A DNA stretch of 64,000 bases from assembly GCA_964352335.1 (NCBI GenBank), contig CAYGRO010000007.1:361-64360 (forward strand), in the 5' to 3' direction. The DNA is from an uncultured Gammaproteobacteria bacterium (GTDB lineage: Bacteria > Patescibacteriota > Patescibacteriia > VMEV01 > CAYQCH01). A program made the translations under genes and the position numbers. Shown here piece after piece: positions 1 through 64,000 of the stretch (its first letter is position 1; the number at the start of each line of letters is the position of its first letter). The notes below the pieces were generated by a model. The model had not been told where the DNA came from, did no database searches, and saw nothing but the letters and a program-made list of their open reading frames with translations.

Positions 1-44
1 TAACTCGGTTCGCGGTGAACTGGGTTGACACTGGTCAATCACCC

Positions 45-79
45 GGACCTCGTTCACAGTGAACGAGGTCCTTTTTATT
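45..79 (+). terminator. Rho-independent terminator-like hairpin (13-bp perfect stem, 1-nt loop) + T5
   Basis: ggacctcgttcac-a-gtgaacgaggtcc followed by tttttatt; sits only 3 nt upstream of the SD of the next ORF. Confidence 0.6.
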
Positions 80-89
80 CCTGGAGGGA

Positions 90-536
90 ATGATGACTGA
101 GAAGAACAAGGGGAGCGGCGGCCTCAGTCGTCGTAATCTCCTCAAGTTGGTGCGAGAGTCTGCTCTCGCTCTAGCTGCTGGCTACGTCCTGCAAGGATGT
201 GGTGGCAGTGGCGGAAGTAGTGGTGGTGGAGCTCCGGCTCCGACCGGAAGTCCTACCCCCACACAGAGGATCACGATTGGAGTGGCCACGCGCAAGCAGG
301 GCACCCCGAATACGGATCCCTCGTGGTCGTCGGTTTACGGCAGCCTGTATACCACGGTTGTCGTGAACTCGGTTTCGTTGGGAGATCCTCCCAAGGGTAA
401 GGACCTCAACTTCGGGGCCTTCCAAGCGATCGAGGCTGACAAGGCTGAGGTCAACATCGGCACCACGATCACTTGGCTTGAGGTGGCGCAAGCACCCGGC
501 TCGGTTGTCCTCGTCGAATCCTTTACGGCCGCTTAG
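90..536 (+). CDS. Putative Tat-exported lipoprotein (148 aa) encoded in ~60% GC DNA
   Basis: SD GGAGGG 1 nt before ATG; twin-arginine motif SRRNLLK; lipobox-like LQGC followed by Gly/Ser linker; GC3-rich codons unlike rest of window. Confidence 0.5.
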   Translation: MMTEKNKGSGGLSRRNLLKLVRESALALAAGYVLQGCGGSGGSSGGGAPAPTGSPTPTQRITIGVATRKQGTPNTDPSWSSVYGSLYTTVVVNSVSLGDPPKGKDLNFGAFQAIEADKAEVNIGTTITWLEVAQAPGSVVLVESFTAA

Positions 537-544
537 GAGGTCTC

Positions 545-1084
545 ATGGAAATCACTTTGCAGTTCACCTGTTCCCATGTCACCGACGAGTGTCGTGAGGG
601 GCTCAACCAAGACTCCAATAAGCCGACGCTGGCTTCGTGTCTGGCTTGTATGCCAGTCATGTTCAATAGCTCGTCGGTGCTCGATCTCTTGATCAGCATG
701 GAGCTCTTGCCGGTTACTCCCGGAAGTACGCTCGGACAAGCGCTGTTCGGCGCGACGGTCTTGGGCAAGGACAAGTTCGGACTTGGTCTCGAAGCCTTTC
801 GGACCACTACGGGCATGCTCGGCATGATGGTCAACGGCAAGATCGGAGGGTCGCTGTACATCGTTCGGCGAACGATGGACGGCTTGCTCTTGCTCTTTCC
901 TGGGTCATCGGATCGTTGGGCCGATCGTGTCGTCCACCCCGACGACATCTTCTGGTTCTTCGGTGACACCATCACTGACGAGCGAGTCCCCAAGGGCGAG
1001 AAGACCATTCACGAGCTCCTCCGAGAGGGGATCGGGCACGATGGTTTCGTCCTCAACGTGCGTTCGCTGGCTCGTGTCGGCTAA
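545..1084 (+). CDS. Hypothetical protein (179 aa), high-GC island gene 2
   Basis: SD AGGAGG 5 nt upstream of ATG; + frame has higher GC3 (~80%) than overlapping antisense ORFs; no recognisable family. Confidence 0.4.
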   Translation: MEITLQFTCSHVTDECREGLNQDSNKPTLASCLACMPVMFNSSSVLDLLISMELLPVTPGSTLGQALFGATVLGKDKFGLGLEAFRTTTGMLGMMVNGKIGGSLYIVRRTMDGLLLLFPGSSDRWADRVVHPDDIFWFFGDTITDERVPKGEKTIHELLREGIGHDGFVLNVRSLARVG

Positions 1085-1099
1085 CCACAGCATGGCGCA

Positions 1100-1129
1100 G
1101 GGAGGCACTTCTACCAAGAAGTGCCTCCC
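1100..1129 (+). other. Perfect 12-bp stem / 6-nt loop hairpin at right boundary of high-GC island 1
   Basis: gggaggcacttc-taccaa-gaagtgcctccc; GC content drops to host level immediately downstream; no T-tract. Confidence 0.5.
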
Positions 1130-1201
1130 GCCCAAACATTTACCACTTGATGTAACTAGATCAAAAGTTTGATCCACTAAATCAATTGTTAAATTACCAA
1201 T

Positions 1202-3202
1202 ATGCGTTTTCGTCAACTCGTCTCATCATTTCTCATTGTTGCTTTAGCGGTAACAGGGATGACTATTCCTACATCTGCTGCAGTCGACAGTGCAACAATC
1301 AATTATCTACAAAGCCAAGAGCAAAATAATGCTTGGGTAGTAATGGCACTTAGAGCAGGGGGGCAAACACCTTCTGCCAATCGTCTTTCTACTACACTGA
1401 ATTCTATTACAGATATAGAAAGAACTATTTTAGCTGTTACAGCTGCTAATCAAGACCCAACAAATTTTAATGGAGTGAACTTAATCCAAAAGCTCGATCT
1501 AGAAAGAAAAAATCGACAAATTGGAAGTACTACTCTTATTAATGACGATATCTTTGGTATCTTAGCCTATTATTCTGCAGGGATTCCTTTTACAGATTTA
1601 CGTATTGCGGAAAGTAAAGAATATATTCTCAATCATCAAAATAGTGATGGGGGATGGTCTCATTCTACTTCTTCACCATCAGACTCAAACGATACTGCGA
1701 TGGCAATTAGTGCGTTAATACGAGCTGGTGTTTCTCAAAATGATCCAGCGATTACAAAAGCAGTAAACTATATTAAAACAACACAAAATGATGATGGTGG
1801 TTTTGGTATTTCTCAAAATGCAGACTCAGATAGTGCTTCTACAGCATGGATTATTTCTGCTTTACAAACTGCAGGAAAAACACCGGCTTCTTTTACGAAA
1901 AATAATAAAACACCTTTCATGTTTTTAAATACTGTAAAGCATTCAGATGCTTCGTATAAATGGAAGGCAAATGAAGGTCGTGGAAATGCAACCATGACAG
2001 CCTATGTTGCTATCGCTTTAGCTGGTACCGGATATCCTGTTGCCACTCGAGCTGGTTCAACAACAACTTCAACAAATACAAGTACAAATGTTTCTCGAGT
2101 CGTTAATGATACAACAACAACGAATACACAACGAGTAGCAAATGATACAACGACAACAAATACCGTTCGAGTCGGTTCTCCAACACGAGGAGGGACTCAA
2201 GTAAACTTTAGAATCGAAGGAAGTCAAAATCAAATTTGTGAAGGAACTGCAACAGCGGCAAATCCATTAGATTTAGTAAAAAATGCGGCTTCACAATGTG
2301 GATATAGCTACTTTATCGATCAAACAAGTTTTGGTTCTTATTTGCAACGAGTAAATGCTGACCAAGCATCTGGTTCAAATGGATGGCTGTATTTAGTTAA
2401 CTGGACTCAACCTTCTGTTGCTGCCGATCAATATCAATTAAAAAATGGTGATTATGTCACTTGGTATTTCGGAGAATTCGATTGGAAACCATTAAGAGCA
2501 CAATTAATAAATGCATCTACAGCCCAACAACAAGGAAATGCCATTATTGAAGTTCAGCAATATCAAAGTGGTGCATGGCGTGCCTTTTCTGGAGCAACAG
2601 TGTATTTAACAGGTAGAACTGCTACAACCAATTCTTCTGGTCAAGCAAGTTTTTCTCTTCCAACCGGTTCTTATCAATTTTATGCAGATAGAGCGAATTA
2701 TATTCGTTCAGCGAAAGAAACTTTTAGTGTGAATACCGCTTCAACAAATACAACAACGACAAATACGAATTCAACGAATACAAATTCTTCAACAAGAATT
2801 AGTCGATCAGTTCCACTAGAATCAACAATTATTACAGACCGAGTGTATACGCAGAATACAAATACAACAACGTATAATCCAAATCCACCACAAATGTCAT
2901 TTTCTTTGAATCTAAGTGGTTCTACGACTTCCTTAGGTTTTGGTACACTAAGAGAAGGTCAAACAGCTACACAAAGTGTGACGGTAACAAATACAGGTAC
3001 GACAAGCTTATTAATGACGGCAACAGTAACAGGAGATGCCTTATATACAAATAACTTACGCTTAGATAATCAGTCTTGGGGAAGTTTTTCACGACGTATT
3101 AGTGTAAATAGCGCTTCTCGTATTGATGTATCATTAACTGTTCCTGTAAATTATTCAGACGGATACAAAAGAGGTGACCTCATATTTTGGGCGACTCAGT
3201 AA
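1202..3202 (+). CDS. Secreted multidomain protein: alpha/alpha-toroid (prenyltransferase/terpene-cyclase-like QxxDGGW repeats) + DUF4430-like domain + CarboxypepD_reg-like + beta-sandwich; Thr/Asn-rich linkers
   Basis: N-terminal signal peptide; repeated motifs NSDGGWSHS, QNDDGGFG; segment SNGWLYLVNWTQPSVAADQYQLKNGDYVTWYF homologous to C-terminus of the next gene; TNT-rich low complexity. Confidence 0.6.
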   Translation: MRFRQLVSSFLIVALAVTGMTIPTSAAVDSATINYLQSQEQNNAWVVMALRAGGQTPSANRLSTTLNSITDIERTILAVTAANQDPTNFNGVNLIQKLDLERKNRQIGSTTLINDDIFGILAYYSAGIPFTDLRIAESKEYILNHQNSDGGWSHSTSSPSDSNDTAMAISALIRAGVSQNDPAITKAVNYIKTTQNDDGGFGISQNADSDSASTAWIISALQTAGKTPASFTKNNKTPFMFLNTVKHSDASYKWKANEGRGNATMTAYVAIALAGTGYPVATRAGSTTTSTNTSTNVSRVVNDTTTTNTQRVANDTTTTNTVRVGSPTRGGTQVNFRIEGSQNQICEGTATAANPLDLVKNAASQCGYSYFIDQTSFGSYLQRVNADQASGSNGWLYLVNWTQPSVAADQYQLKNGDYVTWYFGEFDWKPLRAQLINASTAQQQGNAIIEVQQYQSGAWRAFSGATVYLTGRTATTNSSGQASFSLPTGSYQFYADRANYIRSAKETFSVNTASTNTTTTNTNSTNTNSSTRISRSVPLESTIITDRVYTQNTNTTTYNPNPPQMSFSLNLSGSTTSLGFGTLREGQTATQSVTVTNTGTTSLLMTATVTGDALYTNNLRLDNQSWGSFSRRISVNSASRIDVSLTVPVNYSDGYKRGDLIFWATQ

Positions 3203-3207
3203 GAGTT

Positions 3208-3317
3208 TACCTCCCCCTAACCCCCTCCTTATCAAGGAGGGGGAAGTATAATATCATGATGGACCTACGCATTATATTCCTTCCCCTCCTGTCTCAGGAG
3301 GGGATTGAGGGGAGGTA
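3208..3317. repeat. 110-bp MITE/REP-like palindromic element, copy A
   Basis: tacctccccctaaccccctcc...ggaggggattgaggggaggta terminal inverted repeats; second copy at 54757-54866 with ~85-90% identical ends and divergent centre. Confidence 0.6.
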
Positions 3318-3340
3318 TCTAATCGATAAATCAAATACCT

Positions 3341-4348
3341 ATGCTCAAACGACTTAGCTTTATCATCGCTTTCTTATCGCTCAGTTTGATTCCATTATCA
3401 ATGGTGTCTGCTGCAGGAATTGGAATTTCTCCTCAATCATTAGAGATTACACAATCTCCTGGTTCACAAACGGAAACAATGATCTCGGTTCACAATACAG
3501 GAGAAACAACAGCTCTTTACCAAATTTATGCGGACCAATACGAACGATTAATTTCTATCGATGGTGAAGAAATTCGTTTAGCTCCGGGTGAGGGAAGAGC
3601 GATCCCTATTACTGTGGGTTCATTTCCACCGGGAGAATTTACAACAGCAATCTCAATTGTTGCGACGGAAGTGTCGGTTGAAGATTTGCCTAAAACAGGT
3701 GTAAAACTTCCAGTCACAATCAATTCAGTATCACTTATTGAGCAGGGGCAAGCTAATATGATTCGTCAATATAGTTTATATTTCATTGCTTTTGCACTGA
3801 TTCTCTTATTACTAGCAATGTGGTTTCATTCTCGTCGATCAAAAATGCATAAACTGCTTGATACCGCTCAAGAAACATTGGCTAGTCATTCTCTCGAGCA
3901 AACAGCTGACCATTATAGAAAAAAACATCCACTTATTTTTATCAGTCTCTTAGCTTTACTTATTGCTGGTGGATTACTGATCTGGTCATTTATTGCCTCA
4001 GATCAACAGCCTGTAACGGTAGAGATTCAGCAAGGGGTCGAACAATATTCTGTAACAATTCAACATCCAAGTGGTGCAAAAATCTATACAGTACAATCAG
4101 ATCGAGCTATCTCTGCCTTTTCTGCTTTAGAACAAGTACGTGATCAATATGGAATCAGTTTAGCCTATGATCCACCAATTGAATTCGGAATCTTGGTCAC
4201 AGAAATTGATGGTTATACAAATGGGGAAGATGGGCAGTACTGGGTTTTTGAAGTAAATGGAAAACAAGTGCCATCAGCGGCAGATCGGACTCAATTACAA
4301 CCAAATGACCAATTAGTATGGAAATTTGTTATCCCGAGTGCAGAATAA
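3341..4348 (+). CDS. Membrane-anchored protein with C-terminal DUF4430-like domain (335 aa)
   Basis: Signal peptide, central TM helix, C-terminal GQYWVFEVNGKQVPSAADRTQLQPNDQLVWKF matching the corresponding segment of the upstream gene. Confidence 0.55.
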   Translation: MLKRLSFIIAFLSLSLIPLSMVSAAGIGISPQSLEITQSPGSQTETMISVHNTGETTALYQIYADQYERLISIDGEEIRLAPGEGRAIPITVGSFPPGEFTTAISIVATEVSVEDLPKTGVKLPVTINSVSLIEQGQANMIRQYSLYFIAFALILLLLAMWFHSRRSKMHKLLDTAQETLASHSLEQTADHYRKKHPLIFISLLALLIAGGLLIWSFIASDQQPVTVEIQQGVEQYSVTIQHPSGAKIYTVQSDRAISAFSALEQVRDQYGISLAYDPPIEFGILVTEIDGYTNGEDGQYWVFEVNGKQVPSAADRTQLQPNDQLVWKFVIPSAE

Positions 4349-4356
4349 ATTAAAAT

Positions 4357-4944
4357 GTGTATAATAAACTCTTCATTAATCAAAAAACTATGAATCAAAG
4401 AAAAGCTCTTGTAGCTCTCTCAGTCCTAGCGGTCATTTTTGCCGTTACTTTCCGTCTAGTCGACCACCCAGCTAATTTTGCTCCTATTGGTGCAATAGCG
4501 TTAATTTCTGCTTATTACCTAACTGCTCGAGGTTCTTGGGCTATTCCTTTAGGTGCAATGCTTTTGAGCGATGCCATCATCGGTTTTTATAGTCTTCCTG
4601 TGATGTTTGCTGTTTATGCAAGTTATTTAGCGATGTGGGGATTAGGACGATGGGCAAAAAATGCAGAAACAAAAACAGCCTTAGTTCCAGCAGTTCTATT
4701 TGGATCAATTACACATTTTGTGCTTACAAACTTTGCTGTATGGGCTTTTACAGGTATGTACGCAAAAACCCTTTCTGGTTTAGCGCTGTCTTATACAATG
4801 GCCATTCCATTTTTTAAATGGACATTAGCTGGAGATCTCTTTTTTGCTGGACTTTTTATTGCTATGATTGAAGGAGCGAGACAAATGGCAAAATCTATTG
4901 TATCAAAAGATGTAGTAGAAAATGTCATCTATCACCAATCTTAG
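4357..4944 (+). CDS. Small polytopic membrane protein, ECF-transporter S-component-like (195 aa)
   Basis: ~5-6 predicted TM helices, size and hydrophobicity profile of ECF S components; start may be the internal ATG at 4390. Confidence 0.4.
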   Translation: MYNKLFINQKTMNQRKALVALSVLAVIFAVTFRLVDHPANFAPIGAIALISAYYLTARGSWAIPLGAMLLSDAIIGFYSLPVMFAVYASYLAMWGLGRWAKNAETKTALVPAVLFGSITHFVLTNFAVWAFTGMYAKTLSGLALSYTMAIPFFKWTLAGDLFFAGLFIAMIEGARQMAKSIVSKDVVENVIYHQS

Positions 4945-4967
4945 TTTATCTTTAACCAAAAAGAGCT

Positions 4968-5090
4968 ATGGATGGAGAAAATGTTTGTACCACATGTGGT
5001 ACCCCAGTAAAATTACCTTCACAAGAAGGGCAAACAGAAGAAAATGGATCAGAACAATCTTCTGAATCAGCAGAGTCTTCTGCAGAATAA
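4968..5090 (+). CDS. Unannotated small acidic protein (40 aa) with single CxxC
   Basis: MDGENVCTTCGTPVKLPSQEGQTEENGSEQSSESAESSAE; followed by hairpin terminator; absent from ORF track (<60 aa). Confidence 0.3.
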   Translation: MDGENVCTTCGTPVKLPSQEGQTEENGSEQSSESAESSAE

Positions 5091-5096
5091 GTGAAT

Positions 5097-5122
5097 AACC
5101 GTCCTTTGGGGCGGTTTTTCTA
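5097..5122 (+). terminator. Rho-independent terminator
   Basis: aaccgtcc-tttg-gggcggtt followed by T-run. Confidence 0.5.
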
Positions 5123-5142
5123 TACTCCCTCCTAACCCTATT

Positions 5143-5391
5143 ATGAAAAAATACTTCAAATCCGAGTATACAAAGATCAAAGTTATTCCTCAGCAAGTAA
5201 AAGCAGAATTTCGTGGTCTTATGGACGACGGAACGATTAAAATTGCTTTAAAATCTGCTCCAGAGAAGGGGAAAGCGAATAAAGAATTGATCAGCTTTCT
5301 TGCAGAGGAACTGGGGGTTCGAAAGGAGCAAGTAATCATATCAGGTGGGTTAACAGGGAGGATGAAAGTTATTCGGATTCAGCAAGATTAA
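5143..5391 (+). CDS. YggU/DUF167 family protein (82 aa)
   Basis: Size and sequence pattern (…DGTIKIALKSAPEKGKANKELISFLAEELGV…) typical of UPF0235/YggU. Confidence 0.55.
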   Translation: MKKYFKSEYTKIKVIPQQVKAEFRGLMDDGTIKIALKSAPEKGKANKELISFLAEELGVRKEQVIISGGLTGRMKVIRIQQD

Positions 5392-5494
5392 TGAGATTCT
5401 CGCTGGAGTTTATCTCATAGTTGATACGGGGCGCGAATGACAGAGTTGATAAATGATCCCGATAGCATGCCTCCTGCACCATGTATCATGACCC

Positions 5495-5926
5495 ATGTTT
5501 TCTGAATACGGTTATCCACTACACAAAAAACTAAAAATATGGCAAAATATAGATGTCTCACTTTATTCAATCTCTATGCTTTTTCAGGATTTTCATGACA
5601 AAATGCATGTGAATGAAATTATCAAATGGGGAGTCTTTGATGGCTTCTTAGTTGGTTTATTCATTGCGATTTTTACAATTATTCACGCTAAACGTGAGAT
5701 AATTATTTCAAGTGCTGGTGGGTGGGAGCTTTCAGCAAGTTTATTTTTGATTGTTCTTGTTTCATTAAGCGGTTTAATTACGTCTATTATTATTTTCGCT
5801 AGACCAATTTATTGTTTAATGAATAAAAAATATCGAGATTCTTTTCTTACCATTGGGGTAAGTATTATCACGATTATGATTATGTCGGCCTTTGTTTTAT
5901 GGTCTGCTCCTTGGTTTACTTTATAG
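5495..5926 (+). CDS. Hypothetical small membrane protein (143 aa)
   Basis: ORF with 3-4 hydrophobic helices; no family recognised. Confidence 0.35.
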   Translation: MFSEYGYPLHKKLKIWQNIDVSLYSISMLFQDFHDKMHVNEIIKWGVFDGFLVGLFIAIFTIIHAKREIIISSAGGWELSASLFLIVLVSLSGLITSIIIFARPIYCLMNKKYRDSFLTIGVSIITIMIMSAFVLWSAPWFTL

Positions 5927-6054
5927 CTATTTTTTCACAGCTTTTTTATCAATTATTCAGTCACATTGGTAAAAAGACCAAAGAAAAATAGACTTACTTA
6001 TCGATCAATAGCAAAACAAGAATAAATAGATAAACGGTGCGATGCGGAGTATCT

Positions 6055-9000
6055 ATGCCAATAAAGAAAAAAACACCAAAGAAAAAAGTGGTTAAAAAAA
6101 CTCGAACAAAAACTCGAGCCACAAAAACCAAAACAACAACTCGTAAAAAACGAGCTTCTTCTGTTAGTAAAAAAACAGTGAAGGCAAAACCAGCAAAAAA
6201 GAAAACGACTAAGGTCGCTAAAAAAACGACTGTTAAATCAAAGAAGAAAAAAGTACTAGCTAAGCCTAAGAAAAAAGTAGTTAAAAAGTCTGTGCCCGCT
6301 GTGGCTGTAGAGCGAGCAATAAGTCCATCTACAAAAGCAGGTCAATTGCATAACCGACAAATACAGACAAAACAACATGTATATTTAGCTCCTACGAAAA
6401 CAAATACAGCTTTTTCTGTCTCTGGTTTTTCTTTTCAAAAAGCCTTATCTCAAGTACGAGATAAAGTACATACTACAGATGAGCCAATTGCGATAACTCC
6501 AATAGAAGCTCCAATAAAACTAGAGTTAGATGATCAGCCAGAACAGCCTCATTTTTCTCCCTATGTTTTAGATTTAAAATCAAGAAAAACAGTTGTTACA
6601 ACTCATAAACTTTCTCTCAATTCTGCTAAACCAGAACAAGTACAATTAGGTCTTTTTGAAGAAGAGGTTAAAACACCTGTTCAATTTATTGCTCAATCTT
6701 GGAATAATTTTCTTGCTTCACTCAAACCAAGAAGAAGAATTAATCTTATCCCTCGTGAACAAAAGCAAGGAGTCAGTTTATCTCAGAAGATCGCCAGAAA
6801 GCATAAACGATTTCAATTTCATTTAGAAGAATTTGGAGAGTTATTATCTCGTCCGTATCAACTTTGGAGAGATGCTAAACGACAAAAAACTTTTGGATTG
6901 CCTCGAGAAACGAGTAGGCAGAAACAAGTTCCACTAATTTCAAATAGAACAAGGTCTGGTGAAGCCATTCCTGTTTCTCGTATAGATAAAATTCATCAAA
7001 AAGCAAAAAATGTTGCCGCTTCTGCACAGATTTCTGTGACAAGTTTATCTGATGTATTAAAACGTCAACCCAAACCAAAGAAAACTTTTTCTTTAGAGCA
7101 TTTATCTTTGCAAAAAGCTTTTATGCCTTTTGCTGTTTTGGCTTTTGTCATTTTATTGCCTTTTGCTGGGGCGTCACTGTATGAAGGGCTTTCTCAAACA
7201 CAAGGTGAAGTATTAGGAGCAACAAATCAGGCTGTTTCGAAATTGCAATCAGCTACCAACTATGCAAAATCTTTTCAGTTTTTACAAGCGAGTAAAGATT
7301 TTCAACAGGCTTCACAAACATTTTTAGCGGCATCTGCATTAATTGAAAACCAACAAGGGCTTTCTACCAAGGCTTTATCTGTATTACCAGTTGTTGGAGA
7401 AAAAGTGAGAGCAGGGAAAGATTTATTAACGATTGGAAATGAATTATCAGAAGCAGCAACCTTATTTTCACAAGGTATTGCTGTATTGGCAGATGAAAAA
7501 CATTTTCTTGTGGATCAGCCGATGTCATATAAATTGGAATACCTTTTTGTTCGATTACAAGAAGCACAACCACATGTGCAATCAGCTGTTTCGATGTTAA
7601 ATGAAATCGATCCTGCAAATATCCCAGAAGATATTCAAGGTGATATTGAAATGCTTAAACAATCATTACCAGTTCTTTCAGAAAAATTACATCAGTTTAC
7701 GGAAATGGATCAATCTGTTCTTAGCTTTTTAGGGCATCAAAACTTAGAGCGATATTTAGTTGTATTTCAAAATAATACAGAATTACGAGCTACAGGTGGA
7801 TTTTTTGGAAGTCTTGCGTTAGTTGATATTGACCGAGCAGAAATAAAAAATATTGAAATCCCTGGTGGTGGTCCCTATGATTTTCAAGGAAGTCTTTACA
7901 AAAACTATGAATCACCAAGAGCAATGCAATTGATTAATCCTCGATGGGAGTTACAAGATACAAATTGGTTCTTTGATTGGCCAACATCTGCTCAAAAAAT
8001 TACACATGTCTATGAACAATCTGGTGGTCCAACTGTTGATGGTGTGATTGCTTTAAATACAAATGTACTACAAACATTGTTAGAATTTACTGGTCCCGTC
8101 CAATTAGCATCGTATGAAAAAGAATTCTCTGCCGAAAATTTTAGAGAAATTTTGCAACAACATGTTGAATTTGAATACGATGAAGAATTAAACCAGCCAA
8201 AGAAAATTATTGCAGACTTAGCTCCTGTTTTATTGGAACGAGTTAAGTTATTAGATCCTGTTGAATACTTAGAGTTAGCAGCACATTTAGGTGAATTATT
8301 TCAAACGAGAGAACTCTTTATTTATCATACAAATGAAGACGTGCAAAAAGAATTTTCTAAGTTAGGATGGTCAGGGGAAGTTGTACAAACAGAAAGCGAT
8401 TACTTAGCCATTGTACATACAAATTTAGCTGGTGGAAAAACAGATGGTGTTATCAAAGATTCTTATGATCTTACAACACATTTTTCTGAAAACAATACTA
8501 TTCAGCATACATTAACAATTGCACGTACACATACGGGTCAAAAAGGAATTCCATTAATTGGAGTACGAAATGTAGATTACTTAAGAGTTTATGTACCAAA
8601 AGGAAGTAAACTTATCTCCGCAACTGGTTTTGAAAAACCACCAACAGACTTATTTGAATCTCCTGGAGAAAATTGGATTGTTGACCAAGATTTATTAGCA
8701 AGCCAAGGTACATACACAGTAGATTCAACGACAGGAGTAGAAATCTATGAAGAATCTGGAAAAACAGTCTTTGCAGATTGGGTGCAAACAGATCCCGGAG
8801 AAAGACAAGAAATTCAAATTACTTATGAAGTGCCAGCGAGTGTTATTTCTGAATTTATTTTACCAACTCGTGAGTCTTCTTGGTTAGATTGGGTTACTGG
8901 TAAAACAGTTAATACAGAAGAAGAAGTAAAAGCCTATCAACTGTATTGGCAAAAACAATCAGGTGCATGGGACCCAGAAATGCATTTGAGTATTGATTAT

Positions 9001-9117
9001 CCACAAGAATGGCAATTACAATCCTTTTCTGATGTCACAGGAGATCATGGAATAGGTAAATGGTCAGCACAAGCGAGTATGAATGCAGACTCATTGTGGA
9101 ATTTCCTTCTTTATTAG
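6055..9117 (+). CDS. Large membrane-anchored protein with Lys-rich histone-H1-like N-terminal tail and ~650-aa extracytoplasmic domain
   Basis: SD GGAG 6 nt upstream of ATG at 6055; N-terminus KKKTPKKKVVKKTRTKTRATKTKTTTRKK…; single TM (FMPFAVLAFVILLPFAG) near residue 360. Confidence 0.55.
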   Translation: MPIKKKTPKKKVVKKTRTKTRATKTKTTTRKKRASSVSKKTVKAKPAKKKTTKVAKKTTVKSKKKKVLAKPKKKVVKKSVPAVAVERAISPSTKAGQLHNRQIQTKQHVYLAPTKTNTAFSVSGFSFQKALSQVRDKVHTTDEPIAITPIEAPIKLELDDQPEQPHFSPYVLDLKSRKTVVTTHKLSLNSAKPEQVQLGLFEEEVKTPVQFIAQSWNNFLASLKPRRRINLIPREQKQGVSLSQKIARKHKRFQFHLEEFGELLSRPYQLWRDAKRQKTFGLPRETSRQKQVPLISNRTRSGEAIPVSRIDKIHQKAKNVAASAQISVTSLSDVLKRQPKPKKTFSLEHLSLQKAFMPFAVLAFVILLPFAGASLYEGLSQTQGEVLGATNQAVSKLQSATNYAKSFQFLQASKDFQQASQTFLAASALIENQQGLSTKALSVLPVVGEKVRAGKDLLTIGNELSEAATLFSQGIAVLADEKHFLVDQPMSYKLEYLFVRLQEAQPHVQSAVSMLNEIDPANIPEDIQGDIEMLKQSLPVLSEKLHQFTEMDQSVLSFLGHQNLERYLVVFQNNTELRATGGFFGSLALVDIDRAEIKNIEIPGGGPYDFQGSLYKNYESPRAMQLINPRWELQDTNWFFDWPTSAQKITHVYEQSGGPTVDGVIALNTNVLQTLLEFTGPVQLASYEKEFSAENFREILQQHVEFEYDEELNQPKKIIADLAPVLLERVKLLDPVEYLELAAHLGELFQTRELFIYHTNEDVQKEFSKLGWSGEVVQTESDYLAIVHTNLAGGKTDGVIKDSYDLTTHFSENNTIQHTLTIARTHTGQKGIPLIGVRNVDYLRVYVPKGSKLISATGFEKPPTDLFESPGENWIVDQDLLASQGTYTVDSTTGVEIYEESGKTVFADWVQTDPGERQEIQITYEVPASVISEFILPTRESSWLDWVTGKTVNTEEEVKAYQLYWQKQSGAWDPEMHLSIDYPQEWQLQSFSDVTGDHGIGKWSAQASMNADSLWNFLLY

Positions 9118-9134
9118 TTCTTTTAGTCACTTTT

Positions 9135-11177
9135 ATGGCGAAAAAATCAAAAAAATCTAAACAAAAAAAGAAATTAGCTGATTTTAAAAAACAGCAATCA
9201 GATATGGTTGTGCAGGATAATCCTCTAGAAGAAACCGTACAGAATGAGAAGAAAGTAGAGATGAATTCTAAAAAGGAACGAAAGCCACGAAAAGGTTTAG
9301 GCCAAGAACTTATCGAAGTCTATGAATCAACAGGAGATGACTTAACTTCTGTAACCATGCTTGAGCATAGACGAAGAAGTTGGCAAAGAATGCTTTTGAT
9401 CATTCTTATTTTCCTTTTCTTTGTATTTATTGGTGTTGCCGTTGTGTCTTGGATTATTTGGGGTGGAAATAAAAGTTTCAGTGGAGATAATGTAGAGTTT
9501 AGTATCGCTGCTCCCACGGAAATTAATTCTGGACAAGAAGTGACTTATAAAATTGATTATGCGAATAGAGAAGATGTTAGTTTTAGAAAAGCAGAAATTG
9601 AATTGCGATTACCTCCTGGATTTATTTTCCTTTCTGCAGACCCAAGCCCAACAACGGGAGAAAACCTTTGGGATTTAGGTTCACTAAGTGCTGGAGACGA
9701 TGGAAGTATCGAAGTAATAGGGAAGCTTGTTGGAAAACCAGAAGTTGATACCACTATTTCTGGTGTATTACGATATTGGCCTGCAAACTTTAGTTCAGAG
9801 TTTCAAGAAGTAGCTTCTGCACAGTCTTTAGTAAAACCAGTACAAGCATTATTTAGAATTGAAGGTCCAGATCAAGTTCTGATTGGGCAAAAAGCGAGTT
9901 ATGCGGTAAATGTAAAAAATGATTCAGATAAGCTCATGAGCGATTTACAAGTACAAGCTATTTATCCAGCTGACTTTATTGTTGATTCAACGGAACCAGA
10001 AATTGTGGAACCATATGATACATGGGAAATTGAATCAATCGAACCGGGGCAAGAATATGAAATTCAAATTGATGGCTTCTTTTCTAAGCTTGAAGAACCA
10101 GAATTAGAGCTTATTGTTGTGCTATCTCAAAAAGGACCAGAAGAGGGTTATTTTGACCAAAAAGAAGAGCGTATATCTACTGTATTGATTGAAGGGGATT
10201 TACTTGTAAACCTCATTGCAAACGGTACAACAAAAGATACATCTGCCCAATGGGGAGATGTGATTAATGTATCAATTAATTATCAAAATAGTTCAGAAGC
10301 TCAATTAGCAGATCTAACTGTGATTGCAAAACTAGAAACTCGTTATCGGATAAATGAAGGGGAAAAAGGCAGTGCAGGTGGAATTAGTTTCTCATCTCTT
10401 ATCGATGCAAATAAAGGGAGCGTTAAAGAAGTAGATAAAATAAATGCTCAATCGGTACACGTGCGTACGATTACATGGGACGGAACAGATATTGATTCAC
10501 TAGAATCATTAGATGAAGATGAAGAAGGAACAATTAATCTTCAGTTTTCATTACTAGATGCAGAAGCTGCGATTAAAGCATTAGATCATGCAGGAGATGC
10601 AGAAATTGTTCTTGTTGCAGATGTCATTGTTGGAAAAACAGGAGGAGTAGATGAAGAAATTACGGTAACAAGTAATCCAATTACAATAAAATTGAATACA
10701 GATCTTACCATGGACGCATTCGCAAGATATTATGGTGAAAATGAAGAACAATTAGGAAATGGTCCATTACCACCAACGGTTGGAGAAAAAACAACTTATC
10801 GAGTTTTTGTTGATTTAACAAATTCTATTCATGAAGGGCAAGATATTATTGTTAGTACACAATTGCCATCTAATGTTTCTTGGGTAAATAATTATTCCGT
10901 AAGTGCTGGTGAAGTGGAATTTAGCTCAAGCGGTAGCGATTTAACTTGGCGTTTGAATAAATTGCCATTAGATGTAAATGAAGTTTCTCTCGCTTTTGAT
11001 GTTGAGTTAAATCCTCTAGAAACACAAATTGGTAAAGTAGCTGCTTTAACGAAGAAAATCACCATGACAGCTACAGACTCAATTACTGGTGGAAAACTCA
11101 TACAAACAGCTTCTCCATTAACAACGGCTATCGACCGAGATAAAACAGGTTCAGATAAAGGTTTGGTCACAAATTAA
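9135..11177 (+). CDS. Membrane-anchored protein with Lys/Glu-rich cytoplasmic N-tail and repeated beta-sandwich (DUF11-like) ectodomain
   Basis: Likely start MAKKSKKSKQKKK at 9135; TM LLIILIFLFFVFIGVAVVSWIIWGG; adjacent and co-oriented with 6055-9117. Confidence 0.55.
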   Translation: MAKKSKKSKQKKKLADFKKQQSDMVVQDNPLEETVQNEKKVEMNSKKERKPRKGLGQELIEVYESTGDDLTSVTMLEHRRRSWQRMLLIILIFLFFVFIGVAVVSWIIWGGNKSFSGDNVEFSIAAPTEINSGQEVTYKIDYANREDVSFRKAEIELRLPPGFIFLSADPSPTTGENLWDLGSLSAGDDGSIEVIGKLVGKPEVDTTISGVLRYWPANFSSEFQEVASAQSLVKPVQALFRIEGPDQVLIGQKASYAVNVKNDSDKLMSDLQVQAIYPADFIVDSTEPEIVEPYDTWEIESIEPGQEYEIQIDGFFSKLEEPELELIVVLSQKGPEEGYFDQKEERISTVLIEGDLLVNLIANGTTKDTSAQWGDVINVSINYQNSSEAQLADLTVIAKLETRYRINEGEKGSAGGISFSSLIDANKGSVKEVDKINAQSVHVRTITWDGTDIDSLESLDEDEEGTINLQFSLLDAEAAIKALDHAGDAEIVLVADVIVGKTGGVDEEITVTSNPITIKLNTDLTMDAFARYYGENEEQLGNGPLPPTVGEKTTYRVFVDLTNSIHEGQDIIVSTQLPSNVSWVNNYSVSAGEVEFSSSGSDLTWRLNKLPLDVNEVSLAFDVELNPLETQIGKVAALTKKITMTATDSITGGKLIQTASPLTTAIDRDKTGSDKGLVTN

Positions 11178-11185
11178 AACATGAT

Positions 11186-11258
11186 TCATGGTGCATGGGG
11201 CATGGTACAATTCGTTCATTTTGAGCTATGTATCCTGTACTCATGCACCATGTTTTTT
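11186..11258 (+). terminator. Rho-independent terminator (11-bp stem, long loop) + T6
   Basis: tcatggtgcatg…catgcaccatg followed by ttttttatt. Confidence 0.55.
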
Positions 11259-11307
11259 ATTCTAAACCATTGCAATTTATCCTCTTTTCTGGTATCGTAT
11301 CGATTCT

Positions 11308-12426
11308 ATGTATACTCTCAAAAAGCAATCAATAGTATCAAAAGCACGTCGCGGTGAAGTGCAAACGGAACATGGGGTGATCCAAACTCCATTTTTTATG
11401 ACGATTGCTACACGTGGGGCTGTAAAAACGCTTACAACAGAAGATATGCGTCAATTACAGGCGCAAATCATTCTTTCCAATACCTACCATTTAAATATGC
11501 GTCCTGGTACTGAGCTTTTAGACAAAGCAGGCGGACTACATTCCTTTATGAAATGGGATGGACCAATTTTAACAGATAGTGGCGGGTATCAAGTTTTTAG
11601 TTTAGCTAAAATGCGTAAAATTTCAGAACAAGGGGTAAAGTTTAAAGATCCTGTCTCTGGGACTAGCTATGAACTTACACCAGAAAGAGTTATCGACATT
11701 CAGTTGTCTATTGGAAGCGATATTATGATGGTTTTAGATGAATGCCCAGCATTGCCATGTACAAAAACAGAAATGGAAAAATCCATTGCACTCACTCATA
11801 GATGGGCACAAAGAGCTTATGATTATAGACAAAGCTTAATTGATTCCAAAAAAATTAAAGCTGGTCGGCATAATTTATTTGGAATTGTTCAAGGTGGGGT
11901 AGATAAAGAATTACGAAAACATTCTTTAGAAACACTATCTTCCATTCCTTTTGATGGTTATGCCATTGGTGGTTTAGCTGTTGGAGAGCCACGAGAAGAA
12001 ATGTATGAAATGCTCGATTTTCTCACACCACAAATGCCAGAGAATAAACCTCGTTATCTCATGGGGGTAGGGAAGCCAGAAGAAATTGTCCATGCGGTTA
12101 AACAAGGAGTTGATATGTTCGACTGTGTAATCCCAACGAGACATGCAAGACACGGTCAATTATTTGTCTTCACCGATAGAGAGAACCTTAATGGAGATTT
12201 TTACGAAGCAATTAATATCACCAATGAAAAATATGAAAATGATTTTACGGTCGTAGATGAAACCTATACAGATCAATTTTCTTTTACCTATACCAAAGCC
12301 TATTTGCGACATTTATTCAAAACAAATGAATTACTCGCATATAGGTTAGCAACACTCCATAATGTCCGTTTCTACTTAGAGTTAATGACCCTTATCCGTA
12401 AAGCGATTGAAGAAGATCGTTTATAA
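11308..12426 (+). CDS. tgt: Queuine tRNA-ribosyltransferase
   Basis: 372 aa; motifs LTDSGGYQVFSL, VQGGVDKELR, zinc-site CxCxxC…H region; typical TGT length. Confidence 0.85.
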   Translation: MYTLKKQSIVSKARRGEVQTEHGVIQTPFFMTIATRGAVKTLTTEDMRQLQAQIILSNTYHLNMRPGTELLDKAGGLHSFMKWDGPILTDSGGYQVFSLAKMRKISEQGVKFKDPVSGTSYELTPERVIDIQLSIGSDIMMVLDECPALPCTKTEMEKSIALTHRWAQRAYDYRQSLIDSKKIKAGRHNLFGIVQGGVDKELRKHSLETLSSIPFDGYAIGGLAVGEPREEMYEMLDFLTPQMPENKPRYLMGVGKPEEIVHAVKQGVDMFDCVIPTRHARHGQLFVFTDRENLNGDFYEAINITNEKYENDFTVVDETYTDQFSFTYTKAYLRHLFKTNELLAYRLATLHNVRFYLELMTLIRKAIEEDRL

Positions 12427-12428
12427 TC

Positions 12429-13169
12429 ATGATGCTTGTTACATGTACACCATGTACCATATCTCATGATAAGATTATGCAACAAGAAATTTGGGAAAAA
12501 GAATATGAACAAGGACAATTAGTTTCCTTGGATGATAAACCACAGTCATATATGAATCGGTATTTTCGTCGTCTCAAATTTTCTTTAGATAAAGATTTTG
12601 AGGATTGGTCTGTTTTAGATCTTGGTTCTGGGACAGGACGAAATAGCAATTTCTTAGCAGAAAAAGGTTCAGAAGTAACAGGAATAGAGATTGCAAAAAA
12701 TGCATTAGAATTGGCAAAGAAACGAGCTATTGAAATGGGGGTAAAAGTAAATTATCTTCATCAAAGTATTGGTGAGCCATACCCATTCAAAGACAATAGT
12801 TTTGATCTTGTTATGGATATTACATCTTCAAATTCACTCAATAATGCAGAGCGAGAAGTGTATTTAAAAGAAGTCCATCGAGTATTAAAACCTGGTGGGG
12901 CATTTTGGGTACGAACATTATCGTTAGATAACGATAAAAACGCTAAAAACTTATTGAAACTCTTTCCTGGTTCAGAAGAGCATACCTATATTATGCCTGG
13001 TACTGGTATTGAAGAACATGTCTTTACCAGACAAGAGTTTTATAAATTATATCAACAGTATTTCGATATAAAAAAGTTTGAAAAGCCAGTAACGTATACT
13101 CCATTTAAAGGACAACCGTATAAACGTCATTTTTTCTTCGCATGGATGAAGAAAAAGGAAGTGGAATAA
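12429..13169 (+). CDS. Class I SAM-dependent methyltransferase
   Basis: Motif I VLDLGSGTGRNS; 246 aa; start may be internal ATG (~12477). Confidence 0.7.
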   Translation: MMLVTCTPCTISHDKIMQQEIWEKEYEQGQLVSLDDKPQSYMNRYFRRLKFSLDKDFEDWSVLDLGSGTGRNSNFLAEKGSEVTGIEIAKNALELAKKRAIEMGVKVNYLHQSIGEPYPFKDNSFDLVMDITSSNSLNNAEREVYLKEVHRVLKPGGAFWVRTLSLDNDKNAKNLLKLFPGSEEHTYIMPGTGIEEHVFTRQEFYKLYQQYFDIKKFEKPVTYTPFKGQPYKRHFFFAWMKKKEVE

Positions 13170-13230
13170 AATACAATTTGGCAAAAAGAAAAGCGGCTTA
13201 AGGGCCGTTTTTTGCTTTAAAAAAGGGGGA

Positions 13231-13262
13231 GCCCGCAACAGTGTGTCGACTGTGTTGCGGGC
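13231..13262 (-). terminator. Hairpin terminator serving the high-GC island-2 gene (T6 follows on - strand)
   Basis: gcccgcaaca…tgttgcgggc 10-bp arms; on - strand followed by cccccttttttaaagc. Confidence 0.55.
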
Positions 13263-13286
13263 TCTATCCATCCTCCAAATTCCACG

Positions 13287-14051
13287 TTAGGCAAGCTCGG
13301 CTTCCCGTTGTCGTGGGGTGTCTTCCTCCGGCTCTGAGTTGTTCTCTTCTCGTGCTTTCGGTGGTTCGTTTCGCTTTCGCTCGACGATTTGTTTGAGCGG
13401 TTCACGACCTGAGTCGTTTTCCGTCTCTTCTTCTTCCTCACCTTGAAGTGACCATGAGGCAAGAATCTTGTCGTCATCCATGGCTTCGTCTTCTGCTCGC
13501 TCGATTTCAGCAACTGCTTCGTCGAGGTCAGTGAGAAGCTCATTGAGCTTAACGACGGCCTCTTGGTTGTCGACAGCCATCACGTCACTCGTAGAGATGG
13601 TGCCAAGATCTTTCACAGCAGATTCTAGCGCCATCCGGATCTCCAGAATCTCGTTGATGTCTTGGAGTTGGATGACACGAAGCGCGATGCGTTTGATCTG
13701 GTCGAGGATAAGTGAGAACTTCTTCTCACGTCCCTTGAGCGCCTTCTCTGGGTCGAGGTCGAATGCTTCGAACTCAGGATGGCGACCGCTCTTCTGTTTG
13801 GTGCGTTCAAAGATCTCTTTGAGCTTGTTGAGCAAGGTGCTTAGCTTTTCCTTGCGGATCAGCGTGTCTTGCTCTCGGGCCCCGATGAGACCGAGCTTGA
13901 TACCCAGTCTGGTTCGTTCGAGCCGAGTTCTGATAGCGCCTCGGTACCAGTAGCACGTGCAGGCAATGAATGCCACAGTGCTCATTGCGATAACCTCGGC
14001 ATTAGCCGCGATCCAGTAATCCCATGAGAGGGCAAAAGTCATGTAAGGCAT
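13287..14051 (-). CDS. N-terminally membrane-anchored coiled-coil protein with acidic C-terminal tail (254 aa), high-GC island gene
   Basis: SD AAGGAG 7 nt upstream of ATG at 14051; TM WIAANAEVIAMSTVAFIACTCYWY; charged heptad-like region; EEEEETEND… tail; GC3-rich. Confidence 0.55.
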   Translation of the reverse strand: MPYMTFALSWDYWIAANAEVIAMSTVAFIACTCYWYRGAIRTRLERTRLGIKLGLIGAREQDTLIRKEKLSTLLNKLKEIFERTKQKSGRHPEFEAFDLDPEKALKGREKKFSLILDQIKRIALRVIQLQDINEILEIRMALESAVKDLGTISTSDVMAVDNQEAVVKLNELLTDLDEAVAEIERAEDEAMDDDKILASWSLQGEEEEETENDSGREPLKQIVERKRNEPPKAREENNSEPEEDTPRQREAELA

Positions 14052-14111
14052 GGTAGTCTCCTTTACCCCTCTGGGGTGATTCTTCGTTACACGCGACAAC
14101 TTACTGTTCGG

Positions 14112-14140
14112 ATCATAACGAAAACTACGACCAAGGTCAA
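14112..14140 (-). promoter_or_regulatory. Sigma70-like promoter TTGACC-17-TATGAT for island-2 gene
   Basis: Read on - strand: ttgacc ttggtcgtagttttcgt tatgat, ~50 nt upstream of SD. Confidence 0.45.
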
Positions 14141-14252
14141 TTGGAAAGCCACCCTAAAACCCTTGTTTTTAATGTGGATAACTTAAAAAACACCTAAATT
14201 GTTGAGTATGCTAATCTCAGTAGTATGAGAAAAATGTTATACTAGAAGTCCT

Positions 14253-15530
14253 ATGGATCAAGCACCAGAAATACCTATTTTAACCGTTACCCAATTTAAC
14301 GATACCGTCAATCAAGTATTGGCGGATATGCGTGTTTGGGTAAAAGGAGAAATTTCTGGCTATAAAGTAAGTCAAAATAAATGGGTGACCTTCGACCTTA
14401 AAGATGAAGGGAGTAAGGTCAATGTATTTATGACCATTTATCAAGTTGACCAAGTACTAGAAGATGGAATGGAAGTAAAAGTATTTGGTAATCCACGTAT
14501 TTATGTTCCTTATGGAAAATATAGTTTTACTGCTCAACGAGTAGAACCTGTTGGAGAAGGGGCACAAAGAAGAGCTTTTGAATTGACCAAACAAAAATTG
14601 GAAACAGAGGGTCTTTTTGATCCAGCTTATAAAAAAGAGTTACCAAGATTTCCGCAAACAATCGGTATTGTCACATCTGCAGAAGCTGCTGCGTATACAG
14701 ATTTTTTGCGTATTTTAAATAATCGGTGGGGAGGCGTTACTACAATTTTGCGTCCATCCCTTGTACAAGGGAATAATGCACCAGGTGAGTTAGTAGATGC
14801 AATTGAATGGTTTAATAAATTTCATCCAGTAGATGTAATGGTGATCACTCGTGGAGGAGGGTCATTAGAAGATTTACAAGCATTTAATTCTGAACAGGTC
14901 TGTCGTGCAATTTTCGCATCTAGAATCCCTATTATTTGTGGTATTGGTCATGAACGAGATACATCGCTGGCAGAACTTGTTGCAGATAGACGTGCTTCTA
15001 CTCCATCGAATGCTGCTGAAATTGCTGTTCCAGATAAAGAAGAAATACAATGGCAATTACAAAGAATGGAAAAAACAATGTCAGATACGATCTATACTAA
15101 ATTAGCTGATTTACGTTCAAACTTGGAAGACATGCTCTCTCGTATGGAAAGTGTATTACGAGATTATGCAAAAACGTTTCAAGAATTGGATCATCGTCTA
15201 AAACTAAGTTTTCAAACGTATCGATTACAATTACAAGCTTTTCAACAAGATCTTGGTTCATTGGCCAAACGAATCCAGCTAGCATCAAATTCTGTTTTTA
15301 ATTCATACCATGATCAACTAGATCAATTGGGGAAATTACTCACTTCCTATAGTCCCAAACTAGTGCTTAAACGAGGATATAGTATCGCTCGTTTAGGGAA
15401 TGGAAAGGTTGCAACTTCTGTAAAACAAGTTAAAACTGGAGAAGTTATTCAAACTGAATTTGCAGATGGCTCTATTTCTTCCATTGTTGAATCAAAAGGG
15501 AAGTTGGTAGAGAATGGCCGATTATTGTAA
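14253..15530 (+). CDS. xseA: Exodeoxyribonuclease VII large subunit
   Basis: 425 aa; OB-fold N-terminus, GGGSLEDL motif, adjacent xseB. Confidence 0.85.
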   Translation: MDQAPEIPILTVTQFNDTVNQVLADMRVWVKGEISGYKVSQNKWVTFDLKDEGSKVNVFMTIYQVDQVLEDGMEVKVFGNPRIYVPYGKYSFTAQRVEPVGEGAQRRAFELTKQKLETEGLFDPAYKKELPRFPQTIGIVTSAEAAAYTDFLRILNNRWGGVTTILRPSLVQGNNAPGELVDAIEWFNKFHPVDVMVITRGGGSLEDLQAFNSEQVCRAIFASRIPIICGIGHERDTSLAELVADRRASTPSNAAEIAVPDKEEIQWQLQRMEKTMSDTIYTKLADLRSNLEDMLSRMESVLRDYAKTFQELDHRLKLSFQTYRLQLQAFQQDLGSLAKRIQLASNSVFNSYHDQLDQLGKLLTSYSPKLVLKRGYSIARLGNGKVATSVKQVKTGEVIQTEFADGSISSIVESKGKLVENGRLL

Positions 15531-15537
15531 TTACTTG

Positions 15538-15596
15538 GCTAGTAGGAGGGTAGGAGAGTAGCAACTACACTCCTACCTTCCTACTCTCCTACTAGC
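15538..15596 (+). other. Very stable ~24-bp-stem hairpin between xseA and xseB (no T-tract)
   Basis: gctagtaggagggtaggagagtag-caactacactc-…ctactctcctactagc; 2 GU, 1 mismatch. Confidence 0.7.
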
Positions 15597-15660
15597 TAAA
15601 AATACGATGCCAAAAAAACAACTAAGGAATAACAACATTAACTATTAAACACCACAATAA

Positions 15661-15882
15661 GTGGAAAATATGGCTAAAGCAAAAACATTTAATTTTGGAG
15701 AATCATTTAACGAACTGAATCAAATTGTTGATCAATTAGAATCTGGTGATATTGGTTTAGATCAAGCATTGAAGCAATATGAAGATGGTTTAAAACTTGT
15801 ATCTGAATGTAAAAAACAGTTAACGCAAGTCGAGAATAAAGTAAAAGTAATCCGAGATAAATACGTTGAAGAAGAGGTTTAA
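15661..15882 (+). CDS. xseB: Exodeoxyribonuclease VII small subunit
   Basis: 73 aa; FEESFNELNQIVDQLESGDIGLDQALKQYEDGLKL typical XseB. Confidence 0.8.
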   Translation: MENMAKAKTFNFGESFNELNQIVDQLESGDIGLDQALKQYEDGLKLVSECKKQLTQVENKVKVIRDKYVEEEV

Positions 15883-15903
15883 AGACTCGCTTTATACATT
15901 TTC

Positions 15904-16980
15904 ATGTTTACATTAATTTCTCTCATTGGTTTTACCCTAACACTAGTCCTCACTTGGGGGGTACGCCGATTTGCGCTTTCTCAAAATATTGTTGATGACC
16001 CCAAAGGGGTAGAGAGAAAGATTCATTCAAAGCCCAAACCACTTTTAGGTGGTGTTGCAATTTATCTAGGGCTTTGTTTTACAATTTTTCTATCGTATCT
16101 ATTAGAATTGCTTCCACAAGGCTCTATTTCTGGTAAGCAATTAATCGGTTTACTTTTCGGTGGTGCATGGCTTATTTTAGGAGGTGTTTTAGACGACAAA
16201 TATAATTTCTCACCTAAAAAACAAATCCTCTTTCCTTTGCTTGCTGTATTAACGGTCATTTCTAGTGGAATAGGAATTGAATCTTTTACCAATCCTTTTG
16301 GTGGACAATTCTTTTTAGATCAATTTGAATTTACATTATTTTCTTTAAAAGGCATTCCATATTCTGTCACATTATTAGCAGATGTCTTCACCTTTCTTTG
16401 GCTATTTGGTTTTATTTATGCCACGAAATTTTTTGATGGACTTGACGGACTCGTTTCTGGTATTACCGTTATTGGTGCTTTTACTGTTTTTGCAACGAGT
16501 TTATTACCTAAAGTAAATCAACCAGAAACCGCATTACTTGCTCTTATTGTGGCGAGTTGTTTTGCAGGATTTCTCTTCTTCAATTTTAATCCAGCCAGCA
16601 TTTTTTTAGGAGAGGCGGGGAGTACATTAGCGGGGTTTCTTATTGGAAGTTTGGCAATTATTGCAGAAAGTAAAATTACAACAACATTAGTTGTTATGTC
16701 ATTGCCTTTACTCGATTTACTTTGGACAGTAGTAAGAAGAACTTTTTTAGAAAAAACATCTCCAACAAAAGCAGATCGAAAACATATACACCATCGACTG
16801 CTCGATTCAGGTTTATCTCATCGTTCGGCTGTTTTTCTTTTGTATCTTTGGGCGATAGGTTTAGGTATTGTTGCATGGTTATATCAAAGTACTGAGTTAA
16901 TCGAATTGTTGTTTTTATCATTTGTTTTTCTCATTAGTTTTGCTATCTATCTTATTTATAGAATAAAAAAATATGCATAA
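15904..16980 (+). CDS. Glycosyltransferase family 4 phospho-sugar transferase (MraY/WecA family)
   Basis: 358 aa polytopic; motifs GGVLDDKYNFSPKKQ and KFFDGLDGLVSG. Confidence 0.8.
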   Translation: MFTLISLIGFTLTLVLTWGVRRFALSQNIVDDPKGVERKIHSKPKPLLGGVAIYLGLCFTIFLSYLLELLPQGSISGKQLIGLLFGGAWLILGGVLDDKYNFSPKKQILFPLLAVLTVISSGIGIESFTNPFGGQFFLDQFEFTLFSLKGIPYSVTLLADVFTFLWLFGFIYATKFFDGLDGLVSGITVIGAFTVFATSLLPKVNQPETALLALIVASCFAGFLFFNFNPASIFLGEAGSTLAGFLIGSLAIIAESKITTTLVVMSLPLLDLLWTVVRRTFLEKTSPTKADRKHIHHRLLDSGLSHRSAVFLLYLWAIGLGIVAWLYQSTELIELLFLSFVFLISFAIYLIYRIKKYA

Positions 16981-17425
16981 AGGCTTTTTTCTTTTATTTT
17001 TTGTTCTATTAGGTTCAGGTTGCCAAATACAACCAATAGCAGATTCAGTAGACAATGAAATAACTTCTGTACAAATTGGGAATGCAACTTATTCTGTTGA
17101 AGTAAAAGATACGCCAATAGAAAGAAACCAGGGGCTTTCTGGAAGAGAAAAGCTTGGAGAAAATGAAGGCATGCTCTTTTTATTTGATCAACCCCAAGAA
17201 TTAAGCTTTTGGATGAAAGATATGCAATTTCCATTAGATTTCATTTGGATAAATGACCAAGTCGTTATTGGGTTAGATGAACATATTCCTCATCCTGCAA
17301 TAAATAACAACGAAATTGCCCGTTTAAGCTCTCCAGAAGCGACTGATACAGTTTTAGAAGTAAATGCTGGGCACATAGAGCTTTATGGTCTTAAAATAGG
17401 GGATTTGGTTAAATATGAGCGGTAG
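16973..17425 (+). CDS. DUF192-family lipoprotein
   Basis: Signal + lipobox LGSGC; FPLDFIWIND… motif of DUF192; overlaps upstream gene by 8 nt. Confidence 0.55.
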   Translation: MHKGFFLLFFVLLGSGCQIQPIADSVDNEITSVQIGNATYSVEVKDTPIERNQGLSGREKLGENEGMLFLFDQPQELSFWMKDMQFPLDFIWINDQVVIGLDEHIPHPAINNNEIARLSSPEATDTVLEVNAGHIELYGLKIGDLVKYER

Positions 17426-17426
17426 A

Positions 17427-17455
17427 TTGACAAATTAGGATTGTTTTCGTATAAT
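17427..17455 (+). promoter_or_regulatory. Consensus sigma70 promoter TTGACA-17-TATAAT upstream of rplU
   Basis: ttgaca aattaggattgttttcg tataat, exact consensus hexamers and spacing. Confidence 0.7.
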
Positions 17456-17461
17456 CTGCTT

Positions 17462-17534
17462 ACACAAATTAAGGGCCTTTCGTGGGGCTTTTTAAGTTCC
17501 TCAGTAAGAGGACGCCACAGAAAGCCAAAAACTT
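17462..17534 (+). promoter_or_regulatory. 5' leader of rplU (possible L21-leader-type autoregulatory RNA)
   Basis: ~75-nt structured untranslated leader between promoter and rplU ATG; family assignment unverified. Confidence 0.3.
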
Positions 17535-17852
17535 ATGAGTAAAATCGCTGTTATCAAAACAGGGGGGAAGCAATATAAGGTCAAAGAAAAGGATCTCATC
17601 AAGGTTGAGAAGCTAGAAATTGAAGAAGGTCAAACAGTGACTTTTGACGAAGTGCTTCTCGTAGCTGATGAAAACGGATCTGACGTTCAAATTGGTACTC
17701 CTACACTTTCTACAAAAGTAACTGGAAAAGTTCTTGAACAAGGACGAGCGAAAAAAGTGAATGTGGTTAAATACAAAGCCAAAACGCGTTACCACAAAAA
17801 ATACGGACATCGTCAACCATTTACAAAAATAGAGATTGAAAAAATCGCGTAA
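17535..17852 (+). CDS. rplU: 50S ribosomal protein L21
   Basis: 105 aa; MSKIAVIKTGGKQYKV… canonical L21 N-terminus. Confidence 0.9.
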   Translation: MSKIAVIKTGGKQYKVKEKDLIKVEKLEIEEGQTVTFDEVLLVADENGSDVQIGTPTLSTKVTGKVLEQGRAKKVNVVKYKAKTRYHKKYGHRQPFTKIEIEKIA

Positions 17853-17860
17853 AAAATTAA

Positions 17861-17920
17861 ATCCCTTTCTTGTCTAATAATCAATACTAATTGATTTCTA
17901 AACAAGGAAGGGATTTTTTC
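17861..17920 (+). terminator. Rho-independent terminator after rplU
   Basis: atccctttcttg…caaggaagggat 12-bp stem (1 GU) followed by tttttt. Confidence 0.65.
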
Positions 17921-17948
17921 GTCAACAGTCAACTATAGTTGGAGTGCT

Positions 17949-18104
17949 ATGGAAGTAGATTGGCTTGATCGGGCAAGCCAGATGGTGCTTGGTTTGTCAG
18001 CGCTATTAGTCATTGTCATCGTTGTGGCAATGATGTGGCTTTTCATTGGAGAACCGCTCTACTACCGCTGGAAGGAGGCATGCGATAAGCGGAAGTCGGC
18101 ATAG
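17949..18104 (+). CDS. Small single-TM protein (51 aa) in high-GC island 3
   Basis: SD GGAG 5 nt upstream; MEVDWLDRASQMVLGLSALLVIVIVVAMMWLFIGEPLYYRWKEACDKRKSA; not in ORF track (<60 aa). Confidence 0.35.
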   Translation: MEVDWLDRASQMVLGLSALLVIVIVVAMMWLFIGEPLYYRWKEACDKRKSA

Positions 18105-18131
18105 GTGGGAAGAGGCAGCAAGAGGGCAAGA

Positions 18132-18185
18132 CCTCGTTTTGTGAAAGCGTCAACACGCAATTATGAAACGAGGCTCTTCTTTTTT
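18132..18185 (+). terminator. Hairpin (8-bp stem, 26-nt loop) + T-rich run after island-3 ORF
   Basis: cctcgttt…aaacgagg then ctcttctttttt. Confidence 0.4.
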
Positions 18186-18963
18186 ACGAGGGGTTTTGTA
18201 ATGCTCCTACAACTTTTCTCACAAAATTTCGCGGGGAAATACGTGGTAATTGCGTAATGATTTTATTTACAATACCAGTGGTGACAATAACCTTTCTTTT
18301 TTCAATACCTTTTACAGCAAGTTGAGCAACTTTTTGAGATGTCATTACATTGCTATAGCGTAAGACTTTTAATGATTCCATTTCTGCTTCTTTTTGAAAT
18401 CCACTAATAGTTGGTCCCGGACAAATAGTCGTAATAGAGATACCAGTATCTTTTAGTTCTTCAGATAAAGCTTCAGAGAATGAAAGAACAAAAGCTTTTG
18501 TTGCATAGTAAACTGCCATATAAGGACCAGGTAAAAATGCAGCGACAGAAGCAATATTTACAATTTGCCCAGAAGTTCTTTTTTTCATTTGAGGTAGTAC
18601 CAATTTTGTTAATTCCACAAGAGTTGTGGTATTCAATTGAATCATATCTACTTCTCGATGAGAATCTGTTTCTTCAAATTTTCCAGCGAGCCCAAATCCA
18701 GCATTATTAATTAAAAGGTCAACAATAATACCTCTTGATTGCATTTGTTCAAATGCAACTTTTGCTGAACCAGGTTTTGCTAAATCAATAGGGAAGTAAC
18801 CAACGCGAATACCGTAATCTTCTTCTAAATTTTCTTTCACTCGTGTCAGTTTTCTTTCATCTCGAGAAAGTAAGAATAGGTCATATCCTTTTTGGGCATA
18901 AAGCTCACTTAGTTCGCGTCCAATGCCTCCCGAAGCACCCGTTATTACAACAGTTTTTTTCAT
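18184..18963 (-). CDS. Short-chain dehydrogenase/reductase (SDR)
   Basis: TGASGGIGRE Rossmann motif, NNAG, YxxxK catalytic motif (YYATK). Confidence 0.85.
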   Translation of the reverse strand: MKKTVVITGASGGIGRELSELYAQKGYDLFLLSRDERKLTRVKENLEEDYGIRVGYFPIDLAKPGSAKVAFEQMQSRGIIVDLLINNAGFGLAGKFEETDSHREVDMIQLNTTTLVELTKLVLPQMKKRTSGQIVNIASVAAFLPGPYMAVYYATKAFVLSFSEALSEELKDTGISITTICPGPTISGFQKEAEMESLKVLRYSNVMTSQKVAQLAVKGIEKRKVIVTTGIVNKIITQLPRISPRNFVRKVVGALQNPS

Positions 18964-19016
18964 AAAAGATTTGAGAATAAGGTCTTTATTTTATCAATTT
19001 GAGTCACTGTAATCAA

Positions 19017-19045
19017 TTGACAATGTCTATTTTCTTAGCTATAGT
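19017..19045 (+). promoter_or_regulatory. Consensus sigma70 promoter TTGACA-17-TATAGT for island-4 gene
   Basis: ttgaca atgtctattttcttagc tatagt; AT-rich host-like DNA directly abutting GC-rich ORF. Confidence 0.6.
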
Positions 19046-19069
19046 TTTATATCAACCAAGGAGGTTGCT

Positions 19070-19390
19070 ATGGCTGTTTTCTTGACGGCCGTAGTAGAAC
19101 TACCGGTCGGAACAAAGCGATATGCCGTCGACCTAACGGTTGACGTCGAAGAATTCGAGTCGGATTGCCCCTGTTATTGGTGCGACGGAATGGGGGCGCG
19201 CCTCGTTCTTATCAGCGCTTTACGCGTCTGGTCCACTCGCAAAAACAGGATTGTCTACCCCCAGCTACTTTATTGGATGGACGCAGTCTATGAAGCTGAG
19301 GAGCGACTTGGTGCTGGACGTCCGGTCTGCATCAACTGTTGGGACAGCGAGCTCTTGCCCTATGTGCGGGAGCGAGCATTGTTCAAATGA
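19070..19390 (+). CDS. Cys-rich small protein (106 aa), high-GC island 4; putative zinc-binding
   Basis: SD AAGGAGG 5 nt upstream; motifs DCPCYWCDG and CINCWD; no family recognised. Confidence 0.45.
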   Translation: MAVFLTAVVELPVGTKRYAVDLTVDVEEFESDCPCYWCDGMGARLVLISALRVWSTRKNRIVYPQLLYWMDAVYEAEERLGAGRPVCINCWDSELLPYVRERALFK

Positions 19391-19424
19391 GTCATCACTT
19401 GTCTGTGGTGGCTCTTTTCATTTT
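19391..19424 (+). terminator. Imperfect hairpin + T-tract after island-4 ORF
   Basis: gtcatcac…gtggtggc (2 GU) followed by tcttttcatttt. Confidence 0.4.
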
Positions 19425-20055
19425 AGGACAATAATATTTTCAAATAATTCTTAAGTGGGGTGAGTGCTAATTGTGACCATTCTTCAATAACACAATTATC
19501 ATCTGCGCAAAGCGCTTCCAATTTATCCAGTGAAATAAAAGAACCTTGAGCGATTTCTTTTGCTAAATTTAGTTCGGTTGAATTTGATTTGATTAAATAC
19601 AATAAACCAAAATGCACTTTTCCTACAGCATTTGTATCATCATTTATATAACCTAAAGGCGTAATTGTTGCTAAATCAAATAACCCCAATTCTTCTTCTA
19701 TTTCTCGTAATAAACTTGTATAAATAGGATTGTGATTCTCTGCATCTTCTTTATCTATATGTCCACCTATACCCCAAGACCATTTTCCATGTAAACGGTC
19801 TTCAGTTGCATGTTCTTTTTTTGACGCTCTTTGATAGGCAAAGAGCTCATTTTTTTCGTTAGTAATAAGGCAATAGGCAATTGGCTGTTGAAAGGTGTCA
19901 TCGTTTTCTGCTAATCCTCGTTTGAGATATTCAAAGTTATCAAGAATAAGGTTTTCATAATCATATTGGTCATGCGCAAGGAAACCTTGAAAATAGTTAT
20001 TCGCAAATAATGTTTCTCGTTTGATTACAAGAATTTCTTTTTCCATTTTATCCAT
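19423..20055 (-). CDS. NUDIX-family hydrolase
   Basis: Nudix box GGHIDKEDAENHNPIYTSLLREIEEELG. Confidence 0.65.
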   Translation of the reverse strand: MDKMEKEILVIKRETLFANNYFQGFLAHDQYDYENLILDNFEYLKRGLAENDDTFQQPIAYCLITNEKNELFAYQRASKKEHATEDRLHGKWSWGIGGHIDKEDAENHNPIYTSLLREIEEELGLFDLATITPLGYINDDTNAVGKVHFGLLYLIKSNSTELNLAKEIAQGSFISLDKLEALCADDNCVIEEWSQLALTPLKNYLKILLS

Positions 20056-20090
20056 AAGAGGGGAGAGTAATAATTGTATGACTCAAATTA

Positions 20091-21641
20091 TCACTCTTTG
20101 AGGCTTTCTGCAATTTGTGCTTTAGCAAAATCATTTACCCATTTTTTCGAGAGGTTAAATTCTTGCCAAGGGAGTTTTTCTTCAGGCGTATAGCTGACAA
20201 TAGGATAACATGCTTCAGGCTCTGCACAGATTTTGATTAAATCATATAGATCTAGATCTAAAACCATTAGTTTGTAGTTTTGCTTTTGTGAAAAATCGAG
20301 TATTGTTGGTATTGCGTCTTCGGAAAGATTATTTGTAAGATACGAAAGATCAATGCGTTCGTTTGCATGAAATCGTTCAATATTTTTTAAGGTGATTAAT
20401 TTGTCTACATTTACAAAAGAAAGAATGATCCAGCCAGTAAGTCCTATAACAAGCACAGGCTTTAAGAAGCTAAATTCTTGTTTCCAGATCTTTAGAACTG
20501 CAGAGATCAAGCAAATACCTAAAAAGAGCATAAACGCATGAACAAAAAATCGTGTATACGTAAATCCATAGGCTTGTTCATATAAACTCAAACGAAGATG
20601 AGACGAGTAAAGAATAATTGTTGTGACAAGAATCAAAAAACTTGAAAGGATTTGTCGTGTTTTTGTGGTCTCGTTACTTTTTTTCGTGGTAAAAACGGAA
20701 AATCCTAAGATAAGAGATAGATTGATAAGTGTAATAGCAATTAATTCACCAAAGCCTCGACGGGCATATTCGGCAAAGGTCATATTTTCTAGAAAACTAA
20801 GATCAGCTCCATGGAAAAAATACGCAAATTGAACGATTACAAAAACAAAATAAATAATATTTACTAGAGAAAGAATAGTAATCGTCGTTACAGGTAAAAT
20901 ACTTGACTTAAACTCAGTTGTTTTGTCGGCTGAGGTGTTTTTTTCAGATGCTATCATCCAGGTAAAAGCGGCTAATCCCCAAAAGGCGATTAAGGTGATA
21001 ATAATCCTTCCAATTAATTCATCAGCTATATCGATTTGTATAACGGAAGTGAAGTCAAGTAAAAGTTGATTAAATACTGGATCTGCAGAAGCAAGAAGTG
21101 CAAGAATAATAAATAAAAGCGGGCTGGCAATAATGATTGCTTTAAGTATTTGTTTGTAGACAGGGGATGAGTGTGATTTTTTAAATTGAAGCAAATTAGC
21201 AAAAGAGCGAATAGGTGTGGGCAATTGCTCAAGTAGTTTCACGAGCATTCGTGGGAAGAATTCCCAAACAAAAGAGAGGTCAAACCAAGGGGATTGACTC
21301 CATCCAGTGAGCAAAATTCCACTTGAAAGTGCTAGTACAGGTATAAGCAAGAAGTTAAGTGCGATAATGACCTTAGATTTAAAGATCAAGAAAACAAAAG
21401 AGAGTAGGATAGATGAAGCCATTGTGACCCAGCCTGCAAGAGACTTTTTTTCAATACGTTCCCAAAAAAGTGAGAGATAGCCAATAAAAAGACTCATAAG
21501 AAAAAGGGGGTAATTAATACCCAATCCATGATCAAAAAAAAGCCACTGGAAAAGAGTGGCTAGTAGAAGGGGGATAGCAAAGAAAAGAAATTGTTTCTTT
21601 TTTGAAAAGCGTGCATGAAGTGGTTTTTTTAGTATGTCCAT
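20091..21641 (-). CDS. Hypothetical polytopic membrane protein (516 aa)
   Basis: ~12 hydrophobic helices; no family recognised. Confidence 0.45.
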   Translation of the reverse strand: MDILKKPLHARFSKKKQFLFFAIPLLLATLFQWLFFDHGLGINYPLFLMSLFIGYLSLFWERIEKKSLAGWVTMASSILLSFVFLIFKSKVIIALNFLLIPVLALSSGILLTGWSQSPWFDLSFVWEFFPRMLVKLLEQLPTPIRSFANLLQFKKSHSSPVYKQILKAIIIASPLLFIILALLASADPVFNQLLLDFTSVIQIDIADELIGRIIITLIAFWGLAAFTWMIASEKNTSADKTTEFKSSILPVTTITILSLVNIIYFVFVIVQFAYFFHGADLSFLENMTFAEYARRGFGELIAITLINLSLILGFSVFTTKKSNETTKTRQILSSFLILVTTIILYSSHLRLSLYEQAYGFTYTRFFVHAFMLFLGICLISAVLKIWKQEFSFLKPVLVIGLTGWIILSFVNVDKLITLKNIERFHANERIDLSYLTNNLSEDAIPTILDFSQKQNYKLMVLDLDLYDLIKICAEPEACYPIVSYTPEEKLPWQEFNLSKKWVNDFAKAQIAESLKE

Positions 21642-21699
21642 ACAAAGAAAAAGATAAGTAGTGATACAGATTAAAACGGAGGAGTTAAAAAAATCTTAC

Positions 21700-21731
21700 A
21701 AAAAATAGCATCTATGCGATGCTATTTTTTG
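21700..21731. terminator. Bidirectional rho-independent terminator
   Basis: aaaaa atagcatc tatgc gatgctat ttttt; A-tract upstream and T-tract downstream. Confidence 0.65.
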
Positions 21732-21746
21732 ATCTACCAAATGAGC

Positions 21747-22154
21747 TTATTTCCAAATGGCTAATAATCCACCGATAAGCAATACCCAGACTAATTGATA
21801 GGTAATAAAAATAGTATAAAGAGGCATTTTTCTGTCTTCATACGCTTTGATAATCAAATGAGTTGATGCAATAAAACCAAGCCACGCCCAGAAACCTGTC
21901 ATCGCACCTTGTGCAAATGTAGTTGCTTCTGTTAGTGAAACAAAGTAAGCAAGAACCCATGCAAGAACGAGACTAGAAAGAAAGCTAATTCCCATCGCTT
22001 TAAGGGCATCTTCTTTTTTGATGTCTTCTGGCTTTTTATTCATGGCTTTCATCCATGCTTTTCCAAAAAACATTGGTGCATACCAGAATGCTCCAATAAT
22101 CATATAAATGACTCCGCTGACAAAGACTGCTAGTAAATTGATGTTTTCGAGCAT
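21747..22154 (-). CDS. DUF1761-family membrane protein
   Basis: 135 aa, 4 TM, N-terminal YMIIGAFWYAPMFFGKAW pattern. Confidence 0.5.
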   Translation of the reverse strand: MLENINLLAVFVSGVIYMIIGAFWYAPMFFGKAWMKAMNKKPEDIKKEDALKAMGISFLSSLVLAWVLAYFVSLTEATTFAQGAMTGFWAWLGFIASTHLIIKAYEDRKMPLYTIFITYQLVWVLLIGGLLAIWK

Positions 22155-22182
22155 ATTAAAAAGAATAAAGATTAAAAATAGC

Positions 22183-22800
22183 CTAAATTTTAGTTCTTCC
22201 CTTAATGGCTTTACTCAATGTTACCTCATCTGCATATTCAACAACAGACCCCATTGGAAGTCCTTGGGCAAGGCGAGAAAGGGCAATACCTTTGTTTTGT
22301 AATAACTTTTGTAAGTATAACACAGTCGCTTCACCTTCATAATCAGAATTAAAGGCGAAAATAATTTCATTTACACGAGTTGATTCAATGCGAGCAAGTA
22401 ATTGTTTCACATTTAATAATTCAGGTGTAATCCCTTCTAGTGGATTAATATTTCCACCAAGCACATGATAAACGCCGTGGAATTCTCCACTATGTTCAAT
22501 TGCTGCTAGGTCATGATTTTCTGCAACGATGCAAATGGTAGATGTATCTCTTTTTTCATCGCGACAGATTTCGCAATATTCTTGTTGAGAAAAGTTTTGA
22601 CAGGTTTTACAGAATTGAATTGTTTCGTGCAATTCAGTTAAAACATCGGCAAAGTTTTTAATTTGATGTTTAGGTTGTTTGAGCAAATAAAAAACCAGCT
22701 TCTCAGCGGATTTTGGTCCAATACCGGGAAGTCGGTCAAAATGATCGATTAGGTTTTTTATTGGTTCAGGGAAACGCAGCATTCCTTTTACAATTGACAA
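22183..22800 (-). CDS. recR: Recombination protein RecR
   Basis: HhH (RLPGIGPKSAEKL), C4 zinc finger CKTCQNF…CEIC, Toprim domain. Confidence 0.9.
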   Translation of the reverse strand: MSIVKGMLRFPEPIKNLIDHFDRLPGIGPKSAEKLVFYLLKQPKHQIKNFADVLTELHETIQFCKTCQNFSQQEYCEICRDEKRDTSTICIVAENHDLAAIEHSGEFHGVYHVLGGNINPLEGITPELLNVKQLLARIESTRVNEIIFAFNSDYEGEATVLYLQKLLQNKGIALSRLAQGLPMGSVVEYADEVTLSKAIKGRTKI

Positions 22801-22806
22801 TTAACC

Positions 22807-22840
22807 ACTGACAACTGACATCTCTTCGTCAGTGGTCAGT
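22807..22840 (-). other. Intercistronic hairpin between ybaB and recR
   Basis: actgacaactgac-atctcttc-gtcagtggtcagt (13-bp stem, 1 mismatch). Confidence 0.5.
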
Positions 22841-22857
22841 AGTCAGTTGTTAGTTGT

Positions 22858-23145
22858 TTACGAGAGTCCTGGGAAATCAAAGTCTCCAGATTGTTGAAGC
22901 TTCAGTGCCATCGCTTTTTGTACTTTTTTAACAGTTTCATTTACCGCATCTACCAAAGAAGCTTCCATTCGTGTTTTATCTTGTAATAATTCGTCAGAAA
23001 CGATGATGGTGTGAACTTTTTGGTTACCATCCATAGTGATTTTTACACCTTTTGTTTCATGTTCAATCATTTCATCTCCTAAAACTGATTGAATTTTTTT
23101 CGCTTGGTCACGTAAGTCTTTGATTTGTTTAAGTTTGTTGAACAT
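22858..23145 (-). CDS. ybaB: Nucleoid-associated protein YbaB/EbfC
   Basis: 95 aa; typical YbaB length and position upstream of recR. Confidence 0.8.
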   Translation of the reverse strand: MFNKLKQIKDLRDQAKKIQSVLGDEMIEHETKGVKITMDGNQKVHTIIVSDELLQDKTRMEASLVDAVNETVKKVQKAMALKLQQSGDFDFPGLS

Positions 23146-23167
23146 AAGTATTGAGTTTACGAATTAG

Positions 23168-23244
23168 TGATACGAATCTGCGAATACATTCGAATCTACA
23201 AATGGATTATTCGTAGATTAGCATACATTCGCAGATTGGCATCA
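23168..23244. repeat. Imperfect 32-bp-arm inverted repeat between dnaB and ybaB
   Basis: tgatacgaatctgcgaatacattcgaatctac / gtagattagcatacattcgcagattggcatca, 26/32 complementary. Confidence 0.55.
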
Positions 23245-23248
23245 TACC

Positions 23249-24673
23249 TTAGAATTTAGGGATATTTATTGGTGCCATTGGCGGTGGTGGGGTTGCCGGT
23301 GGTAATGGTGGTGGGGCGGAAGCTTGTAAATGCCTTTTCTCGAGATTTTTGTAACTTACTTTAGATCCATCGAAGAAGAGTTTTACAACACCTGTTGGTC
23401 CATTACGATGCTTCGCGATATGTATTTCTCCAATATTTTTTTCTTCTGGCGTTAATTCTTCTGGTCGGTAATTTCTATCTGCAGCTTTTCTATAAATAAA
23501 CATTACAATATCTGCATCTTGCTCGATAGACCCAGATTCACGAAGATGAGAAAGTTTTGGAATCGCTGGTTTTGTTTGTTCAACCGCACGTGAAAGCTGA
23601 GAAAGCGCAATAATTGGGATATTTAGCTCACGAGCAATTTGTTTAAGCGCACGAGAAATTTCAGAAATTTCTTGGGTACGGTTTTCTTTACTTCGGCCTT
23701 CCATTAATTGTAGGTAATCGATAATAAGAAGTCCTAGTCCATGCTCGGTTTGTAGTCGTCGAGCTTTGGTTCTAATTTCCATGATATTTGCTCCGGCATT
23801 ATCGTCTATAAAAATTGGGGCTTCAGATAATACCCCCATGGCATGACCAAGTTTAGGAAAATCTTGTGATTCTGGTCCATCAGAGAGTTTTCCTGTTCTC
23901 ATTTTCCATAAATCAATATCTGCTTGCGAACAAAGTAACCGGTCAACAAGTTGTTCTTTACTCATTTCCAGACTAAAAATTCCAATAGGGATTTTCTCAT
24001 TTACTGCAATATGACGAGCAATATCCAAGGCAAAGGTTGTTTTACCTACAGATGGACGAGCAGCCAAGATAATAAGATCAGATTTTTGAAAACCAGCTAA
24101 AAGATTATCTAATTCAGTAAAGCCAGAAGCAATACCTCGGATTTTACCACCATCTCTATGCAAAATATCAATACGCTCAAAAGCAGCACTTAAGACATCT
24201 CTTACGGGAGCAAAGTTTTGTTTTAAAAAGTTTTGTGAAACAGCAAAAATAGATTGTTCGGCTTTATCTAGCAATCCGTCTAATTCGTCTTCTTCATTGA
24301 AAGCCATTTCACTAATTTCAGAAGCGGCTCCTTGTAAACGTCTTAGTGTAGATTTTTTACTGATGATATCTGCGTAATTTTTTACATGAGCAGAAGAGGG
24401 GACGCGACTAGCAAGCCCAGTTAAAAAAGATCGTCCACCAACTGCTTCTAATTTTCCTTGTTCATCTAATTTATTAGAAAGTGTTAATAAATCGATTGGT
24501 TCTTGGTTTCCATAAAGATCAAGCATTGCTCGATAAACTGTTGCATGCTGAGATCGGTAAAAATCTTCTGGTCGCAATGAATCAGCCACTTTAATCATGG
24601 CATTTTTATCGATAAGTAATGATCCTAAAATGGATTCTTCTGCATCTAAATTATGTGGAGGGATACGTTCCAT
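23249..24673 (-). CDS. dnaB: Replicative DNA helicase DnaB with Pro-rich C-terminal extension
   Basis: Walker A GKTTFAL, H2/H3/H4 motifs; probable start MERIPPHNLDAEESILG at 24673; C-terminus …APPPLPPATPPPPMAPINIPKF. Confidence 0.9.
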   Translation of the reverse strand: MERIPPHNLDAEESILGSLLIDKNAMIKVADSLRPEDFYRSQHATVYRAMLDLYGNQEPIDLLTLSNKLDEQGKLEAVGGRSFLTGLASRVPSSAHVKNYADIISKKSTLRRLQGAASEISEMAFNEEDELDGLLDKAEQSIFAVSQNFLKQNFAPVRDVLSAAFERIDILHRDGGKIRGIASGFTELDNLLAGFQKSDLIILAARPSVGKTTFALDIARHIAVNEKIPIGIFSLEMSKEQLVDRLLCSQADIDLWKMRTGKLSDGPESQDFPKLGHAMGVLSEAPIFIDDNAGANIMEIRTKARRLQTEHGLGLLIIDYLQLMEGRSKENRTQEISEISRALKQIARELNIPIIALSQLSRAVEQTKPAIPKLSHLRESGSIEQDADIVMFIYRKAADRNYRPEELTPEEKNIGEIHIAKHRNGPTGVVKLFFDGSKVSYKNLEKRHLQASAPPPLPPATPPPPMAPINIPKF

Positions 24674-24784
24674 GTCGAGAATTGTATACTTGTTTAGGGT
24701 GGTTATTTTAACCCATCTCAGCTTGTTGAGCAATCTCACAGTATAGCCACAGGTTTTACACAAAACAAAAATCTCAGCATTGCT

Positions 24785-24860
24785 GAGATTTTTGTGGTGG
24801 GCCCGCTGGGATTCGAACCCAGGACCATTAGCTTAAAAGGCTACTGCTCTACCAACTGAG
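24785..24860 (-). tRNA. tRNA-Lys (anticodon UUU), CCA encoded
   Basis: Cloverleaf: acceptor GGGCTCG/CGGGCCC, D-arm GCTC…GAGC, anticodon loop CTTTTAA, T-arm CTGGG TTCGAAT CCCAG. Confidence 0.85.
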
Positions 24861-24984
24861 CTACGAGCCCATTTATATACAATAATATCTAGAACCTATA
24901 AATAAGTAATAAGACATATAATATAAAAATGACGCCATGCATTCACTGCAAAGCGTGAGAAAATCATAACATAAATCATTTTCT

Positions 24985-27711
24985 GTGGCAAGATATATGC
25001 TAGAATATGAATATATGCAAAAAATAAACGATTTTTACCAAATTAGCGCAAGCGAAGTTTTAAAAACAATAAATTCCTCAGAGCAAGGTCTTTCTACGAA
25101 AGAGGCTGGTTTACGATTAAAAGAGCATGGGTTAAATCGCCTGCCATCGGCTCAGCGTATATCTGCCTGGAAGATTCTCTTTGAACAAGTGAAGAGCCCG
25201 TTAGTTTTTGTCTTAGTATTTGCAGCTGCAATAAGTTTTTTTATTGGGGAGAAATTTGATGTAATCATTATCACAGCAGTAGTCATTATCAATACGATTA
25301 TAGGTTTTTGGCAAGAATACAAAGCAGATAAGTCCATTGAACAACTACAAAACCTTGTAAAGCAATACGCCACAGTGATCAGAGATGGGCAAAGAATGGA
25401 TATCTTATCTGAACAAATTGTTATTGGTGATATTCTCGTTTTGGAGTCTGGAGATAAAATTTCTGCAGACGCACGTTTGCTTTCTGTGCATGATTTTTAT
25501 ACGAATGAGGCAAGTTTAACAGGAGAATCAAATCCCGTGCATAAAGTAATAGAGATACTAGCTGGTAAATTTGGAATTGGAGATCAAAAAAACATGGTTT
25601 TTATGGGAAGTACTGTTGAGCGAGGTAGGGCAAAAGCAATTGTAATTGCAATAGGTTCTGAGACACAAATAGGAAAAATTGCACATTTAGTACAAAAGAC
25701 GGTAGATGAAGCAACTCCATTGCAAGTGCAGTTAAAAAAATTATCTGGTTTATTAACAATTTTTGTTCTTATTGCGGCTGTATTTGTTTTGCTTATCGGA
25801 TTTTTACGAGGAATGCACTTTAATGAGATATTAGTAACAAGTGCGGCTTTAGCTGTTTCAGCGATTCCAGAGGGATTACTCGTTGCATTTACTCTCGTAC
25901 TTGTTGTGGGGATGAAAAGAATTTTAAAACAAAATGCATTAGTGAGAAAACTAGTTGCAGCAGAGACTTTAGGTTCTGTATCAATTGTGTGTTCAGATAA
26001 AACAGGGACAATTACAGAGGGGGTTATGAAGGTAGATCAAATTATTATTGGTGGTTTACCAAGTAAGTCGATGAAAGGGTTTAATGCAAAAGTGGCAAAG
26101 TCAGCTGAAGAAATGCATTTATTCGCTCTAAAAATAATGGCATTATGTAATAATGCCTATAGGAAAAATTCAGATGATAAGTTAAAACAAGCTGAAATAG
26201 TAGGTGACTCAACTGATGTCGCTTTATTATCATCTACATTACATGCTGGTTATATTAAAGAGGAAATAGAAAAAGAATATACTCGAATTGACGAAATCCC
26301 ATTTCACGAAACATATAAATACCAAGCGACATTACATCGTATCGCCAATGATGGAGCTATGGTCTTTGCAAAAGGTGCTCCAGAAGCAATTTTAAACATG
26401 TGTTCTCGTTTTCAAAAAGGCAAAAAATCGTATCAATTAACAAAGGAATCGGAAGAAGAAATACGAACTGATTATGAAGATTTAACCAAGCAAGGTTTGC
26501 GTGTTTTAGCTTTGGCATATTCAAAAACAACAAAACAAATTGAATCATTTGACACACTTATTGATGATAGGGCAAATCCACAATTATCTGATTTAGTTTT
26601 TTTGGGCTGGGTTGGTTTAAAAGATCCTGTTCGAGAAGAAGTGAAGGCTGCTTTTAAAACAATGCAGAAAGCAAGTATTCGTACGGTTATTATAACTGGG
26701 GATCATAAATTTACCGTTCAGGCCATAGTAAATGAATTAGGAAAAGAAGTTGCTGATGAACGTATTTTAGAAGGAAAAGATTTAGACAAACTTTCTGAGG
26801 CTCAATTAGATGCGATTGTAGAAAATATTGATATCTATGCAAGAGTTGAGCCAAAACATAAATTGAGGATTATTCAATCTTGGAAAAGAAAAGGGGAGGT
26901 TGTTGCCATGTTAGGGGATGGAGTTAATGATGCTCCTGCATTAAAAGCTGCTGATATTGGAGTTGCTGTAGGAGAGAATGCTACTGATGTGGCTAAAGAA
27001 ACATCAGATATTATTTTATTAGAAGGGAATTTTAAAGTAATTGAGTCTGCCATTCGAGAAGGGCGAGTTATCTTTGATAATATTCGTAAAATTTTTCTGT
27101 ATTTAATCTCGGATAGTTTTACCGGGATTTTATTGATTAGTATCTCACTCGTACTTGGTTATCCAATTCCATTACTTGTGGCTCATATTCTTTGGATTAA
27201 TATTGCATCAGATGGGCTATTGAATTTAGCACTTACTGTAGAACCAGCAGAAAAAGATGTCATGCTTTATCCTCCTCGTAAAAAGGATGAGCCAATTATC
27301 AATAAAGAAATTTATGTTTTAATTGCGACCATTACATCGGTGGCGGTATTACTAGCAACTCCACTGTATATCTACATGTTTAACCATACAGGGGATTTAG
27401 AGTATGCAAGAACATTAGTCTTTACTGCTTTTGCAATTGATTCCATTATTTATGTCTTTAGTATTAAATCACTACGTCAGCCAATCTGGAAAATTAATCC
27501 ATTTTCTAATCGATGGTTAATCCTTGCTGTTTTGGTAACGGCATTAATGCAAGTACTTATTGTTTACGTTCCATTTTTACAAAAATTACTTAAAACAGTT
27601 CCTCTTAATGCATTTGATTGGGTACTTGTCTTTGGGATAGGGTTTGCTGGAATTATTATTCGAGAATCAATCAAATGGCTTTATTGGCATAATAAACGTA
27701 TAGAGGTTTGA
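24985..27711 (+). CDS. P-type cation-transporting ATPase (P2-type, Ca2+/Mg2+-like)
   Basis: 908 aa; phosphorylation motif CSDKTGTITEG, TGES, hinge GDGVNDAPAL; true start possibly internal Met (~25015). Confidence 0.85.
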   Translation: MARYMLEYEYMQKINDFYQISASEVLKTINSSEQGLSTKEAGLRLKEHGLNRLPSAQRISAWKILFEQVKSPLVFVLVFAAAISFFIGEKFDVIIITAVVIINTIIGFWQEYKADKSIEQLQNLVKQYATVIRDGQRMDILSEQIVIGDILVLESGDKISADARLLSVHDFYTNEASLTGESNPVHKVIEILAGKFGIGDQKNMVFMGSTVERGRAKAIVIAIGSETQIGKIAHLVQKTVDEATPLQVQLKKLSGLLTIFVLIAAVFVLLIGFLRGMHFNEILVTSAALAVSAIPEGLLVAFTLVLVVGMKRILKQNALVRKLVAAETLGSVSIVCSDKTGTITEGVMKVDQIIIGGLPSKSMKGFNAKVAKSAEEMHLFALKIMALCNNAYRKNSDDKLKQAEIVGDSTDVALLSSTLHAGYIKEEIEKEYTRIDEIPFHETYKYQATLHRIANDGAMVFAKGAPEAILNMCSRFQKGKKSYQLTKESEEEIRTDYEDLTKQGLRVLALAYSKTTKQIESFDTLIDDRANPQLSDLVFLGWVGLKDPVREEVKAAFKTMQKASIRTVIITGDHKFTVQAIVNELGKEVADERILEGKDLDKLSEAQLDAIVENIDIYARVEPKHKLRIIQSWKRKGEVVAMLGDGVNDAPALKAADIGVAVGENATDVAKETSDIILLEGNFKVIESAIREGRVIFDNIRKIFLYLISDSFTGILLISISLVLGYPIPLLVAHILWINIASDGLLNLALTVEPAEKDVMLYPPRKKDEPIINKEIYVLIATITSVAVLLATPLYIYMFNHTGDLEYARTLVFTAFAIDSIIYVFSIKSLRQPIWKINPFSNRWLILAVLVTALMQVLIVYVPFLQKLLKTVPLNAFDWVLVFGIGFAGIIIRESIKWLYWHNKRIEV

Positions 27712-27739
27712 TGATTTTACTGATACAATAAAAACAAAA

Positions 27740-28750
27740 ATGAAATCAATAACAAATACAACAGCTGAATTAAGCGCTTTATTTCCACCTGGTACTGCTG
27801 GGCGAGATATGGTTTCGCAAATTCCAATTTTTTTAGGAAATGCGTTGGTTTCTGATGTTAAAAAGCATTTCATTAAACATGCTTTGGAATATAAAACATT
27901 AAACTATTTGTATATTGTCGATGCTAGTCATCATCTCCTTGGTGTCACTTCGGTTAAAGAATTACTGCAAGCAAAAGGGGGGAGTAAATTATCCTCTATC
28001 ATGAAAAAAACGATTGTCTCTGTAAATCCATTAGATACGGTTCCTCATGTTGCATTATTAGCATTGAGACATAATTTAAAAATGCTTCCTATTGTTGATC
28101 ATAAAAAACGGCTAGTTGGTGCATTCAGTTCACAAAAATTATTAGATATTTTAAATAAAGAATTTGGTAATGACCTTTTAAGATTGTCTGGGGTGAGTGT
28201 TCCTAGGAAGCATTTTCATTTTCAACAAGTAAAAATCATCTACTCCCGATTACCATGGATGCTTATTGGTATGTTCGGAGGCTTGCTTACAGGTCTTATT
28301 ATCGGTGCATTTAAATCTTCCATTGAAGCGATTGTTTTATTGGCTGTTTTTATTCCTGTGATTATGAGTTCAGGGGCAACAAGTGCCAATCAATCTGCCA
28401 TGATTTTTTTAAGAAATCTTATTCATGGCGATATTAACGGTTGGACAAGGTATGTGTTAAATGAGATTAGAATTTCTGGTGCGATTGCATCCATTTTGTC
28501 TATTCTCTTATATCTTATCTTGGCATTCTATCCAGGGGATATGGTTTTAGCTGGCGCTGTAAGTATTTCACTTTTTTTTACCATTATCTCTGGGTCATTG
28601 GTGGGGGTATTTACTCCTATGGTTTTAAATAAACTAAAATTAGATCCCTCTACAGGTGCTGGACCTTTTTTAACAATACTTAAAGATTTGATCGCAATGA
28701 CAATTTATTTTACAATTGCCACTTCTTTTTTAACGTATTTTGGAGGATAA
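27740..28750 (+). CDS. mgtE: Mg2+ transporter MgtE (CBS pair + MgtE TM domain)
   Basis: 336 aa; CBS-like N-half, 5 TM C-half with conserved D/P-rich helices. Confidence 0.7.
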   Translation: MKSITNTTAELSALFPPGTAGRDMVSQIPIFLGNALVSDVKKHFIKHALEYKTLNYLYIVDASHHLLGVTSVKELLQAKGGSKLSSIMKKTIVSVNPLDTVPHVALLALRHNLKMLPIVDHKKRLVGAFSSQKLLDILNKEFGNDLLRLSGVSVPRKHFHFQQVKIIYSRLPWMLIGMFGGLLTGLIIGAFKSSIEAIVLLAVFIPVIMSSGATSANQSAMIFLRNLIHGDINGWTRYVLNEIRISGAIASILSILLYLILAFYPGDMVLAGAVSISLFFTIISGSLVGVFTPMVLNKLKLDPSTGAGPFLTILKDLIAMTIYFTIATSFLTYFGG

Positions 28751-28754
28751 AACT

Positions 28755-29402
28755 ATGAATGTATATCAATTACAAAAAGATGGAAAACTTTCAAAATCGG
28801 ACAGAGATGAAGTTGTTTCGATTTTGAATAATCATGGAATTATTGTAATGCCAACAGATACAAGTTATGGTCTTGCTGCGAAAATAGATGATGAAAAAGC
28901 ATTAAAGAAGCTAGTTAAAGTAAAAGGAAGAGAAAAAGGGAAGACAATGTCTATCGTTGTTAAAGGGCAAGCACAAGCTTTAAAATACGGAGTTATTTCA
29001 TGCAATCCAAAAGCCTTATGGAAAGCATTTCTCCCTGGTCCGCTAACTCTTGTTGTTTGGTCGAAAGTAAAAAAACTCCCATTGATAAGAAGAGAAGATA
29101 ATACCTTGGCGATAAGATTTGTACCAACCCCAGTTGTGAATCAAATTTTAAGAGCCATTGATACTCCTGTGACCATTACTTCTGCTAATCGTGGAAGAAA
29201 AACTGATGTTTATTCCCTTGATGAATTTAAGAAACAGTATAAAAATGGTACATTACCAGAAGCGTTTATTGATGCAGGTAAATTAAAAAAACAGAAACCT
29301 TCTACCATTGTAAGTGCCCTTAAAGGAGAAAAGGTCATTGTGCTAAGAAAGGGACCTGTTTCCGAAAAACAAATTAAACAAGCTATTAAGAATTCTCATT
29401 AA
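28755..29402 (+). CDS. tsaC: L-threonylcarbamoyladenylate synthase (Sua5/YrdC/TsaC family)
   Basis: SD GGAGGA 7 nt upstream of ATG; IVMPTDTSYGLAA… YrdC fold. Confidence 0.8.
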   Translation: MNVYQLQKDGKLSKSDRDEVVSILNNHGIIVMPTDTSYGLAAKIDDEKALKKLVKVKGREKGKTMSIVVKGQAQALKYGVISCNPKALWKAFLPGPLTLVVWSKVKKLPLIRREDNTLAIRFVPTPVVNQILRAIDTPVTITSANRGRKTDVYSLDEFKKQYKNGTLPEAFIDAGKLKKQKPSTIVSALKGEKVIVLRKGPVSEKQIKQAIKNSH

Positions 29403-29411
29403 CTTTATTTT

Positions 29412-31001
29412 ATGTCAGATCGACCTAAACCTGTTGTTCTCATTTCATTAGATGGATGGGGGGCAAGTGCTATTACAGATGGAAATGCCATCGAACAAGC
29501 CAATACGCCCAATATGGATAATTTAATGAGAAATTATCCATTTACCTACGTAGATGCCTCCGGGATTTCTGTTGGTTTGCCATGGGGTGAGGTTGGGAAT
29601 TCAGAGGTAGGCCATCTTAATCTTGGTGCGGGTCAAGTTATTTATCAAAATTTACCTCGAATTCAAATTTCTATTCAAGATGGAAGTTTTCAAAAGAATG
29701 AACATTTTTTAAATGTGATTAAACAGGTCAAAAAGAATAAAACTAAACTTCATTTATTGGGGATTCTTTCAAGTGGTGGAGTCCATGGGCATATGGATCA
29801 CTGTTTTGAATTATTAAAAATGTGTAAAGAAAATAAATTGAAAAAAAATGTTTTTGTTCATGCCATCACAGATGGACGTGATACACCTGCAGCGGTTGCG
29901 GACCAATTTATTGCTCAGTTATTGGCTGTAATGAAAAAAACAAAGGTTGGTCAATTAGCTTCTATGGTTGGTCGGTATTATGCAATGGATAGGAATAATA
30001 ACTGGGACAGAACAAAGCTCGCCTATGAGCTTATGACCAAAGGATTAGGGTTACAATTTAAAGATCCTCTTGAAGCAATAAAAGAATTGTATGGTCAAGA
30101 TATGAAAGATGAGCAATTGCAGCCCACAGTAATGGTAGATAAAAAAGGAAATCCATTGGCCATTGTAGAACCCGGTGATGCAGTTATCTTTTGGAATTAT
30201 CGTCCAGATCGTGCCAGACAAATAACAAAGGCCTTTGTTTTAGATGAATTTGAAGGGTTTGAAAGAGAAAAAATTGATCCATTACAATTTGTCACGATGA
30301 TGGAATATGAATCAGGGCTTCCTGTAGACGTTGCTTTTCCTCCGCAAAATATTCAAGAACCTGTTGGAAAAATCATTTCAGATGCTGGCTTGAAACAATT
30401 ACGTTTAGCCGAAACAGAAAAATACGCTCATGTAACCTATTTTTTCAATGGTGGTTCCGAAGAAGAATTACCAAATGAGGATAGAGCGCTTGTTCCATCT
30501 CCCAATGTAGCTACTTATGATTTACAGCCAGAGATGTCTGCTGACGGTATTGCCCAAAAGGCTGTAAAAGAAATTGGTTCAGGTAAATATGATTTTATTA
30601 TGTTAAATTTTGCTAACGCCGATATGGTTGGGCATACAGGGAATTTTGAAGCAGCCAAAAAAGCCGTTGAAGCTGCTGATGCTGGCGTAGGAAAAATAAC
30701 TGATGCGGTATTAAAGCAAGGTGGGGCTGTTGTGATTACAGCTGATCATGGAAATGCGGAGCAAATGAAAGACCCATTAAAAGGAACTGAGGTAAAAGAG
30801 CATTCTACTTCTTCTGTTCCATTAATCATCATTCAAGATTCTCGCAAAAGAGAATTAGATGAAGCGACATTTGAAGCCTTAAGAAAACAAATTACTCCAA
30901 TCGGGATTTTAGGAGATGTTGGTCCAACAGTTCTTGCATTATTGGGGCTAAACCCTTCGGCAGAAATGACGGGTAGAAGTCTATTGGATGATTTGATCTA
31001 A
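29412..31001 (+). CDS. gpmI: 2,3-bisphosphoglycerate-independent phosphoglycerate mutase
   Basis: 529 aa; LISLDGWG…, SEVGHLNLGAGQ, C-terminal DHGN metal-site motifs. Confidence 0.9.
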   Translation: MSDRPKPVVLISLDGWGASAITDGNAIEQANTPNMDNLMRNYPFTYVDASGISVGLPWGEVGNSEVGHLNLGAGQVIYQNLPRIQISIQDGSFQKNEHFLNVIKQVKKNKTKLHLLGILSSGGVHGHMDHCFELLKMCKENKLKKNVFVHAITDGRDTPAAVADQFIAQLLAVMKKTKVGQLASMVGRYYAMDRNNNWDRTKLAYELMTKGLGLQFKDPLEAIKELYGQDMKDEQLQPTVMVDKKGNPLAIVEPGDAVIFWNYRPDRARQITKAFVLDEFEGFEREKIDPLQFVTMMEYESGLPVDVAFPPQNIQEPVGKIISDAGLKQLRLAETEKYAHVTYFFNGGSEEELPNEDRALVPSPNVATYDLQPEMSADGIAQKAVKEIGSGKYDFIMLNFANADMVGHTGNFEAAKKAVEAADAGVGKITDAVLKQGGAVVITADHGNAEQMKDPLKGTEVKEHSTSSVPLIIIQDSRKRELDEATFEALRKQITPIGILGDVGPTVLALLGLNPSAEMTGRSLLDDLI

Positions 31002-31047
31002 TAGCAAGAAAAACGTATTATCTTTTCAGATTTGATTTAATTTATTT

Positions 31048-32343
31048 ATGTTTAAATATCTTCTTCCTAATTCGTGGAAACGTCTTTATCATTTTTCTTG
31101 GGCAATAGTGAGTATTCTTGTTTATGGTTTGCCTTCTAGAAAAATGAAAATCATTGGTGTTACAGGAACTGATGGGAAAACAACAACGACAACTCTCATT
31201 CATTCTGCCTTAAAAGAGTCTGGCATAAAAGTTGCCATGATCAATGGACTTACCTTTAGTCTTCCTTCAAAAGAATGGAAAAATGCTTCTGACAATTCAA
31301 CACCGGGGAGATTGGCGATTAGAAAATTTTTGAAACAAGCGAAAAAAGAAGGTTGTGAGGTTGTGGTTTTGGAAGTTACTTCATGGGGGCTAGAGCAATA
31401 CCGTTTATTAGGAGTTGCTTTTGATGTGGCTGTTATTACCAATTTTGCTCATGAACATTTAGACTTGCATAAGTCTATGAATCGTTATCGGTCAATGAAA
31501 GGGAAGTTATTTAAAGCTCTGGATTCAAAGCGTAAGCCAGGACAAGAAAAAATAGCGATTGTTAATAAAGATGACGAATCATTTGCGTATTTCAATCGGT
31601 TTAAAGCAGATAAAGTTATAAGCTATAGTTTAAAACAAGATGCCGATCTTAAAGTAGGGGGGATACAACAAAAACCTCAACTCAAATTTGATTTGTATAT
31701 GGAATCACAAAAATTTCCTGTTGAATTACAAATTAAAGGTGTTTTTAATATTTCAAATGCACTTGCTGCTATTGGAGCTGCTCGTGCAGTGGGGGCTGGT
31801 ATTGAATCTAGTATAAAAGGAATGGAAAAAGTTGAACAAGTACCAGGAAGAATGGAATTTATCGATGCGGGGCAACCATTTTATGTGGTTGTAGATTTTG
31901 CACATACTGCTCAAGCATTTGAAGCTATTTTTGCTTCGGCCCGTTCTATGGTGGGAGAAGGGAATCAAATTATTGCTGTTTACGGTTCAGCTGGTGGTCG
32001 AGACAAAGGACGTAGAAAAATGATTGGTGACATCGCAGGGAAAATGATCGATTATAGTATTTTAACAACTGATGACCCGAGAAATGAAGATCCAGAAAAA
32101 ATTGCTGGACAAATTATTGAGGGACTTGCACTGCATCATAAAAAAGTGAATGATGATTTCATTTTTGTAAAAGACCGCGCTGAGGCAATTGCCAAAGGGA
32201 TAGACCTCGCAAAGGATGGAGATATCGTTCTTACATTAAGCATGGGGGCATATGAAATCATGTATGTTGGCGATGGAAAAGTACAATGGTCAGATAAAGA
32301 AGCTGCGAAAAAAGGTTTACAAAAGCGTGGGTTTCTCACCTAG
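31048..32343 (+). CDS. Mur ligase family protein (MurE/MurF-like)
   Basis: P-loop GVTGTDGKTTTT; 431 aa with Mur ligase middle and C-terminal domains. Confidence 0.65.
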   Translation: MFKYLLPNSWKRLYHFSWAIVSILVYGLPSRKMKIIGVTGTDGKTTTTTLIHSALKESGIKVAMINGLTFSLPSKEWKNASDNSTPGRLAIRKFLKQAKKEGCEVVVLEVTSWGLEQYRLLGVAFDVAVITNFAHEHLDLHKSMNRYRSMKGKLFKALDSKRKPGQEKIAIVNKDDESFAYFNRFKADKVISYSLKQDADLKVGGIQQKPQLKFDLYMESQKFPVELQIKGVFNISNALAAIGAARAVGAGIESSIKGMEKVEQVPGRMEFIDAGQPFYVVVDFAHTAQAFEAIFASARSMVGEGNQIIAVYGSAGGRDKGRRKMIGDIAGKMIDYSILTTDDPRNEDPEKIAGQIIEGLALHHKKVNDDFIFVKDRAEAIAKGIDLAKDGDIVLTLSMGAYEIMYVGDGKVQWSDKEAAKKGLQKRGFLT

Positions 32344-32384
32344 AAAATTGATTTGAAAGAATCTAAACAACAAAAAGTACTACT

Positions 32385-32414
32385 TTGACACCTTGTATAG
32401 AACCCTTTTATACT
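32385..32414 (+). promoter_or_regulatory. Sigma70-like promoter TTGACA-18-TATACT upstream of gdh
   Basis: ttgaca ccttgtatagaaccctt t tatact. Confidence 0.5.
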
Positions 32415-32430
32415 AGGTGGACTTTAATTA

Positions 32431-33687
32431 TTGTATAAGCCTATGACGACAAATAATCCGTTTGAATCAGCCATGAAACAATTAGACAATGCGGCTGAAT
32501 ACATTTCAGATCAAGATCAACAATATGTAGCTGTATTGCGTAATCCGAAACGACAAGTAGAGGTATCTATTCCATTTCGAATGGATGATGGTTCATTAAA
32601 AATCGCACAAGGATATCGTGTTCAATATGATGATCATCGAGGTCCGTTCAAAGGTGGGATTCGGTATCATCAAGATACAGATATCGATGAGGTAAAGGCC
32701 TTAGCTTTTTGGATGGCGGTAAAAACAGCAACTGTTGGAATTCCACTCGGTGGAGGAAAAGGTGGGGTGACAATCAATCCAAAAGAATTATCAGAAACTG
32801 AGTTAGAAAATCTTTCTCGAGCATGGGCTCGTGTCATGGCTCCTATAATTGGCCCAGATATTGATATTCCCGCGCCAGATGTAAATACGACACCACAAAT
32901 AATGGAGTGGATTGCCGATGAATATGCAAAAATCACAGGAAAGTCACAGCCTGGGGTTATTACAGGTAAACCTATTGAAGCTGGTGGAAGTGAAGGGAGA
33001 GGCACTGCTACTGCGCAAGGGGCTTTTTACTGCCTAGAAGAATTAATGAAAAAGCTAACAAGAGAGCCTGAATCTACAACAGTAGCGATTCAAGGATTTG
33101 GAAATGCTGGTGCTCATTTTGCTAACCTTTGTTTTGATGCTGGCTATAAAGTGATTGCCGTATCAGATTCTCGTGGTGGTATATTGAACAAAGATGGGTT
33201 AGATCCAAGAAAGGTACTTGAACACAAAAACTTAACAGGGTCTGTTCAAGGTTTTGATGGAGCCGAAGATATCACAAATGAAACTCTACTTACAACAGAA
33301 TGCACAATATTAGCTCCTGCTGCTTTAGAAAATGCTATTACAGATAGGAATGCTGATACTATCAAAGCAATGGCAATTATAGAATTAGCTAATGGTCCCA
33401 CAACACCAATGGCAGACGAAATTCTTACGAAAAAAGGGGTTACAATTATCCCTGATGTATTAGCAAATGCTGGAGGAGTAACAGTTAGTTACTTTGAATG
33501 GTATCAAAACCAAAATAATGAGAAATGGTCAGAAGAAGAGGTCTTACAAAAGCTAGAGCCAATTATGAAAGAAGCTTTTACCGCTATTTGGTCGAAGAAG
33601 GAAGAAGTAGGTAAAGATATGCGAACAGCTGCCTTTATTTTAGCAATACAAAGAATTATTGATGCAATGAAAGAGGCAAAACTCTAA
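32431..33687 (+). CDS. gdhA: Glutamate dehydrogenase (Glu/Leu/Phe/Val dehydrogenase family)
   Basis: 418 aa; GGGKGG and GFGNAG dinucleotide motifs; TTG start in track, alternative ATG at 32443. Confidence 0.9.
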   Translation: MYKPMTTNNPFESAMKQLDNAAEYISDQDQQYVAVLRNPKRQVEVSIPFRMDDGSLKIAQGYRVQYDDHRGPFKGGIRYHQDTDIDEVKALAFWMAVKTATVGIPLGGGKGGVTINPKELSETELENLSRAWARVMAPIIGPDIDIPAPDVNTTPQIMEWIADEYAKITGKSQPGVITGKPIEAGGSEGRGTATAQGAFYCLEELMKKLTREPESTTVAIQGFGNAGAHFANLCFDAGYKVIAVSDSRGGILNKDGLDPRKVLEHKNLTGSVQGFDGAEDITNETLLTTECTILAPAALENAITDRNADTIKAMAIIELANGPTTPMADEILTKKGVTIIPDVLANAGGVTVSYFEWYQNQNNEKWSEEEVLQKLEPIMKEAFTAIWSKKEEVGKDMRTAAFILAIQRIIDAMKEAKL

Positions 33688-33705
33688 AAACAAATAAAAA
33701 AAAAG

Positions 33706-33728
33706 CAGGGCAAGACCCTGTTTTTTTT
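33706..33728 (+). terminator. Rho-independent terminator after gdh
   Basis: caggg-caaga-ccctg followed by T8. Confidence 0.6.
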
Positions 33729-33794
33729 CTGTGTAGATATTACTATACTTTTCTGTAAAATAAACCTACAATAAAGTAGATTAACCATAGAAAC

Positions 33795-36020
33795 ATGCGA
33801 ATTTCAATTCACCCTATTTTAGGTGCTTTTCTTTTTTCTTCATTATTTGGAATGATTGCTCCAATTGCACATTCTGGTGACTTATCAGTTAGTAGTGCTT
33901 CTTTTGTTCATGCTGAAGTAGGACAATTGCTCGTACAATACCAAGGACAAACAAAACCTCAACTTTTACAATATAGTACCAATAAAGAAGCGCAAAAAGC
34001 ATTACAAAAATTTCAGAAAAGAAGCGATATTCTTTTTGCACAACCTAATTATACTTATCAAGCATCCGCATTACCAAATGATCAATTGATTGCTTCTCAA
34101 AAACATCTGGGCCAAATTAAAGCAACAGAAGGATGGAATAGTGCAACAAGTGCCAAAGATGTTGTGATTGCCGTTATTGATAGTGGGGTTGATATTGGTC
34201 ATCCTGATTTAAAAAATAATCTTTGGAAGAATCCAAGAGAAACAAAAAACTCAATCGATTCAGATAATAATGGTTATGTAGATGATATAAATGGTTGGGA
34301 CTTTTTAGAAGGAATTGCGGACCCTCGCCCTAAATATTATGAAAGTACACCAGAAGATTCTATTGGGGTTCAACATGGAACCATGGTTGCTGGTATAATC
34401 GCATCGCAAGGAAATAATGGGATTGGTACTGCAGGAATTGCATGGGAAGCACAATTAATGACATTGCGAGTTCTAAATCATATTGGGATTGGTAATTCAG
34501 AAACCGTTACAGAAGCTTTACGATATGCCATTAATAACGGTGCGGATATTATTAATATGAGTTTGGTTGGAACAGATTATGATCCGATGGTTGTTGATTT
34601 ATTAAATCAAGCTTACGAAAAGGGCATTATCGTTGTGGCTGCTGCTGGAAATAATGGTGCAAATTTAAATGCATTAGAGACTTATCCTGTTTGTTACAAT
34701 CAAATGGGTGCCGCTACCGTTATCGGGGTTGGTGCTATTGATAAAGATTTCAATAGACCTAATTTTTCAAATTATGGTTCAGACTGTGTCGATATTGTAG
34801 CTCCAGGTGTAAATGTGTATTCAACAAGGTTTGTTGGTGAAGGGTTTACTGATCAAATAAAGTATAAAGCCCTTTTTAGTGGAACCTCATTTGCTGCTCC
34901 TCAAGTAACAGGTTTGGTGGCTTTGATGAAACAACTAAAACCAGATCTTAATACGGAGCAAGCACTCTTCTTTTTACAAACGGGTTCAACTTCATTAGCG
35001 GGAATACATGTTAAAGGTGCAGGGTTTGATTATGCACTAAATATGGAAGGTACAATGGATCTTTTTGTTCAAACTATTGTCGATAATCCTGATCCTGTAA
35101 TCGATATTCCTGCGACTCAACAAGATAACCCTGAATTTTTAGTTTATCCACTTGGTGAGTTTGGCTCAGTTGCTTTTAAATATGAATTACCAGGTCCACA
35201 ATTAGTAACTCCTGTTGTTTTTGAGGATCAAATTTTTGCAAAGGGGATGCGCATGACTTTAAATACACCATTTACCGTATTAATAAATGCTTGGCGAGGT
35301 GGTTCGAAATCACTCTATCAGTATAATCTGATATCCCAAGAAATGAAGTTATTATTCGAGTTACCTATTGGAAATGACCAAACAATTGGGCAAACGGCTA
35401 TAGGTAAAGTTGATGTAGACAATAAAGATGATTTGATTATTGCTTCTGGTCCAGATGCTCAGCCGTATATTGGTTTATATGATATGAAAGGGACATTAAA
35501 ATACTCATTTAAGCCCTATAATGATGAAATTAATGGAGGGCTTTCTGTTGCTTTATGGGATATTAATAATGATGGCTTAAATGAAATTGTTGTTGTTCCA
35601 GAAAATCAGACGGATGGTCATATTAAGATTTTTGATTATACCGGATTACTTATCAAAGAATGGGTCGCTTATGAGAACTTTGGTGGTGGAGCAACGCTTT
35701 CTACAGGGGATATTAATAATGATGGTGTAGAAGAATTAATTGTTGGTCCAGGTGGAACAGGTGGGCCACATGTAAAAATCTTCAATGTAAATGGAGAAAT
35801 GGTTCAAGAATTTTTTGCGGGTGATGTTATCGATGCTGGTGGTGCAGATGCTAAATTTTATGATTTTGATAGAGATGGCATTAATGATTTTGTCTTTTCA
35901 TTTAAAATGGCTGGTACTCCAGTTATTCGTTTATACGATATGCAAGGAAAATTTAAAGCAGAATATGGCGTATTAGACGGTGATTATCGTGAAGGCGTCG
36001 GAATTGTACTTATTGATTAA
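33795..36020 (+). CDS. Secreted subtilisin-like S8 peptidase with C-terminal FG-GAP/beta-propeller repeats
   Basis: Signal peptide; catalytic triad contexts VIAVIDSGVD, HGTMVAGIIAS, GTSFAAPQVTG; C-terminal INNDG repeats. Confidence 0.8.
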   Translation: MRISIHPILGAFLFSSLFGMIAPIAHSGDLSVSSASFVHAEVGQLLVQYQGQTKPQLLQYSTNKEAQKALQKFQKRSDILFAQPNYTYQASALPNDQLIASQKHLGQIKATEGWNSATSAKDVVIAVIDSGVDIGHPDLKNNLWKNPRETKNSIDSDNNGYVDDINGWDFLEGIADPRPKYYESTPEDSIGVQHGTMVAGIIASQGNNGIGTAGIAWEAQLMTLRVLNHIGIGNSETVTEALRYAINNGADIINMSLVGTDYDPMVVDLLNQAYEKGIIVVAAAGNNGANLNALETYPVCYNQMGAATVIGVGAIDKDFNRPNFSNYGSDCVDIVAPGVNVYSTRFVGEGFTDQIKYKALFSGTSFAAPQVTGLVALMKQLKPDLNTEQALFFLQTGSTSLAGIHVKGAGFDYALNMEGTMDLFVQTIVDNPDPVIDIPATQQDNPEFLVYPLGEFGSVAFKYELPGPQLVTPVVFEDQIFAKGMRMTLNTPFTVLINAWRGGSKSLYQYNLISQEMKLLFELPIGNDQTIGQTAIGKVDVDNKDDLIIASGPDAQPYIGLYDMKGTLKYSFKPYNDEINGGLSVALWDINNDGLNEIVVVPENQTDGHIKIFDYTGLLIKEWVAYENFGGGATLSTGDINNDGVEELIVGPGGTGGPHVKIFNVNGEMVQEFFAGDVIDAGGADAKFYDFDRDGINDFVFSFKMAGTPVIRLYDMQGKFKAEYGVLDGDYREGVGIVLID

Positions 36021-36046
36021 TAACTACTCCTTAAGGAAAAAGCACT

Positions 36047-37069
36047 ATGGCTAAACAAGCAATTTTTGAAAAAAAGAATATTCTTGTCACAGGGGGGGCA
36101 GGGTTTATTGGTTCTCATCTTTGTGATGAATTAATCAATCGTGGAAAAGTAATTTGTGTCGATAATTTTGTTTCTAGTAGTCAGTCGAATATCGATCATC
36201 TCTTACAGAATCCAAATTTTATTTTCATCAACCATGATATTACACAACCTTTAGATTTAACGGCTTATCCAGAATTAGAAAGATTTCGAGTTGAATTTCA
36301 AGGTGTGCAAGAAGTGTATCATTTAGCTTGTCCAACAAGTCCAAAGAATTTTGAACAAGTTCGAGTTCAAACAATGGATGCAAATACACTTGGTGTGAAA
36401 AATATGTTGGATTTAGCAAAGCAATATAATGCTCGATTTCTTTTTGCATCTTCTTCTGTTGTTTACGGGGATCGCCCAAAAGAAGACCCCTATTTTCATG
36501 AAGGAGTTGTTGGGACATTAGATCAAAATAGTCCAAGAGCTGTTTATGACTTAGGAAAAAAGTTTGCAGAAACAATGGTCATGACCTATCAAGAAGCATT
36601 TGGATTAAAAACACGTATTGCGAGAATTTTTAGAACCTATGGCCCAAGAATGATGTTAAATGACGGAAGAATGGTTCCAGATTTTATTACAAATGCCTTA
36701 AAAGGAGATGAGCTGGTCATTTATGGTGATGATGACTTTAGTACATCACTTTGTTATGTTTCTGATATTGTTGACGGACTAGTACGATTGATGGAAATAA
36801 ATGAAGATCATTTAACAGTAAATTTAGGAAGCGACCAAAATCTACCATTGGTAGAAGTTGCTCAAAAGGTTATTGCATTATCAAACTCAGCTTCATCTAT
36901 TCGATTTGAACCACCCTTATTGTTTATGTCACCATTGGGGTTACCAATTATCACGAGAGCAAAAGATGAATTTGGCTGGATACCGATTGTGACACTAGAA
37001 AATGGGCTAATACAAACGATTAACTATGCCAAAGCCGAACGTTCTCGTTTAGGGGCTAGCATGCGCTAA
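36047..37069 (+). CDS. NAD-dependent epimerase/dehydratase (UDP-glucuronate decarboxylase-like)
   Basis: ILVTGGAGFIGSHL Rossmann, YxxxK; 340 aa. Confidence 0.75.
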   Translation: MAKQAIFEKKNILVTGGAGFIGSHLCDELINRGKVICVDNFVSSSQSNIDHLLQNPNFIFINHDITQPLDLTAYPELERFRVEFQGVQEVYHLACPTSPKNFEQVRVQTMDANTLGVKNMLDLAKQYNARFLFASSSVVYGDRPKEDPYFHEGVVGTLDQNSPRAVYDLGKKFAETMVMTYQEAFGLKTRIARIFRTYGPRMMLNDGRMVPDFITNALKGDELVIYGDDDFSTSLCYVSDIVDGLVRLMEINEDHLTVNLGSDQNLPLVEVAQKVIALSNSASSIRFEPPLLFMSPLGLPIITRAKDEFGWIPIVTLENGLIQTINYAKAERSRLGASMR

Positions 37070-37127
37070 TAAAGGGGCTTCTATTGATGATATTAGCTTC
37101 ATTTGCTAATCTGACGAGCATAAAACT

Positions 37128-37796
37128 ATGAAAGTAACTGCCGTTATTCCAGCATATAATGAAGAACAAATGATTCAAGAAGTCATTGATTTAGTACGGC
37201 CTCATGTAGATGAGGTCATTGTTATTGATGATGGCTCAAAAGATCAAACCTATGAAAATGCAAAAGATTCTGGAGCTGTCGTTACTCGTCATCTTATAAA
37301 TAGAGGACAAGGTGCTGCTTTGCAAACAGGGATGGATTTGGCTTTATATAGAGGAGCAGACTATATTGTTCATTTTGATTCTGATGGTCAACATCCTCAA
37401 GACCAGATTAAAGATTTACTCGCTCCATTACAAACAGGGGATTACGATATCGTAACTGGGTCTCGTTTTTTAGATCAAACATCAAATATTCCAAAAGTAC
37501 GTAAGCTCGTTTTAACAGGTGGGGCTTTGTTTACTCGTTTAATGAGCGGATTAAAAGTAACAGATTCGCATAATGGGTTTAGAGCATTAAATAAAAAAGC
37601 TGCGACACTTATTCAATTGCGACAAGATAGAATGGCTCATGCTTCTGAATTAATCCAATTAGTTGCGCGCCATGAATTGAGGCATAAAGAAGTACCTGTG
37701 ACTATTACCTATACAGATTATTCTATGGCAAAGGGGCAGAGTTCTTGGAATGCTATTAAAATTGTCATTGATCTCATTAAAGGGTCAATGTTGTAA
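37128..37796 (+). CDS. GT2 glycosyltransferase (dolichyl/polyprenyl-phosphate sugar synthase-like)
   Basis: VIPAYNEE, DDGSKD, DxD context; 222 aa. Confidence 0.8.
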   Translation: MKVTAVIPAYNEEQMIQEVIDLVRPHVDEVIVIDDGSKDQTYENAKDSGAVVTRHLINRGQGAALQTGMDLALYRGADYIVHFDSDGQHPQDQIKDLLAPLQTGDYDIVTGSRFLDQTSNIPKVRKLVLTGGALFTRLMSGLKVTDSHNGFRALNKKAATLIQLRQDRMAHASELIQLVARHELRHKEVPVTITYTDYSMAKGQSSWNAIKIVIDLIKGSML

Positions 37797-37828
37797 GGGT
37801 TTATTTCAGGTCAAATGTTAAAGGTAAA

Positions 37829-38218
37829 TTGTATTCATCTATGTTGATTTTCCAGATTATTGCCAGCGTTTTTATCCTCTTTGCGATGCAAAGAATTTTA
37901 ACGAGGTATAAACAAGCAAGAGTACCTAAAAGCGAGGTATTGATCTGGCTTTTATTTTGGTTTTTCGTGGCAATTGCTGTTTGGTGGCCACGTGGAACAG
38001 ATCTTATTGCTAATGCCCTAGGAATTAGTCGTGGATATGAATTAGTCGTTGCTGTTTCATTGGCATTACTCTTTTTCATGGTTTTTAAGCTCTTTACCCA
38101 TGTGCATCAATTGCACGCTCAAATGACCGATCTCGTGCGAAAATTGGCTATTCAGCAACAAGAAGAGAAGAAAGTTACTTCATTTGATGGGTCTAAAAAA
38201 AGCGATCTACAAAATTAG
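37829..38218 (+). CDS. DUF2304-like small membrane protein
   Basis: 129 aa, 3 TM, follows GT2 gene as in many polyprenyl-P glycosyltransferase loci. Confidence 0.5.
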   Translation: MYSSMLIFQIIASVFILFAMQRILTRYKQARVPKSEVLIWLLFWFFVAIAVWWPRGTDLIANALGISRGYELVVAVSLALLFFMVFKLFTHVHQLHAQMTDLVRKLAIQQQEEKKVTSFDGSKKSDLQN

Positions 38219-38226
38219 GACAATAC

Positions 38227-39318
38227 TTGGTTATGAATGTTATGAAAAAAGTAAAAGTCGTCAGCGTTATCGTTACTTATAATGCGTATAAAGGAGGCTT
38301 TTTTCCTCGTTGTTTAGAACATTTAGACTTGATTGAATTAAAGAATGATCAATTTGAAATAGATCATCATATTATCGTTGTTGACTCAGCTTCTTCTGAT
38401 CAAACACCTGAAAAAATTAAACAGTCTCATTCACAGATCCAGGTAATCGCAAGTGAGAAAAATTTAGGATATGCAGGAGGGAATAATCTCGGGTTTGAGG
38501 AGGCTCAAAAAATGGGGGCTGACTATATTGCTATTATCACACAAGATGTTTATATCAAGCCACAATGGCTTTTAGAAGCACTTAAAGTCGCTGAATCTGA
38601 TAAATCTATTGGTATTGTTCAACCTTTATTGCTTTTATGGCCTCAAAGAGATCGAATTAATTCAACAGGAAATGCGATTCACTTTTTAGGGTATGGATAT
38701 GCACGAGGATATCAAGATTCTTTAGTTGATTATCGTAATTCTGGGATCGAAGAAATCCCATATTCTAGTGGTGCTGTTTTTCTGTATTCCATGAATGCTT
38801 ATCGAGCCATTGGAGGATTTGATGAAGAGATGTGGATGTATAATGAAGATCAAGATTTGGGTTGGAGACTTCTTTTGGCTGGGTATAAAAGTGTACTAGC
38901 GCCAAATAGTCGAGCCTATCATCAATACGAATTTTCTCGAAGTATTACCAAAATGTATTATATGGATAGAAATAGATTGATAGTCATCTTTCAAAACTAC
39001 CATATTGCAACTCTGCTTATCATTTTTAAAGCCCTCTTTTTAAATGAATTAGCTGGTTTCGTTTTAGCTTGGCGCGGAGGGTGGTTAAAAGAGAAGCTTG
39101 CTGTCTGGAAGTACTTTTTAAAACCTCAAAGTTGGAAACTGATTTTACAGAAACGAAGGCTCAGGCAAGCAAATAGGGTAGTGAAAGACAAAGATCTTAT
39201 TAAGCACTTCACAGGGCAAATTTTATTTCAAGATGTCATGAACCCTCTTATAAAATATCTTGCGAATCCTATTTTGGGTCTCTATTATTGGGTAGTAAAA
39301 TTGATCATTTTTTGGTAA
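38227..39318 (+). CDS. GT2 glycosyltransferase
   Basis: VSVIVTYN…, VVDSASSDQT, DxD region; 363 aa. Confidence 0.7.
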   Translation: MVMNVMKKVKVVSVIVTYNAYKGGFFPRCLEHLDLIELKNDQFEIDHHIIVVDSASSDQTPEKIKQSHSQIQVIASEKNLGYAGGNNLGFEEAQKMGADYIAIITQDVYIKPQWLLEALKVAESDKSIGIVQPLLLLWPQRDRINSTGNAIHFLGYGYARGYQDSLVDYRNSGIEEIPYSSGAVFLYSMNAYRAIGGFDEEMWMYNEDQDLGWRLLLAGYKSVLAPNSRAYHQYEFSRSITKMYYMDRNRLIVIFQNYHIATLLIIFKALFLNELAGFVLAWRGGWLKEKLAVWKYFLKPQSWKLILQKRRLRQANRVVKDKDLIKHFTGQILFQDVMNPLIKYLANPILGLYYWVVKLIIFW

Positions 39319-39357
39319 ATAAAAAATGTATTCAAGGGCTTTAGAAACTCTCTGTTA

Positions 39358-40485
39358 TTGAATAATATACGTATGCATATCTCTCATATCGTCTCAACAT
39401 ATCCTCCGTATAAGGGAGGGATGGGAAATGTTGCATTTGAAATGGTAAAAGGATTAAAGAAAAAGGGCTATAAAACAAGTGTTTTGACGCCTAATTACCC
39501 TCAAGGGTTAACTCAACAATACGATGCAGACATTATCAAATTGGATCCAGTGTTTTCTTATGGGAATTCTGCTTTTGTACCAAGTTTGTATTCACATCTA
39601 AAAAAGACAAATCTTATTCATTTGCATTATCCCTTTTTTGGAGGGGCAGAAACGGTTGCCTTCTTCAAGAGAAATCACCCAGATATTCCTCTTGTCATTT
39701 CTTATCATATGGATGTGCAGGGAGCTGGATTACTCAAGGCTTTTTTTCAAATCTACAGAAAAACGTTTTTCCCATGGATTATGAATAAAGCCGATACAAT
39801 TATTGTTTCCTCAAAAGATTATACTCAAGCTTCAAATTTTTTGAGTCTTGTGAAGCAAAAGAATATTATTGAACTTCCGTTTGGGGCAGATAATATCTAT
39901 CAACCTAGTTCAAGAAAACTTGATTTAGGAAAAGTACAACTACTCTTTGTTGGTGGATTAGATAAAGCTCATTATTTTAAAGGACTACATAATTTACTTA
40001 ATGCGCTTGGTCAATTACAGAAACAATCAGCAGATTTCCACCTCTCTATTGTCGGTGACGGAGATTTACGAGAATCGTACGAATTAACCGTTAGAAAAAA
40101 TAATCTTAAAGAGAAAGTGACATTTAGAGGGAAGTTAAATGATGCTGATTTAGTAAAAGCCTATCAACAAGCAGATTGTACGATTTTGCCTTCTGTTGAT
40201 AGATCAGAGGCATTTGGCCTTGTTTTAATTGAGTCTATGGCTTGCGGGACGCCTGTTATTGCTTCAAATCTCCCTGGAGTAAGAAGCGTTGTAGACCATG
40301 GCAAGACTGGCTTTTTGGTTGAGCCAAATAATGTGCAAGAATTAGCAAATCAAGTAAAGAAATTAATGGAGGATAAATCACTTCGACAAGAAATGTCGCA
40401 AAATGCAATAAATAAGGTAGAAACAGATTATCGATGGCCAAAAGTCATAGATCAATTAGATGTTGTTTACAAATCACTTTTATGA
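39358..40485 (+). CDS. GT4 (GT-B) glycosyltransferase
   Basis: C-terminal EAFGLVLIESMACGTPVIAS…GKTGFLVEP motif. Confidence 0.8.
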   Translation: MNNIRMHISHIVSTYPPYKGGMGNVAFEMVKGLKKKGYKTSVLTPNYPQGLTQQYDADIIKLDPVFSYGNSAFVPSLYSHLKKTNLIHLHYPFFGGAETVAFFKRNHPDIPLVISYHMDVQGAGLLKAFFQIYRKTFFPWIMNKADTIIVSSKDYTQASNFLSLVKQKNIIELPFGADNIYQPSSRKLDLGKVQLLFVGGLDKAHYFKGLHNLLNALGQLQKQSADFHLSIVGDGDLRESYELTVRKNNLKEKVTFRGKLNDADLVKAYQQADCTILPSVDRSEAFGLVLIESMACGTPVIASNLPGVRSVVDHGKTGFLVEPNNVQELANQVKKLMEDKSLRQEMSQNAINKVETDYRWPKVIDQLDVVYKSLL

Positions 40486-41678
40486 AACTAGTTTTGATTA
40501 CCAATTTATATGAGCCATATGCTCGAGGTGGGGCAGAAGTAATTGTAAAACGCACTGCTTTAGAGCTTTTAAAATTAGGGCATGATGTTTCAATCATTAC
40601 AGCTAAGCCTTGGTCTGGTCTATCCTCGTTAAAGCCAGAGAAAGAAGAAATGAATAATGGGATAAAAATGATCCGCTATTATCCTTTAAATATCTTTTTC
40701 TATCGTAATGATGGTAATTGGCCGCTATTTTTTAGGTTTATTTGGCATTTCTTTGACCTTGTTAATGTTGTTTCAGCAATAACCGTTAAAAAGATTTTAC
40801 TAAGCGAAAAACCTGATCTTATTCTTACCCATAATTTAATTGGGCTCGGTTTTTTACTTCCCAAGGTTATTAAACAAACGAAGATAAAACACATCCATGT
40901 TTTACATGATATTCAATTAGCTATTCGCTCAGGGGTTATGAAACAAGGAGAGGAGCAAGCCTGGTTTGTCTCTGGTTTCATTGCTCGAATGTATCAAGGG
41001 ATTGTAAAAGCATTATTTGGCTCACCTGATATTTGTATTTCTCCATCAAAATTTTTACGAGATTTTTATGAAAAATTAGGCTATTTCCCAGACTCTCAAA
41101 AAGAAGTTATTCAAAATCCAATCGATCAACTGTTTTTCGAAGGTCAGCAATCAAAAAATAGAGCGGGTACAGAAGGGAATACTTCATTTGGGTATATAGG
41201 ACAATTAGTTGAGCATAAAGGCTTAAAAACTCTTTTAAAGGCCTTTTTAAGTATTACTGATCCCTCTATTCGTCTAGAAATTGTTGGTTCTGGTGCTATG
41301 GAAGAAGAAATCAAAGATTGTGCTAATAAAGATACTCGAATTACTTTTCATGGACGTATTCCAAATGAAGAATTACCAGCTTTTTATCAATCAATTGATG
41401 TAACTCTCGTGCCAACAGAAACGTATGAAAATTCACCAACCGTGGTTTTTGAATCCTTGGCTTCTGGTAAGCCTGTGATTGTTTCGTCAATCGGAGGGGC
41501 TGCAGAGATGATTGATGAAGGGAAAAATGGGTTTGTCTTTAAACCAGGGGATAGCAAAGAACTTTCGGAAAAAATACGAGACATTATAAAAGTGCAAGAA
41601 AAAATGCAGGACTATTGTTTACGATTAGCTGGCGAGCTAGAAAAAAGAGAGTATGCAAAACGTATTTTAAGCATTTAA
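40482..41678 (+). CDS. GT4 (GT-B) glycosyltransferase
   Basis: Start ATGA overlaps upstream stop; ENSPTVVFESLASGKPVIVSSIGG…GKNGFVFKP. Confidence 0.75.
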   Translation: MKLVLITNLYEPYARGGAEVIVKRTALELLKLGHDVSIITAKPWSGLSSLKPEKEEMNNGIKMIRYYPLNIFFYRNDGNWPLFFRFIWHFFDLVNVVSAITVKKILLSEKPDLILTHNLIGLGFLLPKVIKQTKIKHIHVLHDIQLAIRSGVMKQGEEQAWFVSGFIARMYQGIVKALFGSPDICISPSKFLRDFYEKLGYFPDSQKEVIQNPIDQLFFEGQQSKNRAGTEGNTSFGYIGQLVEHKGLKTLLKAFLSITDPSIRLEIVGSGAMEEEIKDCANKDTRITFHGRIPNEELPAFYQSIDVTLVPTETYENSPTVVFESLASGKPVIVSSIGGAAEMIDEGKNGFVFKPGDSKELSEKIRDIIKVQEKMQDYCLRLAGELEKREYAKRILSI

Positions 41679-41702
41679 CAATCTAGTCTTTTGATAGTTT
41701 GC

Positions 41703-42146
41703 CTAAAGTTTTTTAAGAAAATGAACGACTCTTGCTGATTCTTTATATCCAATTTCTTCATGAAAAGCATGGCTGTTTTTATTACTTAAATCCGCGTCAG
41801 AACCCATTTCTGTGCAACCACTGTGTTTTGCCCAGGTTTCAATAAGCTCAACAAGTTTTTTTGCAATACCTTGTTTGCGATATTCCTTTTTTACAAAAAT
41901 ACCTTCGATATAACCAACATTTCGTGTTTCTGCTCCTTCAACATAATCAGTACGAATAGATGCATTAATGAAAGCAATAGGGGTATTATCTTGATCTAAA
42001 CAGAGATAACTTCGGTATTGTTCAGGTGTTTGAAGTTGTTGTTTGAATTCTGCTTCCAATTCTTTTTTATCTTGTTCAGGCCAAAGCTCATGGGCAAGGT
42101 TAACCCAAGGGGTGAGGTGGTCGATTCCTATTTGATGATAAGTCAT
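41703..42146 (-). CDS. GNAT family N-acetyltransferase
   Basis: Acetyl-CoA motif YRKQGIAKKLVELIETWAK; probable start MTYHQIG. Confidence 0.7.
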   Translation of the reverse strand: MTYHQIGIDHLTPWVNLAHELWPEQDKKELEAEFKQQLQTPEQYRSYLCLDQDNTPIAFINASIRTDYVEGAETRNVGYIEGIFVKKEYRKQGIAKKLVELIETWAKHSGCTEMGSDADLSNKNSHAFHEEIGYKESARVVHFLKKL

Positions 42147-42151
42147 AGAGG

Positions 42152-44302
42152 TTAAAATCGGTAAGTAAATATAGTATTTATCCCACCATCTATCTCTATC
42201 CATTCATTCGCTTGTAGTTTTGCTTGTTCTTTTATTTGTGCGGCATTATCCCAATAATTATTTAGGACAAAATAAACCGTATCAACCCCCGTTAATTCAA
42301 CGGCCTTTTCGGCATTTTCTCTACTAGGGGTATCATAAACCATATTTAAATAGAGGTTGTATAAAGGGCTTGACGTTGGAATAGGGTAGTAAAAAATGGT
42401 TTGGTTATCATCTGTCTTAAAATAGGTTTGAAACCCGAATTCTTTAATCGCTGCCGCAGAGACACTTTGATTAGCTAATACCACAAAATTTGTCTTTTTT
42501 TCTCCAATCTTTTTTACTGTTGAAAGATCCGTTGCGCTTACACTATATTGTCTACCTAATTCATAACGATTATTTCTTGGGTAAGAAGCAAAGACGACTC
42601 CTGTGATAATCCAAGCCAGTGAAAAAGCAAAAATAAGTTGTTCATATTTATATTGTTCAATGCGTCTCCATAACCAAATCAGAGCAATGATAAGTAATGG
42701 AGAAGCGGCTAAAAATGCTGTATGAAAGAGTCTTCCAGCATATGCTTGGTTTTCATATTGAATAAGACCAGGAAAGCTAATAAATGTAGACAAGAGAATT
42801 GCATTGAATAAAAAAATAAGAGCGCTTAATCCATAAACACGTAAATAACTATACCGAGACCGCAATGCTAACCAATAAACCATGATGAAGACAATCAAAG
42901 TAAGCATCCACCAAATATTTTCTTGAATAAAGTATCCAAATTCAAAAAAGAATGAACGATACTGGTTTTCAGCAAGAAAAGGCCTTATCGGCAGCCATGC
43001 AAAGACATCGGAGAGTTGTACTTCAGATAGGGGTTTAACGATCGCACCTAATTGTGGGGAAAGCTTTCCATTAATAAAAAAGATTAATGGCATAACAAGG
43101 CTTCCAATAGCAACAACAGAAAAAACAATCATTCGATGTATCCATGGTAAATGATGTATTCTTGTTCGGTAAAGTTCATGTGTAAGCAATGTAAGAAAGA
43201 GAATTGATGGGATTCCAGCAAGTGGGTGAATAACCGCAGAAGTAATTCCCATCATCCATAAAAACCAAAGTGGGATTGTATTTGAACGATAGGAAAGCAG
43301 GGTAAACGAACCAATGACAATAAAAAGAAATAAGATACTTGCTAAACCTTGTGGGGTCGTGCTGATAAAAAAAGAAAACGGAATACAGAGATAAACAAGA
43401 CTAAGCCAGAGAGATGATTTTGTAATCGGTTTTTCTTCAATTGCTTGATAGGACCATTCTGATAAAAAAAGTGGGATACCAAATGCTGCTAAAAGGGGAA
43501 CGAGTAATTTATCTGCCCAAAGTAAAGAAAAGCCAAGCAGTTTATTTAATGAAACGATAAGCGCGTATTGGCCAATATAATAAGGTGTTTTGGGTAAGAC
43601 TAATCCGGTATCTGCAATGAGTGTTTGTGCTTCTTGATGAATAAATGGATCAAAACCATAACCAATTTTGTAGACAATTAGTGCAATGCCATAACAGAGG
43701 AATAAATGGAAGGAAACAAGAAAATAACTAATAACCTTCTGTTTGATCTTCCAAAGGGATAAAATCCATATAAGAGTACAAAGAAAAAACAACCCCCAAA
43801 AATTAGGGGAAAGAGTATTCCAAGGGGAAGTAATTGCTTCAGTAGTTTGTCCTTGGAAAAGTTGAATCAATAGCCAAAATAGGAGTACGAGATAGGTTCC
43901 GATAAGGAGTATCTTTGGAGTTGATTTTCTTAAGGAAATAAAAGGTGGATCTAAGGTAAGTTGAGATTGTTTTCCAGAAGAGTTTTTTAATAAGAAAATA
44001 CCAATAATTGGAAGGCAAAGAAAAACCAGAGCTTGTCCACCAGCTGAAAGGTCCCATAAATAATATTGTATAGATCCAATTAAACTAAGTGATACCAATA
44101 AGAGCAATAGCGCAAAGCTAAGTTGAAAAACAAGATGTCTCTTAGGCATGAGTTCTTGTCCCCAAAGGAGAAGTTGAAAAAAAACAAAGACGCCACCAAA
44201 TAAAGAAGCGACCCAAGAATTATTCCAAACAAAGAGGTTTAAAATAACAGGGAGTAAAAGCCCATAGGAGACTATGGTATACTGAAACAAAGATAATGGC
44301 AT
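42152..44302 (-). CDS. Large polytopic membrane protein (716 aa), putative GT-C-type glycosyltransferase/polymerase
   Basis: ~14 TM helices then ~170-aa soluble C-terminal domain; within glycan cluster. Confidence 0.45.
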   Translation of the reverse strand: MPLSLFQYTIVSYGLLLPVILNLFVWNNSWVASLFGGVFVFFQLLLWGQELMPKRHLVFQLSFALLLLLVSLSLIGSIQYYLWDLSAGGQALVFLCLPIIGIFLLKNSSGKQSQLTLDPPFISLRKSTPKILLIGTYLVLLFWLLIQLFQGQTTEAITSPWNTLSPNFWGLFFLCTLIWILSLWKIKQKVISYFLVSFHLFLCYGIALIVYKIGYGFDPFIHQEAQTLIADTGLVLPKTPYYIGQYALIVSLNKLLGFSLLWADKLLVPLLAAFGIPLFLSEWSYQAIEEKPITKSSLWLSLVYLCIPFSFFISTTPQGLASILFLFIVIGSFTLLSYRSNTIPLWFLWMMGITSAVIHPLAGIPSILFLTLLTHELYRTRIHHLPWIHRMIVFSVVAIGSLVMPLIFFINGKLSPQLGAIVKPLSEVQLSDVFAWLPIRPFLAENQYRSFFFEFGYFIQENIWWMLTLIVFIMVYWLALRSRYSYLRVYGLSALIFLFNAILLSTFISFPGLIQYENQAYAGRLFHTAFLAASPLLIIALIWLWRRIEQYKYEQLIFAFSLAWIITGVVFASYPRNNRYELGRQYSVSATDLSTVKKIGEKKTNFVVLANQSVSAAAIKEFGFQTYFKTDDNQTIFYYPIPTSSPLYNLYLNMVYDTPSRENAEKAVELTGVDTVYFVLNNYWDNAAQIKEQAKLQANEWIEIDGGINTIFTYRF

Positions 44303-44921
44303 GAAAATGTCACTTGTACTAAAGCTAAGATATTTATATTATAGCATTTCAAAAATTCATTGTCTTTGTTCTGTATTACTTATGATCATAATTCAGTCAC
44401 TCTATTTTGCCTTGCCAATGTATTTAGGAAATATGGCGCCAGTAGTTGTAAAAAAACTACCTTTTTTAGATAGACCTGTTGATGGTGGTGCATTACTAAA
44501 TGGCAAGCCACTTTTTGGGAAAAACAAAACATGGAGAGGAATCGTCTTTGCAATACTATTCGGAATTCTGGCGGTATATTTACAAAGATGGATTGGTATT
44601 TACTCGAGTTATTTCCACGATTTGGAATTGATCGACTATAGCAATAGTTTTGCTCTTTTCTTGGGCGGTGTTATGGGGCTAGGAGCGATTATCGGGGATT
44701 TGTTTAAAAGCTTTTTGAAACGAAGAATTGGTATAGCCTCCGGACGACCATGGGTTCCATTTGATCAAATTGATTTGGTTGTTGGTGGATTGTTTTTAAC
44801 CTCTTTTTTCTATTGGCCAGGTTGGAATTATGCACTTATCATTTTACTTATTACCCCTGTTTTACATTGGATAACTAATTTGTTCGCCTATTTATTAAAG
44901 CTAAAAGAAGTTCCATGGTAG
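44301..44921 (+). CDS. CarS-like CTP:alcohol cytidylyltransferase (DUF46/CDP-archaeol synthase family)
   Basis: GKNKTWRGIVFAILFG and GDLFKSFLKRRIGIASGRPWVPFDQIDLVVG resemble recalled CarS conserved blocks. Confidence 0.55.
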   Translation: MKMSLVLKLRYLYYSISKIHCLCSVLLMIIIQSLYFALPMYLGNMAPVVVKKLPFLDRPVDGGALLNGKPLFGKNKTWRGIVFAILFGILAVYLQRWIGIYSSYFHDLELIDYSNSFALFLGGVMGLGAIIGDLFKSFLKRRIGIASGRPWVPFDQIDLVVGGLFLTSFFYWPGWNYALIILLITPVLHWITNLFAYLLKLKEVPW

Positions 44922-45529
44922 AGAAAAAAATCGATCAATTAAATAAAGATGGTCAAGAGCTTAGAGCTATCACTCTTGCTCCTGTTTTTAAGTTTTTAAC
45001 AAAGTTGAAAATTCAAGCAAATGATATTACAGCGCTAAGATTACTTAGTTTACCTGTCTATCTTTATTTTATTGCTGATCACCCAGCAATTGCTGTGACA
45101 ACCTTGCTTATAGGGACATTTCTAGATTGGTTTGATGGTGGACTTGCACGCTACCAAAATAAGGCTTCTGATAGAGGAAAATTTTGGGATGTATTAGCTG
45201 ATCATACTATTTATGTTGTTGGGGTATTTGGCTTATTCTTTTTAAACACAATTTCACCAATCATTTTATCTTATCAATTGCTCATCGTTCCTATTCTGTA
45301 TTTACTTGCAACTATTGCCGCCGCTGAGTCAATGAAAACTGATTGGATCATTCATCCCTATTATCGAATTGTCTATTTCAAACCTTTTGGAATAGTCGCC
45401 ATGGTTCTTTATGCTTATTGGGGGGTGGACTATCTAGAAGAGACCATATATCTATTAAATATTGTCATGTCGGCATTGACCTTGTATTATATCTGGGTTC
45501 TACAAAAACGCTGGAAATCACATGACTAA
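44915..45529 (+). CDS. CDP-alcohol phosphatidyltransferase
   Basis: Exact family motif DG(x2)AR(x8)G(x3)D(x3)D: DWFDGGLARYQNKASDRGKFWDVLAD; overlaps upstream gene by 7 nt. Confidence 0.75.
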   Translation: MVEKKIDQLNKDGQELRAITLAPVFKFLTKLKIQANDITALRLLSLPVYLYFIADHPAIAVTTLLIGTFLDWFDGGLARYQNKASDRGKFWDVLADHTIYVVGVFGLFFLNTISPIILSYQLLIVPILYLLATIAAAESMKTDWIIHPYYRIVYFKPFGIVAMVLYAYWGVDYLEETIYLLNIVMSALTLYYIWVLQKRWKSHD

Positions 45530-47120
45530 ATTGACTGAAGTTAAACGAAAAATCAAAGAAAAACCCCAATTGGTACTTATTATCTTCGGGGTTGCTTTTT
45601 TCTTTATTTATAGCTGGCTCTATCTTTCTACTCCAGCCATTTATAATTCTCCTGATGAAACAGCAACGGCAATCTTTACAAATACCTATTTAGAGTCGTC
45701 AAGTTTTCAAATACCATTTAGTCCAAATCCTACCAATACAATTCACCCAAGAAGTGTGAATATTGCTGGTTCAAGCTTTGTCCCTGGTGGGTTTATTGGT
45801 TTACCTCTATTACTAGCAATCATTGGTAAGTTATTTGGTTCATTCTTTTTACTTACTTTTCCCGCACTTTTAGCGGTCATTGCTATCATTTGCTCGTATA
45901 GAATTTTTTCAGCAGTATTTTCTAAACAAATAGCTTTTTATTCGTCGATCTTGTTTTTCTTTTTACCACAATGGTGGCATTTTGTTTCAAAAGGATTTTT
46001 ACCAAATACCGTCTTTTTATCACTTCTTCTTATTGCCATTACTTGTTTTTTTATTGCGCATGACCAAAATAGAGCAAAATACCAGTCTCATCTATTTTCA
46101 TTTCTCTCTGGTATAACATTGCTTACAGCGCTTGTCATTCGCCCAAATGAATTCGTATGGGTGAGCGGTTGTATTCTTTTGCTTTTAATTGTGTATAGAA
46201 AAAAAGTAGAAATCCCTTTCATTATTTCTCTCTTTATAGGAGGGCTTATACCACTTGTCTTGGTTCTCACTATTCAATCGCAAACCTATGGTGGGGTATT
46301 TGTCACTGGTTATGATCAGCTTGAAGCAGTAGACCAAATTTCTTTTCTCTCTAAATTAATTGCAAATATCTTTCCTTTTGGGGTTGATCTTATTCAGTCT
46401 GCAAAAACGCTCTTTCTTTTTGTCTTTCAATTATTCTGGTGGCAAATTATTTTAATTGCACTAGGCTTTGTCTCCTTTGTGAAACGGCCTTTAAAATCAA
46501 ATGAACAAAAAATATATACAGCTATTTTTCTGCTAGTTTCCCTCTATTTATTTCTTTATTATGGTGCCTGGATTATTGCTGATGATTTAGATGTAACAAG
46601 AGTCAGTATTGGTATTTCCTATATTCGGTATTGGCTTCCATTTTCAGTTCTTTCAATTCCATTTATGGTTATGGGGCTAGAATACCTTGCTGAGAAAGCA
46701 AAGCCAAAAAAAGTAGTCTTTTCTGTTCTATTTATTTCACTACTTATCGGTCAAACTATTTTTGTCTATCAAGGGAAAGATGGTCTTCGAAAGATTCAGC
46801 AAACTGTAGTAAACTATAAAGACATACAAGATGGCATTCTACTTTCAACAGAACAAAATGCTATTATTGTAGGGGAGAGAATAGATAAAATCATTTGGCC
46901 TAAAAGACAAGTAATTCACTTTGAAGATCAAGATTATTCTTTTGTTTCAAACTTACCTTTGGTACTAGAGCACTATCCAGTTTACTGGCTTACTCTATTG
47001 CCGTATGATCATGTACTTATTTGGGAACAAACTGAATTTGCTCCTATTGGTTTAGAGCTTGAAACGATCGATTTTTCTCAAAGTGGTTACTCACTATATA
47101 AAATTCACTATGCTAACTAG
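45522..47120 (+). CDS. GT-C fold membrane glycosyltransferase (PMT/ArnT-like)
   Basis: 532 aa, ~11 TM with N-terminal periplasmic loop; overlaps neighbours. Confidence 0.5.
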   Translation: MTKLTEVKRKIKEKPQLVLIIFGVAFFFIYSWLYLSTPAIYNSPDETATAIFTNTYLESSSFQIPFSPNPTNTIHPRSVNIAGSSFVPGGFIGLPLLLAIIGKLFGSFFLLTFPALLAVIAIICSYRIFSAVFSKQIAFYSSILFFFLPQWWHFVSKGFLPNTVFLSLLLIAITCFFIAHDQNRAKYQSHLFSFLSGITLLTALVIRPNEFVWVSGCILLLLIVYRKKVEIPFIISLFIGGLIPLVLVLTIQSQTYGGVFVTGYDQLEAVDQISFLSKLIANIFPFGVDLIQSAKTLFLFVFQLFWWQIILIALGFVSFVKRPLKSNEQKIYTAIFLLVSLYLFLYYGAWIIADDLDVTRVSIGISYIRYWLPFSVLSIPFMVMGLEYLAEKAKPKKVVFSVLFISLLIGQTIFVYQGKDGLRKIQQTVVNYKDIQDGILLSTEQNAIIVGERIDKIIWPKRQVIHFEDQDYSFVSNLPLVLEHYPVYWLTLLPYDHVLIWEQTEFAPIGLELETIDFSQSGYSLYKIHYAN

Positions 47121-48621
47121 TTCTCATTATCGTGATGTCTTAAAACTGATTCGGATAGCACTGATCATCCTTTTTTGTTTCCTTGTTTTTTGGCTTATTA
47201 AACAAGATATCGCTTTTTCGGGTAAGTTTGCCGTTGAGCATGATTATTCCTCTCCATCACCTTTTTTTACTGAGCTAGTCCCTACGCAAAGAGTTGCCCT
47301 GTCAGATGCAGGGAATAGATTTATTGAAGAACCTATCTATACAACTCTTCGATATCCTCGTCCGTTTCAAGAATTACAATTGAATCTAACTTTTGATAAT
47401 CCAGATAATCTTTTTGTCGAATTTGGTCCGCAAATCGGTTTGCCAGAAGTTTATAAATTGCAAGCATTAAACCATCCTCTCTTAAATACATTATTAACCT
47501 CAAGTGATGATTGGGATAGCATCGGTGATCATCTTTATCAAAAAAGGTTTACAGATTATAGCTACGATTCAGTTGATCAGTTTACAAATGCTTTGCCGCC
47601 AATACAATCGGTGGGGTATTACGGAGTTGATTGGCAAAAACCTTATTTGCCAGAGTTTTCACAATTAATGAATCCTGTGACCATTACAACACCTCTTCGT
47701 GGGACACATCATTTCTATTTAGCATCAAATCAGCCATATATTGATCTTGATATCGACTTTCAAGATATTAATGCAACAAAAGGAAAAGATTTTGTTTCCG
47801 TTCAAATCAAAAATTGGGATGGTACTCTTTTGGAAGAGTGCTTGGCCAAGGACGATGGGGAAGAAAGAGAAAAAGGGGTCACATCAAAAAAGCAATCGCT
47901 TCATTGTGAAATAGCATTAGCATCACCTCAAGTGGTGATTGTGAGCATAGAAACAACCGATGATATTATCTTTCATTCAATTACAAGTTCAACACCATAT
48001 ATTGTGGCAAAAGACCATTTACGATTAGCTGGTGGAAATGAATATCTTTCAGAATTTGGAGCTGACAAAATTTCTTCTGTTGAAATTGTTACATCTGCTC
48101 GAAGTTGGGGGGCAATGACAACACATCGTTCTACTCTGCAGTCATTACGATTGGTTCGAGAGCAAGTTGCATTAGTTGAACCGTATCAAGCTGTTCATTA
48201 TCAAATGCCATCAAGTCAACGATTTTTGCTAGAAAAAGGATATTCATTTATCACAGAAAAAGGGAATGTAATTATTGATGGTAGAGGGGTTTATGCTTTA
48301 CCTGGTGCCAACTACTTTAGTCCTAAACCATGGCTTATTGATTCTACAACTGACCCGCAAGTTATAGGGATAAATTATCTTCTTACAGATTATGTTCCAC
48401 CAATTCAACAAGAAGACGGTTCAGTATTGCAGAAAGTAACAATAGATTTGGCAACTGTTTTTGCTCCAACAAAAGCATTACGGTTTCAGTGGTCATTACC
48501 TACGATGGAAGACAAAACGAACTTTGTCCTTAAAACAATACAAGCTCAGTATAAATCTGAGCCGATAACACTCTCTAATATACAAGAAAAGTTTTCACGA
48601 TTTATTGAAAGGGAATTTTAA
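47059..48621 (+). CDS. Hypothetical protein with N-terminal TM anchor (≈500 aa)
   Basis: Likely start MLTSSHY at 47110; single N-terminal TM then soluble domain. Confidence 0.45.
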   Translation: MKRSIFLKVVTHYIKFTMLTSSHYRDVLKLIRIALIILFCFLVFWLIKQDIAFSGKFAVEHDYSSPSPFFTELVPTQRVALSDAGNRFIEEPIYTTLRYPRPFQELQLNLTFDNPDNLFVEFGPQIGLPEVYKLQALNHPLLNTLLTSSDDWDSIGDHLYQKRFTDYSYDSVDQFTNALPPIQSVGYYGVDWQKPYLPEFSQLMNPVTITTPLRGTHHFYLASNQPYIDLDIDFQDINATKGKDFVSVQIKNWDGTLLEECLAKDDGEEREKGVTSKKQSLHCEIALASPQVVIVSIETTDDIIFHSITSSTPYIVAKDHLRLAGGNEYLSEFGADKISSVEIVTSARSWGAMTTHRSTLQSLRLVREQVALVEPYQAVHYQMPSSQRFLLEKGYSFITEKGNVIIDGRGVYALPGANYFSPKPWLIDSTTDPQVIGINYLLTDYVPPIQQEDGSVLQKVTIDLATVFAPTKALRFQWSLPTMEDKTNFVLKTIQAQYKSEPITLSNIQEKFSRFIEREF

Positions 48622-48623
48622 CT

Positions 48624-49007
48624 ATGACTACACCAACTAATCGTCAATGGTTTTTAAAAAAACTCACCAAAGATCTTTTTTTCTTTAGTGGTTCTTTTTG
48701 GGGTATCTTATTTATTCTTGAGCTTATCAAAAATGGTTTAGTTTCAAATTACTTTTCATTGCCACATTTAGCGCTTTGGGTTTTCCTTTTTGGGATAATC
48801 GCCTTGGTTTTTGATACAAATACAGGAATGAGCCAGTTTGATCAAAACCAAGGTATAAAGAAAAGAGAGCGGGTTTTCTTAGTCCTCTTTTCTGTGCTTA
48901 TTGCCTTTATTCTTATAATAGCGACGAACTTTTCTCTACCTTTGACCCTTTTATTAATATTTGTTACGGTTTTGGCACTTTGGTCAGTCGTTTATACAAA
49001 ATCTTAA
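48624..49007 (+). CDS. Small membrane protein (127 aa)
   Basis: 4 hydrophobic helices; tightly packed after upstream gene. Confidence 0.4.
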   Translation: MTTPTNRQWFLKKLTKDLFFFSGSFWGILFILELIKNGLVSNYFSLPHLALWVFLFGIIALVFDTNTGMSQFDQNQGIKKRERVFLVLFSVLIAFILIIATNFSLPLTLLLIFVTVLALWSVVYTKS

Positions 49008-49019
49008 TCACAAAAGCAT

Positions 49020-49841
49020 ATGAAATACCTTATTTTTGGTAACGGTTATTTAGGAAATAAGTTTAATGATGCTTTAGAAGATAGCGTTATTGATTTAGCT
49101 CGTATCGATAATCCTGAGCAAGTTCGTGAAGCCATTTTGAAACATAAACCAGATGTCGTTATTAATTGTGCGGCAAGAACAGGGACACCAAATATTGACT
49201 GGTGTGAGGATCATAAATTAGAAACGCTCGATGCAAATCTTCGAGGACCTATGACACTTTTGAAGGTTTGTGAAGAGTTAAACCAATATTGGGTCCAAAT
49301 CGGGAGTGGTTGTATTTATCAAGGAGATGATAATGGAAAAGGGTGGTCAGAAGAGGATGCGCCAAATTTTACAGGAAGTTATTATAGTAAAGTAAAAGCA
49401 TGGATGAATGATATTTTAAAAGATTATCCAGTTTTACAATTGCGATTACGCATGCCATTAGATTCTGAGCCAACACCAAGAAATTTCATTTGGAAGATTA
49501 CTCATTATGATCAAGTTATTAGCATGGCAAATTCCATCACTGTTATTGATGACTTAATTCTTGCAATGAAACAGCTGACAGAAAAAAAGGCAACGGGTAT
49601 TTATAATGTTGTAAACCCAGGGGTGATCGACCATAAAGAAATTTTAGCAATGTATAAAGAAATTGTTGACCCAAATCATACTTGCGAATTTATTACAATC
49701 GAACAATTAGATCAATTAACAAAAGCGCCAAGATCTAATTGTATGCTTTCATCAGAAAAATTAGAGGCAGCAGGTGTTCACCTACCGCCTGTTCATGAAC
49801 GAGTAAAAGAAGTATTAGTTGAATATAAAAATAAGCTCTAG
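49020..49841 (+). CDS. RmlD-like NAD(P)-dependent sugar-nucleotide reductase
   Basis: MKYLIFGNGYLG…; RmlD substrate-binding fold length 273 aa. Confidence 0.65.
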   Translation: MKYLIFGNGYLGNKFNDALEDSVIDLARIDNPEQVREAILKHKPDVVINCAARTGTPNIDWCEDHKLETLDANLRGPMTLLKVCEELNQYWVQIGSGCIYQGDDNGKGWSEEDAPNFTGSYYSKVKAWMNDILKDYPVLQLRLRMPLDSEPTPRNFIWKITHYDQVISMANSITVIDDLILAMKQLTEKKATGIYNVVNPGVIDHKEILAMYKEIVDPNHTCEFITIEQLDQLTKAPRSNCMLSSEKLEAAGVHLPPVHERVKEVLVEYKNKL

Positions 49842-49842
49842 T

Positions 49843-50673
49843 ATGAATCTTCCTTCGCTTTTAGTGCTATTTATTGGGGGGTGGGGAGTTGCCCCAAATG
49901 ATGCGAATAATCTATTTTATTCAAGTCAGTTTTCTTTTTTGGATGAATATATTTCTGCTTATCCTTCACTTACTATTTCAAAGCCCAAACAAACTCTAGC
50001 GAAAACATATCAAATGATTGGAGGAGGGGGGGCTGAGCAAAAAGCATTGCTCCCACTTTTAACTGAGCATCAAATTAGATTAGTTGCGATTGGAGGTGCA
50101 GAACGATATGGTCTTTTGACTTCAGATTTGGCCTCTACTGATGCTATTTTTGAGGAATCAAATTCTTATTATTGTTCAACACCACCGACTCCTTCACTCA
50201 GCGATCATCCTGAATCTTCTCTTTCTCAAATTACTAAGCAAATTGAAGCACAAATGAAGTATGCAAAAGATGCTGTTATTTTTGCTTCTATTGAGTCTAT
50301 AGCAACAGCATTACGCTATCACTCAAAAGACGTCGTTAATAAAAGTATTATCGCGACAGATAAATATTTGAAAAAAACAATACAAGAAGCACTTGTGGCT
50401 GGTATTCGTATTTTAATTATCGGAGACTCTATTGGTGCAGAATCTTTTGGTGATGATAATGAGCAAAAGGAAGAATTATTACCAGTTGTTTTTATTGCAA
50501 AAGATCAAGAAGGTTTAAGAGCTTCTGACAAAGATTATGCCAATGATTCTGTTTTTCCGCTCAAGCCTTCTGGAACAATTCATGATCTTGCGCCAACCAT
50601 TCTTTCTCTCATGCATATTCCCAAACCAGAATATTTTTCTGGAACAAACCTTTTTTCTGAAAGTTTAAATTAA
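49843..50673 (+). CDS. Alkaline-phosphatase-superfamily metalloenzyme resembling iPGM phosphatase domain without the transferase insert
   Basis: N-terminus LVLFIGGWGVAP (cf. iPGM LISLDGWG) and C-terminus HDLAPTILSLMHIPKPEYFSGTNLF (cf. gpmI in this window …GPTVLALLGLNPSAEMTGRSL). Confidence 0.5.
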   Translation: MNLPSLLVLFIGGWGVAPNDANNLFYSSQFSFLDEYISAYPSLTISKPKQTLAKTYQMIGGGGAEQKALLPLLTEHQIRLVAIGGAERYGLLTSDLASTDAIFEESNSYYCSTPPTPSLSDHPESSLSQITKQIEAQMKYAKDAVIFASIESIATALRYHSKDVVNKSIIATDKYLKKTIQEALVAGIRILIIGDSIGAESFGDDNEQKEELLPVVFIAKDQEGLRASDKDYANDSVFPLKPSGTIHDLAPTILSLMHIPKPEYFSGTNLFSESLN

Positions 50674-50677
50674 GCCT

Positions 50678-51046
50678 ATGATGAAGTTTTCTGGAATTGT
50701 TGAAAAAGGGGAAGGACAAGCTTCTCTCATAGCTGTTCCAACAGCCAATATTTCGCTTTCTCATGATAAACCAAATCCCGGTATTTATGCTTGTTCAATT
50801 GAGCTAGAAGAAGTGGTCTATAATGGAATTGCGTATATCGGCAAAGCTTGGTTATTGAGTGGGGCACCAGAGCGCATTGAGTTTCATCTATTTGACTATG
50901 AAGGACCAGCATTTTATGGTAAATCTATAACGGTTGACCTTAAAGAGTTTTTACGAGAACCGATTGAATTTACGTCAGAAGATCAAGCGAATAAACAAAT
51001 CATAAATGATATTAAAGCTGCAAATGCTTTCTTTTCAAACAACTAA
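50678..51046 (+). CDS. ribK: Riboflavin kinase (monofunctional RFK domain)
   Basis: GIVEKGEGQASLIAVPTANISL… matches RibF C-terminal kinase-domain pattern. Confidence 0.6.
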   Translation: MMKFSGIVEKGEGQASLIAVPTANISLSHDKPNPGIYACSIELEEVVYNGIAYIGKAWLLSGAPERIEFHLFDYEGPAFYGKSITVDLKEFLREPIEFTSEDQANKQIINDIKAANAFFSNN

Positions 51047-51638
51047 TATGTTTACAGGAATTATTGAACAAACAGGGAAAGTAAAAGACCTCACAGAAAA
51101 AGATCAAACTGCTACATTAACAGTTATCTCTTCTGGTTTTTTTGATGAAGTAAAACCAGGCGATAGCGTTGCTGTTAATGGGACTTGTTTAACGGTTGTT
51201 ACACATGATGCAGATTCTGCGACATTTGACTTGGGGCCTGAAACTTTAGAAAAAACAACGTTAAAAAATCAATGTAAAGACCAGGTGGTGAATTTAGAAT
51301 TACCACTAAGAATGTCTGATCGGCTCGGTGGTCATTTTGTCCAAGGACATGTAGACGGCAAAGCAAAGGTTCTTTCTATTGAAACAAAGGGTTCAACTTT
51401 ATGGATGCAATTAGAAATTGACCCTGCCTATTCGGCCTATATTCTAGACAAAGGATCAATTGCTATTGATGGTGTAAGTTTGACCATTGCAGAAAAAGAA
51501 AAGACAAGAATAAGTATTATGCTTATGAATTACACATTAGATAAAACAAATTTAAAGGACAGAAAAGTGGGGGATGAAGTGAATGTGGAATTTGATATCT
51601 TAGCAAAAATGACTCATCAAATGATTTCAAAAAAATAA
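51045..51638 (+). CDS. ribE: Riboflavin synthase alpha subunit
   Basis: MFTGIIEQTGKV N-terminus, two lumazine-binding repeats; start overlaps upstream stop. Confidence 0.85.
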   Translation, partial: NMFTGIIEQTGKVKDLTEKDQTATLTVISSGFFDEVKPGDSVAVNGTCLTVVTHDADSATFDLGPETLEKTTLKNQCKDQVVNLELPLRMSDRLGGHFVQGHVDGKAKVLSIETKGSTLWMQLEIDPAYSAYILDKGSIAIDGVSLTIAEKEKTRISIMLMNYTLDKTNLKDRKVGDEVNVEFDILAKMTHQMISKK

Positions 51639-51639
51639 T

Positions 51640-52107
51640 ATGCAAAGTAATTCCTTTAAAGAACAGGTATTAGAAAATACAAAAATTGCGATTGTTCGTT
51701 CTCGTTTCAATGAATCTGTGACTCAAAATATGTTAGATGCTTGTATTGATTCACTTAAATCAGCTGGGTTAACAGATAAAGATATTTCTATTACCGAAGT
51801 TCCTGGTGCCTTTGAAATTCCTCTCGTTGCTTCCGTATTGGCAAAACAGGATTTTGATGCCGTGATTACACTTGGTTGTGTCATGCGCGGTCAAACACCT
51901 CATGATCGTTATATTAGTCATGCCGTTATTGAGAAATTACAAGACATTGCTCTACAAGTGAATAAGCCAATCATTTTAGGTGTGATCACTCCATTAGACC
52001 AAGAACAAGCTGTGGCTCGTTCAAGTGGTGAGCATAATAAAGGGGTAGAAGCTGCATTATCTGCAGTGGAAATGATTCAGAGAATGCGAGAGATAACAAA
52101 GAGTTAA
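51640..52107 (+). CDS. ribH: 6,7-dimethyl-8-ribityllumazine synthase
   Basis: 155 aa; KIAIVRSRFNE…GAFEIP motifs. Confidence 0.85.
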   Translation: MQSNSFKEQVLENTKIAIVRSRFNESVTQNMLDACIDSLKSAGLTDKDISITEVPGAFEIPLVASVLAKQDFDAVITLGCVMRGQTPHDRYISHAVIEKLQDIALQVNKPIILGVITPLDQEQAVARSSGEHNKGVEAALSAVEMIQRMREITKS

Positions 52108-52133
52108 TATCCTTTACTTACTAGTGTGACGAT

Positions 52134-53213
52134 ATGAATGCAATCATCTTAGCCGGAGGACAAGGAACTCGGCTTTGGCCAATGTCTCGACGAGACAAGC
52201 CGAAGCAATTTTTTTCTATTCTTTCTTCGTATCCAATGATTGTAGAAGTGTATAATCGACTTGCTCATCAGTTTTCTGCTGATCAAATTTATATTGCCAC
52301 CTTAGAGCCCTTTGTTCCGATTACCAAAGAGTTATTACCAGAATTGAAAGACACACATTTTTTTACAGAACCAAGTAAAAGGGATAGCGGCCCAGCGATG
52401 GCCTTAGCCGCTTGGAGACTACAAAAAGAAGGCAAAGGTGATGAAGCATTCGTTTTTATCCCTACAGACCATTATATTGCTGATATTGATCGTTTTTTGC
52501 ATACAATAGCCATTGGTGGTCAACTCGTTAATGAGACCGGTAAAATGGTTGATATTAGTGTGACACCAGAATTTGCAAGTACAACATTGGGCTATACCCA
52601 AATTGGTGATCAATTTAAAACAATTGATGGAATAGAAGTATTCGCTTTCGCTGGGCATACCGAAAAACCAGATCATGCCAAAGCAAAAGAATATGTCGAT
52701 TCAGGTAAATATTTATGGCATGCCAATTATTATATGTGGACGCCAAAGTTATTGCTCGAAGCCTATAAAAAACATGCTCCAGAAATCTATACACTTTTAG
52801 AGCAAATGGACGTAGCTAGTTCAAAAGAAGACAAAGATGCCTTATATGATAAAATGCCAAGTGTTTCTATTGATTATGCTGTTACAGAAAAAATTGATTC
52901 AGAAGATGTTCTCATTATCAAAGGTGATTTTGGCTGGTCAGATATTGGTGCTTGGGATGTTTTGCATGATCGACTGAAGCAAAAACAAGCAGATGAAAAT
53001 CAAAATGTCTTAAAAGGAGATATTATTGCTTTAGAAACAAGTAATAGTCTTATCTACTCGCAACAAAATAAAATGATTGCTACTATTGGTTTAAGTGATA
53101 TGGTTGTTGTTGATACTCCCGATGCTTTATTGATTTGTCCAAAAGGGAGGTCACAAGAAGTCAAAAAACTCATCAATAAAATGAAATCTAATAAGCTTGA
53201 TAACTATCTATAA
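52134..53213 (+). CDS. Mannose-1-phosphate guanylyltransferase-like nucleotidyltransferase
   Basis: N-terminal ILAGGQGTRLWP signature; 359 aa. Confidence 0.8.
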   Translation: MNAIILAGGQGTRLWPMSRRDKPKQFFSILSSYPMIVEVYNRLAHQFSADQIYIATLEPFVPITKELLPELKDTHFFTEPSKRDSGPAMALAAWRLQKEGKGDEAFVFIPTDHYIADIDRFLHTIAIGGQLVNETGKMVDISVTPEFASTTLGYTQIGDQFKTIDGIEVFAFAGHTEKPDHAKAKEYVDSGKYLWHANYYMWTPKLLLEAYKKHAPEIYTLLEQMDVASSKEDKDALYDKMPSVSIDYAVTEKIDSEDVLIIKGDFGWSDIGAWDVLHDRLKQKQADENQNVLKGDIIALETSNSLIYSQQNKMIATIGLSDMVVVDTPDALLICPKGRSQEVKKLINKMKSNKLDNYL

Positions 53214-53219
53214 AGAATT

Positions 53220-54239
53220 ATGCGTTGGTTTATTCGAATTATTATCCTCCTTCTTATTCTCTCTGCACCAATTTGGTTTTGGTATCGTTCGCTTACAAAT
53301 TCATTTGAAGACGATATTCTTATACAACAGGATTTATTTTATGTTGTGGAACAGGGAAGCACACTAAATAGTGTTGCAGCCGACTTAGCAGAACAAGGGG
53401 TTATTGAAAAGGCAAGTACATTAAAATGGTTAGGTAAAATAGAGGGTGATACAACTATTTTCGCAGCAGCTTATGCGCTAAAGCCTGAGATGACTGTTAG
53501 AGAGGTTTATGAAGCTATTACACAAGGAAAAGCATTTTCTGATGAGGTACAAGTTACCGTTATCGAAGGCTTAACTCTAGATCAAATCGGAGATCAATTT
53601 GAAGAAGCTGGTTTAGTAACTTCTGATGCTTTTGTCACAGCAGCGAGTAGTGGTTTAAGTCGGTTTATAAATACGTATAGCTTTTTAACTGATCTACCAA
53701 AAGATTCAACATTAGAAGGATATCTTTTCCCAGATACATATCGGTTCTTTAAAGATGCAACAGTAGATGATATTTTACAGAAGTTGCTAACAACTTTCGA
53801 CACACGTTTAACCTCTGAAATGCGTATTGAAATTGCTAAATCTGGTAGAACTATTCATGAGGTTGTTACACTAGCAAGCATTGTACAAGATGAAGTAAGA
53901 ACTGAGGATCAAATGCTTACTGTTGCGGGGATATTTCAAAATCGTTTAGATGAAGGAATCGCTTTGCAAACAGATGCGAGTATTAATTACATCACAAGAA
54001 GTGGGCGAGATCGTTCTACGCTTGAGGATTTAGAAATTGATAGTCCATACAACACCTATAAATATGCAGGCTTACCTCCTGGTCCTATTGGGGCCCCTGG
54101 AGCGCAAGCATTATTAGCAGCAGTCACTCCTGAAGAGACAGAATATTTCTATTTCCTTACCGATAAGGCAGGGAGAGTGTATTATGGTAAGACATTCGCA
54201 GAACATCAAAATAACCGCCAATATTTAGATCATGAATAA
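53220..54239 (+). CDS. mltG: Endolytic murein transglycosylase MltG (YceG family)
   Basis: N-terminal TM then YceG domain (…EGYLFPDTY…). Confidence 0.8.
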   Translation: MRWFIRIIILLLILSAPIWFWYRSLTNSFEDDILIQQDLFYVVEQGSTLNSVAADLAEQGVIEKASTLKWLGKIEGDTTIFAAAYALKPEMTVREVYEAITQGKAFSDEVQVTVIEGLTLDQIGDQFEEAGLVTSDAFVTAASSGLSRFINTYSFLTDLPKDSTLEGYLFPDTYRFFKDATVDDILQKLLTTFDTRLTSEMRIEIAKSGRTIHEVVTLASIVQDEVRTEDQMLTVAGIFQNRLDEGIALQTDASINYITRSGRDRSTLEDLEIDSPYNTYKYAGLPPGPIGAPGAQALLAAVTPEETEYFYFLTDKAGRVYYGKTFAEHQNNRQYLDHE

Positions 54240-54320
54240 TTCTCTTGTCTCTAGACGAAAGATTTGATATTGTAGGCTCAAAGTAAATAATTGACTCTCT
54301 CGTCTTTGCTCTTTGCAACT

Positions 54321-54743
54321 ATGCTGTCTATCCATATTTACCAAGTCCAAAAAACAAAAGACGCTGATTTACAGCGGATGGTTTCTGATTTCTATAAACG
54401 GATTGGTTCTGCAAAGGTAGAAGAAGTCACATTTAAATCAGAAGAAGATATGGTAAAATCGCTTCCACAACGCGGTTTTTTTATTGCCTTGGAAGCAAAT
54501 GGTAAAATGCTTGATTCTGAGAAATTAGCGAAATTAATCGAAGAAAAGAAAAATCAAGGAATATCTTCCTTGTTTTTTTTAATTGGTCCGCCGGACGGCT
54601 TTACTCAAAAACCGGAATCAATCGATATGGAATTATCTCTTTCTGCCATGACATTTTCCCATCAAACAATTCGTTTATTACTTGCTGAGCAATTGTATAG
54701 AGCAACCGCCATCTTAGAAGGAAAGCCGTTTGCGAAACATTGA
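54321..54743 (+). CDS. rlmH: 23S rRNA (pseudouridine1915-N3)-methyltransferase RlmH (SPOUT)
   Basis: ~140 aa, SPOUT fold pattern; track ORF starts at upstream TTG (54291). Confidence 0.75.
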   Translation: MLSIHIYQVQKTKDADLQRMVSDFYKRIGSAKVEEVTFKSEEDMVKSLPQRGFFIALEANGKMLDSEKLAKLIEEKKNQGISSLFFLIGPPDGFTQKPESIDMELSLSAMTFSHQTIRLLLAEQLYRATAILEGKPFAKH

Positions 54744-54756
54744 TGTTTGGTCACTT

Positions 54757-54866
54757 TACCGCCCCCTAACCCCCTCCTAAGATAGGTGGGGGAAGAACAA
54801 AAATCTTGTGAAATCAATTTACTCACACCCTCCCCACCTATCTTAGGAGGGGACCGAGGGGCGGTA
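54757..54866. repeat. 110-bp MITE/REP-like palindromic element, copy B
   Basis: taccgccccctaaccccctcc…ggaggggaccgaggggcggta; t→g at pos 5 compensated by a→c at pos 106 relative to copy A. Confidence 0.6.
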
Positions 54867-54917
54867 ATTGACCAGCATCATCTAATAAAAACAACTCATA
54901 ACACATAACCCAACCCT

Positions 54918-55598
54918 ATGAAAGAACCAATCATTTTCTCACTCGGAGGATCACTCATTGTTCCTGATCAAATTGATGCGGACTTTATTAAGGCATTTAA
55001 AAAAATCATTACGGAACGATTAGATGAGTATCGACAATTCATTTTAGTTGCCGGGGGAGGGAAAACAGCTCGAAGATATATTTCTGCGGCACAAGAAGTG
55101 AATAATCCGGAAGATGAAGATCTTGATTGGTTGGGAATCCATTCATCAAGACTAAATGGGCATTTACTGCGAACGGTTTTAAAAGATTATGCCGACCCAG
55201 AAATGATTACTTCTCCAGAAAAGATGACTCCAAGAGATGCGAAGATTCTTGTTGGTGCTGGTTATCGACCTGGAAATTCTACAGATTATGTGGCGACATT
55301 ATTTGCGAAAGCCTATGGAATCAAAACGGTCATTAACCTCTCTAATATTGATCATGTTTACGATAAAGATCCATATAAATTTGAAGATGCTCAAGCGCTT
55401 AAAACAATCTCATGGGCTGATTTTCAAAAGATGGTAGGGAGTGAATGGGTGCCTGGAATGAACTCACCATTTGACCCTGTCGCAACAAAATTAGGGGCAG
55501 AATTAGGTCTAAAAGTAGTTGTCATGAAAGGAACTGACCTAGAAAACCTTGCTAATTATTTGGATGGAAAAGACTTTAAAGGGACCATAATTGGCTAA
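54918..55598 (+). CDS. pyrH: Archaeal-type UMP kinase (amino-acid kinase family)
   Basis: 226 aa; GGS…DFIK, VAGGGKTARRYI, C-terminal GT.IG resemble archaeal PyrH. Confidence 0.7.
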   Translation: MKEPIIFSLGGSLIVPDQIDADFIKAFKKIITERLDEYRQFILVAGGGKTARRYISAAQEVNNPEDEDLDWLGIHSSRLNGHLLRTVLKDYADPEMITSPEKMTPRDAKILVGAGYRPGNSTDYVATLFAKAYGIKTVINLSNIDHVYDKDPYKFEDAQALKTISWADFQKMVGSEWVPGMNSPFDPVATKLGAELGLKVVVMKGTDLENLANYLDGKDFKGTIIG

Positions 55599-55611
55599 TA
55601 AAGCCCCTTCC

Positions 55612-55640
55612 TTGACGTTTTTCCTTGTTTTTTGTATTAT
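55612..55640 (+). promoter_or_regulatory. Sigma70 promoter TTGACG-17-TATTAT upstream of rplJ leader
   Basis: ttgacg tttttccttgttttttg tattat. Confidence 0.6.
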
Positions 55641-55787
55641 CTACCTACCGTAGACAACGGGCATTTAAGACCCGTCGAGGTTCAAGCAGGAGCTTTTCCT
55701 TGTTTTTTTATCTAAAAAAGCAGAGAATAGCTCCTCAAAAGGTCGTACCTCTTGAGAATCTACGGTTTACAAAACCGTATTTTTTTT
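55641..55787 (+). promoter_or_regulatory. rplJ (L10) leader with rRNA-mimic hairpin and intrinsic attenuator abutting the start codon
   Basis: caggagct…gagaatagctcctc stem (aatagctc resembles 23S H44 region); tacggttt-acaa-aaccgta + T8 immediately followed by ATG. Confidence 0.55.
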
Positions 55788-56327
55788 ATGGCAAAATCAA
55801 GACAACAAAAAGAACAATCCCTCAAAACATTAACAGACAATCTTACCTCTGGTAAATCTGCTGTTTTTGTAAACTTTGACGGACTTACAGTTACAGAAAC
55901 ACAAGAGTTTCGTGCCCAATGTCGAGAAAATAACTTGGCATATATGGTTGCGAAGAAAACTCTTTTACGTAAAGCATTAGAAGCAGCTAATCTTTCTGAA
56001 GTAGATACAAGCATCTTTGAAAAAGGTGTTGGTACTGTTATCGGTTTGGAAGATGAAGTTGCTCCAGCTCAAGTAGCTGACAAATTCGCAAAGACTCATG
56101 AAGCAATGACAATCTTAGGTGGAGTTATGACTGAAAACCCAGAAGGGACTAAGTTCATGGATATCGCTCAAGTTTCAGCGCTTGCAAAACTTCCTTCAAA
56201 AGAAGTATTACTTGGTCGTTTGGTTGGTAGCATCAATGCTCCAGTCTCTGGATTTGTAAATGTACTTGCTGGAAATATCCGAGGTCTTGTTAATGTTCTT
56301 AATGGAATTAAAGACCAACAATCTTAA
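55788..56327 (+). CDS. rplJ: 50S ribosomal protein L10
   Basis: MAKSRQQKEQSLKTLTD… typical L10; no SD. Confidence 0.85.
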   Translation: MAKSRQQKEQSLKTLTDNLTSGKSAVFVNFDGLTVTETQEFRAQCRENNLAYMVAKKTLLRKALEAANLSEVDTSIFEKGVGTVIGLEDEVAPAQVADKFAKTHEAMTILGGVMTENPEGTKFMDIAQVSALAKLPSKEVLLGRLVGSINAPVSGFVNVLAGNIRGLVNVLNGIKDQQS

Positions 56328-56372
56328 TTGGTAGATGTGCAATCATTTGTGCATCATTGAAATGATAAAATT

Positions 56373-56792
56373 ATGTCAGAAGAAGTAACAAAAAAAGAAG
56401 TGGAAGTACCTGCAAAATTTAAAGGTATCGTGGAAGAAATCGAAAAAATGTCTGTACTAGATCTTTCTGAATTAGTTTCTCTTTTAGAAGACAAATTCGG
56501 AGTATCTGCAGCTGGAGCTCCAATGATGATGGCTGGAGTTATGCCAGGAGCAGAAGCTGGTGCTGCTGCTGAAGAAAAATCAGAATTCGCTGTTGAATTA
56601 ACAGACGGTGGTGCGAACAAAATTGCTGTAATTAAAGCAATTCGAGCTGTTAGCTCTGATCTTTCACTTAAAGATGCGAAAGACATGGTAGACGGTGCTC
56701 CACAAGTTATTAAAGAAGGTGTGAAAAAAGAAGATGCAGAAGCAATGAAAGCTGCTATCGAAGAAGCTGGTGGAAAAGTAACTTTAAAATAA
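56373..56792 (+). CDS. rplL: 50S ribosomal protein L7/L12
   Basis: 139 aa; Ala/Gly hinge, C-terminal …IKAIRAVSSDLSLKDAKDMVDGAP…. Confidence 0.9.
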   Translation: MSEEVTKKEVEVPAKFKGIVEEIEKMSVLDLSELVSLLEDKFGVSAAGAPMMMAGVMPGAEAGAAAEEKSEFAVELTDGGANKIAVIKAIRAVSSDLSLKDAKDMVDGAPQVIKEGVKKEDAEAMKAAIEEAGGKVTLK

Positions 56793-56811
56793 GCCTTTTC
56801 TCTCAAAACGA

Positions 56812-56845
56812 AAAGAACTCGGCTAATCCCGAGTTCTTTTTATTT
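56812..56845 (+). terminator. Rho-independent terminator after rplL
   Basis: gaactcgg-ctaatc-ccgagttc + tttttattt. Confidence 0.75.
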
Positions 56846-56849
56846 GCCT

Positions 56850-57043
56850 AACAGAGGTGTCGAGTTGCCTCATTTATAGTATTGCTATTTCTATTTAAAG
56901 ATTTACAACTTATGTTTGACGCTGACGTTAGTCCTTCATTTTTGAGCGGGCAAAAACGAAGCAAACCTGCCTGCCGGCAGGAACCCGCTGGGGTACTAGG
57001 AGCTTCTTGCTTGTTCCTCAGTACTAATAATTATCACAGAAGC
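56850..57043 (+). ncRNA. Candidate small structured RNA (terminator-bounded ~195-nt intergenic unit)
   Basis: Lies between two + strand intrinsic terminators; nested GC-rich helices agcggg…cctgccggcagg…cccgct; no convincing ORF. Confidence 0.25.
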
Positions 57044-57083
57044 AGCTATTCCCCCAGACCTCAATAGCTCATTTTTGATTTTT
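57044..57083 (+). terminator. Rho-independent terminator
   Basis: agctatt-(12-nt loop)-aatagct + catttttgattttt. Confidence 0.55.
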
Positions 57084-57106
57084 CTTGATTCGCTTGATTT
57101 AATTAA

Positions 57107-57141
57107 AAAGCGTTATCAGGATGACAACGTTTTTTAAGAGA
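57107..57141. terminator. Bidirectional terminator (serves convergent - strand gene)
   Basis: aaaaa gcgttatc aggat gacaacg tttttt. Confidence 0.45.
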
Positions 57142-57172
57142 GATTGATTTTAACTATCAAAACCTACTAGTT

Positions 57173-59452
57173 CTAAAGTGATTCAAGTTGATAAAGCTTA
57201 TTTGTAGACAAGAGATAGACAATATTCGTTTCTGGGTCAACGGCTAGGTCGACAAAATTATCTGCTCCTTCAATGAGATATTGACCAATAAATTTACCCG
57301 TCTTTTCAAAGATAAGTAAACGACTTGGTTCGATAAGATAGACTTTTGTAGTTAGGTCATTCGTCCAAATCTTTTGTGCATTTTCTAATGGGGGGTCAAT
57401 AGGATCTAAAACTAATCCTGGATTAGCAGGAACTCCAGAATTATATTGGACAATTTTATTAGGGAGTAATGCATAGATAGATCCATCAATTGCAAGATCT
57501 CTTGCTGAGCTAAGATCTACCGATTGGTCAGAAATCCAATTTGATAAGACAGAATAATTTGGTGCTGTATTAGATCGCATAATCTGATTCGTTTCTGGAG
57601 AAAGGGTATAGAGTCGGCTATTAAAGTAAGCAGATCCAATCAAGTTAGATTGTAAATTTGCAACGGTGCTTGTTCCTTGTCCTGTTGCAATATTAATAGC
57701 GGTAACCGTATTTGATCCAACGGTAATTAATGTATCTGCTCCATTGGGGGTAATCGAATTCCATTGAGTAAGGTCGGTTGCTAAGTTAATCGTAGATTTA
57801 GTATTATCTGCTTTTGATAATTGCAATAAAGTTGATGGCGTGGTTCCCATCACAAGCAAAGAGTTATTTGTTAAAACAACCTCTTGTGCAGGACTTCCAA
57901 AGAATCCTTGTGCATCTTTAAGTAATTCAGTAGGAGCTGAAAGGATTGTTTCTTTTCGTAATTTACTTTGTTGGATTATTAATTTTGCTTGTAGCTCTTC
58001 TCTTTGTTGATTTAATGATTCAATTGAAGCTATTTCATTCAATTTTGCTTCACTGTCTTGAACAAGCCCTATTGCATCTGATTCTCTTCCTACGATTAAA
58101 AATGCATCTGTTTTATCAATGTTTTCTTGGGCAATACTAAGATTTGTTTCGGCGGCGGCTAATTGGTCGGCTTTTGCTTGCTGTGACTTTTTCACTTTAT
58201 TTCCTCCAAAAAGAAGAAGTGCAATAACAAGTATTCCAACATAAAACAGTGGTTGTTTGGCAATTCCAGAGCGTTTAAAATTTGATCCAGCTCTACCTAA
58301 GGGGCGCATGAGAGACTTAATTCTTTGTTTCCAAAGTGATGATTTTATTACTTGATTATTTGTATGCAACATTTCCATGGCTGAACGAGAAGATGGTGCA
58401 TTCGAAAAACGCTTTTGAACAAAAAGAATTGTTTTAGAAATGATAAACTGACCAGTTTTTACTGTGGTTTGAAGTGCTTCAATGGCTATAGAGCTATTCT
58501 TTTTTTGCCCAGCAGAAGGAATAACTTCTGAGTGGTTTGGAGTAAGACTAGAGGTTACTTGATTTTTAATACCAGAAAAAAATGATCCAATACTACCAAG
58601 CCCCATACCCCCTTGATTACCTAAGAGTTTTTGGGTGTCAGATTGCGTTTGTAATAGCGTATCTATAGAGTCTTGCACATTTCCTGGTGTTTCAAAGAGT
58701 GCTTGTTGGTTTGTCATTGGGTAGGGAGACAGCTTTAACGTAATCCCCGAAACAATATGGTCATTTGGTCTAAACTGTACTTGGTTTTCAAAATGTTTTA
58801 ATGCGGGGCTGGCAGATAATGTAGATAAAACATGTTTGATTTCTGTTAGGGAAATGTAGTTGAGTAAATTAGGGGTACAAAAGAATAATTGGTCATTTTT
58901 TGGCAAAGTACTTGTAAGAATATTTTGGAAAAACTTTTGTGGGATTTGATGACTCGGTAAAATATCTGGTGAGTCAAAAATACTAATTAATTTCTTTGTG
59001 TCTAATTGAGCATTATTTAATAACCATCCAGTAATTTTTCCAAATCGACTTGTGTAATATTGTAAGCGTTTTGGATTTGTATCTGGAGCAATCATTCCCA
59101 CGAGCATCGCCCAAGATTGAATTGGAAGTGGGGCAGAGATATCATGTAAAAAATGTGAAATTTCTGAATTCATTTTTTGAAGACATTGTTCGAAAAAATC
59201 ATCAATAGTAATAGAGACTTGATTGCCTTCTAGCAAGGCTTGTTGGTAACGAATGGTGTCGATTAGTCGACTAGATAATTCTTTGATGATAGATGGATTA
59301 TCTACCGGTCCTTCTTGAAAAACAATGAAACCGAAAAATTTGAGCGATCTATGCTCATCTAATTCAATGTCGATACTCCAAGAATGGCTGACAGCATTGC
59401 TCAAATCTTGCTGAATAGAGAAATGGGCAAATGGGAGATCTAGTCGGTTCAT
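57173..59452 (-). CDS. Hypothetical bitopic membrane protein (759 aa): cytoplasmic N-domain, TM, extracytoplasmic beta-rich (propeller-like) C-domain
   Basis: Central TM LFYVGILVIALLLFGG; Ser/Thr/Asn-rich repeated beta-strand region at C-terminus. Confidence 0.45.
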   Translation of the reverse strand: MNRLDLPFAHFSIQQDLSNAVSHSWSIDIELDEHRSLKFFGFIVFQEGPVDNPSIIKELSSRLIDTIRYQQALLEGNQVSITIDDFFEQCLQKMNSEISHFLHDISAPLPIQSWAMLVGMIAPDTNPKRLQYYTSRFGKITGWLLNNAQLDTKKLISIFDSPDILPSHQIPQKFFQNILTSTLPKNDQLFFCTPNLLNYISLTEIKHVLSTLSASPALKHFENQVQFRPNDHIVSGITLKLSPYPMTNQQALFETPGNVQDSIDTLLQTQSDTQKLLGNQGGMGLGSIGSFFSGIKNQVTSSLTPNHSEVIPSAGQKKNSSIAIEALQTTVKTGQFIISKTILFVQKRFSNAPSSRSAMEMLHTNNQVIKSSLWKQRIKSLMRPLGRAGSNFKRSGIAKQPLFYVGILVIALLLFGGNKVKKSQQAKADQLAAAETNLSIAQENIDKTDAFLIVGRESDAIGLVQDSEAKLNEIASIESLNQQREELQAKLIIQQSKLRKETILSAPTELLKDAQGFFGSPAQEVVLTNNSLLVMGTTPSTLLQLSKADNTKSTINLATDLTQWNSITPNGADTLITVGSNTVTAINIATGQGTSTVANLQSNLIGSAYFNSRLYTLSPETNQIMRSNTAPNYSVLSNWISDQSVDLSSARDLAIDGSIYALLPNKIVQYNSGVPANPGLVLDPIDPPLENAQKIWTNDLTTKVYLIEPSRLLIFEKTGKFIGQYLIEGADNFVDLAVDPETNIVYLLSTNKLYQLESL

Positions 59453-59486
59453 AGGGTATTAAAATAGGGGAGATTTTCAAGTCAGC

Positions 59487-59515
59487 TTTACAGATAAAAT
59501 CAAAGTTATTATACT
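59487..59515 (+). promoter_or_regulatory. Sigma70-like promoter TTTACA-17-TATACT
   Basis: tttaca gataaaatcaaagttat tatact upstream of wHTH gene. Confidence 0.5.
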
Positions 59516-59567
59516 GGATTCGTCTCACAGATTCAACTATTTTATTCACCCTATTTAGGCAAAATCT

Positions 59568-60197
59568 ATGCTTGATCAATTATTTGGTTCAAAAACACGT
59601 GTAGCATTACTCAAGCTCTTTTTTGAAAACAAAGACCGTGCTTATTTTGTTCGGGAGCTCACCAGAGAGATTGATGCCCAAATTAACTCAGTAAGGCGGG
59701 AATTGGAGAATTTAGTGCAATTAGGCATTGTTGGTGTGGTAGAAGAACCACCTGAACCAGAGTTAAAAGAGTGGGAAGAAGAAGTCCCGAAAGGGTTAAA
59801 TAGAAAGAAGTTTTATCAGTTGAATCATTTATTTGTTCTACATGATGAACTATCTTCGTTATTTTCAAAATCACATTTGATGTTGGAAAAAGATCTCATG
59901 GATAAATTAGCAGAGCTCGATAACCTCTATTTATTGGTTATGACAGGGTTCTTTACAAAAAATACAGAGACTAAGACTGATATATTGGTCGTTGGTTCAG
60001 TCAATAAAAACGCCTTGTCTCAAATAGTTGCTCAGTACGAGAAAAAGCTTGAACAAGAAATCAACTATACAACAATGACACTAAAAGAGTATGAATATCG
60101 CCAAGAAATCACCGATCGATTCCTTTATGACATTTTAGTAAATGACAAAATTGTCTTAGTAGATAAAATCGGTATCGAAGACTTTAAACGTGGTTAA
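59568..60197 (+). CDS. Winged-helix transcriptional regulator-like protein (209 aa)
   Basis: N-terminal wHTH pattern KTRVALLKLFFENKDRAYFVRELTREIDAQINSVRRELENLVQLGIV. Confidence 0.5.
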   Translation: MLDQLFGSKTRVALLKLFFENKDRAYFVRELTREIDAQINSVRRELENLVQLGIVGVVEEPPEPELKEWEEEVPKGLNRKKFYQLNHLFVLHDELSSLFSKSHLMLEKDLMDKLAELDNLYLLVMTGFFTKNTETKTDILVVGSVNKNALSQIVAQYEKKLEQEINYTTMTLKEYEYRQEITDRFLYDILVNDKIVLVDKIGIEDFKRG

Positions 60198-60202
60198 GCT
60201 GT

Positions 60203-60559
60203 ATGTATTTATTTATTGATACAAATGAAAGCAGATTCGCTTTTTTTCAAGAAAAAGAGACTTTTGAGCATCTTCAATGGAATGCTGTGGAACAAGAGCA
60301 GTCACTAAGTCGAGAAATCAAAGCAAAAAGTACACACTTTAAAGGAATTATTGTTTTACAAGGAAAAGGCGGATTTTCTCAAACCCGAGAAGGAATCGTC
60401 TTTGCCAATATTTTTAATCAAACCAAGCAAATTCCTATCATGGCTATATCTGCAGACGACTTAGAGTCTCAATCACTCGATGAATTAGTCGTACAGCTTA
60501 AAGCAACAGGGAATAAGCCGTTAATGCCCCACTATTTTGCAGAAGCGAATATTTCTTGA
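60203..60559 (+). CDS. Minimal TsaB-like protein (118 aa)
   Basis: MYLFIDTNESRFAFF… and GKGGFSQTREGIVFANIF resemble TsaB N-terminal half. Confidence 0.4.
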   Translation: MYLFIDTNESRFAFFQEKETFEHLQWNAVEQEQSLSREIKAKSTHFKGIIVLQGKGGFSQTREGIVFANIFNQTKQIPIMAISADDLESQSLDELVVQLKATGNKPLMPHYFAEANIS

Positions 60560-60625
60560 CCGCCATCAGAGCGAAAAAGCTACTATCCTGCCAGCTACTA
60601 GCTAATACAAACATTTATCCACAGA

Positions 60626-60650
60626 ACCCACGAATTATCGTGGGTTTTTT
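60626..60650 (+). terminator. Rho-independent terminator
   Basis: acccacga-atta-tcgtgggt + tttttt. Confidence 0.75.
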
Positions 60651-60653
60651 GTG

Positions 60654-60682
60654 TTGACCAGTGGCGAGTGGTGGGGTACAAT
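60654..60682 (+). promoter_or_regulatory. dcw-cluster promoter TTGACC-17-TACAAT
   Basis: ttgacc agtggcgagtggtgggg tacaat. Confidence 0.6.
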
Positions 60683-60690
60683 TGGTTTGT

Positions 60691-60715
60691 AGTGGCATGA
60701 AGTGGGGAAGAGTGG
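60691..60715 (+). promoter_or_regulatory. Candidate MraZ operator: three AGTGG direct repeats at 10-bp phase just downstream of -10
   Basis: AGTGGcatgaAGTGGggaagAGTGGtg at 60691/60701/60711; two more AGTGG copies in the promoter spacer. Confidence 0.5.
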
Positions 60716-60980
60716 TGAATCTACTTTTTCTCTACACATCGCGCTTTTCGATGCCAGCAGTTGTATACGGTTAAACTGGCTTTACCTTTTTCCGGGGTTC
60801 AAGAATTTGCACTTATTTAAAGTCTTTCTATGAACCCCGAACCAAATGGTTTATACCAAAGGGGAATAACTAATACGTATTAGAACTTACCCTTTGTGAT
60901 TAACACCTACCTATGTCTGGTTATCGTGAAGGGTGCTCCTTGCATCGGATACGGTCATGGATCACTCAAGAATGCCCAAT

Positions 60981-61412
60981 ATGTTTATCGGAGAATACAA
61001 TCACTCAGTTGATGACAAAGGAAGAATGGCAATCCCTGCCAAATTCCGAACAAAGCTCAAATCTGGAGCTGTCATTACCAAAGGACTAGACAATTGTCTG
61101 GTTATTTACCCTAAAGCAGAATGGGAAACACTAGCGGAAAAGTTATCTTCTTTGCCTATCAGCCAAGCAAATACACGAGCATTCTCTCGTTTGATGCTTG
61201 CCGGAGCTATGGATATAGAGCTTGATAAGCAGGGAAGAATGATTATTCCAGAATATCTAAGAAAGTTCGCTGACTTAGAAAAAAAGGTAATCATTGCTGG
61301 TCTTTACAATAGGCTAGAGGTGTGGGATGAGACTAAATGGGAAGGGTATCGATCTGAAACTGAAGAAGCAAGCTCCGAAATCGCTGAGCAACTTGGCGAA
61401 TTAGGTGTTTAA
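60981..61412 (+). CDS. mraZ: Transcriptional regulator MraZ
   Basis: MFIGEYNHSVDDKGRMAIPAKFR and second DKQGRMIIP repeat (tandem MraZ domains). Confidence 0.85.
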   Translation: MFIGEYNHSVDDKGRMAIPAKFRTKLKSGAVITKGLDNCLVIYPKAEWETLAEKLSSLPISQANTRAFSRLMLAGAMDIELDKQGRMIIPEYLRKFADLEKKVIIAGLYNRLEVWDETKWEGYRSETEEASSEIAEQLGELGV

Positions 61413-61421
61413 ACCCCAACT

Positions 61422-62339
61422 ATGAAACATCAACCCGTTTTACTTGAACAAGTAATAGAAGCCTTGGCTATCAAAAAAGATGGCATCTATATTGATGGAA
61501 CTATTGGCTATGGTGGTCATGCCGAAGTTATTGCGTCTCACTTAAGTAAACAAGGTCAATTAATTGGCTTTGATAGAGATGAAACAGCTTTAGCTCATAC
61601 CAAAGAAAGATTAAGTAAGTATCCTCAAGTAAAGCTTGTACATGCTTCATATGGGGAAATACCAGAACAAGTAAATGAGCTTGTCGACGGAATCTTATTA
61701 GATCTTGGTGCCTCTTCTCCTCAATTTGATGAAGCTCATCGAGGGTTTTCTTTCAAACAAGATGGACCATTAGATATGCGTTTTGACATCAGTGGCACAA
61801 AAATTACTGCTGCTGATATCGTGAACACGTATCAAGAGAAAGAGTTAGTCTCAATTCTCAAAGAATACGGCGAAGAACGTCAGGCAAGGTTTATTGTCCG
61901 AGCCATAATGGAACGGAGACAAACACAGCCATTTGAAACAACATCTGATCTAGCATTGCTTATTGAAGATGTTATTCCAAGACGGTTTTGGCCAAAAAGT
62001 ATTCATCCTGCAACTAGAACGTTTCAAGCGTTACGAATTGCCGTAAATGACGAATTAGAGATTATCAAGCAAGCAATACCAAATCTTATTGCTCGCTTAA
62101 AACCTGGAGGACGTATCGCAATTATTTCTTTCCATTCTTTAGAAGACCGTCTTGTAAAACGGGCTTATAAAGAAGCAGAGAACGATTGCATTTGCCCAAA
62201 AGACTTTCCAATTTGTCAGTGTGACAAAGAACAAACAATACGTATTCTCTCAAAAAAACCAATTAGTGCGACAAAAATACAAATAAAAAACAACGTTCGG
62301 TCTCGTAGTGCTAAACTGCGTGTGGCTGAGCGAATATAA
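61422..62339 (+). CDS. rsmH: 16S rRNA (cytosine1402-N4)-methyltransferase RsmH
   Basis: HQPVLL…, DGTIGYGGH, LDLGASSPQFD motifs. Confidence 0.9.
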   Translation: MKHQPVLLEQVIEALAIKKDGIYIDGTIGYGGHAEVIASHLSKQGQLIGFDRDETALAHTKERLSKYPQVKLVHASYGEIPEQVNELVDGILLDLGASSPQFDEAHRGFSFKQDGPLDMRFDISGTKITAADIVNTYQEKELVSILKEYGEERQARFIVRAIMERRQTQPFETTSDLALLIEDVIPRRFWPKSIHPATRTFQALRIAVNDELEIIKQAIPNLIARLKPGGRIAIISFHSLEDRLVKRAYKEAENDCICPKDFPICQCDKEQTIRILSKKPISATKIQIKNNVRSRSAKLRVAERI

Positions 62340-62343
62340 TACT

Positions 62344-62703
62344 ATGAAAAAGCGATCAATATTTGCTTCGTATAAAAGAAAGTTCCGTTTAAATTATCGT
62401 CAAATGGGGTCATGGTTTATCCAGAGTCGTCATGCAAGAGTAGGAGTACTAGGTTTGACCATGTTCATGGGGTTATTCTATGTTTTACAAATGAATGTTT
62501 CTGCTACAAAAGGGTATGATATTCGAGAATTAGAGCAGACAAAAACAACTTTACAAAAACAAGCTCGTCGGTTAGAGTTGGAAGCTATGGAGCTACAATC
62601 AGTAGATAGATTAATGGCTCAATTACCGCAATACCGCCTTGTTGAGGCACAACCAGACGCATATTTGAGTACAGCAACAACAACTTTTGCTGCAGCTCGT
62701 TAG
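62344..62703 (+). CDS. ftsL: Cell division protein FtsL-like (small bitopic membrane protein)
   Basis: Position between rsmH and ftsI; N-terminal basic region, TM, coiled-coil. Confidence 0.5.
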   Translation: MKKRSIFASYKRKFRLNYRQMGSWFIQSRHARVGVLGLTMFMGLFYVLQMNVSATKGYDIRELEQTKTTLQKQARRLELEAMELQSVDRLMAQLPQYRLVEAQPDAYLSTATTTFAAAR

Positions 62704-62775
62704 TCTGAAAAACTCAATAAGTTTACGAGAGGTGGTTATTGTATAAACCACCTTTTAATAAACAAAAAAACAGAT

Positions 62776-64000
62776 ATGAAGCTCAAACGTCTAAAACAAA
62801 AATGTCTACTATTGCTCAAACAATTTGAGCTACAGCCGTCACAGGTAAAATCACGTTTGGGGATTCAAGAATTTGATCGTCTTTATGTTCTTTTGATCGT
62901 TTTAGGACTTATGACCTTGCTTATTATTGCAAGGCTTTTTTCATTACAAGTATTTGATTATTCGTTTTATTCTGCTCTCGCTTCTGATCAACATGAAATA
63001 CAAGCTATTTTAACAGCAGATAGGGGAGATTTATTGGTCACCGACCATGCACAACCAAATCAGGAATTCGCAATTGCAACAGATAAAGAGTATATGCAAA
63101 TTTATGCTGTTCCAAAACAAATTACGGACCCAGAAGCCGTTGCAGAAAAATTAGCTCATTTTGTTAATAAATCTGAAGAAGAATTAATCCCAATTCTTTC
63201 TAAACCAGATGATCCCTATGAGCCAATTGAAAAAAAAGTAAGTATTGAACGATATGAAAAGATTCAAGAATTAGAATTGGCTGGGATTTATGGTATAGAA
63301 GAAACACATCGATATTATGTCGACGATAATATTGGAAGCAATGTTTTAGGGTTTTTAGGAGTAAAAGAAGATAAGCCATTTGGGTTATATGGCCTAGAAG
63401 GTTATTTTCAAGATATTTTGGCTGGAGAAGAAGGGTTTTTCCAAACTGAACGGGATGTTGCTGGTAGATGGATTGTTCTATCTGATAAAGAGGTTAATGA
63501 AGCAAAAGATGGAGCAGATATTGTTCTTACTATCGACAGGACGCTTCAGTTTATGACTTGTGATGCCTTGAACAAATCAATTGATCGGCATGGTGCAAGT
63601 GGAGGTGCTGCTATTGTGATGGACCCGAAAACAGGAAAAATTTTAGCAATGTGTTCTGGTCCAGATTTTAATCCGAATTTTTATTCAGATGTAAATTCTG
63701 CCAATGACTACAATAATAAAGCTATTTTTGAAGCCTATGAAGTTGGGTCTATTTTCAAACCTATCGTTATGGCATCTGCAATCGATTTAGAATATATTAC
63801 TCCAGATACAAAATTTCTAGACACTGGAGCAGAAGAAATCGAAGAATATACGATTAGAAATGCAGACGACAAAATATACGGAGAAGTAAATATGGCTCAG
63901 GTTTTGGAAAATTCGATCAATACTGGGATGATTTTTGTTTCTCGGCAATTAGGTCAAGATCGTTTTAGAGATTATATGGAACGATTTGGATTTGGTGAGC
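62776..64000 (+). CDS. ftsI: Penicillin-binding protein 2/FtsI transpeptidase (3' partial, runs off window)
   Basis: TM then dimerisation domain and transpeptidase SxxK motif (GSIFKP); open to end of window. Confidence 0.8.
   Translation, partial: MKLKRLKQKCLLLLKQFELQPSQVKSRLGIQEFDRLYVLLIVLGLMTLLIIARLFSLQVFDYSFYSALASDQHEIQAILTADRGDLLVTDHAQPNQEFAIATDKEYMQIYAVPKQITDPEAVAEKLAHFVNKSEEELIPILSKPDDPYEPIEKKVSIERYEKIQELELAGIYGIEETHRYYVDDNIGSNVLGFLGVKEDKPFGLYGLEGYFQDILAGEEGFFQTERDVAGRWIVLSDKEVNEAKDGADIVLTIDRTLQFMTCDALNKSIDRHGASGGAAIVMDPKTGKILAMCSGPDFNPNFYSDVNSANDYNNKAIFEAYEVGSIFKPIVMASAIDLEYITPDTKFLDTGAEEIEEYTIRNADDKIYGEVNMAQVLENSINTGMIFVSRQLGQDRFRDYMERFGFGE

Follow-up and report, generated by a model that had tools for sequence, protein, structure and literature searches.

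The window, that is, the whole 64-kb stretch of DNA analysed here, has 36.8% GC and contains four blocks of 48-58% GC at positions 1-1135, 13216-14170, 17949-18185 and 19070-19425 (islands 1 to 4). Each block corresponds to a single small transcription unit that carries its own Shine-Dalgarno (SD) site and hairpin, and the encoded products look exported, membrane-bound or Cys-rich, in agreement with the initial annotation. The blocks are also real as compositional units, but the GC content of about 60% that had been assigned to them applies to island 1, the other islands having 50-54%. The sliding GC profile and the whole-window scan delimited them as follows:

1-1201, GC block of island 1, 56.5% GC
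13161-14151, GC block of island 2, 51% GC
17921-18221, GC block of island 3, 47.5% GC
19041-19441, GC block of island 4, 50% GC

No fifth long GC-rich block was found by the whole-window scan of the 64 kb, in which all remaining segments above 47% GC, a tRNA-Lys among them, were at most 191 nt long. The block edges are sharp, with about 31-35% GC reached within one 200-nt window. The GC3 values were 0.59-0.73 in the island ORFs compared to 0.19-0.30 in 14 host ORFs, reflecting a general codon shift (C3 0.35 and G3 0.29 versus 0.10 and 0.12) that is accompanied by a small shift in amino acids.

The first island is a gene pair that follows a riboswitch expression platform instead of a promoter:

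1-89, plus strand, 3' part (expression platform) of a cobalamin riboswitch leader, from the leader alignment with L003, L024 and L047
27-38, plus strand, invariant leader motif GACACTGGTCAA
45-71, plus strand, leader hairpin
72-76, plus strand, T-run
83-88, plus strand, SD site GGAGGG
90-536, plus strand, gene 1A, 147/148 aa, start probably ATG at 93
535-540, plus strand, SD site AGGAGG of gene 1B
545-1084, plus strand, gene 1B, 179 aa, GC3 0.73
1100-1129, plus strand, GC-rich 12-bp hairpin closing the island, without T-run, GC being at host level just beyond

Gene 1A (59.5% GC, GC3 0.65) encodes a predicted Tat-signal lipoprotein with an SRRNLLK motif, a hydrophobic stretch, an LQGC lipobox and a Gly/Ser/Pro linker, and the twin-arginine motif and lipobox cysteine are kept in the L003 and L024 orthologues (pN 0.36 and pS 0.68 against L003). 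The 1B protein combines an N-terminal C-x-H...C-x-x-C with a conserved core (GSLYIVR-T-DG-LLFPG...W...HPDD) and belongs to a clade-restricted family with just 18 representatives among the 1.8 billion proteins of the HMMER search; all of its context-checked relatives have a 1A-like gene before and a Prenyltrans/DUF4430 gene after. A hairpin of different sequence lies at the equivalent position behind the orthologues in L003 and L024.

Island 1 forms the first part of a B12-uptake locus under cobalamin riboswitch control, which is a new finding. The aptamer of the window locus lies upstream of base 1, outside the window, and in L003, L024 and L047 Rfam detected AdoCbl/Cobalamin aptamers that lie about 100 nt ahead of the start codon of the orthologue; the arms of the leader hairpin vary across lineages with pairing kept. 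The likeness to known B12 capture and uptake operons with surface lipoproteins, which concerns island 1 alone, includes these aptamers, the terminator-type platform in the window, the downstream transcobalamin-like genes (alpha/alpha-toroid and DUF4430) together with a DUF6580 membrane protein, and a CobA/BtuR gene upstream of the locus in L024 and L047. Unlike in those operons, the leading genes 1A and 1B fall in no described family and differ in composition from the rest of the locus.

Island 2 is encoded on the opposite strand:

13229-13264, minus strand, terminator hairpin GAGCCCGCAACA...TGTTGCGGGCTC, nearly identical in L005/L006
13287-14051, minus strand, gene of 254 aa
14052-14170, minus strand, 5' region with SD site AAGGAG (14058-14063), -10 element TATGAT ending at 14112 and -35 element TTGACC starting at 14140

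The ORF most likely starts at ATG 14051 (254 aa) rather than at TTG 14099, and in its product an N-terminal membrane anchor is combined with a long helical/coiled-coil region and an acidic tail. This protein evolves very fast, with 31-32% identity to the L005 orthologue compared to 76-78% for the flanking genes, and ORF length is kept (254 and 261 codons in the window and L005). GC3 is 0.60 in the window and 0.74 in L005, where the island has 61% GC. The island is present in the window and L005 and absent from L009, L011 and L013. The closest relative, L009, carries a nucleotide-clean empty site (...GAGGGGG|CTTATTTTTATGTGGATAAG), which agrees with the right insertion junction ...AAAACC|CTTGTTTTTAATGTGGATAAC; the left junction is the host A-run/GGGGG at 13216-13229, from which the U-run of the terminator derives.

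The remaining two islands are located close to each other:

17941-18104, plus strand, SD site GGAG (17941-17944) and gene of a 51-aa single-pass membrane peptide (island 3), directly after the rplU (L21) terminator
18120-18185, plus strand, long hairpin and T-run of island 3, overlapping the 3' end of the convergent SDR gene (computed fold)
19017-19064, plus strand, island 4 promoter TTGACA-17-TATAGT (19017-19045) and SD site AAGGAGG (19058-19064)
19070-19390, plus strand, island 4 gene, 106 aa, with four conserved cysteines (C-P-C-x-W-C ... C-x-x-C)
19389-19424, plus strand, island 4 terminator, a 10-bp stem followed by TTTTCATTTT

The hairpin of island 3 probably acts as a bidirectional terminator, and the island 4 product is a putative small zinc-binding protein. 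Counterparts of island 3 identified by position in L005, L009 and L011 encode 49-61 aa with the same architecture and little sequence identity. Island 4 orthologues (52-57% GC) are flanked by the same SDR and NUDIX genes and share 65-76% identity, with dN/dS of about 0.2 against L009, and L005 and L011 have an equivalent promoter and SD site. In L011 (50% GC), rplU is followed directly by a gene for a membrane peptide and by two island-4-like genes, the latter distant and paralogue-like (hhalign E 1.4e-4), all with a small GC excess of 2-7 points.

Several elements of the initial annotation can be refined from these features. All five SD sites that it quoted are present with the right spacing. 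Its claim that each island ends in its own terminator holds for islands 2, 3 and 4, where the terminal hairpin is followed by a T-run, but not in full for the T-less hairpin of island 1. Likewise, among the three AT-rich, host-like sigma70 promoters proposed, the scan recovered consensus promoters at island 4 and at island 2 (TTGACC-17-TATGAT, 14140-14112), the latter in a region that is itself moderately GC-rich; it found no third one, island 3 having a -10-like TATAGT and no -35.

GC-rich DNA such as that of the islands yields long ORFs in several frames and the island transcripts fold unusually well, as would be expected if the blocks were structured non-coding RNAs with accidental ORFs; alternatively, they could stem from chimeric assembly or contamination. 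Both explanations are highly improbable. The island/host junctions recur at 100% identity in the independent Logan assemblies L001 and L002, and orthologous junctions occur in more than eight further assemblies, which bears out the earlier dismissal of a chimera. Moreover, diverged lineages keep ORF length and strand, pN is lower than pS, the signal-peptide and Cys motifs are conserved, the blocks have no Rfam matches, and no conservation of the antisense ORFs was found in low-GC lineages.

The initial annotation interpreted the islands as cargo that a high-GC donor, for instance among the Actinobacteria, had supplied, implying recent acquisition, and named high-GC homologues in close relatives as evidence to the contrary. 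Atypical composition and codon usage, SD sites that differ from those of the host genes and the orphan nature of the proteins are all in line with recent transfer, but comparison with relatives leaves it with very little credibility. GC-rich homologues occupy the same sites in L003, L005-L010, L011, L024 and L047-L049; islands 2-4 lie at identical sites in L005/L006 and islands 3-4 in L009, all still GC-rich, and every relative with examined context has the same synteny. Between these lineages pS is 0.55-0.85 for host and island genes alike (dS from about 1 to saturated; about 1-2). Six lineages with backgrounds of 37-58% GC show conserved synteny of the island 1 pair, which exceeds its neighbours by 9-21 points in each (pair/neighbours 58.5/37.4, 54.2/37.7, 67.4/50.8, 66.8/55.0, 66.8/57.6 and 65.5/52.5). 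No homologues outside the clade were found in word-indexed searches of 5.8 billion proteins or HMMER searches of 1.8 billion, where islands 2-4 were covered by the word-indexed search, which distant donors may escape. Besides, positions 1-22000 showed no integrase, transposase, tRNA target or flanking repeat, as reported before.

Because synonymous sites are saturated between the compared lineages, the GC excess is not a relic and must be actively maintained, and ordinary amelioration, as the initial annotation also held, does not explain the islands. Our preferred reading, to which we assign a probability of roughly 0.5, is that the islands are native transcription units, long resident in a small clade of ultra-small bacteria (CPR/Patescibacteria) and kept GC-rich by selection, and that their products are small, clade-restricted, fast-evolving proteins forming a separate gene class. 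On our best reading, this class is marked by a GC content 9-21 points over the local background and a strong SD start. Strong SD sites precede five of five island genes and about one of 22 ordinary host genes (Fisher p = 7e-5; the chance of a 4-mer SD core in a random 13-nt island window is 0.125), and the ordinary genes, being without SD, appear to use leaderless or SD-independent initiation. Compared to dinucleotide shuffles, island coding sequences fold with a mean z of -2.9 and host coding sequences with -1.2, a moderate difference (p = 0.018 with the window alone and 7e-4 when orthologues are added) with one host methyltransferase gene as an outlier (z = -4.2); per nucleotide, the folding energy of island coding sequences is about double that of host ones.

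These correlations suggest selection on mRNA as the most likely mechanism, which would keep the island transcripts GC-rich and strongly folded; such messages would then be unable to start translation as other genes do, by an A/U-rich or leaderless route, and would therefore depend on SD pairing with the anti-SD of the 16S rRNA. They may thus represent a separately controllable and probably more stable set. No rRNA lies within the 64-kb window, and the anti-SD motif of 16S rRNA is missing in some CPR lineages (PMC9297842). The GC enrichment of whole coding sequences exceeds what enforcing SD-dependent initiation requires.

The clean presence/absence polymorphism of island 2 indicates that gain or loss of whole units as cassettes also occurs. 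Its absence from the closest relative and a fifth island-like unit seen in L005 only resemble cassette mobility, a pattern not expected under purely vertical descent, and make an ancient horizontal origin possible for some units, although such an origin does not explain their persistence. A rival explanation is that the islands are ancient cassettes resembling phage morons, inserted at terminator-rich intergenic sites from an unsampled GC-richer pool (a clade-specific phage, plasmid or element, or GC-richer clade members) and repeatedly refreshed or replaced from it, which would keep GC and SD sites. Morons are autonomous promoter-gene-terminator units of deviant composition inserted between essential genes, and islands 2 and 4 resemble them in having a sigma70-type promoter, an SD site, a single ORF and a terminator between unrelated genes, with deviant GC. 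The self-contained nature of the units (promoter or leader, SD, ORF, terminator) supports this explanation, as do the empty site in L009, the L005-only unit and the promoter, 5'UTR and terminator of island 2, which are nearly identical between the window and L005 around a coding sequence whose product is 32% identical. Clade members also reach 55-58% GC, which equals island GC. However, islands 1, 3 and 4 are fixed in position with protein distances that track those of host proteins, and island 1 lies inside a conserved riboswitch operon in six lineages, 9-12 points above even the genomes of 55-58% GC. The context consists of cellular housekeeping genes (tgt, xseA, rplU, NUDIX), not prophage, and the units are long conserved; no island relatives were found in viral contigs or in phage and plasmid collections, and the islands have no recombinase, repeats, att-like sites or common end sequences. 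Overall, we consider refreshed cassettes unlikely.

Acquired genomic islets and atypical ORFans share with the islands the sharp contrast with neighbours, orphan proteins, intergenic position and occasional presence/absence (island 2 and the L005-only unit). Nonetheless, the islands retain their contrast at orthologous sites in lineages whose synonymous divergence is saturated, always in the same direction across backgrounds of 37-58% GC, and neither a donor nor an integrase, tRNA target or repeats were found for them. Atypical ORFans are also usually AT-richer than their own genome, not GC-richer.

A nucleotide-level force would fit the observation that the excess affects every codon position, G3 and C3 alike, and the non-coding parts including UTRs. 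GC-biased gene conversion at recombination hot spots, with fast-evolving surface or secreted loci exchanged unusually often between strains and biased repair raising their GC irrespective of function, is such a force; the B of about 0.8-2 implied by the GC3 values lies in the range of weak biased conversion or weak selection, island proteins evolve fast, and the methyltransferase gene adjoining island 2 is 96% identical between the window and L009 while its neighbours are 78-88% identical, which hints at local recombination. GC-rich recombination cassettes are known in AT-rich pathogens, namely Borrelia vls and the MgPa repeats of Mycoplasma genitalium, and resemble the islands in that surface-protein genes are GC-richer than a reduced AT-rich genome and their proteins evolve rapidly. 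In contrast to those systems, the islands are single-copy units, each with its own promoter, without a GC-skew signature, and no paralogous or silent donor cassettes were found in the 64-kb window. Gene conversion tracts anchored in the flanks should also raise flank GC, yet the edges are abrupt at transcription-unit ends with no gradient in the flanking genes, and the exclusive SD sites are left unexplained. We therefore regard biased conversion as rather improbable.

Returning to selection on native units, the closest parallel in initiation is the SD-blind translation of Bacteroidia, where a few specially regulated genes, such as Flavobacterium johnsoniae rpsU (bS21), bear an SD (PMC9976891, PMC13000453, PMC7797042). 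Both systems combine ordinary genes without SD and a handful with strong, conserved SD sites, which by analogy may imply a distinct initiation route in the window lineage and possible regulation via anti-SD availability. The window lineage belongs to the CPR, however, and there strong SD sites mark not rpsU but small orphan genes for secreted or membrane proteins, with a strong GC elevation that is not described for Bacteroidia in those reports. Old, GC-rich, SD-led small genes imply an unexplained force that separates them from the rest of the genome. The coupling of SD sites and GC is repeated in L005, L011 and L024, and further SD-poor loci of Patescibacteria show it as a trend.

The sliding GC profile (200-nt windows) and a scan of the whole window, which has 36.8% GC, delimited four GC-rich blocks, each of which contains one or two short genes:

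1 to ~1200, island 1, 56.5% GC: gene 1A (90-536, + strand, predicted Tat lipoprotein) and gene 1B (545-1084, + strand, clade-restricted protein)
13161-14151, island 2, 51% GC: membrane-anchored coiled-coil protein, - strand, most likely starting at the ATG at 14051, which gives 254 aa
17921-18221, island 3, 47.5% GC: single-pass membrane peptide of ~50 aa
19041-19441, island 4, 50% GC: small protein with four cysteines (106 aa)

The remaining stretches above 47% GC are all at most 191 nt long, one of them being the only tRNA gene of the window (24795-24870), and at the block edges GC drops to 31-35% within a single 200-nt window. GC3 of the island ORFs ranged from 0.59 to 0.73 against 0.19-0.30 in 14 surrounding genes (GC about 48-58% vs 36.8%), confirming the contrast in GC content and codon usage described in the initial annotation. 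The increase affects GC-ending codons across the board (C3 0.35 and G3 0.29 vs 0.10 and 0.12 in host genes), while amino acid composition is only mildly shifted; the island UTRs share the island composition, and no gradient of GC extends into the flanking genes. Translational selection on specific codons was rejected, since the rise extends to all codons ending in G or C and the gene for ribosomal protein L21 is not itself GC-rich. Dual coding was also discarded: fully open antisense frames are confined to the GC-richest relatives, those of the window and of the relative L003 being interrupted, which makes them a side effect of codon usage. Nuclease avoidance was dismissed as well, no 3-mer or 4-mer being strikingly depleted in island transcripts. 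Besides, a small GC peak at 23271-23421 is explained by the proline-rich tail of DnaB (SAPPPLPPATPPPPMAPINIPKF; dnaB at 23249-24763), and at 6037-6400 the DUF4012 protein opens with a long Lys/Thr-rich low-complexity region of ~100 aa.

The genes neighboring the islands encode tgt, a methyltransferase, xseA/xseB, an MraY-like glycosyltransferase, DUF192, rplU, SDR, NUDIX, DUF4153, recR, ybaB, dnaB and DUF4012. The nearest XseA sequences came from species-representative MAGs labelled "uncultured Gammaproteobacteria" (59-67% identity), followed by Saccharibacteria and Andersenbacteria (40-45%), and the latter matches place the window in a CPR/Patescibacteria clade; based on gene content and these next-nearest relatives, the Gammaproteobacteria label of the nearest GTDB representative MAGs (L011, L012, and L013) is probably a taxonomic mislabel. 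A metagenome scan with an XseA alignment recovered mostly distant relatives (31-45%), of little use for comparing orthologous sites. Two independent Logan assemblies (L001 and L002) contain the junction between island 1 and its host neighbor without a mismatch (100% identity), and orthologous junctions of islands 2 to 4 recurred in at least eight further assemblies, which excludes an assembly chimera, as the initial annotation had anticipated. The island 4 protein (19070-19390) is absent in its exact form from a collection of 15 billion proteins in which 1A, 1B, the island 2 protein and tgt are present, and its gene is apparently uncalled, or called with another start, in public annotation. 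Contig look-ups by exact sequence returned no record for islands 2 and 4, xseA or 1A.

Comparison with related genomes indicated that the islands are old. In L005 and L006 (41% GC; host proteins 56-86% identical), islands 2, 3, and 4 occupy exactly the same sites with equal or higher GC (island 2, 61% GC and GC3 0.74; island 4, 57% GC), and islands 3 and 4 are also present in L009 and L010 (36% GC; XseA 88%). Islands 1, 3, and 4 were found at the same sites in every relative covering them (L003, L005-L010, L024, and L047-L049), and in L011 (50% GC) rplU is directly followed by three genes, one encoding a membrane peptide and the other two being island-4-like CxxC genes. Moreover, in six lineages the 1A-1B pair keeps its order ahead of a shared Prenyltrans/DUF4430 gene, and in all of them it exceeds its neighbors by 9-21 GC points.

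GC content of the island 1 gene pair and of its neighbors in six lineages
Lineage: island 1 GC; neighbor GC
Window: 58.5%; 37.4%
L003: 54.2%; 37.7%
L024: 67.4%; 50.8%
L047: 66.8%; 55.0%
L048: 66.8%; 57.6%
L049: 65.5%; 52.5%

Synonymous differences made up a proportion of 0.55-0.85 in both host and island genes (dS from ~1 up to saturation), so that third positions have turned over since these lineages split; protein distances of the islands also run parallel to those of host proteins. A GC excess was seen in every genome background examined, small in L011, where the genes resembling islands 3 and 4 exceed the background by 2-7 points, and its recurrence despite saturation means that it is no un-ameliorated relic. 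For island 1, an excess of this size in genomes of 37% to 58% GC and at saturated divergence implies a gene-specific force on composition. Counts of GC-to-AT and AT-to-GC changes polarised with an outgroup comprised too few sites and are confounded by saturation.

Compositional outliers are routinely taken as recent horizontal transfer, and the initial annotation had likewise read the islands as cargo from a high-GC donor, for which protein searches should return donor homologues. A word-indexed search of 5.8 billion proteins revealed clade members only and no donor homologues, and when the 1B profile was run with full HMMER against 1.8 billion representatives, 18 proteins were recovered, the three examined (P0008, P0009, and P0011) all showing the same synteny. 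A metagenome scan with a narrower 1B alignment gave no confirmed match, and scans of viral contigs (islands 2, 4, and 1B) and tblastn against phages and plasmids found no relatives. Pfam and PHROGs returned nothing significant for the five island proteins, and PDB searches by sequence and with Foldseek gave no informative matches; the AlphaFold2 models of 1B and the island 4 protein were of low confidence (pLDDT 34 and 59). As the initial annotation had noted, no integrase, transposase, tRNA target or flanking repeat occurs at the islands, whose neighbors are housekeeping genes. Islands 1 to 4 thus share with horizontal-transfer islands a composition unlike that of the host, but a recently acquired island would be absent from relatives, whereas islands 1, 3, and 4 are present and only island 2 is patchy, and neither the donor homologues nor the mobility signatures expected of one were found. 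The comparison of orthologous sites in relatives, which the initial annotation had itself named as a way to argue against recent acquisition, returned GC-rich homologues. Taken together, the evidence from orthologous sites, saturated synonymous divergence and donor searches robustly identifies the islands as old native genes restricted to this clade, with a GC excess under active maintenance, and the recent-transfer reading of these outliers is demonstrably wrong.

Island 2 is the exception in its distribution, being missing in the closest relative (L009) as well as in L011 and L013. The empty site of L009 is clean (...AAAAGAGGGGG/CTTATTTTTATGTGGATAAG, the slash marking the junction) and matches the window junctions (left GGGGG/AGCCCGC, right AAAACC/CTTGTTTTTAATGTGGATAAC), while in L011 and L013 the upstream gene abuts xseA. 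In addition, L005 carries a fifth unit, GC-rich and SD-led, located between dnaB and tRNA-Lys, two genes that lie directly against each other in the window. The clean empty site and the unit confined to L005 show that these units behave as discrete cassettes, and a flux of cassettes from an unsampled GC-richer pool would account for both of them, although it does not fit islands 1, 3, and 4; no recombinase was found, and no end sequences, repeats or att-like sites are shared between islands. The promoter, 5' UTR and terminator hairpin of island 2 are near-identical in the window and L005 and the proteins only 31-32% identical, and by this alignment constraint acts more strongly on its expression signals than on its product. 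With phage morons, islands 2 and 4 share a single ORF enclosed by its own consensus promoter and a hairpin with a T-run, but they are flanked by tgt, methyltransferase, xseA, rplU, SDR and NUDIX genes, and neither PHROGs nor the searches of viral contigs and phages returned anything significant. Unlike vls/MgPa cassettes, which have paralogous silent donors, the island proteins matched only themselves in tblastn searches of the 64-kb window. The methyltransferase beside the island 2 site (12429-13169, compared with L009 2-493) is 96% identical at the protein level and its neighbors 78-88%, which may reflect a recent recombination tract next to the presence/absence site. The L005 interval between dnaB and tRNA-Lys holds two SD-led, GC-elevated small genes (15681-16180 and 16304-16648), one encoding 135 aa with a CxxC motif and two TM segments and the other 114 aa.

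Island 1 resembles a cobalamin riboswitch operon, with an expression platform in the window and B12-related genes in the locus. In three relatives, Rfam detected cobalamin/AdoCbl aptamers that precede the orthologous first gene by ~100 nt:

L003, 337-497: riboswitch aptamer, 57.6 bits
L024, 5283-5432: riboswitch aptamer, 53.6 bits
L047, 1303-1446: riboswitch aptamer, 35.8 bits

The window starts inside the conserved expression platform, so that the aptamer would fall upstream of base 1, and Rfam returned nothing in 1-1200. The platform (1-89) comprises the invariant motif GACACTGGTCAA, a hairpin (45-71), a T-run (72-76) and then the SD site, and its alignment in four lineages revealed hairpin arms that vary by lineage with pairing kept. 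Downstream (1202-4944) lie a Prenyltrans/SQHop toroid protein with DUF4430, a DUF4430-only membrane protein and a DUF6580 membrane protein, and a CobA/CobO/BtuR gene is located upstream in L024 and L047. The alpha/alpha toroid plus DUF4430 architecture is one that we take to be transcobalamin-like, and by its gene content the locus resembles a B12 capture/uptake system, here in a CPR bacterium. Inspection of 1A revealed a twin-arginine motif (SRRNLLK in the window, SRRLLMK in L003, SRRSVLR in L024), which Pfam TAT_signal did not match, and a lipobox cysteine (LQGC, LAAGC and LFAGC, respectively) followed in each case by a Gly-rich linker, and 1A is accordingly predicted to be a Tat-exported lipoprotein. 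In 1B, a C-x-H...C-x-x-C motif is conserved along with a core region, and two very large proteins matching its profile distantly are beta-propeller repeat proteins (Kelch/SGL/Tectonin), a weak hint at the nature of that core. The genomic context suggests a role for 1A and 1B in capturing B12 at the cell surface.

All five SD sites given in the initial annotation were confirmed. Its proposal that each island ends in its own hairpin terminator was supported for islands 2, 3, and 4, where the hairpin is followed by a T-run, the island 1 hairpin having none, and it proposed three promoters, of which consensus elements were found for islands 2 and 4 only; in island 3, which does have a terminator, a clear -35 is lacking. 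Even the 4-mer SD core was found in only 1 of 22 ordinary genes, compared to strong sites in all five island genes (Fisher p = 7e-5), and by chance a 13-nt stretch of island sequence contains a 4-mer core with a probability of 0.125. Scanning the entire window for the pattern found almost no further genuine SD-led ORF (at most ~3 of ~60 ORFs). The coupling between SD sites and elevated GC3 is repeated in L005, L011 and L024, where ordinary genes are also SD-poor, and includes extra GC-elevated genes (L005 15724-16131 and 16304-16648; L024 3089-3562); in other SD-poor Patescibacteria loci it appears as a trend. In several ordinary genes, such as xseA (start 14253), a -10-like box (TATACT) stops ~9 nt short of the ATG, and judging by this spacing they are probably transcribed as leaderless or near-leaderless mRNAs. 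The TATACT spacing ahead of xseA is kept in L005, L009 and L011, and in the ordinary genes (~22 in 1200-27700) the trinucleotide preceding the ATG is often rich in pyrimidines (cct, ctt, tct).

Folding energy per nucleotide in island transcripts was about twice that of host coding sequences, and the mean z against dinucleotide shuffles was -2.9 for island CDS and -1.2 for host CDS. A structured non-coding RNA was nevertheless rejected as the identity of the islands, given that there was no Rfam match at the gathering threshold and the ORFs are conserved with pN < pS. Overall, non-coding RNA, artefact and recent horizontal transfer are all contradicted as explanations, and a conserved class of GC-elevated, SD-led genes in an SD-poor, AT-rich CPR genome is more unusual than a recent transfer would be. 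The translation apparatus of CPR bacteria is already known as unusual. The nearest precedent is the SD-blind ribosome of Bacteroidia with its single strong-SD gene rpsU (PMC9976891; PMC13000453; PMC7797042), to which the window is similar in having ordinary genes without SD and a few genes with strong conserved SD; however, the gene concerned there is involved in bS21 autoregulation, whereas here the products are orphan secreted, membrane or Cys-rich proteins. In the Bacteroidia type, the 16S rRNA retains its anti-SD, which bS21/bS18/bS6 sequester. In some CPR bacteria the anti-SD motif is missing altogether (PMC9297842). No rRNA genes were found in the window or in the Rfam-scanned loci of close relatives.

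A two-state model applied to the GC3 values required a GC-favoring bias of ~0.8-2 (scaled units) in every lineage, so that the force on island GC is weak but persistent. Its nature is less certain, and selection at the mRNA level is tentatively favored, at clearly below even odds, because the block edges coincide with transcription-unit ends, the UTRs share the composition, the flanking genes lack a GC gradient, and the class is exactly the SD-led gene set. GC-biased gene conversion would also provide a force acting on nucleotides and is in agreement with the fast evolution of these genes, but it explains neither the sharp edges nor the SD sites. In a lineage where the bulk of the messages is A/U-rich and either leaderless or devoid of SD, those that are GC-rich and structured would depend on SD:anti-SD pairing and would thereby form a separately controllable and probably more stable class. 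The near confinement of SD sites to island genes and the gene-specific force on their composition point to such a second, separately controlled mRNA class. In its full form, to which we assign a probability of roughly 30%, this reading holds that two initiation regimes may coexist in this CPR clade, and possibly more widely in SD-poor Patescibacteria: an AT-rich, leaderless or SD-less bulk, and a selection-maintained regulon of GC-rich, structured, SD-dependent messages for fast-evolving envelope and secreted proteins. Composition itself would be the selected trait, marking and insulating the second class, with a GC3 excess of 0.2-0.45 that outlasts synonymous turnover. If this is true, the islands represent a concrete, testable case of whole-transcript GC content under selection and call for caution in composition-based calls of horizontal transfer in CPR genomes, while the envelope and secreted orphans, including the two riboswitch-controlled partners of the B12-capture system, become host-interaction candidates of these episymbionts.

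Two additional features were observed. An inverted repeat between xseA and xseB (15535-15599), with 27-nt arms that are 85% complementary and an 11-nt loop (TTGGCTAGTAGGAGGGTAGGAGAGTAG / CTACCTTCCTACTCTCCTACTAGCTAA), far exceeds normal terminator size and holds SD-like GGAGG motifs. Additionally, the 50% GC genome of L024 carries a GC-elevated orphan gene of 157 aa (GC3 0.73) led by AGGAGG, whose neighbor is led by AGGAG (span 2384-3562); these genes adjoin two AT-rich genes (36-38% GC, 610-2218), and outliers in both compositional directions therefore occur in that genome.

What the first reader, a model, noticed from the sequence alone, without database searches (positions are those of the whole stretch)
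1..1135. Island 1: terminator hairpin directly fused to SD of a Tat-lipoprotein gene, followed by a 179-aa partner; island runs off the left edge
A perfect 13-bp hairpin plus T5 (45-79) ends 3 nt before the SD of ORF 90-536. That ORF has a twin-arginine motif SRRNLLK, a lipobox-like LQGC and a Gly/Ser linker. It is followed 8 nt later by ORF 545-1084 (AGGAGG SD). A perfect 12-bp hairpin (1100-1129) marks the right edge. The high-GC DNA starts at position 1, so the island may extend upstream beyond the window. A hairpin that close to an SD suggests either an attenuator or expression platform, or the 3' end of an upstream foreign gene.
Basis: seen in the sequence. Interest (0 to 1): 0.6.

Follow-up and report, generated by a model that had tools for sequence, protein, structure and literature searches.

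The report
B12-riboswitch-controlled GC-rich lipoprotein gene pair
The hairpin is very probably the off-switch (terminator) of a vitamin-B12 riboswitch whose sensor lies just left of the window, and the two GC-rich genes behind it are not a foreign island: they are an old, conserved part of a B12-scavenging operon of Parcubacteria (CPR bacteria) that keeps a deviant base composition and ribosome-binding sites its neighbours lack.

Summary
In detail: hairpin 45-71 plus T-run, SD, ORF1 (93-536), ORF2 (545-1084), 13-bp hairpin 1100-1129, and 58% GC against 37%.

The "foreign island" reading is not supported. Seven related lineages carry the same order: cobalamin riboswitch, hairpin plus U-run, RR-lipoprotein, ORF2 homologue, GC hairpin, transcobalamin-like gene, DUF4430, DUF6580. 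Window 1-80 is about 90% identical to the expression platform of the closest relative. In six relatives the terminator's 5' arm can instead pair with the 3' strand of the aptamer's last hairpin, as expected of a B12 OFF switch. The window's own aptamer is cut off by the left edge.

ORF2 belongs to a rare family (18 representatives among 1.84 billion proteins). It has a confident predicted fold (pLDDT 92) with no PDB match.

The unexplained part: in every lineage, whatever the genome GC, the pair has higher GC3 than its neighbours (0.65/0.73 against about 0.2 here). It also carries SD motifs (15/16 against 12/104 other genes), and its mRNA folds more stably than synonymous shuffles. Synonymous sites between lineages look saturated, so an old transfer scar is unlikely. 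Two close relatives carry different GC-rich cassettes in the same slot.

The parts
1..44 (+). 3' part of a B12-riboswitch expression platform: the end of a variable hairpin plus the conserved motif GACACTGGTCAA (27-38). The aptamer itself lies left of position 1.
   Evidence: About 90% identical to L010:607-650. The motif is conserved in L010, L007, L003, L011 and L015.
45..79 (+). Intrinsic terminator of the riboswitch: 13-bp stem 45-71 and U-tract 72-79.
   Evidence: Hairpins with different sequences occupy the same position in 7 lineages. In relatives the 5' arm can pair alternatively with the P13 3' strand.
83..88 (+). Shine-Dalgarno GGAGGG of ORF1.
   Evidence: ORF1-like genes of the relatives also carry an SD, whereas neighbouring genes do not.
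93..536 (+). ORF1, 147 aa: lipoprotein precursor with an RR motif (SRRNLLK), lipobox LQGC, a Gly/Ser/Pro linker and a mature domain of about 95 aa. The mechanical ORF starts at 90.
   Evidence: No Pfam family. GC3 is 0.65.
535..540 (+). Shine-Dalgarno AGGAGG of ORF2, overlapping the ORF1 stop codon (translational coupling).
   Evidence: The same arrangement is seen in L003, L005, L006, L011 and L013.
545..1084 (+). ORF2, 179 aa. It has no signal peptide and carries Cys9-x-His11 plus Cys32-x-x-Cys35. It belongs to a rare Parcubacteria family with no Pfam model and no PDB fold match.
   Evidence: GC3 is 0.73.
1100..1129 (+). Conserved GC-rich hairpin closing the ORF1-ORF2 unit (13 bp, loop ACCA, no U-tract), followed by GCCCAA. 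It is probably a 3'-end, stabiliser or partial-terminator element.
   Evidence: Present in 8 lineages. In 9 of 12 consensus pairs at least one sequence has changed on both sides while keeping the pair.
1130..1201 (+). AT-rich spacer with the palindrome GATCAAA..TTTGATC (1159-1174) and the conserved CAATTGTTAAA (1183-1193) just before the next gene, which has no SD.
1202..3202 (+). 666-aa secreted protein: an alpha-toroid (prenyltransferase-like) domain plus DUF4430, the C-terminal domain of transcobalamins.
   Evidence: PMC4350170.
3341..4348 (+). 335-aa DUF4430 protein.
   Evidence: Syntenic in all relatives.
4357..4944 (+). DUF6580 membrane protein (relatives start at the position equivalent to 4390). 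Candidate membrane component of the uptake system.
   Evidence: Syntenic in all relatives.

Best explanation
Window 1-1135 is the front of a cobalamin (B12) acquisition operon of a Parcubacteria (CPR) bacterium. It is not a horizontally acquired island.

(1) Riboswitch terminator. The 45-79 hairpin plus U-run is the intrinsic terminator in the expression platform of a B12 riboswitch. By homology, the aptamer begins roughly 180-190 nt left of the window. With B12 bound, the aptamer's last hairpin (P13) is held closed. The terminator then forms and transcription stops before the SD. Without B12, the 3' strand of P13 (GAGCGAG...) pairs with the terminator's 5' arm (...CUCGUUC). Transcription reads through, and ORF1 and ORF2 are made. 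The architecture and the alternative pairing are shown in relatives. For the window itself they are inferred from about 90% identity of positions 1-80 to the closest relative.

(2) The two proteins. ORF1 is a small membrane-anchored lipoprotein with a twin-arginine-type signal. ORF2 is its translationally coupled partner. It has no signal peptide, a CxH...CxxC motif, and a confidently predicted fold without a PDB match. The pair is conserved at this position across Parcubacteria. My preferred reading, which is inference only, is that ORF2 folds in the cytoplasm, possibly around a metal ion. It would then be carried out by ORF1's Tat signal (the "hitchhiker" mechanism). Together they would form a surface-anchored accessory of the transcobalamin-like / DUF4430 / DUF6580 uptake system.

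(3) The 3' hairpin. Hairpin 1100-1129 marks the 3' end of the ORF1-ORF2 unit. It may be a transcript stabiliser or a partial terminator (inferred).

(4) The composition. The high GC is a lineage-wide, persistent property of this module, and so are the SD motifs and the extra mRNA structure. I think it most likely reflects selection acting on the mRNA, with frequent cassette exchange at this slot contributing. The cause is not established.
For: Riboswitch and terminator
- Rfam hits lie directly upstream of the ORF1 homologue. L003 matches RF01482 at 57.6 bits. L011 matches RF01482 at 53.6 bits, against a gathering score of 50. L013 matches RF00174 at 35.3 bits, against 31.5. L015 reaches 47.4 bits, just below the gathering score.
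- The leaders of the closest relatives, L010 and L007, align to these riboswitches.
- The platform layout is the same in 7 lineages, and the terminator stems have different sequences.
- In 6 of 6 relatives, a leader truncated after the terminator's 5' arm pairs that arm with the 3' strand of P13.
- Window 1-140 and 1095-1215 are 85-90% identical to L010.

B12 context
- DUF4430 is the C-terminal domain of transcobalamins (PMC4350170).
- CobA/BtuR and a long ribonucleotide reductase (RNR) gene with a TSCPD domain lie upstream in relatives.

Conservation of the pair
- The same gene order is found in L003, L006, L011, L013 and L015.
- ORF1 is 30-69% identical among these lineages.
- The ORF2 family has 18 representatives at E<=1e-3. 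Five distant members sit on contigs whose lengths match those carrying homologues of the flanking gene.
- The AF2 model of ORF2 has pLDDT 92.4. Foldseek against the PDB gives a best E-value of 0.46.
- In L007, a remote ORF2 homologue (hhalign probability 82%, E 1e-5) carries its own RR signal, while its lipoprotein partner has a Sec-type signal.

Against a recent transfer
- GC3 of the pair exceeds the flanks in all 7 loci, in genomes from 37% to 56% GC.
- Identity at 4-fold sites between the window and L003 equals the composition expectation: 0.26 against 0.26 for ORF1, and 0.29 against 0.25 for ORF2.
- No match in the plasmid or phage DNA collections, and no PHROG family.
- SD motifs occur on 15 of 16 cassette genes against 12 of 104 others (Fisher p = 5e-11).
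- mRNA folding z-scores against synonymous shuffles average -2.37 for 13 cassette ORFs and -0.63 for 16 controls (Mann-Whitney p = 3e-5).
Against: - The window's own aptamer is not in the data. Every attempt to obtain the upstream sequence failed.
- In the two closest relatives (L010, L007) Rfam finds no cobalamin aptamer, even at E<=10 in L010. Their P4 GGUGAAAAUCC hairpin is replaced, so ligand binding by this variant is not assured.
- The L007 hairpin has no U-tract.
- The Tat assignment fails the TIGR01409 cut-off. Whether these genomes encode TatA/TatC or Lgt/Lsp could not be checked.
- A subgroup of Parcubacteria lacks the anti-SD motif (PMC9297842). If this genome is one of them, the "SD" motifs need another explanation.
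- The synonymous-site tests rest on only 34-38 codons.
- The mRNA-structure excess is modest and cannot by itself account for a 45-point shift in GC3.
Confidence: 0.72

Rival explanations
1. Recent horizontal transfer. The 1.1-kb segment is a foreign island from a GC-rich, SD-using donor such as an actinobacterial host of the episymbiont. It would have inserted next to the B12 genes, and the hairpin would be the donor's terminator.
For: - There is a sharp GC step (0.58 against 0.37) with GC3 of 0.65-0.73 against about 0.2.
- The cassette genes have SD motifs that the host genes lack.
- Two other GC-rich, SD-led ORFan islets lie in the same window.
- The close relatives L010 and L007 carry different cassettes in the slot.
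Against: - Both genes are present, syntenic and similarly diverged in 7 lineages whose flanking gene is 40-50% identical.
- The family was found only in this operon context among 5.8 billion and 1.84 billion proteins.
- There are no mobility genes, flanking direct repeats or adjacent tRNA.
- GC3 of the pair is also above the flanks in GC-rich relatives.
- No residual synonymous similarity remains between lineages.
- The leader and the signal-peptide region inside the GC-rich zone are conserved with L010.
Confidence: 0.08
2. Recombination hot spot. The slot behind the riboswitch is a site of frequent homologous cassette replacement among co-occurring Parcubacteria, driven by diversifying selection on a surface lipoprotein. 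GC-biased gene conversion, or import from GC-richer relatives, would then keep GC3 high.
For: - Cassette content differs between close relatives. L010 has a new head domain and no ORF2; L007 has two divergent genes.
- The breakpoints fall at about codon 19 of ORF1 (or at the Gly/Ser linker) and at the 3' hairpin.
- All cassette versions are GC-rich.
- Two assemblies break inside the linker-coding region.
Against: - As far as I recall, the GC3 shifts reported for biased gene conversion in bacteria are a few percentage points, not about 45. This is from memory and was not checked here.
- Identity to L010 shows no gradient decaying away from the cassette.
- The identities of the ORF1/ORF2 family follow the same order as those of the flanking gene.
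- No donor pool was seen.
Confidence: 0.2
3. Selection on the RNA or DNA itself. High GC would be maintained for one or more of three reasons. The riboswitch-controlled transcript may need to be highly structured and long-lived. Its translation may need to depend on an SD in an otherwise SD-less organism. The region may need to be free of AT-rich promoter-like sequences that would bypass B12 control.
For: - The GC3 excess is independent of the genomic background.
- All 13 cassette ORFs fold more stably than synonymous shuffles, unlike the controls.
- SD motifs are conserved on the cassette genes only.
- A conserved stabiliser-like 3' hairpin closes the unit.
- The downstream gene has its own conserved promoter-like motif and no SD.
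Against: - The structure excess is moderate.
- I know of no precedent for selection holding the GC3 of whole genes about 45 points above the genome.
- The downstream B12 genes are not GC-rich.
- The idea was not tested experimentally.
Confidence: 0.35
4. The 45-79 hairpin is only the terminator of the upstream gene (CobA/BtuR or similar) and has no regulatory link to ORF1.
For: It is a canonical stem plus T-run. The window's upstream sequence is unknown.
Against: - In relatives the upstream gene ends 250-550 nt earlier, and a riboswitch fills the gap.
- The terminator arm is complementary to the P13 3' strand in 6 lineages despite sequence turnover.
Confidence: 0.05
5. Assembly chimera joining a GC-rich organism's contig end to a CPR contig.
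For: The segment lies at the window edge, and other assemblies break inside ORF1.
Against: - Two other assemblies have identical junction sequence.
- Five diverged lineages show the same GC-rich-to-AT-rich junction at the same hairpin.
Confidence: 0.01

Closest known systems
Cobalamin riboswitches with an intrinsic-terminator expression platform (Rfam clan CL00101: RF00174 Cobalamin, RF01482 AdoCbl)
   Same: In relatives the aptamer reaches the Rfam gathering scores. It is followed by a GC hairpin plus U-run just before the SD of the first regulated gene. The last aptamer hairpin (P13) and the terminator share an alternative pairing. The regulated genes are B12-related.
   Different: The window holds only the platform. 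The closest relatives (L010, L007) have an aptamer variant that Rfam does not detect, in which the GGUGAAAAUCC hairpin is replaced. The first regulated genes belong to uncharacterised families.
Tat "hitchhiker" export (for example E. coli PaoABC, PMC4273604; hydrogenase small and large subunits, from my own knowledge)
   Same: One partner carries an RR signal and the adjacent, translationally coupled partner has none. The signal-less partner has a Cys/His motif that suggests folding or cofactor loading in the cytoplasm. In L007, where the ORF2-like protein has its own RR signal, the lipoprotein uses a Sec-type signal.
   Different: The signal carrier here is a tiny lipoprotein. No cofactor is known. 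Nothing has been tested, and the Tat HMM cut-off is not reached.
Surface B12-capture lipoproteins of Bacteroides (BtuG/BtuH) and vertebrate transcobalamins (from my own knowledge; DUF4430 link from PMC4350170)
   Same: These are riboswitch-linked, surface-exposed accessory proteins in B12 uptake loci. The downstream 666-aa protein combines an alpha-toroid domain with a DUF4430 domain, like transcobalamin.
   Different: ORF1 and ORF2 have no sequence or detected fold similarity to BtuG/BtuH. The organism is a monoderm CPR bacterium. B12 binding is unproven.
Genomic islands, recognised by atypical GC
   Same: There is a sharp compositional step and a deviant codon usage and translation signal.
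   Different: The segment is conserved and syntenic across deep divergence. It has no mobility genes, no donor, and synonymous sites that look saturated.
Variable surface lipoprotein loci with a conserved leader and signal peptide (for example the Mycoplasma vlp/vsp systems, from my own knowledge)
   Same: A conserved 5' leader and signal peptide precede interchangeable mature domains in close relatives (window against L010 and L007).
   Different: There are no silent cassettes or repeats in the window. No invertase or recombinase is present. The variation is between species, not shown within a clone.

Membership tests
Cobalamin riboswitch (Rfam CL00101), whole regulatory element | B12-binding aptamer reaching the Rfam gathering score upstream of the regulated gene | not testable with these tools
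   In the window the aptamer would lie left of position 1, and Rfam finds nothing in 1-1300. In relatives it is met in L003 (57.6 bits, gathering score 50), L011 (53.6 bits, gathering score 50) and L013 (35.3 bits, gathering score 31.5). L015 is just below at 47.4 bits. It is not met in the closest relatives L010 and L007, although their leaders align to the others.
Cobalamin riboswitch (Rfam CL00101), whole regulatory element | Expression platform: intrinsic terminator (GC stem plus U-run) between the aptamer and the start codon | tested here: met
   Stem 45-71 plus TTTTTATT. The position is homologous in 7 lineages. L007 lacks the U-run.
Cobalamin riboswitch (Rfam CL00101), whole regulatory element | Mutually exclusive pairing that links aptamer folding to terminator formation | tested here: inconclusive
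   In 6 of 6 relatives the terminator's 5' arm pairs with the 3' strand of P13 when the terminator's 3' arm is absent. The window keeps the complementary CUCGUUC, but its own P13 is not in the data.
Cobalamin riboswitch (Rfam CL00101), whole regulatory element | Regulated genes belong to B12 transport or metabolism | tested here: met
   DUF4430 occurs twice, plus DUF6580, downstream. DUF4430 is the transcobalamin C-terminal domain. CobA/BtuR lies upstream in relatives.
Tat-exported lipoprotein | Twin-arginine motif (S/T-R-R-x-F-L-K) followed by an uncharged hydrophobic stretch | tested here: met
   SRRNLLK at residues 12-18, followed by 14 uncharged residues before the Cys. An RR motif is conserved in 7 of 8 ORF1-like proteins.
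Tat-exported lipoprotein | Match to a curated Tat-signal model (TIGR01409) at its cut-off | tested here: not met
   10.7 bits against a cut-off of 16.7, E = 0.54. TatP and SignalP were not available.
Tat-exported lipoprotein | Lipobox with an invariant Cys at the cleavage site | tested here: met
   LQGC, with Cys36 of the 147-aa form. The Cys is invariant in the three-sequence alignment A2 and is present in every other ORF1-like sequence. It is always followed by a Gly/Ser linker.
Tat-exported lipoprotein | The genome encodes TatA/TatC and Lgt/Lsp | not testable with these tools
   Only 64 kb of the genome is available, and it was not scanned systematically.
Horizontally acquired genomic island | Atypical base composition and codon usage | tested here: met
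   GC is 0.58 against 0.37. GC3 is 0.65/0.73 against 0.17-0.37 in 50 other ORFs.
Horizontally acquired genomic island | Patchy distribution: absent from the same site in related genomes | tested here: not met
   The pair is present at the same site in the L003, L006, L011, L013 and L015 lineages. L010 and L007 have other GC-rich cassettes there. No empty site was seen.
Horizontally acquired genomic island | Mobility signatures (integrase, flanking direct repeats, tRNA target) or an identifiable donor | tested here: not met
   None in the ORF list. The only tRNA is at 24795. There are no repeats shared with the rest of the window. There were no plasmid, phage or PHROG hits. Homologues occur only in this operon context.
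Tat hitchhiker complex | A physical complex between the signal-bearing and the signal-less partner, with Tat-dependent co-export | not testable with these tools
   Only circumstantial evidence: strict co-occurrence, translational coupling, and the L007 arrangement.

The most novel reading that the evidence does not exclude
The ORF1-ORF2 unit is a compositional and translational enclave that selection has maintained for a very long time. It is GC-rich, strongly structured and SD-led, and it sits inside Parcubacteria genomes whose other genes are AT-rich or of ordinary GC and lack an SD. If so, these CPR bacteria would run two modes of gene expression. A small class of genes, including the two other GC-rich, SD-led islets in this window, would use the special mode. 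Here it would be coupled to a B12 riboswitch variant that current models miss, and to a protein pair with a new fold that is exported together through Tat.
Probability: 0.25. Interest if true: 0.8.

Novelty: new variant of a known kind. Interest (0 to 1): 0.6.

Why it matters
- The finding turns an apparent foreign island into a concrete, testable model of how ultra-small CPR bacteria scavenge B12. These bacteria cannot make the vitamin and appear to depend on it: a TSCPD-type ribonucleotide reductase and BtuR are encoded next door in relatives.
- It adds two uncharacterised protein families, one with a confident fold that has no PDB match, to the B12 riboswitch regulon. It also points to an aptamer variant that Rfam does not detect.
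- It documents a case where atypical GC and SD usage do not indicate recent transfer. The deviation is conserved across deep divergence and across genomes from 37% to 56% GC. That cautions against composition-based island calling. It also raises the question of what holds gene-specific composition and SD-dependent initiation in place in SD-poor lineages.

Tried and rejected
Extending the window leftwards
- Exact-protein look-ups of ORF1 and of P0004 found nothing.
- ORF2 and the 666-aa protein gave only Logan contigs that start inside ORF1.
- Protein-pattern scans of genome contigs and metagenome contigs found no relatives.
- A leader DNA pattern found only the already known L011 and L015 contigs, and nothing in the metagenomes.

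Family assignment
- ORF1 and ORF2 have no Pfam, NCBIfam or PHROG family, and the ORF2 profile has no PDB sequence match.
- The PADLOC library was not used.

Structure
- ORF2 modelled with 3 sequences failed (pLDDT 35). With 18 sequences it succeeded.
- Foldseek against the PDB and BFVD gave nothing.

Other tests
- The Rfam hit to NLPC-P60 RNA on the minus strand at 386-497 (29 bits against a gathering score of 53.7) was rejected as chance.
- Repeats or silent cassettes elsewhere in the window: none found.
- A gradient of identity around the cassette that would show a recent recombination tract: none found.
- Translational selection for rare codons was rejected, because in GC-rich relatives the pair is shifted towards the common codons, not the rare ones.
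- An antisense overlapping gene as the cause of the high GC was considered and set aside. Long antisense ORFs are expected in any GC3-rich gene.
- The literature searches found no prior description of this operon.
Full report
**1. The observation**

The window is 36.8% GC overall. Positions 1 to about 1135 are 51-65% GC in 100-nt windows, and GC falls to 34-39% at about 1130.

The inverted repeat 45-57 / 59-71 is 13 nt and 100% complementary. The terminator scan lists it as 12 pairs followed by TTTTTATT. The SD GGAGGG lies at 83-88.

ORF1 is 90-536 as a mechanical ORF. Its homologues begin at the second ATG (MTEK...), so 93-536 (147 aa) is the likelier gene.

ORF2 is 545-1084. Its AGGAGG overlaps the ORF1 stop codon.

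The right-hand hairpin 1100-1112 / 1117-1129 is 13 bp, perfect, and has no T-run.

Two independent Logan assemblies (L001, L002) are 100% identical to the window across the GC step at about 1135. The junction is therefore not an assembly artefact. Both contigs start inside the Gly/Ser-linker coding part of ORF1 (window positions 180 and 206).

**2. What surrounds it**

Downstream lie three genes:
- a 666-aa protein with an alpha-toroid (prenyltransferase-like) domain and a DUF4430 domain;
- a 335-aa DUF4430 protein;
- a DUF6580 membrane protein.

DUF4430 is the C-terminal domain of vertebrate transcobalamins (PMC4350170).

Homologues of the 666-aa protein are numerous, and where a source names them they are from Patescibacteria/Parcubacteria. 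The host is therefore a CPR bacterium.

**3. Related loci**

ORF1 and ORF2 have very few close homologues. Those that exist sit in the same gene order.
- L003/L004 (Logan and ENA; the same product is also on a JGI contig) and L006 carry ORF1, ORF2, a GC hairpin, and then the transcobalamin-like gene.
- An exhaustive profile search with ORF2 found 18 representatives at E<=1e-3 among 1.84 billion proteins.
- Five of the distant representatives lie on contigs whose lengths equal those carrying homologues of the flanking gene: 346856, 28853, 16227, 4487 and 13832 nt.
- Fetching three of those contigs (L011, L013, L015) showed one shared gene order.
- That order is CobA/BtuR, a gap, a small lipoprotein, the ORF2 homologue, the transcobalamin-like gene, DUF4430, DUF6580, a PF1765-like gene, an unassigned gene, Band_7 and DUF4012. 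On L013 the contig ends before the position where CobA/BtuR would lie.
- The small lipoproteins are true ORF1 homologues, 30-48% identical including the mature domain.

The pair is thus an ancestral component of this operon. It spans lineages whose flanking gene is only 40-50% identical to the window's.

**4. The hairpin is a riboswitch terminator**

Rfam finds a cobalamin-class aptamer immediately upstream of the ORF1 homologue in four relatives:

| Locus | Family | Bits | Gathering score |
|---|---|---|---|
| L003 | RF01482 | 57.6 | 50 |
| L011 | RF01482 | 53.6 | 50 |
| L013 | RF00174 | 35.3 | 31.5 |
| L015 | RF01482 | 47.4 | 50 (not reached) |

All lineages share one layout between the aptamer and the start codon:
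1. the last aptamer hairpin (CUUCGYGGA...GAG);
2. a variable hairpin;
3. the motif GACACWGGUCAA;
4. a GC-rich hairpin whose sequence differs in every lineage;
5. a U-rich run (absent in L007);
6. the SD.

Window 1-80 is about 90% identical to this stretch of the closest relative, L010. It includes the motif at 27-38.

I folded each relative's leader truncated just after the terminator's 5' arm. In 6 of 6 cases that arm pairs with the 3' strand of the last aptamer hairpin. This is the arrangement expected for an OFF switch. Ligand-stabilised P13 frees the arm to form the terminator. Without ligand, the arm is held in an anti-terminator.

The window's arm keeps the complementary CUCGUUC. The window's own aptamer is outside the data, and all routes to the upstream sequence failed.

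One caveat applies. In L010 and L007 Rfam detects no aptamer. Their leaders align to the Rfam-positive ones and keep the GCUGACCCGCAACAGU core and an AAGCCUGAAUACC box. The GGUGAAAAUCC hairpin, however, is replaced. By homology the window probably has this variant.

**5. The proteins**

ORF1-like proteins share four elements:
- an RR motif, in 7 of 8 lineages;
- a hydrophobic stretch;
- a Cys in a lipobox-like context;
- a Gly/Ser/Pro linker.

The curated Tat-signal model is not reached: 10.7 bits against 16.7. "Tat lipoprotein" is therefore plausible, not shown.

ORF2 has no signal peptide. It carries Cys9-x-His11 and Cys32-x-x-Cys35, which are conserved in most members.
- With an 18-sequence alignment, AlphaFold gives pLDDT 92.4 and pTM 0.87.
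- Foldseek finds nothing in the PDB (best E-value 0.46, TM <= 0.24) or in BFVD.
- Pfam and PDB sequence searches are empty.

In L007 the first cassette gene encodes a Sec-type lipoprotein. The second encodes a remote ORF2 homologue (hhalign probability 82%, E 1e-5) that carries its own RR signal.

Taken with the translational coupling of ORF1 and ORF2, this suggests that ORF2 works outside the cell. In the window it may be co-exported with ORF1, by analogy with Tat hitchhiking (PMC4273604). This is inference.

**6. The 3' hairpin**

All eight lineages have a strong GC hairpin directly after the cassette, with different sequences and no U-tract. In a crude alignment, 9 of 12 consensus pairs have at least one sequence that changed on both sides while keeping the pair.

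It is a selected structure. Most simply it is a 3'-end, stabiliser or partial-terminator element that closes the ORF1-ORF2 unit.

The next gene has no SD. It is preceded by a conserved CAATTGTTAAA 8-10 nt before its ATG. It may therefore have its own promoter.

**7. Not a foreign island, but a persistent anomaly**

GC3 of the pair exceeds its neighbours in every locus:

| Locus | Cassette GC3 | Neighbours' GC3 |
|---|---|---|
| window | 0.65 / 0.73 | 0.19-0.37 |
| L010 | 0.67 | 0.19-0.35 |
| L007 | 0.78 / 0.89 | 0.24-0.42 |
| L003 | 0.47 / 0.53 | 0.27-0.35 |
| L006 | 0.65 / 0.66 | 0.34 |
| L011 | 0.74 / 0.87 | 0.53-0.58 for the operon genes |
| L013 | 0.76 / 0.70 | 0.60-0.67 |
| L015 | 0.85 / 0.86 | 0.58-0.70 |

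Between the window and L003, third positions of conserved 4-fold codons are no more alike than composition predicts: 0.26 against 0.26 for ORF1, and 0.29 against 0.25 for ORF2. At these sites C+G is 0.62-0.71 in the pair and 0.17-0.19 in the flanking gene. The sample is only 34-38 codons. Taken at face value, an old transfer scar should have decayed, so something keeps GC high locally.

Two further properties travel with the pair:
- **SD motifs.** They precede 15 of 16 cassette genes but only 12 of 104 other genes in these loci. The other genes typically have T at position -1 and no SD (Fisher p = 5e-11). A published survey reports that a subgroup of Parcubacteria lacks the anti-SD motif (PMC9297842).
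- **mRNA structure.** All 13 cassette ORFs fold more stably than synonymous-codon shuffles (z from -1.4 to -3.5, mean -2.37). Sixteen control genes average -0.63 (Mann-Whitney p = 3e-5).

There are no mobility genes, repeats or donors.

**8. Cassette turnover**

The two closest relatives carry different GC-rich content in the same slot.
- L010 keeps the leader and the first 18 codons or so, and the linker. It then has an unrelated head domain and no ORF2.
- L007 has two divergent genes.
- Against L010, the breakpoints lie at about window 140 (or at the linker near 240) and at about 1095, just before the 3' hairpin.
- Identity to L010 elsewhere is a flat 65-85% without a gradient.

The slot is therefore prone to replacement, which may contribute to the composition. 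It cannot be the whole story, because the ORF1/ORF2 family is otherwise inherited in step with the flanking gene.

**9. Verdict**

The hairpin is most probably the terminator of a B12 riboswitch. ORF1 and ORF2 are a conserved, B12-regulated lipoprotein/partner pair of a Parcubacteria cobalamin-uptake operon. The foreign-island reading is not supported.

Four things are new:
- the two protein families;
- an Rfam-negative aptamer variant in the nearest relatives;
- cassette turnover at the slot;
- above all, the conserved GC-rich, SD-bearing, structured character of this unit, whose cause remains open.

Noticed in passing
window 3203-3325; also L010:270-370: A GC-rich nested palindrome lies in the spacer between the 666-aa and 335-aa genes. 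It has the form TACCTCCCC..[CCCCCTCC ttatca AGGAGGGGG]..AT-rich..[CCCCTCC tgtctc AGGAGGGG]..GGGGAGGTA. The spacer is only 29 nt in L010 and lacks it. A similar two-hairpin element sits between the BtuR stop codon and the riboswitch in L010. It may be a small REP-like or MITE-like element of this lineage.
   Followed up: partly
window 13287-14099 (-) and 19070-19390 (+): Two further GC-rich islets (GC3 0.60 and 0.59) encode ORFans of 270/254 aa and 106 aa. Neither has a Pfam, NCBIfam or PHROG family. Both are preceded by strong SD motifs (AAGGAG, AAGGAGG), unlike the host genes. The first ends with a canonical terminator at about 13215-13262. Neither shares sequence with island 1.
   Followed up: partly
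whole window (about 52 ORFs of 120 aa or more): Host genes almost never have a Shine-Dalgarno motif: 5 of 52, all weak. They usually have ...CT or ...GT directly before the ATG. The same holds in the related loci. This fits the reported absence of the anti-SD motif in a subgroup of Parcubacteria (PMC9297842).
   Followed up: partly
L010:425-600 and L007:4425-4590 (leaders of the closest relatives): These are B12-riboswitch-like aptamers that Rfam misses, even at E<=10 in L010. The core GCUGACCCGCAACAGU and the AAGCCUGAAUACC box are kept. The conserved GGUGAAAAUCC hairpin is replaced by an unrelated hairpin. This may be an undescribed aptamer variant.
   Followed up: partly
window 1183-1201; L010, L007, L003 and L006 equivalents: A conserved CAATTGTTAAA lies 8-10 nt before the ATG of the transcobalamin-like gene, which has no SD. 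It looks like an extended -10 box that would give a leaderless or nearly leaderless mRNA.
   Followed up: no
L007:1-1681 and L011:1-1870: Upstream in relatives lies a very long (1466-1477 aa) ribonucleotide reductase gene with each RNR domain hit twice plus a TSCPD domain. It may be a B12-dependent class II enzyme interrupted by an intein. It is followed by CobA/BtuR, which would explain the need for B12 uptake.
   Followed up: no
L011:4433-4906 and L011:1954-3562: Another GC-rich gene (GC3 0.73) with an AGGAGG SD sits in a 50%-GC relative. Next to it are two AT-rich genes (GC 0.36-0.39). Compositional mosaicism appears to be general in these genomes.
   Followed up: no
L016/L017 (= contigs CAYQCH010000014.1 and CAZDCG010000002.1): The record titles call these MAGs "uncultured Gammaproteobacteria bacterium". 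Their gene content (DUF4012, the DUF4430 family, synteny with Parcubacteria MAGs) points to Patescibacteria, so the label is probably wrong.
   Followed up: no
window 180 and 206 (starts of L001 and L002): Two independent assemblies break inside the Gly/Ser-linker coding stretch of ORF1. This suggests a repeat shared with other lipoprotein genes, or strain variation in linker length.
   Followed up: no

Follow-up and report, generated by a model that had tools for sequence, protein, structure and literature searches.

The nearest described relatives of this locus are B12 systems and one system assigned to heme. Bacterial proteins that join a toroid to an SLBB domain, and whose operons encode another SLBB paralogue, were predicted in 2007 to be B12 scavengers, and SLBB operons often include CbiO/CbiQ genes (Burroughs, Balaji, Iyer and Aravind 2007, PMC1796856). 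The domain DUF4430 is the C-terminal beta-grasp (SLBB) domain of transcobalamin (PMC1796856, PMC4350170). The known B12 cluster of Lactobacillus delbrueckii has the order nrdJ-cbrS-cbrT-pduO (Santos et al. 2018, PMC5997447; PDB 6FNP). CbrT binds cobalamin and cobinamide at nanomolar affinity and, as is normal for group II S-components, its gene is unlinked to the ECF module (PMC5997447). BtuM of Thiobacillus denitrificans resembles an S-component but transports B12 on its own (Rempel et al. 2018, PMC6072759; PDB 8OVV, 8C7P); a BtuB-receptor context led to this ECF-independent protein (PMC6072759). In L. sakei, the Lsa1836-1840 locus encodes an ECF module and separate TC-alpha-like and TC-beta-like extracellular proteins for which heme import is claimed. 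That role was tested by operon deletion and complementation, and heme was docked in a model of the TC-like heterodimer (bioRxiv 10.1101/864751).

Positions 1202–4944 of the window, i.e., the whole 64-kb stretch of DNA analysed here, contain the three plus-strand ORFs that an earlier note on this DNA had described (1202–3202, 3341–4348 and 4357–4944, here genes 1, 2 and 3). It is likely that they represent a three-part system for capture and import of a corrinoid (a vitamin B12-type compound) in a Patescibacteria cell. Bacterial scavengers of the toroid plus DUF4430 type were already predicted; what is new is that the setting is Patescibacteria, that DUF6580 is the partner, and that the large DUF6580 family gains a B12 link.

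Two DUF4430 proteins encoded by genes 1 and 2

Gene 1 (positions 1202–3202, plus strand) encodes a secreted, transcobalamin-like protein of 666 aa, which by Pfam, AlphaFold and Foldseek is a putative corrinoid-capture protein. A signal peptide read from the sequence (residues 1–27) precedes an alpha/alpha toroid with QxxDGGW repeats (residues 30–285, positions 1289–2056), a disordered T/N-rich linker (residues 288–329), a DUF4430/SLBB domain similar to the transcobalamin beta-domain (residues 332–426, positions 2195–2479), a beta-sandwich (residues 428–511) and a C-terminal Ig-like domain (residues 532–666, positions 2795–3199). The toroid and the DUF4430/SLBB domain are defined by Pfam and the AlphaFold model, the linker and beta-sandwich by AlphaFold domain boundaries, and the Ig-like domain by the model and weak Pfam matches to Cep192_D4 and choice-of-anchor-D; this last domain is a possible tether. 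As the earlier note had expected, Prenyltrans, SQHop_cyclase_N and SQHop_cyclase_C match between residues 114 and 253 and DUF4430 (PF14478) matches residues 380–424 (E 2.8e-9, 37.7 bits), all above the Pfam cut-offs. C346 and C366 are invariant in the DUF4430/SLBB domain. The family to which gene 1 belongs, with proteins of about 600 aa, is common in Patescibacteria. Class II cyclases have DxDD as their general-acid motif, and the gene 1 segment D161-S-N163-D is aligned to the segment with this motif; DSND faces DVDD in one of two alignments to a drimenyl-diphosphate synthase, and N163 is nearly invariant within the family.

In a Foldseek search with the AlphaFold model of gene 1 (pLDDT 85.7), the 15 best PDB matches are all intrinsic factor, transcobalamin or haptocorrin (E 5e-12 to 7e-10), with alignments of about 460 columns that cover both domains. 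Terpene cyclases and prenyltransferases rank behind these B12 carriers, at 3.5e-7 or weaker. The model thus bears out the proposal that toroid plus beta-domain mimic the B12-carrier fold, and it displays the domain order of transcobalamin, intrinsic factor and haptocorrin (PDB 2BB5, 2PMV, 4KKI): an alpha6/alpha6 toroid, a flexible linker and a beta-grasp domain. Gene 1 is longer than the animal carriers at its C-terminus by about 240 residues, which form the beta-sandwich and Ig-like domains, and identity in the structural alignments is 14–17%. Pfam shows no match to Cobalamin_bind (PF01122) at E<=0.1, the matches being to Prenyltrans, SQHop_cyclase and DUF4430 only. The model does not reproduce the inter-domain geometry of the animal carriers (rmsd 14–22 A to transcobalamin and intrinsic factor); it places the two domains relative to each other with low reliability (pTM 0.50), so that a closed B12-binding sandwich is putative.

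Gene 2 (positions 3341–4348, plus strand) encodes a membrane-anchored helper protein of 335 aa. It has a signal peptide, an extracellular Ig-like domain (residues 30–130), a transmembrane hairpin of two helices with a basic cytoplasmic loop (about residues 144–219), and an extracellular DUF4430/SLBB domain (residues 258–329, positions 4112–4327, plus strand; Pfam E 9.2e-12, 45.7 bits). The PF14478 scores of both genes exceed the gathering cut-off of 23.8 bits, and both proteins have signal peptides, read from the sequences, that mark them as exported. The closest PDB sequence to the gene 2 domain is 3U7Z, a DUF4430 protein, with a weak match. The C-terminal motifs of genes 1 and 2 align with 39% identity over 36 residues (BLASTP E 1e-5). 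The claim that the domain of gene 1 is repeated at the C-terminus of gene 2 therefore holds, as does its identification as DUF4430 of the transcobalamin beta-domain type (Pfam; PMC1796856, PMC4350170). Gene 2 is a fusion, and its two parts are separate genes in two other loci (L062 and L004). In both domain content and position, its C-terminal half corresponds to the cbrS-slot gene: in the Lactobacillus cluster (L006) the gene at this position, between nrdJ and cbrT, carries DUF4430.

The DUF6580 membrane protein encoded by gene 3

Gene 3 (positions 4390–4944, plus strand) encodes a DUF6580 membrane protein of 184 aa, counted from M12, and is a putative corrinoid transporter. The longest ORF begins at 4357, which is where the earlier note placed the gene; the start is probably nt 4390, since the 100%-identical product P0001 (184 aa) is called from M12. 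The match to DUF6580 (PF20221) has an E value of 2.7e-39. The model (pLDDT 95) shows seven helices by DSSP, and its best structural match is BtuM with cobalamin (TM 0.67–0.70, rmsd 3.7 A), followed by the S-components PanT 4RFS_S, 5EDL, RibU, ThiT and 4HUQ_S (Foldseek probabilities 0.6–1.0). The protein is thus small, membrane-embedded and predicted to adopt the helical fold of S-components. The only PDB match of the DUF6580 profile is CbrT (6FNP_A, E 1e-3), and hhalign against a CbrT alignment gives a probability of 81% and an E value of 1.2e-5. These profile comparisons make gene 3 a distant homologue of CbrT; no sequence-level match was found between gene 3 and BtuM.

Unlike CbrT, whose homologues carry PF12822/PF07155 (ECF_trnsprt/ECF-ribofla_trS), gene 3 matches DUF6580 only and no named ECF-S Pfam family such as these, and no ECF module was found nearby. 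The description of the third protein as ECF-S-like is supported by its helical membrane topology, its fold and its remote homology to CbrT, but the protein belongs to no named ECF-S family. Since no such family and no nearby ecfA/ecfT were found, an ECF mechanism is unproven for gene 3.

The essential cobalt-ligating Cys80 of BtuM (axial ligand, decyanation) has no counterpart in gene 3, which contains no cysteine. Among 83 aligned DUF6580 proteins there is no invariant Cys; the top column has Cys in 47 of the 83, and gene 3 lacks a Cys in this column. The conserved His26, in a 'PHPxNFAP' loop, is a candidate ligand. The polar residues R22, H26, N29, D61, N114, Y124 and D149 are conserved in Patescibacteria DUF6580 and common to the riboswitch-linked members of the family. 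A natural fusion of DUF6580 and DUF4430 in a single polypeptide is also present (P0315).

Gene order, B12-linked context and alternative readings

The order of genes 1–3 is repeated in related Patescibacteria contigs (L088, L090, the P0124 contig, L020 and L062), and gene order with DUF4430 and DUF6580 is kept across divergent members of the phylum. The arrangement is not due to chance. A DUF4430 gene directly adjoins DUF6580 in 32 of 80 independent genome loci; the same 80 loci include a toroid protein (13 loci), nrdJ (21) and pduO (10). With gene 2 ending at 4348 and gene 3 beginning at 4357 or 4390, the DUF4430 gene immediately precedes that of a small membrane protein of S-component fold, as in the nrdJ-cbrS-cbrT-pduO cluster (L006). 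A second likeness to this cluster is that the DUF4430–DUF6580 pair of relatives is clustered with a B12-dependent ribonucleotide reductase and a cobalamin adenosyltransferase. One Patescibacteria locus (L004) has the order nrdR-nrdJ-pduO-DUF4430-DUF6580, then a homologue of gene 1. Two syntenic loci (L088 and L090) have a CobA/BtuR adenosyltransferase gene 2–4 kb upstream of genes 1–3, and L088 has a class II-like ribonucleotide reductase as well. Compared with the L. delbrueckii cluster, the Patescibacteria locus also has Ig-like domains and a full transcobalamin-like protein.

Rfam cobalamin or AdoCbl riboswitches are present near DUF6580 in 21 of the 31 non-Patescibacteria loci scanned, on the same strand and upstream in 19 of these 21. 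The typical Gram-negative order is riboswitch, TonB-dependent receptor (BtuB-like) and DUF6580, followed in L076 by MetH. The 64-kb window has no nrdJ or pduO homologue, its start being just 1.2 kb upstream of gene 1, and no cobalamin riboswitch; the B12 link for this locus comes from relatives and other phyla. The search for cobalamin-dependent enzymes that the earlier note called for was thus positive in relatives (L004, L088) and negative in the window. Its corrinoid reading is supported by this context, i.e., by nrdJ with pduO or btuR in relatives and by the riboswitches of other phyla.

Several elements flank the three genes or lie between them, all on the plus strand. The spacer between genes 1 and 2 (3203–3340) is structured, with an RNA fold of -60.9 kcal/mol and a z of -4.9. 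It contains two C/G-rich hairpins (3222–3242 and 3283–3303), a pattern unique to this place in the window. A small lipoprotein gene (90–536; RR-type signal, lipobox and G/S/P linker) sits in a GC-rich island. Homologues are directly upstream of gene 1 in L088 and L090, and from this position it is a possible accessory gene of the system. Another possible accessory gene in the island is a 179-aa ORF (545–1084) with no family match in Pfam; the P0124 contig has a called ORF of comparable length (178 aa). A terminator-like hairpin with a 12-bp stem and a T-run (45–71) lies within the sole 55 nt of the island conserved with L088 and is the likely 5' boundary of the transcription unit. A second terminator-like hairpin, downstream of gene 3 (5097–5116), is the likely 3' boundary.

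The best surviving alternative leaves genes 1 and 2 unchanged and makes gene 3 a true ECF S-component, driven by ATP through a shared EcfA/A'/T module encoded elsewhere. The remote homology to CbrT and the S-component fold are in keeping with this, as are the usual separation of group II S-component genes from their module (PMC5997447) and the frequency of CbiO/CbiQ genes in SLBB operons (PMC1796856). Unlike those operons, with their CbiO/CbiQ-type ECF genes, this locus has DUF6580 as the partner, Patescibacteria hosts and no ATPase nearby. No ecfA/ecfT genes were found near gene 3: an ABC-ATPase signature is missing from every ORF of the 64-kb window, and the ORFs scanned have no Pfam match to an ABC or EcfT family. 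Only five ABC-like ORFs are found in about 1.2 Mb around the 80 DUF6580 genes, none of them adjacent and co-oriented. In addition, BtuM is the best structural match of gene 3, and Gram-negative DUF6580 genes, like btuM, occur with btuB-like receptor genes and without ABC genes, the context of an ECF-independent transporter (PMC6072759). A shared module is therefore considered the less likely reading. With no ECF ATPase or ABC signature nearby, the gene 3 transporter may work alone, and a solitary carrier like BtuM is somewhat favoured.

It is quite improbable that the same apparatus captures heme or another porphyrinoid. The two extracellular proteins of L. sakei, which resemble the alpha and beta domains of transcobalamin, belong to a homologous arrangement reported to import heme, and the tetrapyrrole could thus differ here (bioRxiv 10.1101/864751). 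The present locus differs from Lsa1836-1840 in its DUF6580 partner and in having no ATPase nearby. Against heme, the DUF6580 and DUF4430 genes show linkage to nrdJ, pduO/btuR, MetH and cobalamin riboswitches but not to heme genes, and nanomolar affinity for cobalamin and cobinamide is known for CbrT (PMC5997447), the nearest characterised protein to gene 3 by sequence. Hardly any credence can be given to gene 1 as a terpene-cyclase/prenyltransferase-superfamily enzyme or wall-associated protein with coincidental neighbours and no B12 role: by sequence alone its only PDB matches are squalene-hopene and drimenyl-diphosphate cyclases, and Pfam calls the toroid Prenyltrans/SQHop_cyclase, but the protein is secreted, has DSND with a nearly invariant N163 opposite DVDD in one of two alignments, resembles B12 carriers in the whole-protein fold search and keeps its order with DUF4430 and DUF6580 in divergent Patescibacteria.

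Proposed corrinoid relay and its significance

In the proposed corrinoid system, gene 1 protein would be exported through its Sec signal peptide and would bind a corrinoid between the toroid and the DUF4430/SLBB domain, with a flexible linker as in transcobalamin. Its Ig-like domains probably hold it at the cell surface. Through its two-helix hairpin, gene 2 would display a further SLBB domain on the membrane's outer side, where, by analogy to the putative role of CbrS-type DUF4430 proteins, it probably takes the corrinoid and offers it to the transporter. Gene 3 is predicted to import the corrinoid into the cytoplasm, where an adenosyltransferase of the BtuR or PduO type would make adenosylcobalamin for class II ribonucleotide reductase. 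The domain identities, the folds, the remote homology, the conserved gene order and the B12-linked context of the families are what the analysis shows; the corrinoid as ligand, the hand-off order from gene 1 to gene 2 to gene 3, the tether and the independence from an ECF module are what we infer.

Many B12-requiring bacteria lack the known transporters BtuFCD, ECF-CbrT and BtuM. As a tentative proposal, which falls short of an even chance, DUF6580 may be a large unrecognised family of B12 transporters that have the S-component fold and work without an ECF module. At 50% identity the family divides into at least 5,160 clusters, and it occurs in >580 GTDB species. If the proposal is true, the Gram-negative members would represent the inner-membrane step after BtuB, under the control of cobalamin riboswitches. 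The Patescibacteria members would receive B12 from two extracellular partners acting in relay, gene 1 as a complete bacterial transcobalamin and gene 2 as an SLBB protein tethered to the membrane. Such a relay would be the prokaryotic equivalent of the carrier-plus-receptor pathway of animals, and would serve as the principal B12 supply to class II ribonucleotide reductase in these ultra-small bacteria. If DUF6580 is a B12 importer, the transporter gap would also be closed in numerous lineages (Patescibacteria, Ignavibacteriota and many Bacteroidota MAGs among them), and B12 cross-feeding within communities could be predicted better. Gene 1 carries the whole transcobalamin architecture in a compact bacterial homologue, so that a bacterial origin of the animal B12 carriers, as has been proposed, becomes directly testable. 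For the Patescibacteria themselves, a dependency is indicated in which dNTP synthesis relies on a B12-dependent reductase supplied by scavenged corrinoid, and the surface proteins named here are possible targets in co-culture work.

The toroid and SLBB proteins and their surroundings

The three ORFs claimed at 1202–4944 in the earlier note are all present, and all are on the + strand. Gene 1 (1202–3202) encodes 666 aa. It was described as a toroid joined to a DUF4430 domain, and Pfam agrees, with matches to Prenyltrans, SQHop_cyclase_N and SQHop_cyclase_C (residues 114–253) and to DUF4430 (residues 380–424, E 2.8e-9), which here is the transcobalamin-type beta-grasp domain, SLBB. The AlphaFold model, with 84 homologues as input, has a mean pLDDT of 85.7 and a pTM of 0.50. 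It displays a signal peptide N-terminal to a helical toroid (residues 30–285), a disordered T/N-rich linker (288–329), the DUF4430 beta-grasp domain (332–424), a beta-sandwich (429–510) and, after a second linker, an Ig-like domain (532–666).

Foldseek comparison of this model with the PDB bears out the proposed likeness to transcobalamin. The best 15 matches are intrinsic factor, transcobalamin and haptocorrin (E 5e-12 to 7e-10), in alignments of about 460 columns that take in both toroid and beta domain without a change of order. Behind them, at E 3.5e-7 or weaker, come terpene cyclases and prenyltransferase beta subunits. The rmsd to the B12 carriers is 14–22 Å, which together with the low pTM means that the likeness is one of architecture and not of a closed, ligand-bound conformation. 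Two cysteines of the SLBB domain, C346 and C366, are invariant, which suggests a disulfide. Proteins of this architecture, about 600 aa long, are common in Patescibacteria and are annotated there only as 'DUF4430 domain-containing protein'. Nearly all named homologues come from Patescibacteria (CPR) MAGs; one homologue of gene 3 comes from an Acidoferrum MAG.

Gene 2 (3341–4348, + strand, 335 aa) is the expected second DUF4430 protein, with the domain at residues 258–329 (Pfam, E 9.2e-12), and the two motifs quoted earlier for genes 1 and 2 align directly (E 1e-5). There is also a weak Pfam Ig-like match (HYDIN/VesB) at residues 30–110. Read from the sequence, the order is signal peptide, Ig-like domain, hydrophobic helix (about residues 144–163), basic loop (SRRSKMHK...RKKH), second helix (about residues 197–219) and SLBB; by the positive-inside rule both globular domains are predicted to be outside. 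In two loci of relatives, L062 and L004, the halves are separate neighbours encoding an Ig-like protein of 171–178 aa and a DUF4430 protein of 150–151 aa. The similarity of gene 2 to the two L062 genes has an E of 9e-19 for the Ig-like gene and 1e-4 for the DUF4430 gene. Since both halves are matched by split genes, gene 2 is read as a gene fusion. Homology of its N-terminal Ig-like domain to the C-terminal Ig-like domain of gene 1 is not demonstrable (BLASTP E 0.17–0.25).

GC content is 55–61% over the 1.2 kb that precede gene 1, compared with 35–40% in the rest of the genome. A GC-rich island (55–63% versus 35–40%) directly adjoins gene 1 on its upstream side in three related genomes, at 1–1200 in the window, about 8500–10000 in relative L088 and about 3250–4000 in relative L090. 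At 90–536 the island encodes a small lipoprotein with an RR-signal/lipobox and a GGSGGSSGGGAPAP-type linker. Its counterparts in L088 and L090 are homologous but very divergent, 30–44% identical over partial alignments, and a second island ORF is found in the window and L088. In L090 the gene caller took the wrong strand of the island. The island flanks have approximately 70% DNA identity, and the only stretch common to the window and L088 islands is a 55-nt terminator hairpin. The same junction is present in an independent assembly (L001); thus the island is not a chimera. ORF 545–1084 was considered as a third DUF4430 paralogue for its similar 'IFWFFG' ending, but was rejected: BLASTP gives no similarity to gene 2, and Pfam and an SLBB HMM give no match.

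The spacer between genes 1 and 2 (3203–3340) has a nested fold of -60.9 kcal/mol (z -4.9) with C/G-rich hairpins CCCCTCCT...AGGAGGGG at 3222–3242 and 3283–3303, a pattern with no second occurrence in the window. A perfect 13-bp hairpin with no T-run is located at about 1100–1129, between ORF 545–1084 and gene 1, where the spacer (1085–1140) has a z of -7.4. The hairpins in the two spacers are unusually stable and may act in mRNA stability or processing, adjusting the expression of gene 1 relative to genes 2 and 3. Downstream, two large envelope proteins are encoded at 6037–11177: a DUF4012 protein of 1026 aa, very rich in K and T at its N-terminus, and a DUF11/CLIPPER-repeat protein of 705 aa. 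Their position is kept in L088, L090 and the contig of database protein P0124.

The DUF6580 membrane protein

Gene 3 (4357–4944, + strand) encodes 195 aa as the longest ORF; its start is probably nt 4390, since the gene called for a 100%-identical product begins at M12. The description of the protein as ECF-S-like holds for the fold of the model and not for family membership, as no named ECF-S Pfam family is matched but only DUF6580 (E 2.7e-39). The model is a compact helical bundle (pLDDT 95). The best structural matches are BtuM, a solitary B12 transporter, with hydroxo- or cyanocobalamin (8OVV, 8C7P; TM 0.65–0.70, rmsd 3.7–4.1 Å), followed by the ECF S-components PanT, 5EDL, RibU, ThiT and 4HUQ_S. 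Membership in BtuM itself was rejected: there is no sequence match, gene 3 is cysteine-free and its family has no invariant cysteine, whereas Cys80 ligation is defining for BtuM (PMC6072759).

A single-sequence search of the PDB with gene 3 gives no match. A profile of 85 DUF6580 proteins finds one sole entry, 6FNP chain A (E 1e-3), a 182-aa 'Membrane protein' chain, which we take for the B12-specific S-component CbrT from L. delbrueckii (PMC5997447). The aligned 6FNP fragment retrieves relatives that carry the name 'ECF transporter S component' and are located in an nrdJ...pduO cluster (class II RNR and cobalamin adenosyltransferase, respectively). Profile-profile alignment of DUF6580 and CbrT gives 81% probability and E 1.2e-5 over 100 columns, with the motifs R..PN.xP and S(D/N)xxxGF in common. 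CbrT relatives belong to Pfam ECF_trnsprt/ECF-ribofla_trS, so DUF6580 is a separate, remotely related family. It is large: at 50% identity it comprises 6,869 clusters with a cut-off of E<=1e-3 and 5,160 with E<=1e-10. In database protein P0315 (337 aa), DUF6580 (residues 5–165) and DUF4430 (residues 255–329) are naturally fused in one chain. As a 'Rosetta stone' it argues for a transporter and an SLBB domain that cooperate directly.

Genomic context of DUF6580

Four independent lines of genomic context agree on B12, and the proposed corrinoid-capture interpretation gains support from B12-linked context in relatives and in other phyla. The characterised Lactobacillus cluster has the order nrdJ-cbrS-cbrT-pduO (PMC5997447). 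The L. helveticus gene between nrdJ and cbrT carries DUF4430, from which cbrS would be a DUF4430 gene; this ORF is just 56 aa, so the comparison is not with an intact CbrS. Locus L004 has the order nrdR, nrdJ, pduO, DUF4430, DUF6580, PIN, gene 1 homologue and Ig-like gene. L088 (gene 1 68% identical) and L090 (45%) keep the downstream synteny of the window, i.e., DUF4012, DUF11/CLIPPER, TGT and methyltransferase, with DUF167 also in L088. Both have a CobA/BtuR-type adenosyltransferase gene 2–4 kb upstream of genes 1–3, and L088 also encodes a class II-like RNR, in which a TSCPD domain and, faintly, an RNR-II insertion domain are recognised.

In the window, Pfam analysis of 38 further ORFs (9–62 kb; about a dozen ORFs of 100–210 aa left out) finds no cobalamin-dependent enzyme or ECF module. 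The window gives no tblastn match to nrdJ, pduO or nrdR with L004 queries and no cobalamin riboswitch at the Rfam gathering score; a permissive scan of 1–1300 gives no credible match. With just 1.2 kb of the window lying upstream of gene 1, the lack of RNR and adenosyltransferase genes there is uninformative.

GTDB species genomes contain at least 583 stretches encoding DUF6580 relatives, from which 80 species-level loci were retained. Counted with HMMs built in this analysis, a DUF4430 gene is directly adjacent to DUF6580 in 32 of the 80; a toroid protein is present in 13, nrdJ in 21 and pduO in 10. Loci from Ignavibacteriota, Bacteroidota, Pseudomonadota, Elusimicrobia and Thermoanaerobaculia have no DUF4430. 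Cobalamin or AdoCbl riboswitches (Rfam, gathering score) are present in 21 of 31 scanned loci of this kind, of which 20 were pre-selected by a B12-box pattern (19 positive) and 11 were not (2 positive). A riboswitch is upstream of DUF6580 on the same strand in 19 of the 21; in L074 and L087 it is on the opposite strand. The usual order outside Patescibacteria is riboswitch, TonB-dependent receptor (Plug and beta-barrel) and DUF6580, and in L076 a B12-dependent methionine synthase is next. The riboswitch-linked members retain the polar residues that are conserved in the Patescibacteria proteins (R22, H26, N29, D61, N114, Y124 and D149).

Two separate cobalamin-type riboswitches bracket DUF6580 in L017 (3070–3209 and 3847–3992), L045 (9139–9336 and 10014–10211), L079 (6682–6856 and 7594–7770) and L069 (168–315 and 960–1155). 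The first is directly upstream of DUF6580 and the second directly downstream, where it precedes a further + strand ORF of 320–690 aa in L017, L045 and L079. This places adjacent genes under independent B12 control.

Other features of the Patescibacteria loci were also observed. Between btuR and the GC-rich island (L088 6524–8398; L090 1442–2326), both relatives have genes that fall into no family: they encode about 290 aa, and L088 has a further one of 331 aa. The sole signal in the ~290-aa proteins is a faint TauD-like stretch below the cut-off (E 1e-4 and 8e-3). These genes could belong to a larger B12 salvage cluster. RNR genes are unusually long (1,099–1,466 aa) in L088 (1281–5681), L014 (5752–9417) and L048 (6032–9331), and in L088 Ribonuc_red_lgN and lgC are each matched in two stretches. 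This pattern suggests that class II RNRs of Patescibacteria carry inteins or other insertions. A reversed architecture is found in L008–L012, L016, L018, L025, L029 and L061, mainly Magasanikbacteria-type MAGs: a DUF4430 gene of about 170–220 aa, a 570–1000-aa protein with a C-terminal toroid, and then DUF6580. The domain order is the opposite of that in gene 1, and three of the toroid proteins also have SLBB domains N-terminal to the toroid. Several of these MAGs are recorded as 'uncultured Gammaproteobacteria', a label that looks wrong.

Ligand, transport and proposed pathway

A rival to corrinoid as the ligand is heme. The L. sakei Lsa1836–1840 system, an ECF module with separate TC-alpha-like and TC-beta-like proteins, is reported to be a heme importer (bioRxiv 10.1101/864751); however, the context of DUF6580 and DUF4430 is uniformly B12-related. 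That gene 3 is a true ECF S-component is a variant of the corrinoid reading and not an alternative to it. Scanned window ORFs have no ABC or EcfT family among their Pfam matches, and an ABC motif scan finds no ABC-ATPase signature in window ORFs. Around the 80 DUF6580 genes just 5 ABC-like ORFs occur in approximately 1.2 Mb, and none is adjacent and co-oriented. A BtuB-linked context also led to the ECF-independent BtuM (PMC6072759). From the few ABC ORFs and the BtuB-linked context in Gram-negative phyla, gene 3 is read as a solitary transporter, which we somewhat favour over use of a shared module elsewhere in the genome. An enzymatic role of gene 1 as a cyclase or prenyltransferase is unlikely: by sequence alone its PDB matches are cyclases, and in one of two alignments to one drimenyl-diphosphate synthase D161-S-N163-D is opposite DVDD (DxDD is the general-acid motif of class II cyclases), but the protein is exported and N163, nearly invariant across the family, gives DSND where the synthase has DVDD.

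Bacterial fusions of toroid and SLBB, Ig-fold fusions and operons that encode a further SLBB paralogue were described earlier, in hosts without B12 synthesis, and a B12-scavenging role was predicted (Burroughs et al. 2007, PMC1796856); the core idea is therefore already known. Those operons have CbiO/CbiQ genes as neighbours, whereas here there are no ATPase genes nearby. Further differences are the host clade, Patescibacteria, the fused state of gene 2, and a DUF6580 partner in place of CbrT with its ECF module. The literature searched does not mention DUF6580 and has nothing relevant on transporters for B12 or of the ECF type in the candidate phyla radiation. The link of DUF6580 to cobalamin riboswitches, BtuB-like receptors and nrdJ/pduO appears to be unreported within that literature.

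The observed domain identities, folds, remote homology, conserved gene order and B12-linked context are consistent with a corrinoid capture and import system, for which we infer the ligand, order of hand-off, tethering and energy source. Gene 1 would be secreted and, in the manner of transcobalamin, would bind a corrinoid between its toroid and its SLBB domain, with its Ig-like tail probably holding it at the envelope. Gene 2 would display another SLBB domain on the membrane surface beside the transporter, and the ligand is probably handed on. DUF6580 would then carry it across the membrane, where BtuR or PduO would adenosylate it for the class II reductase.
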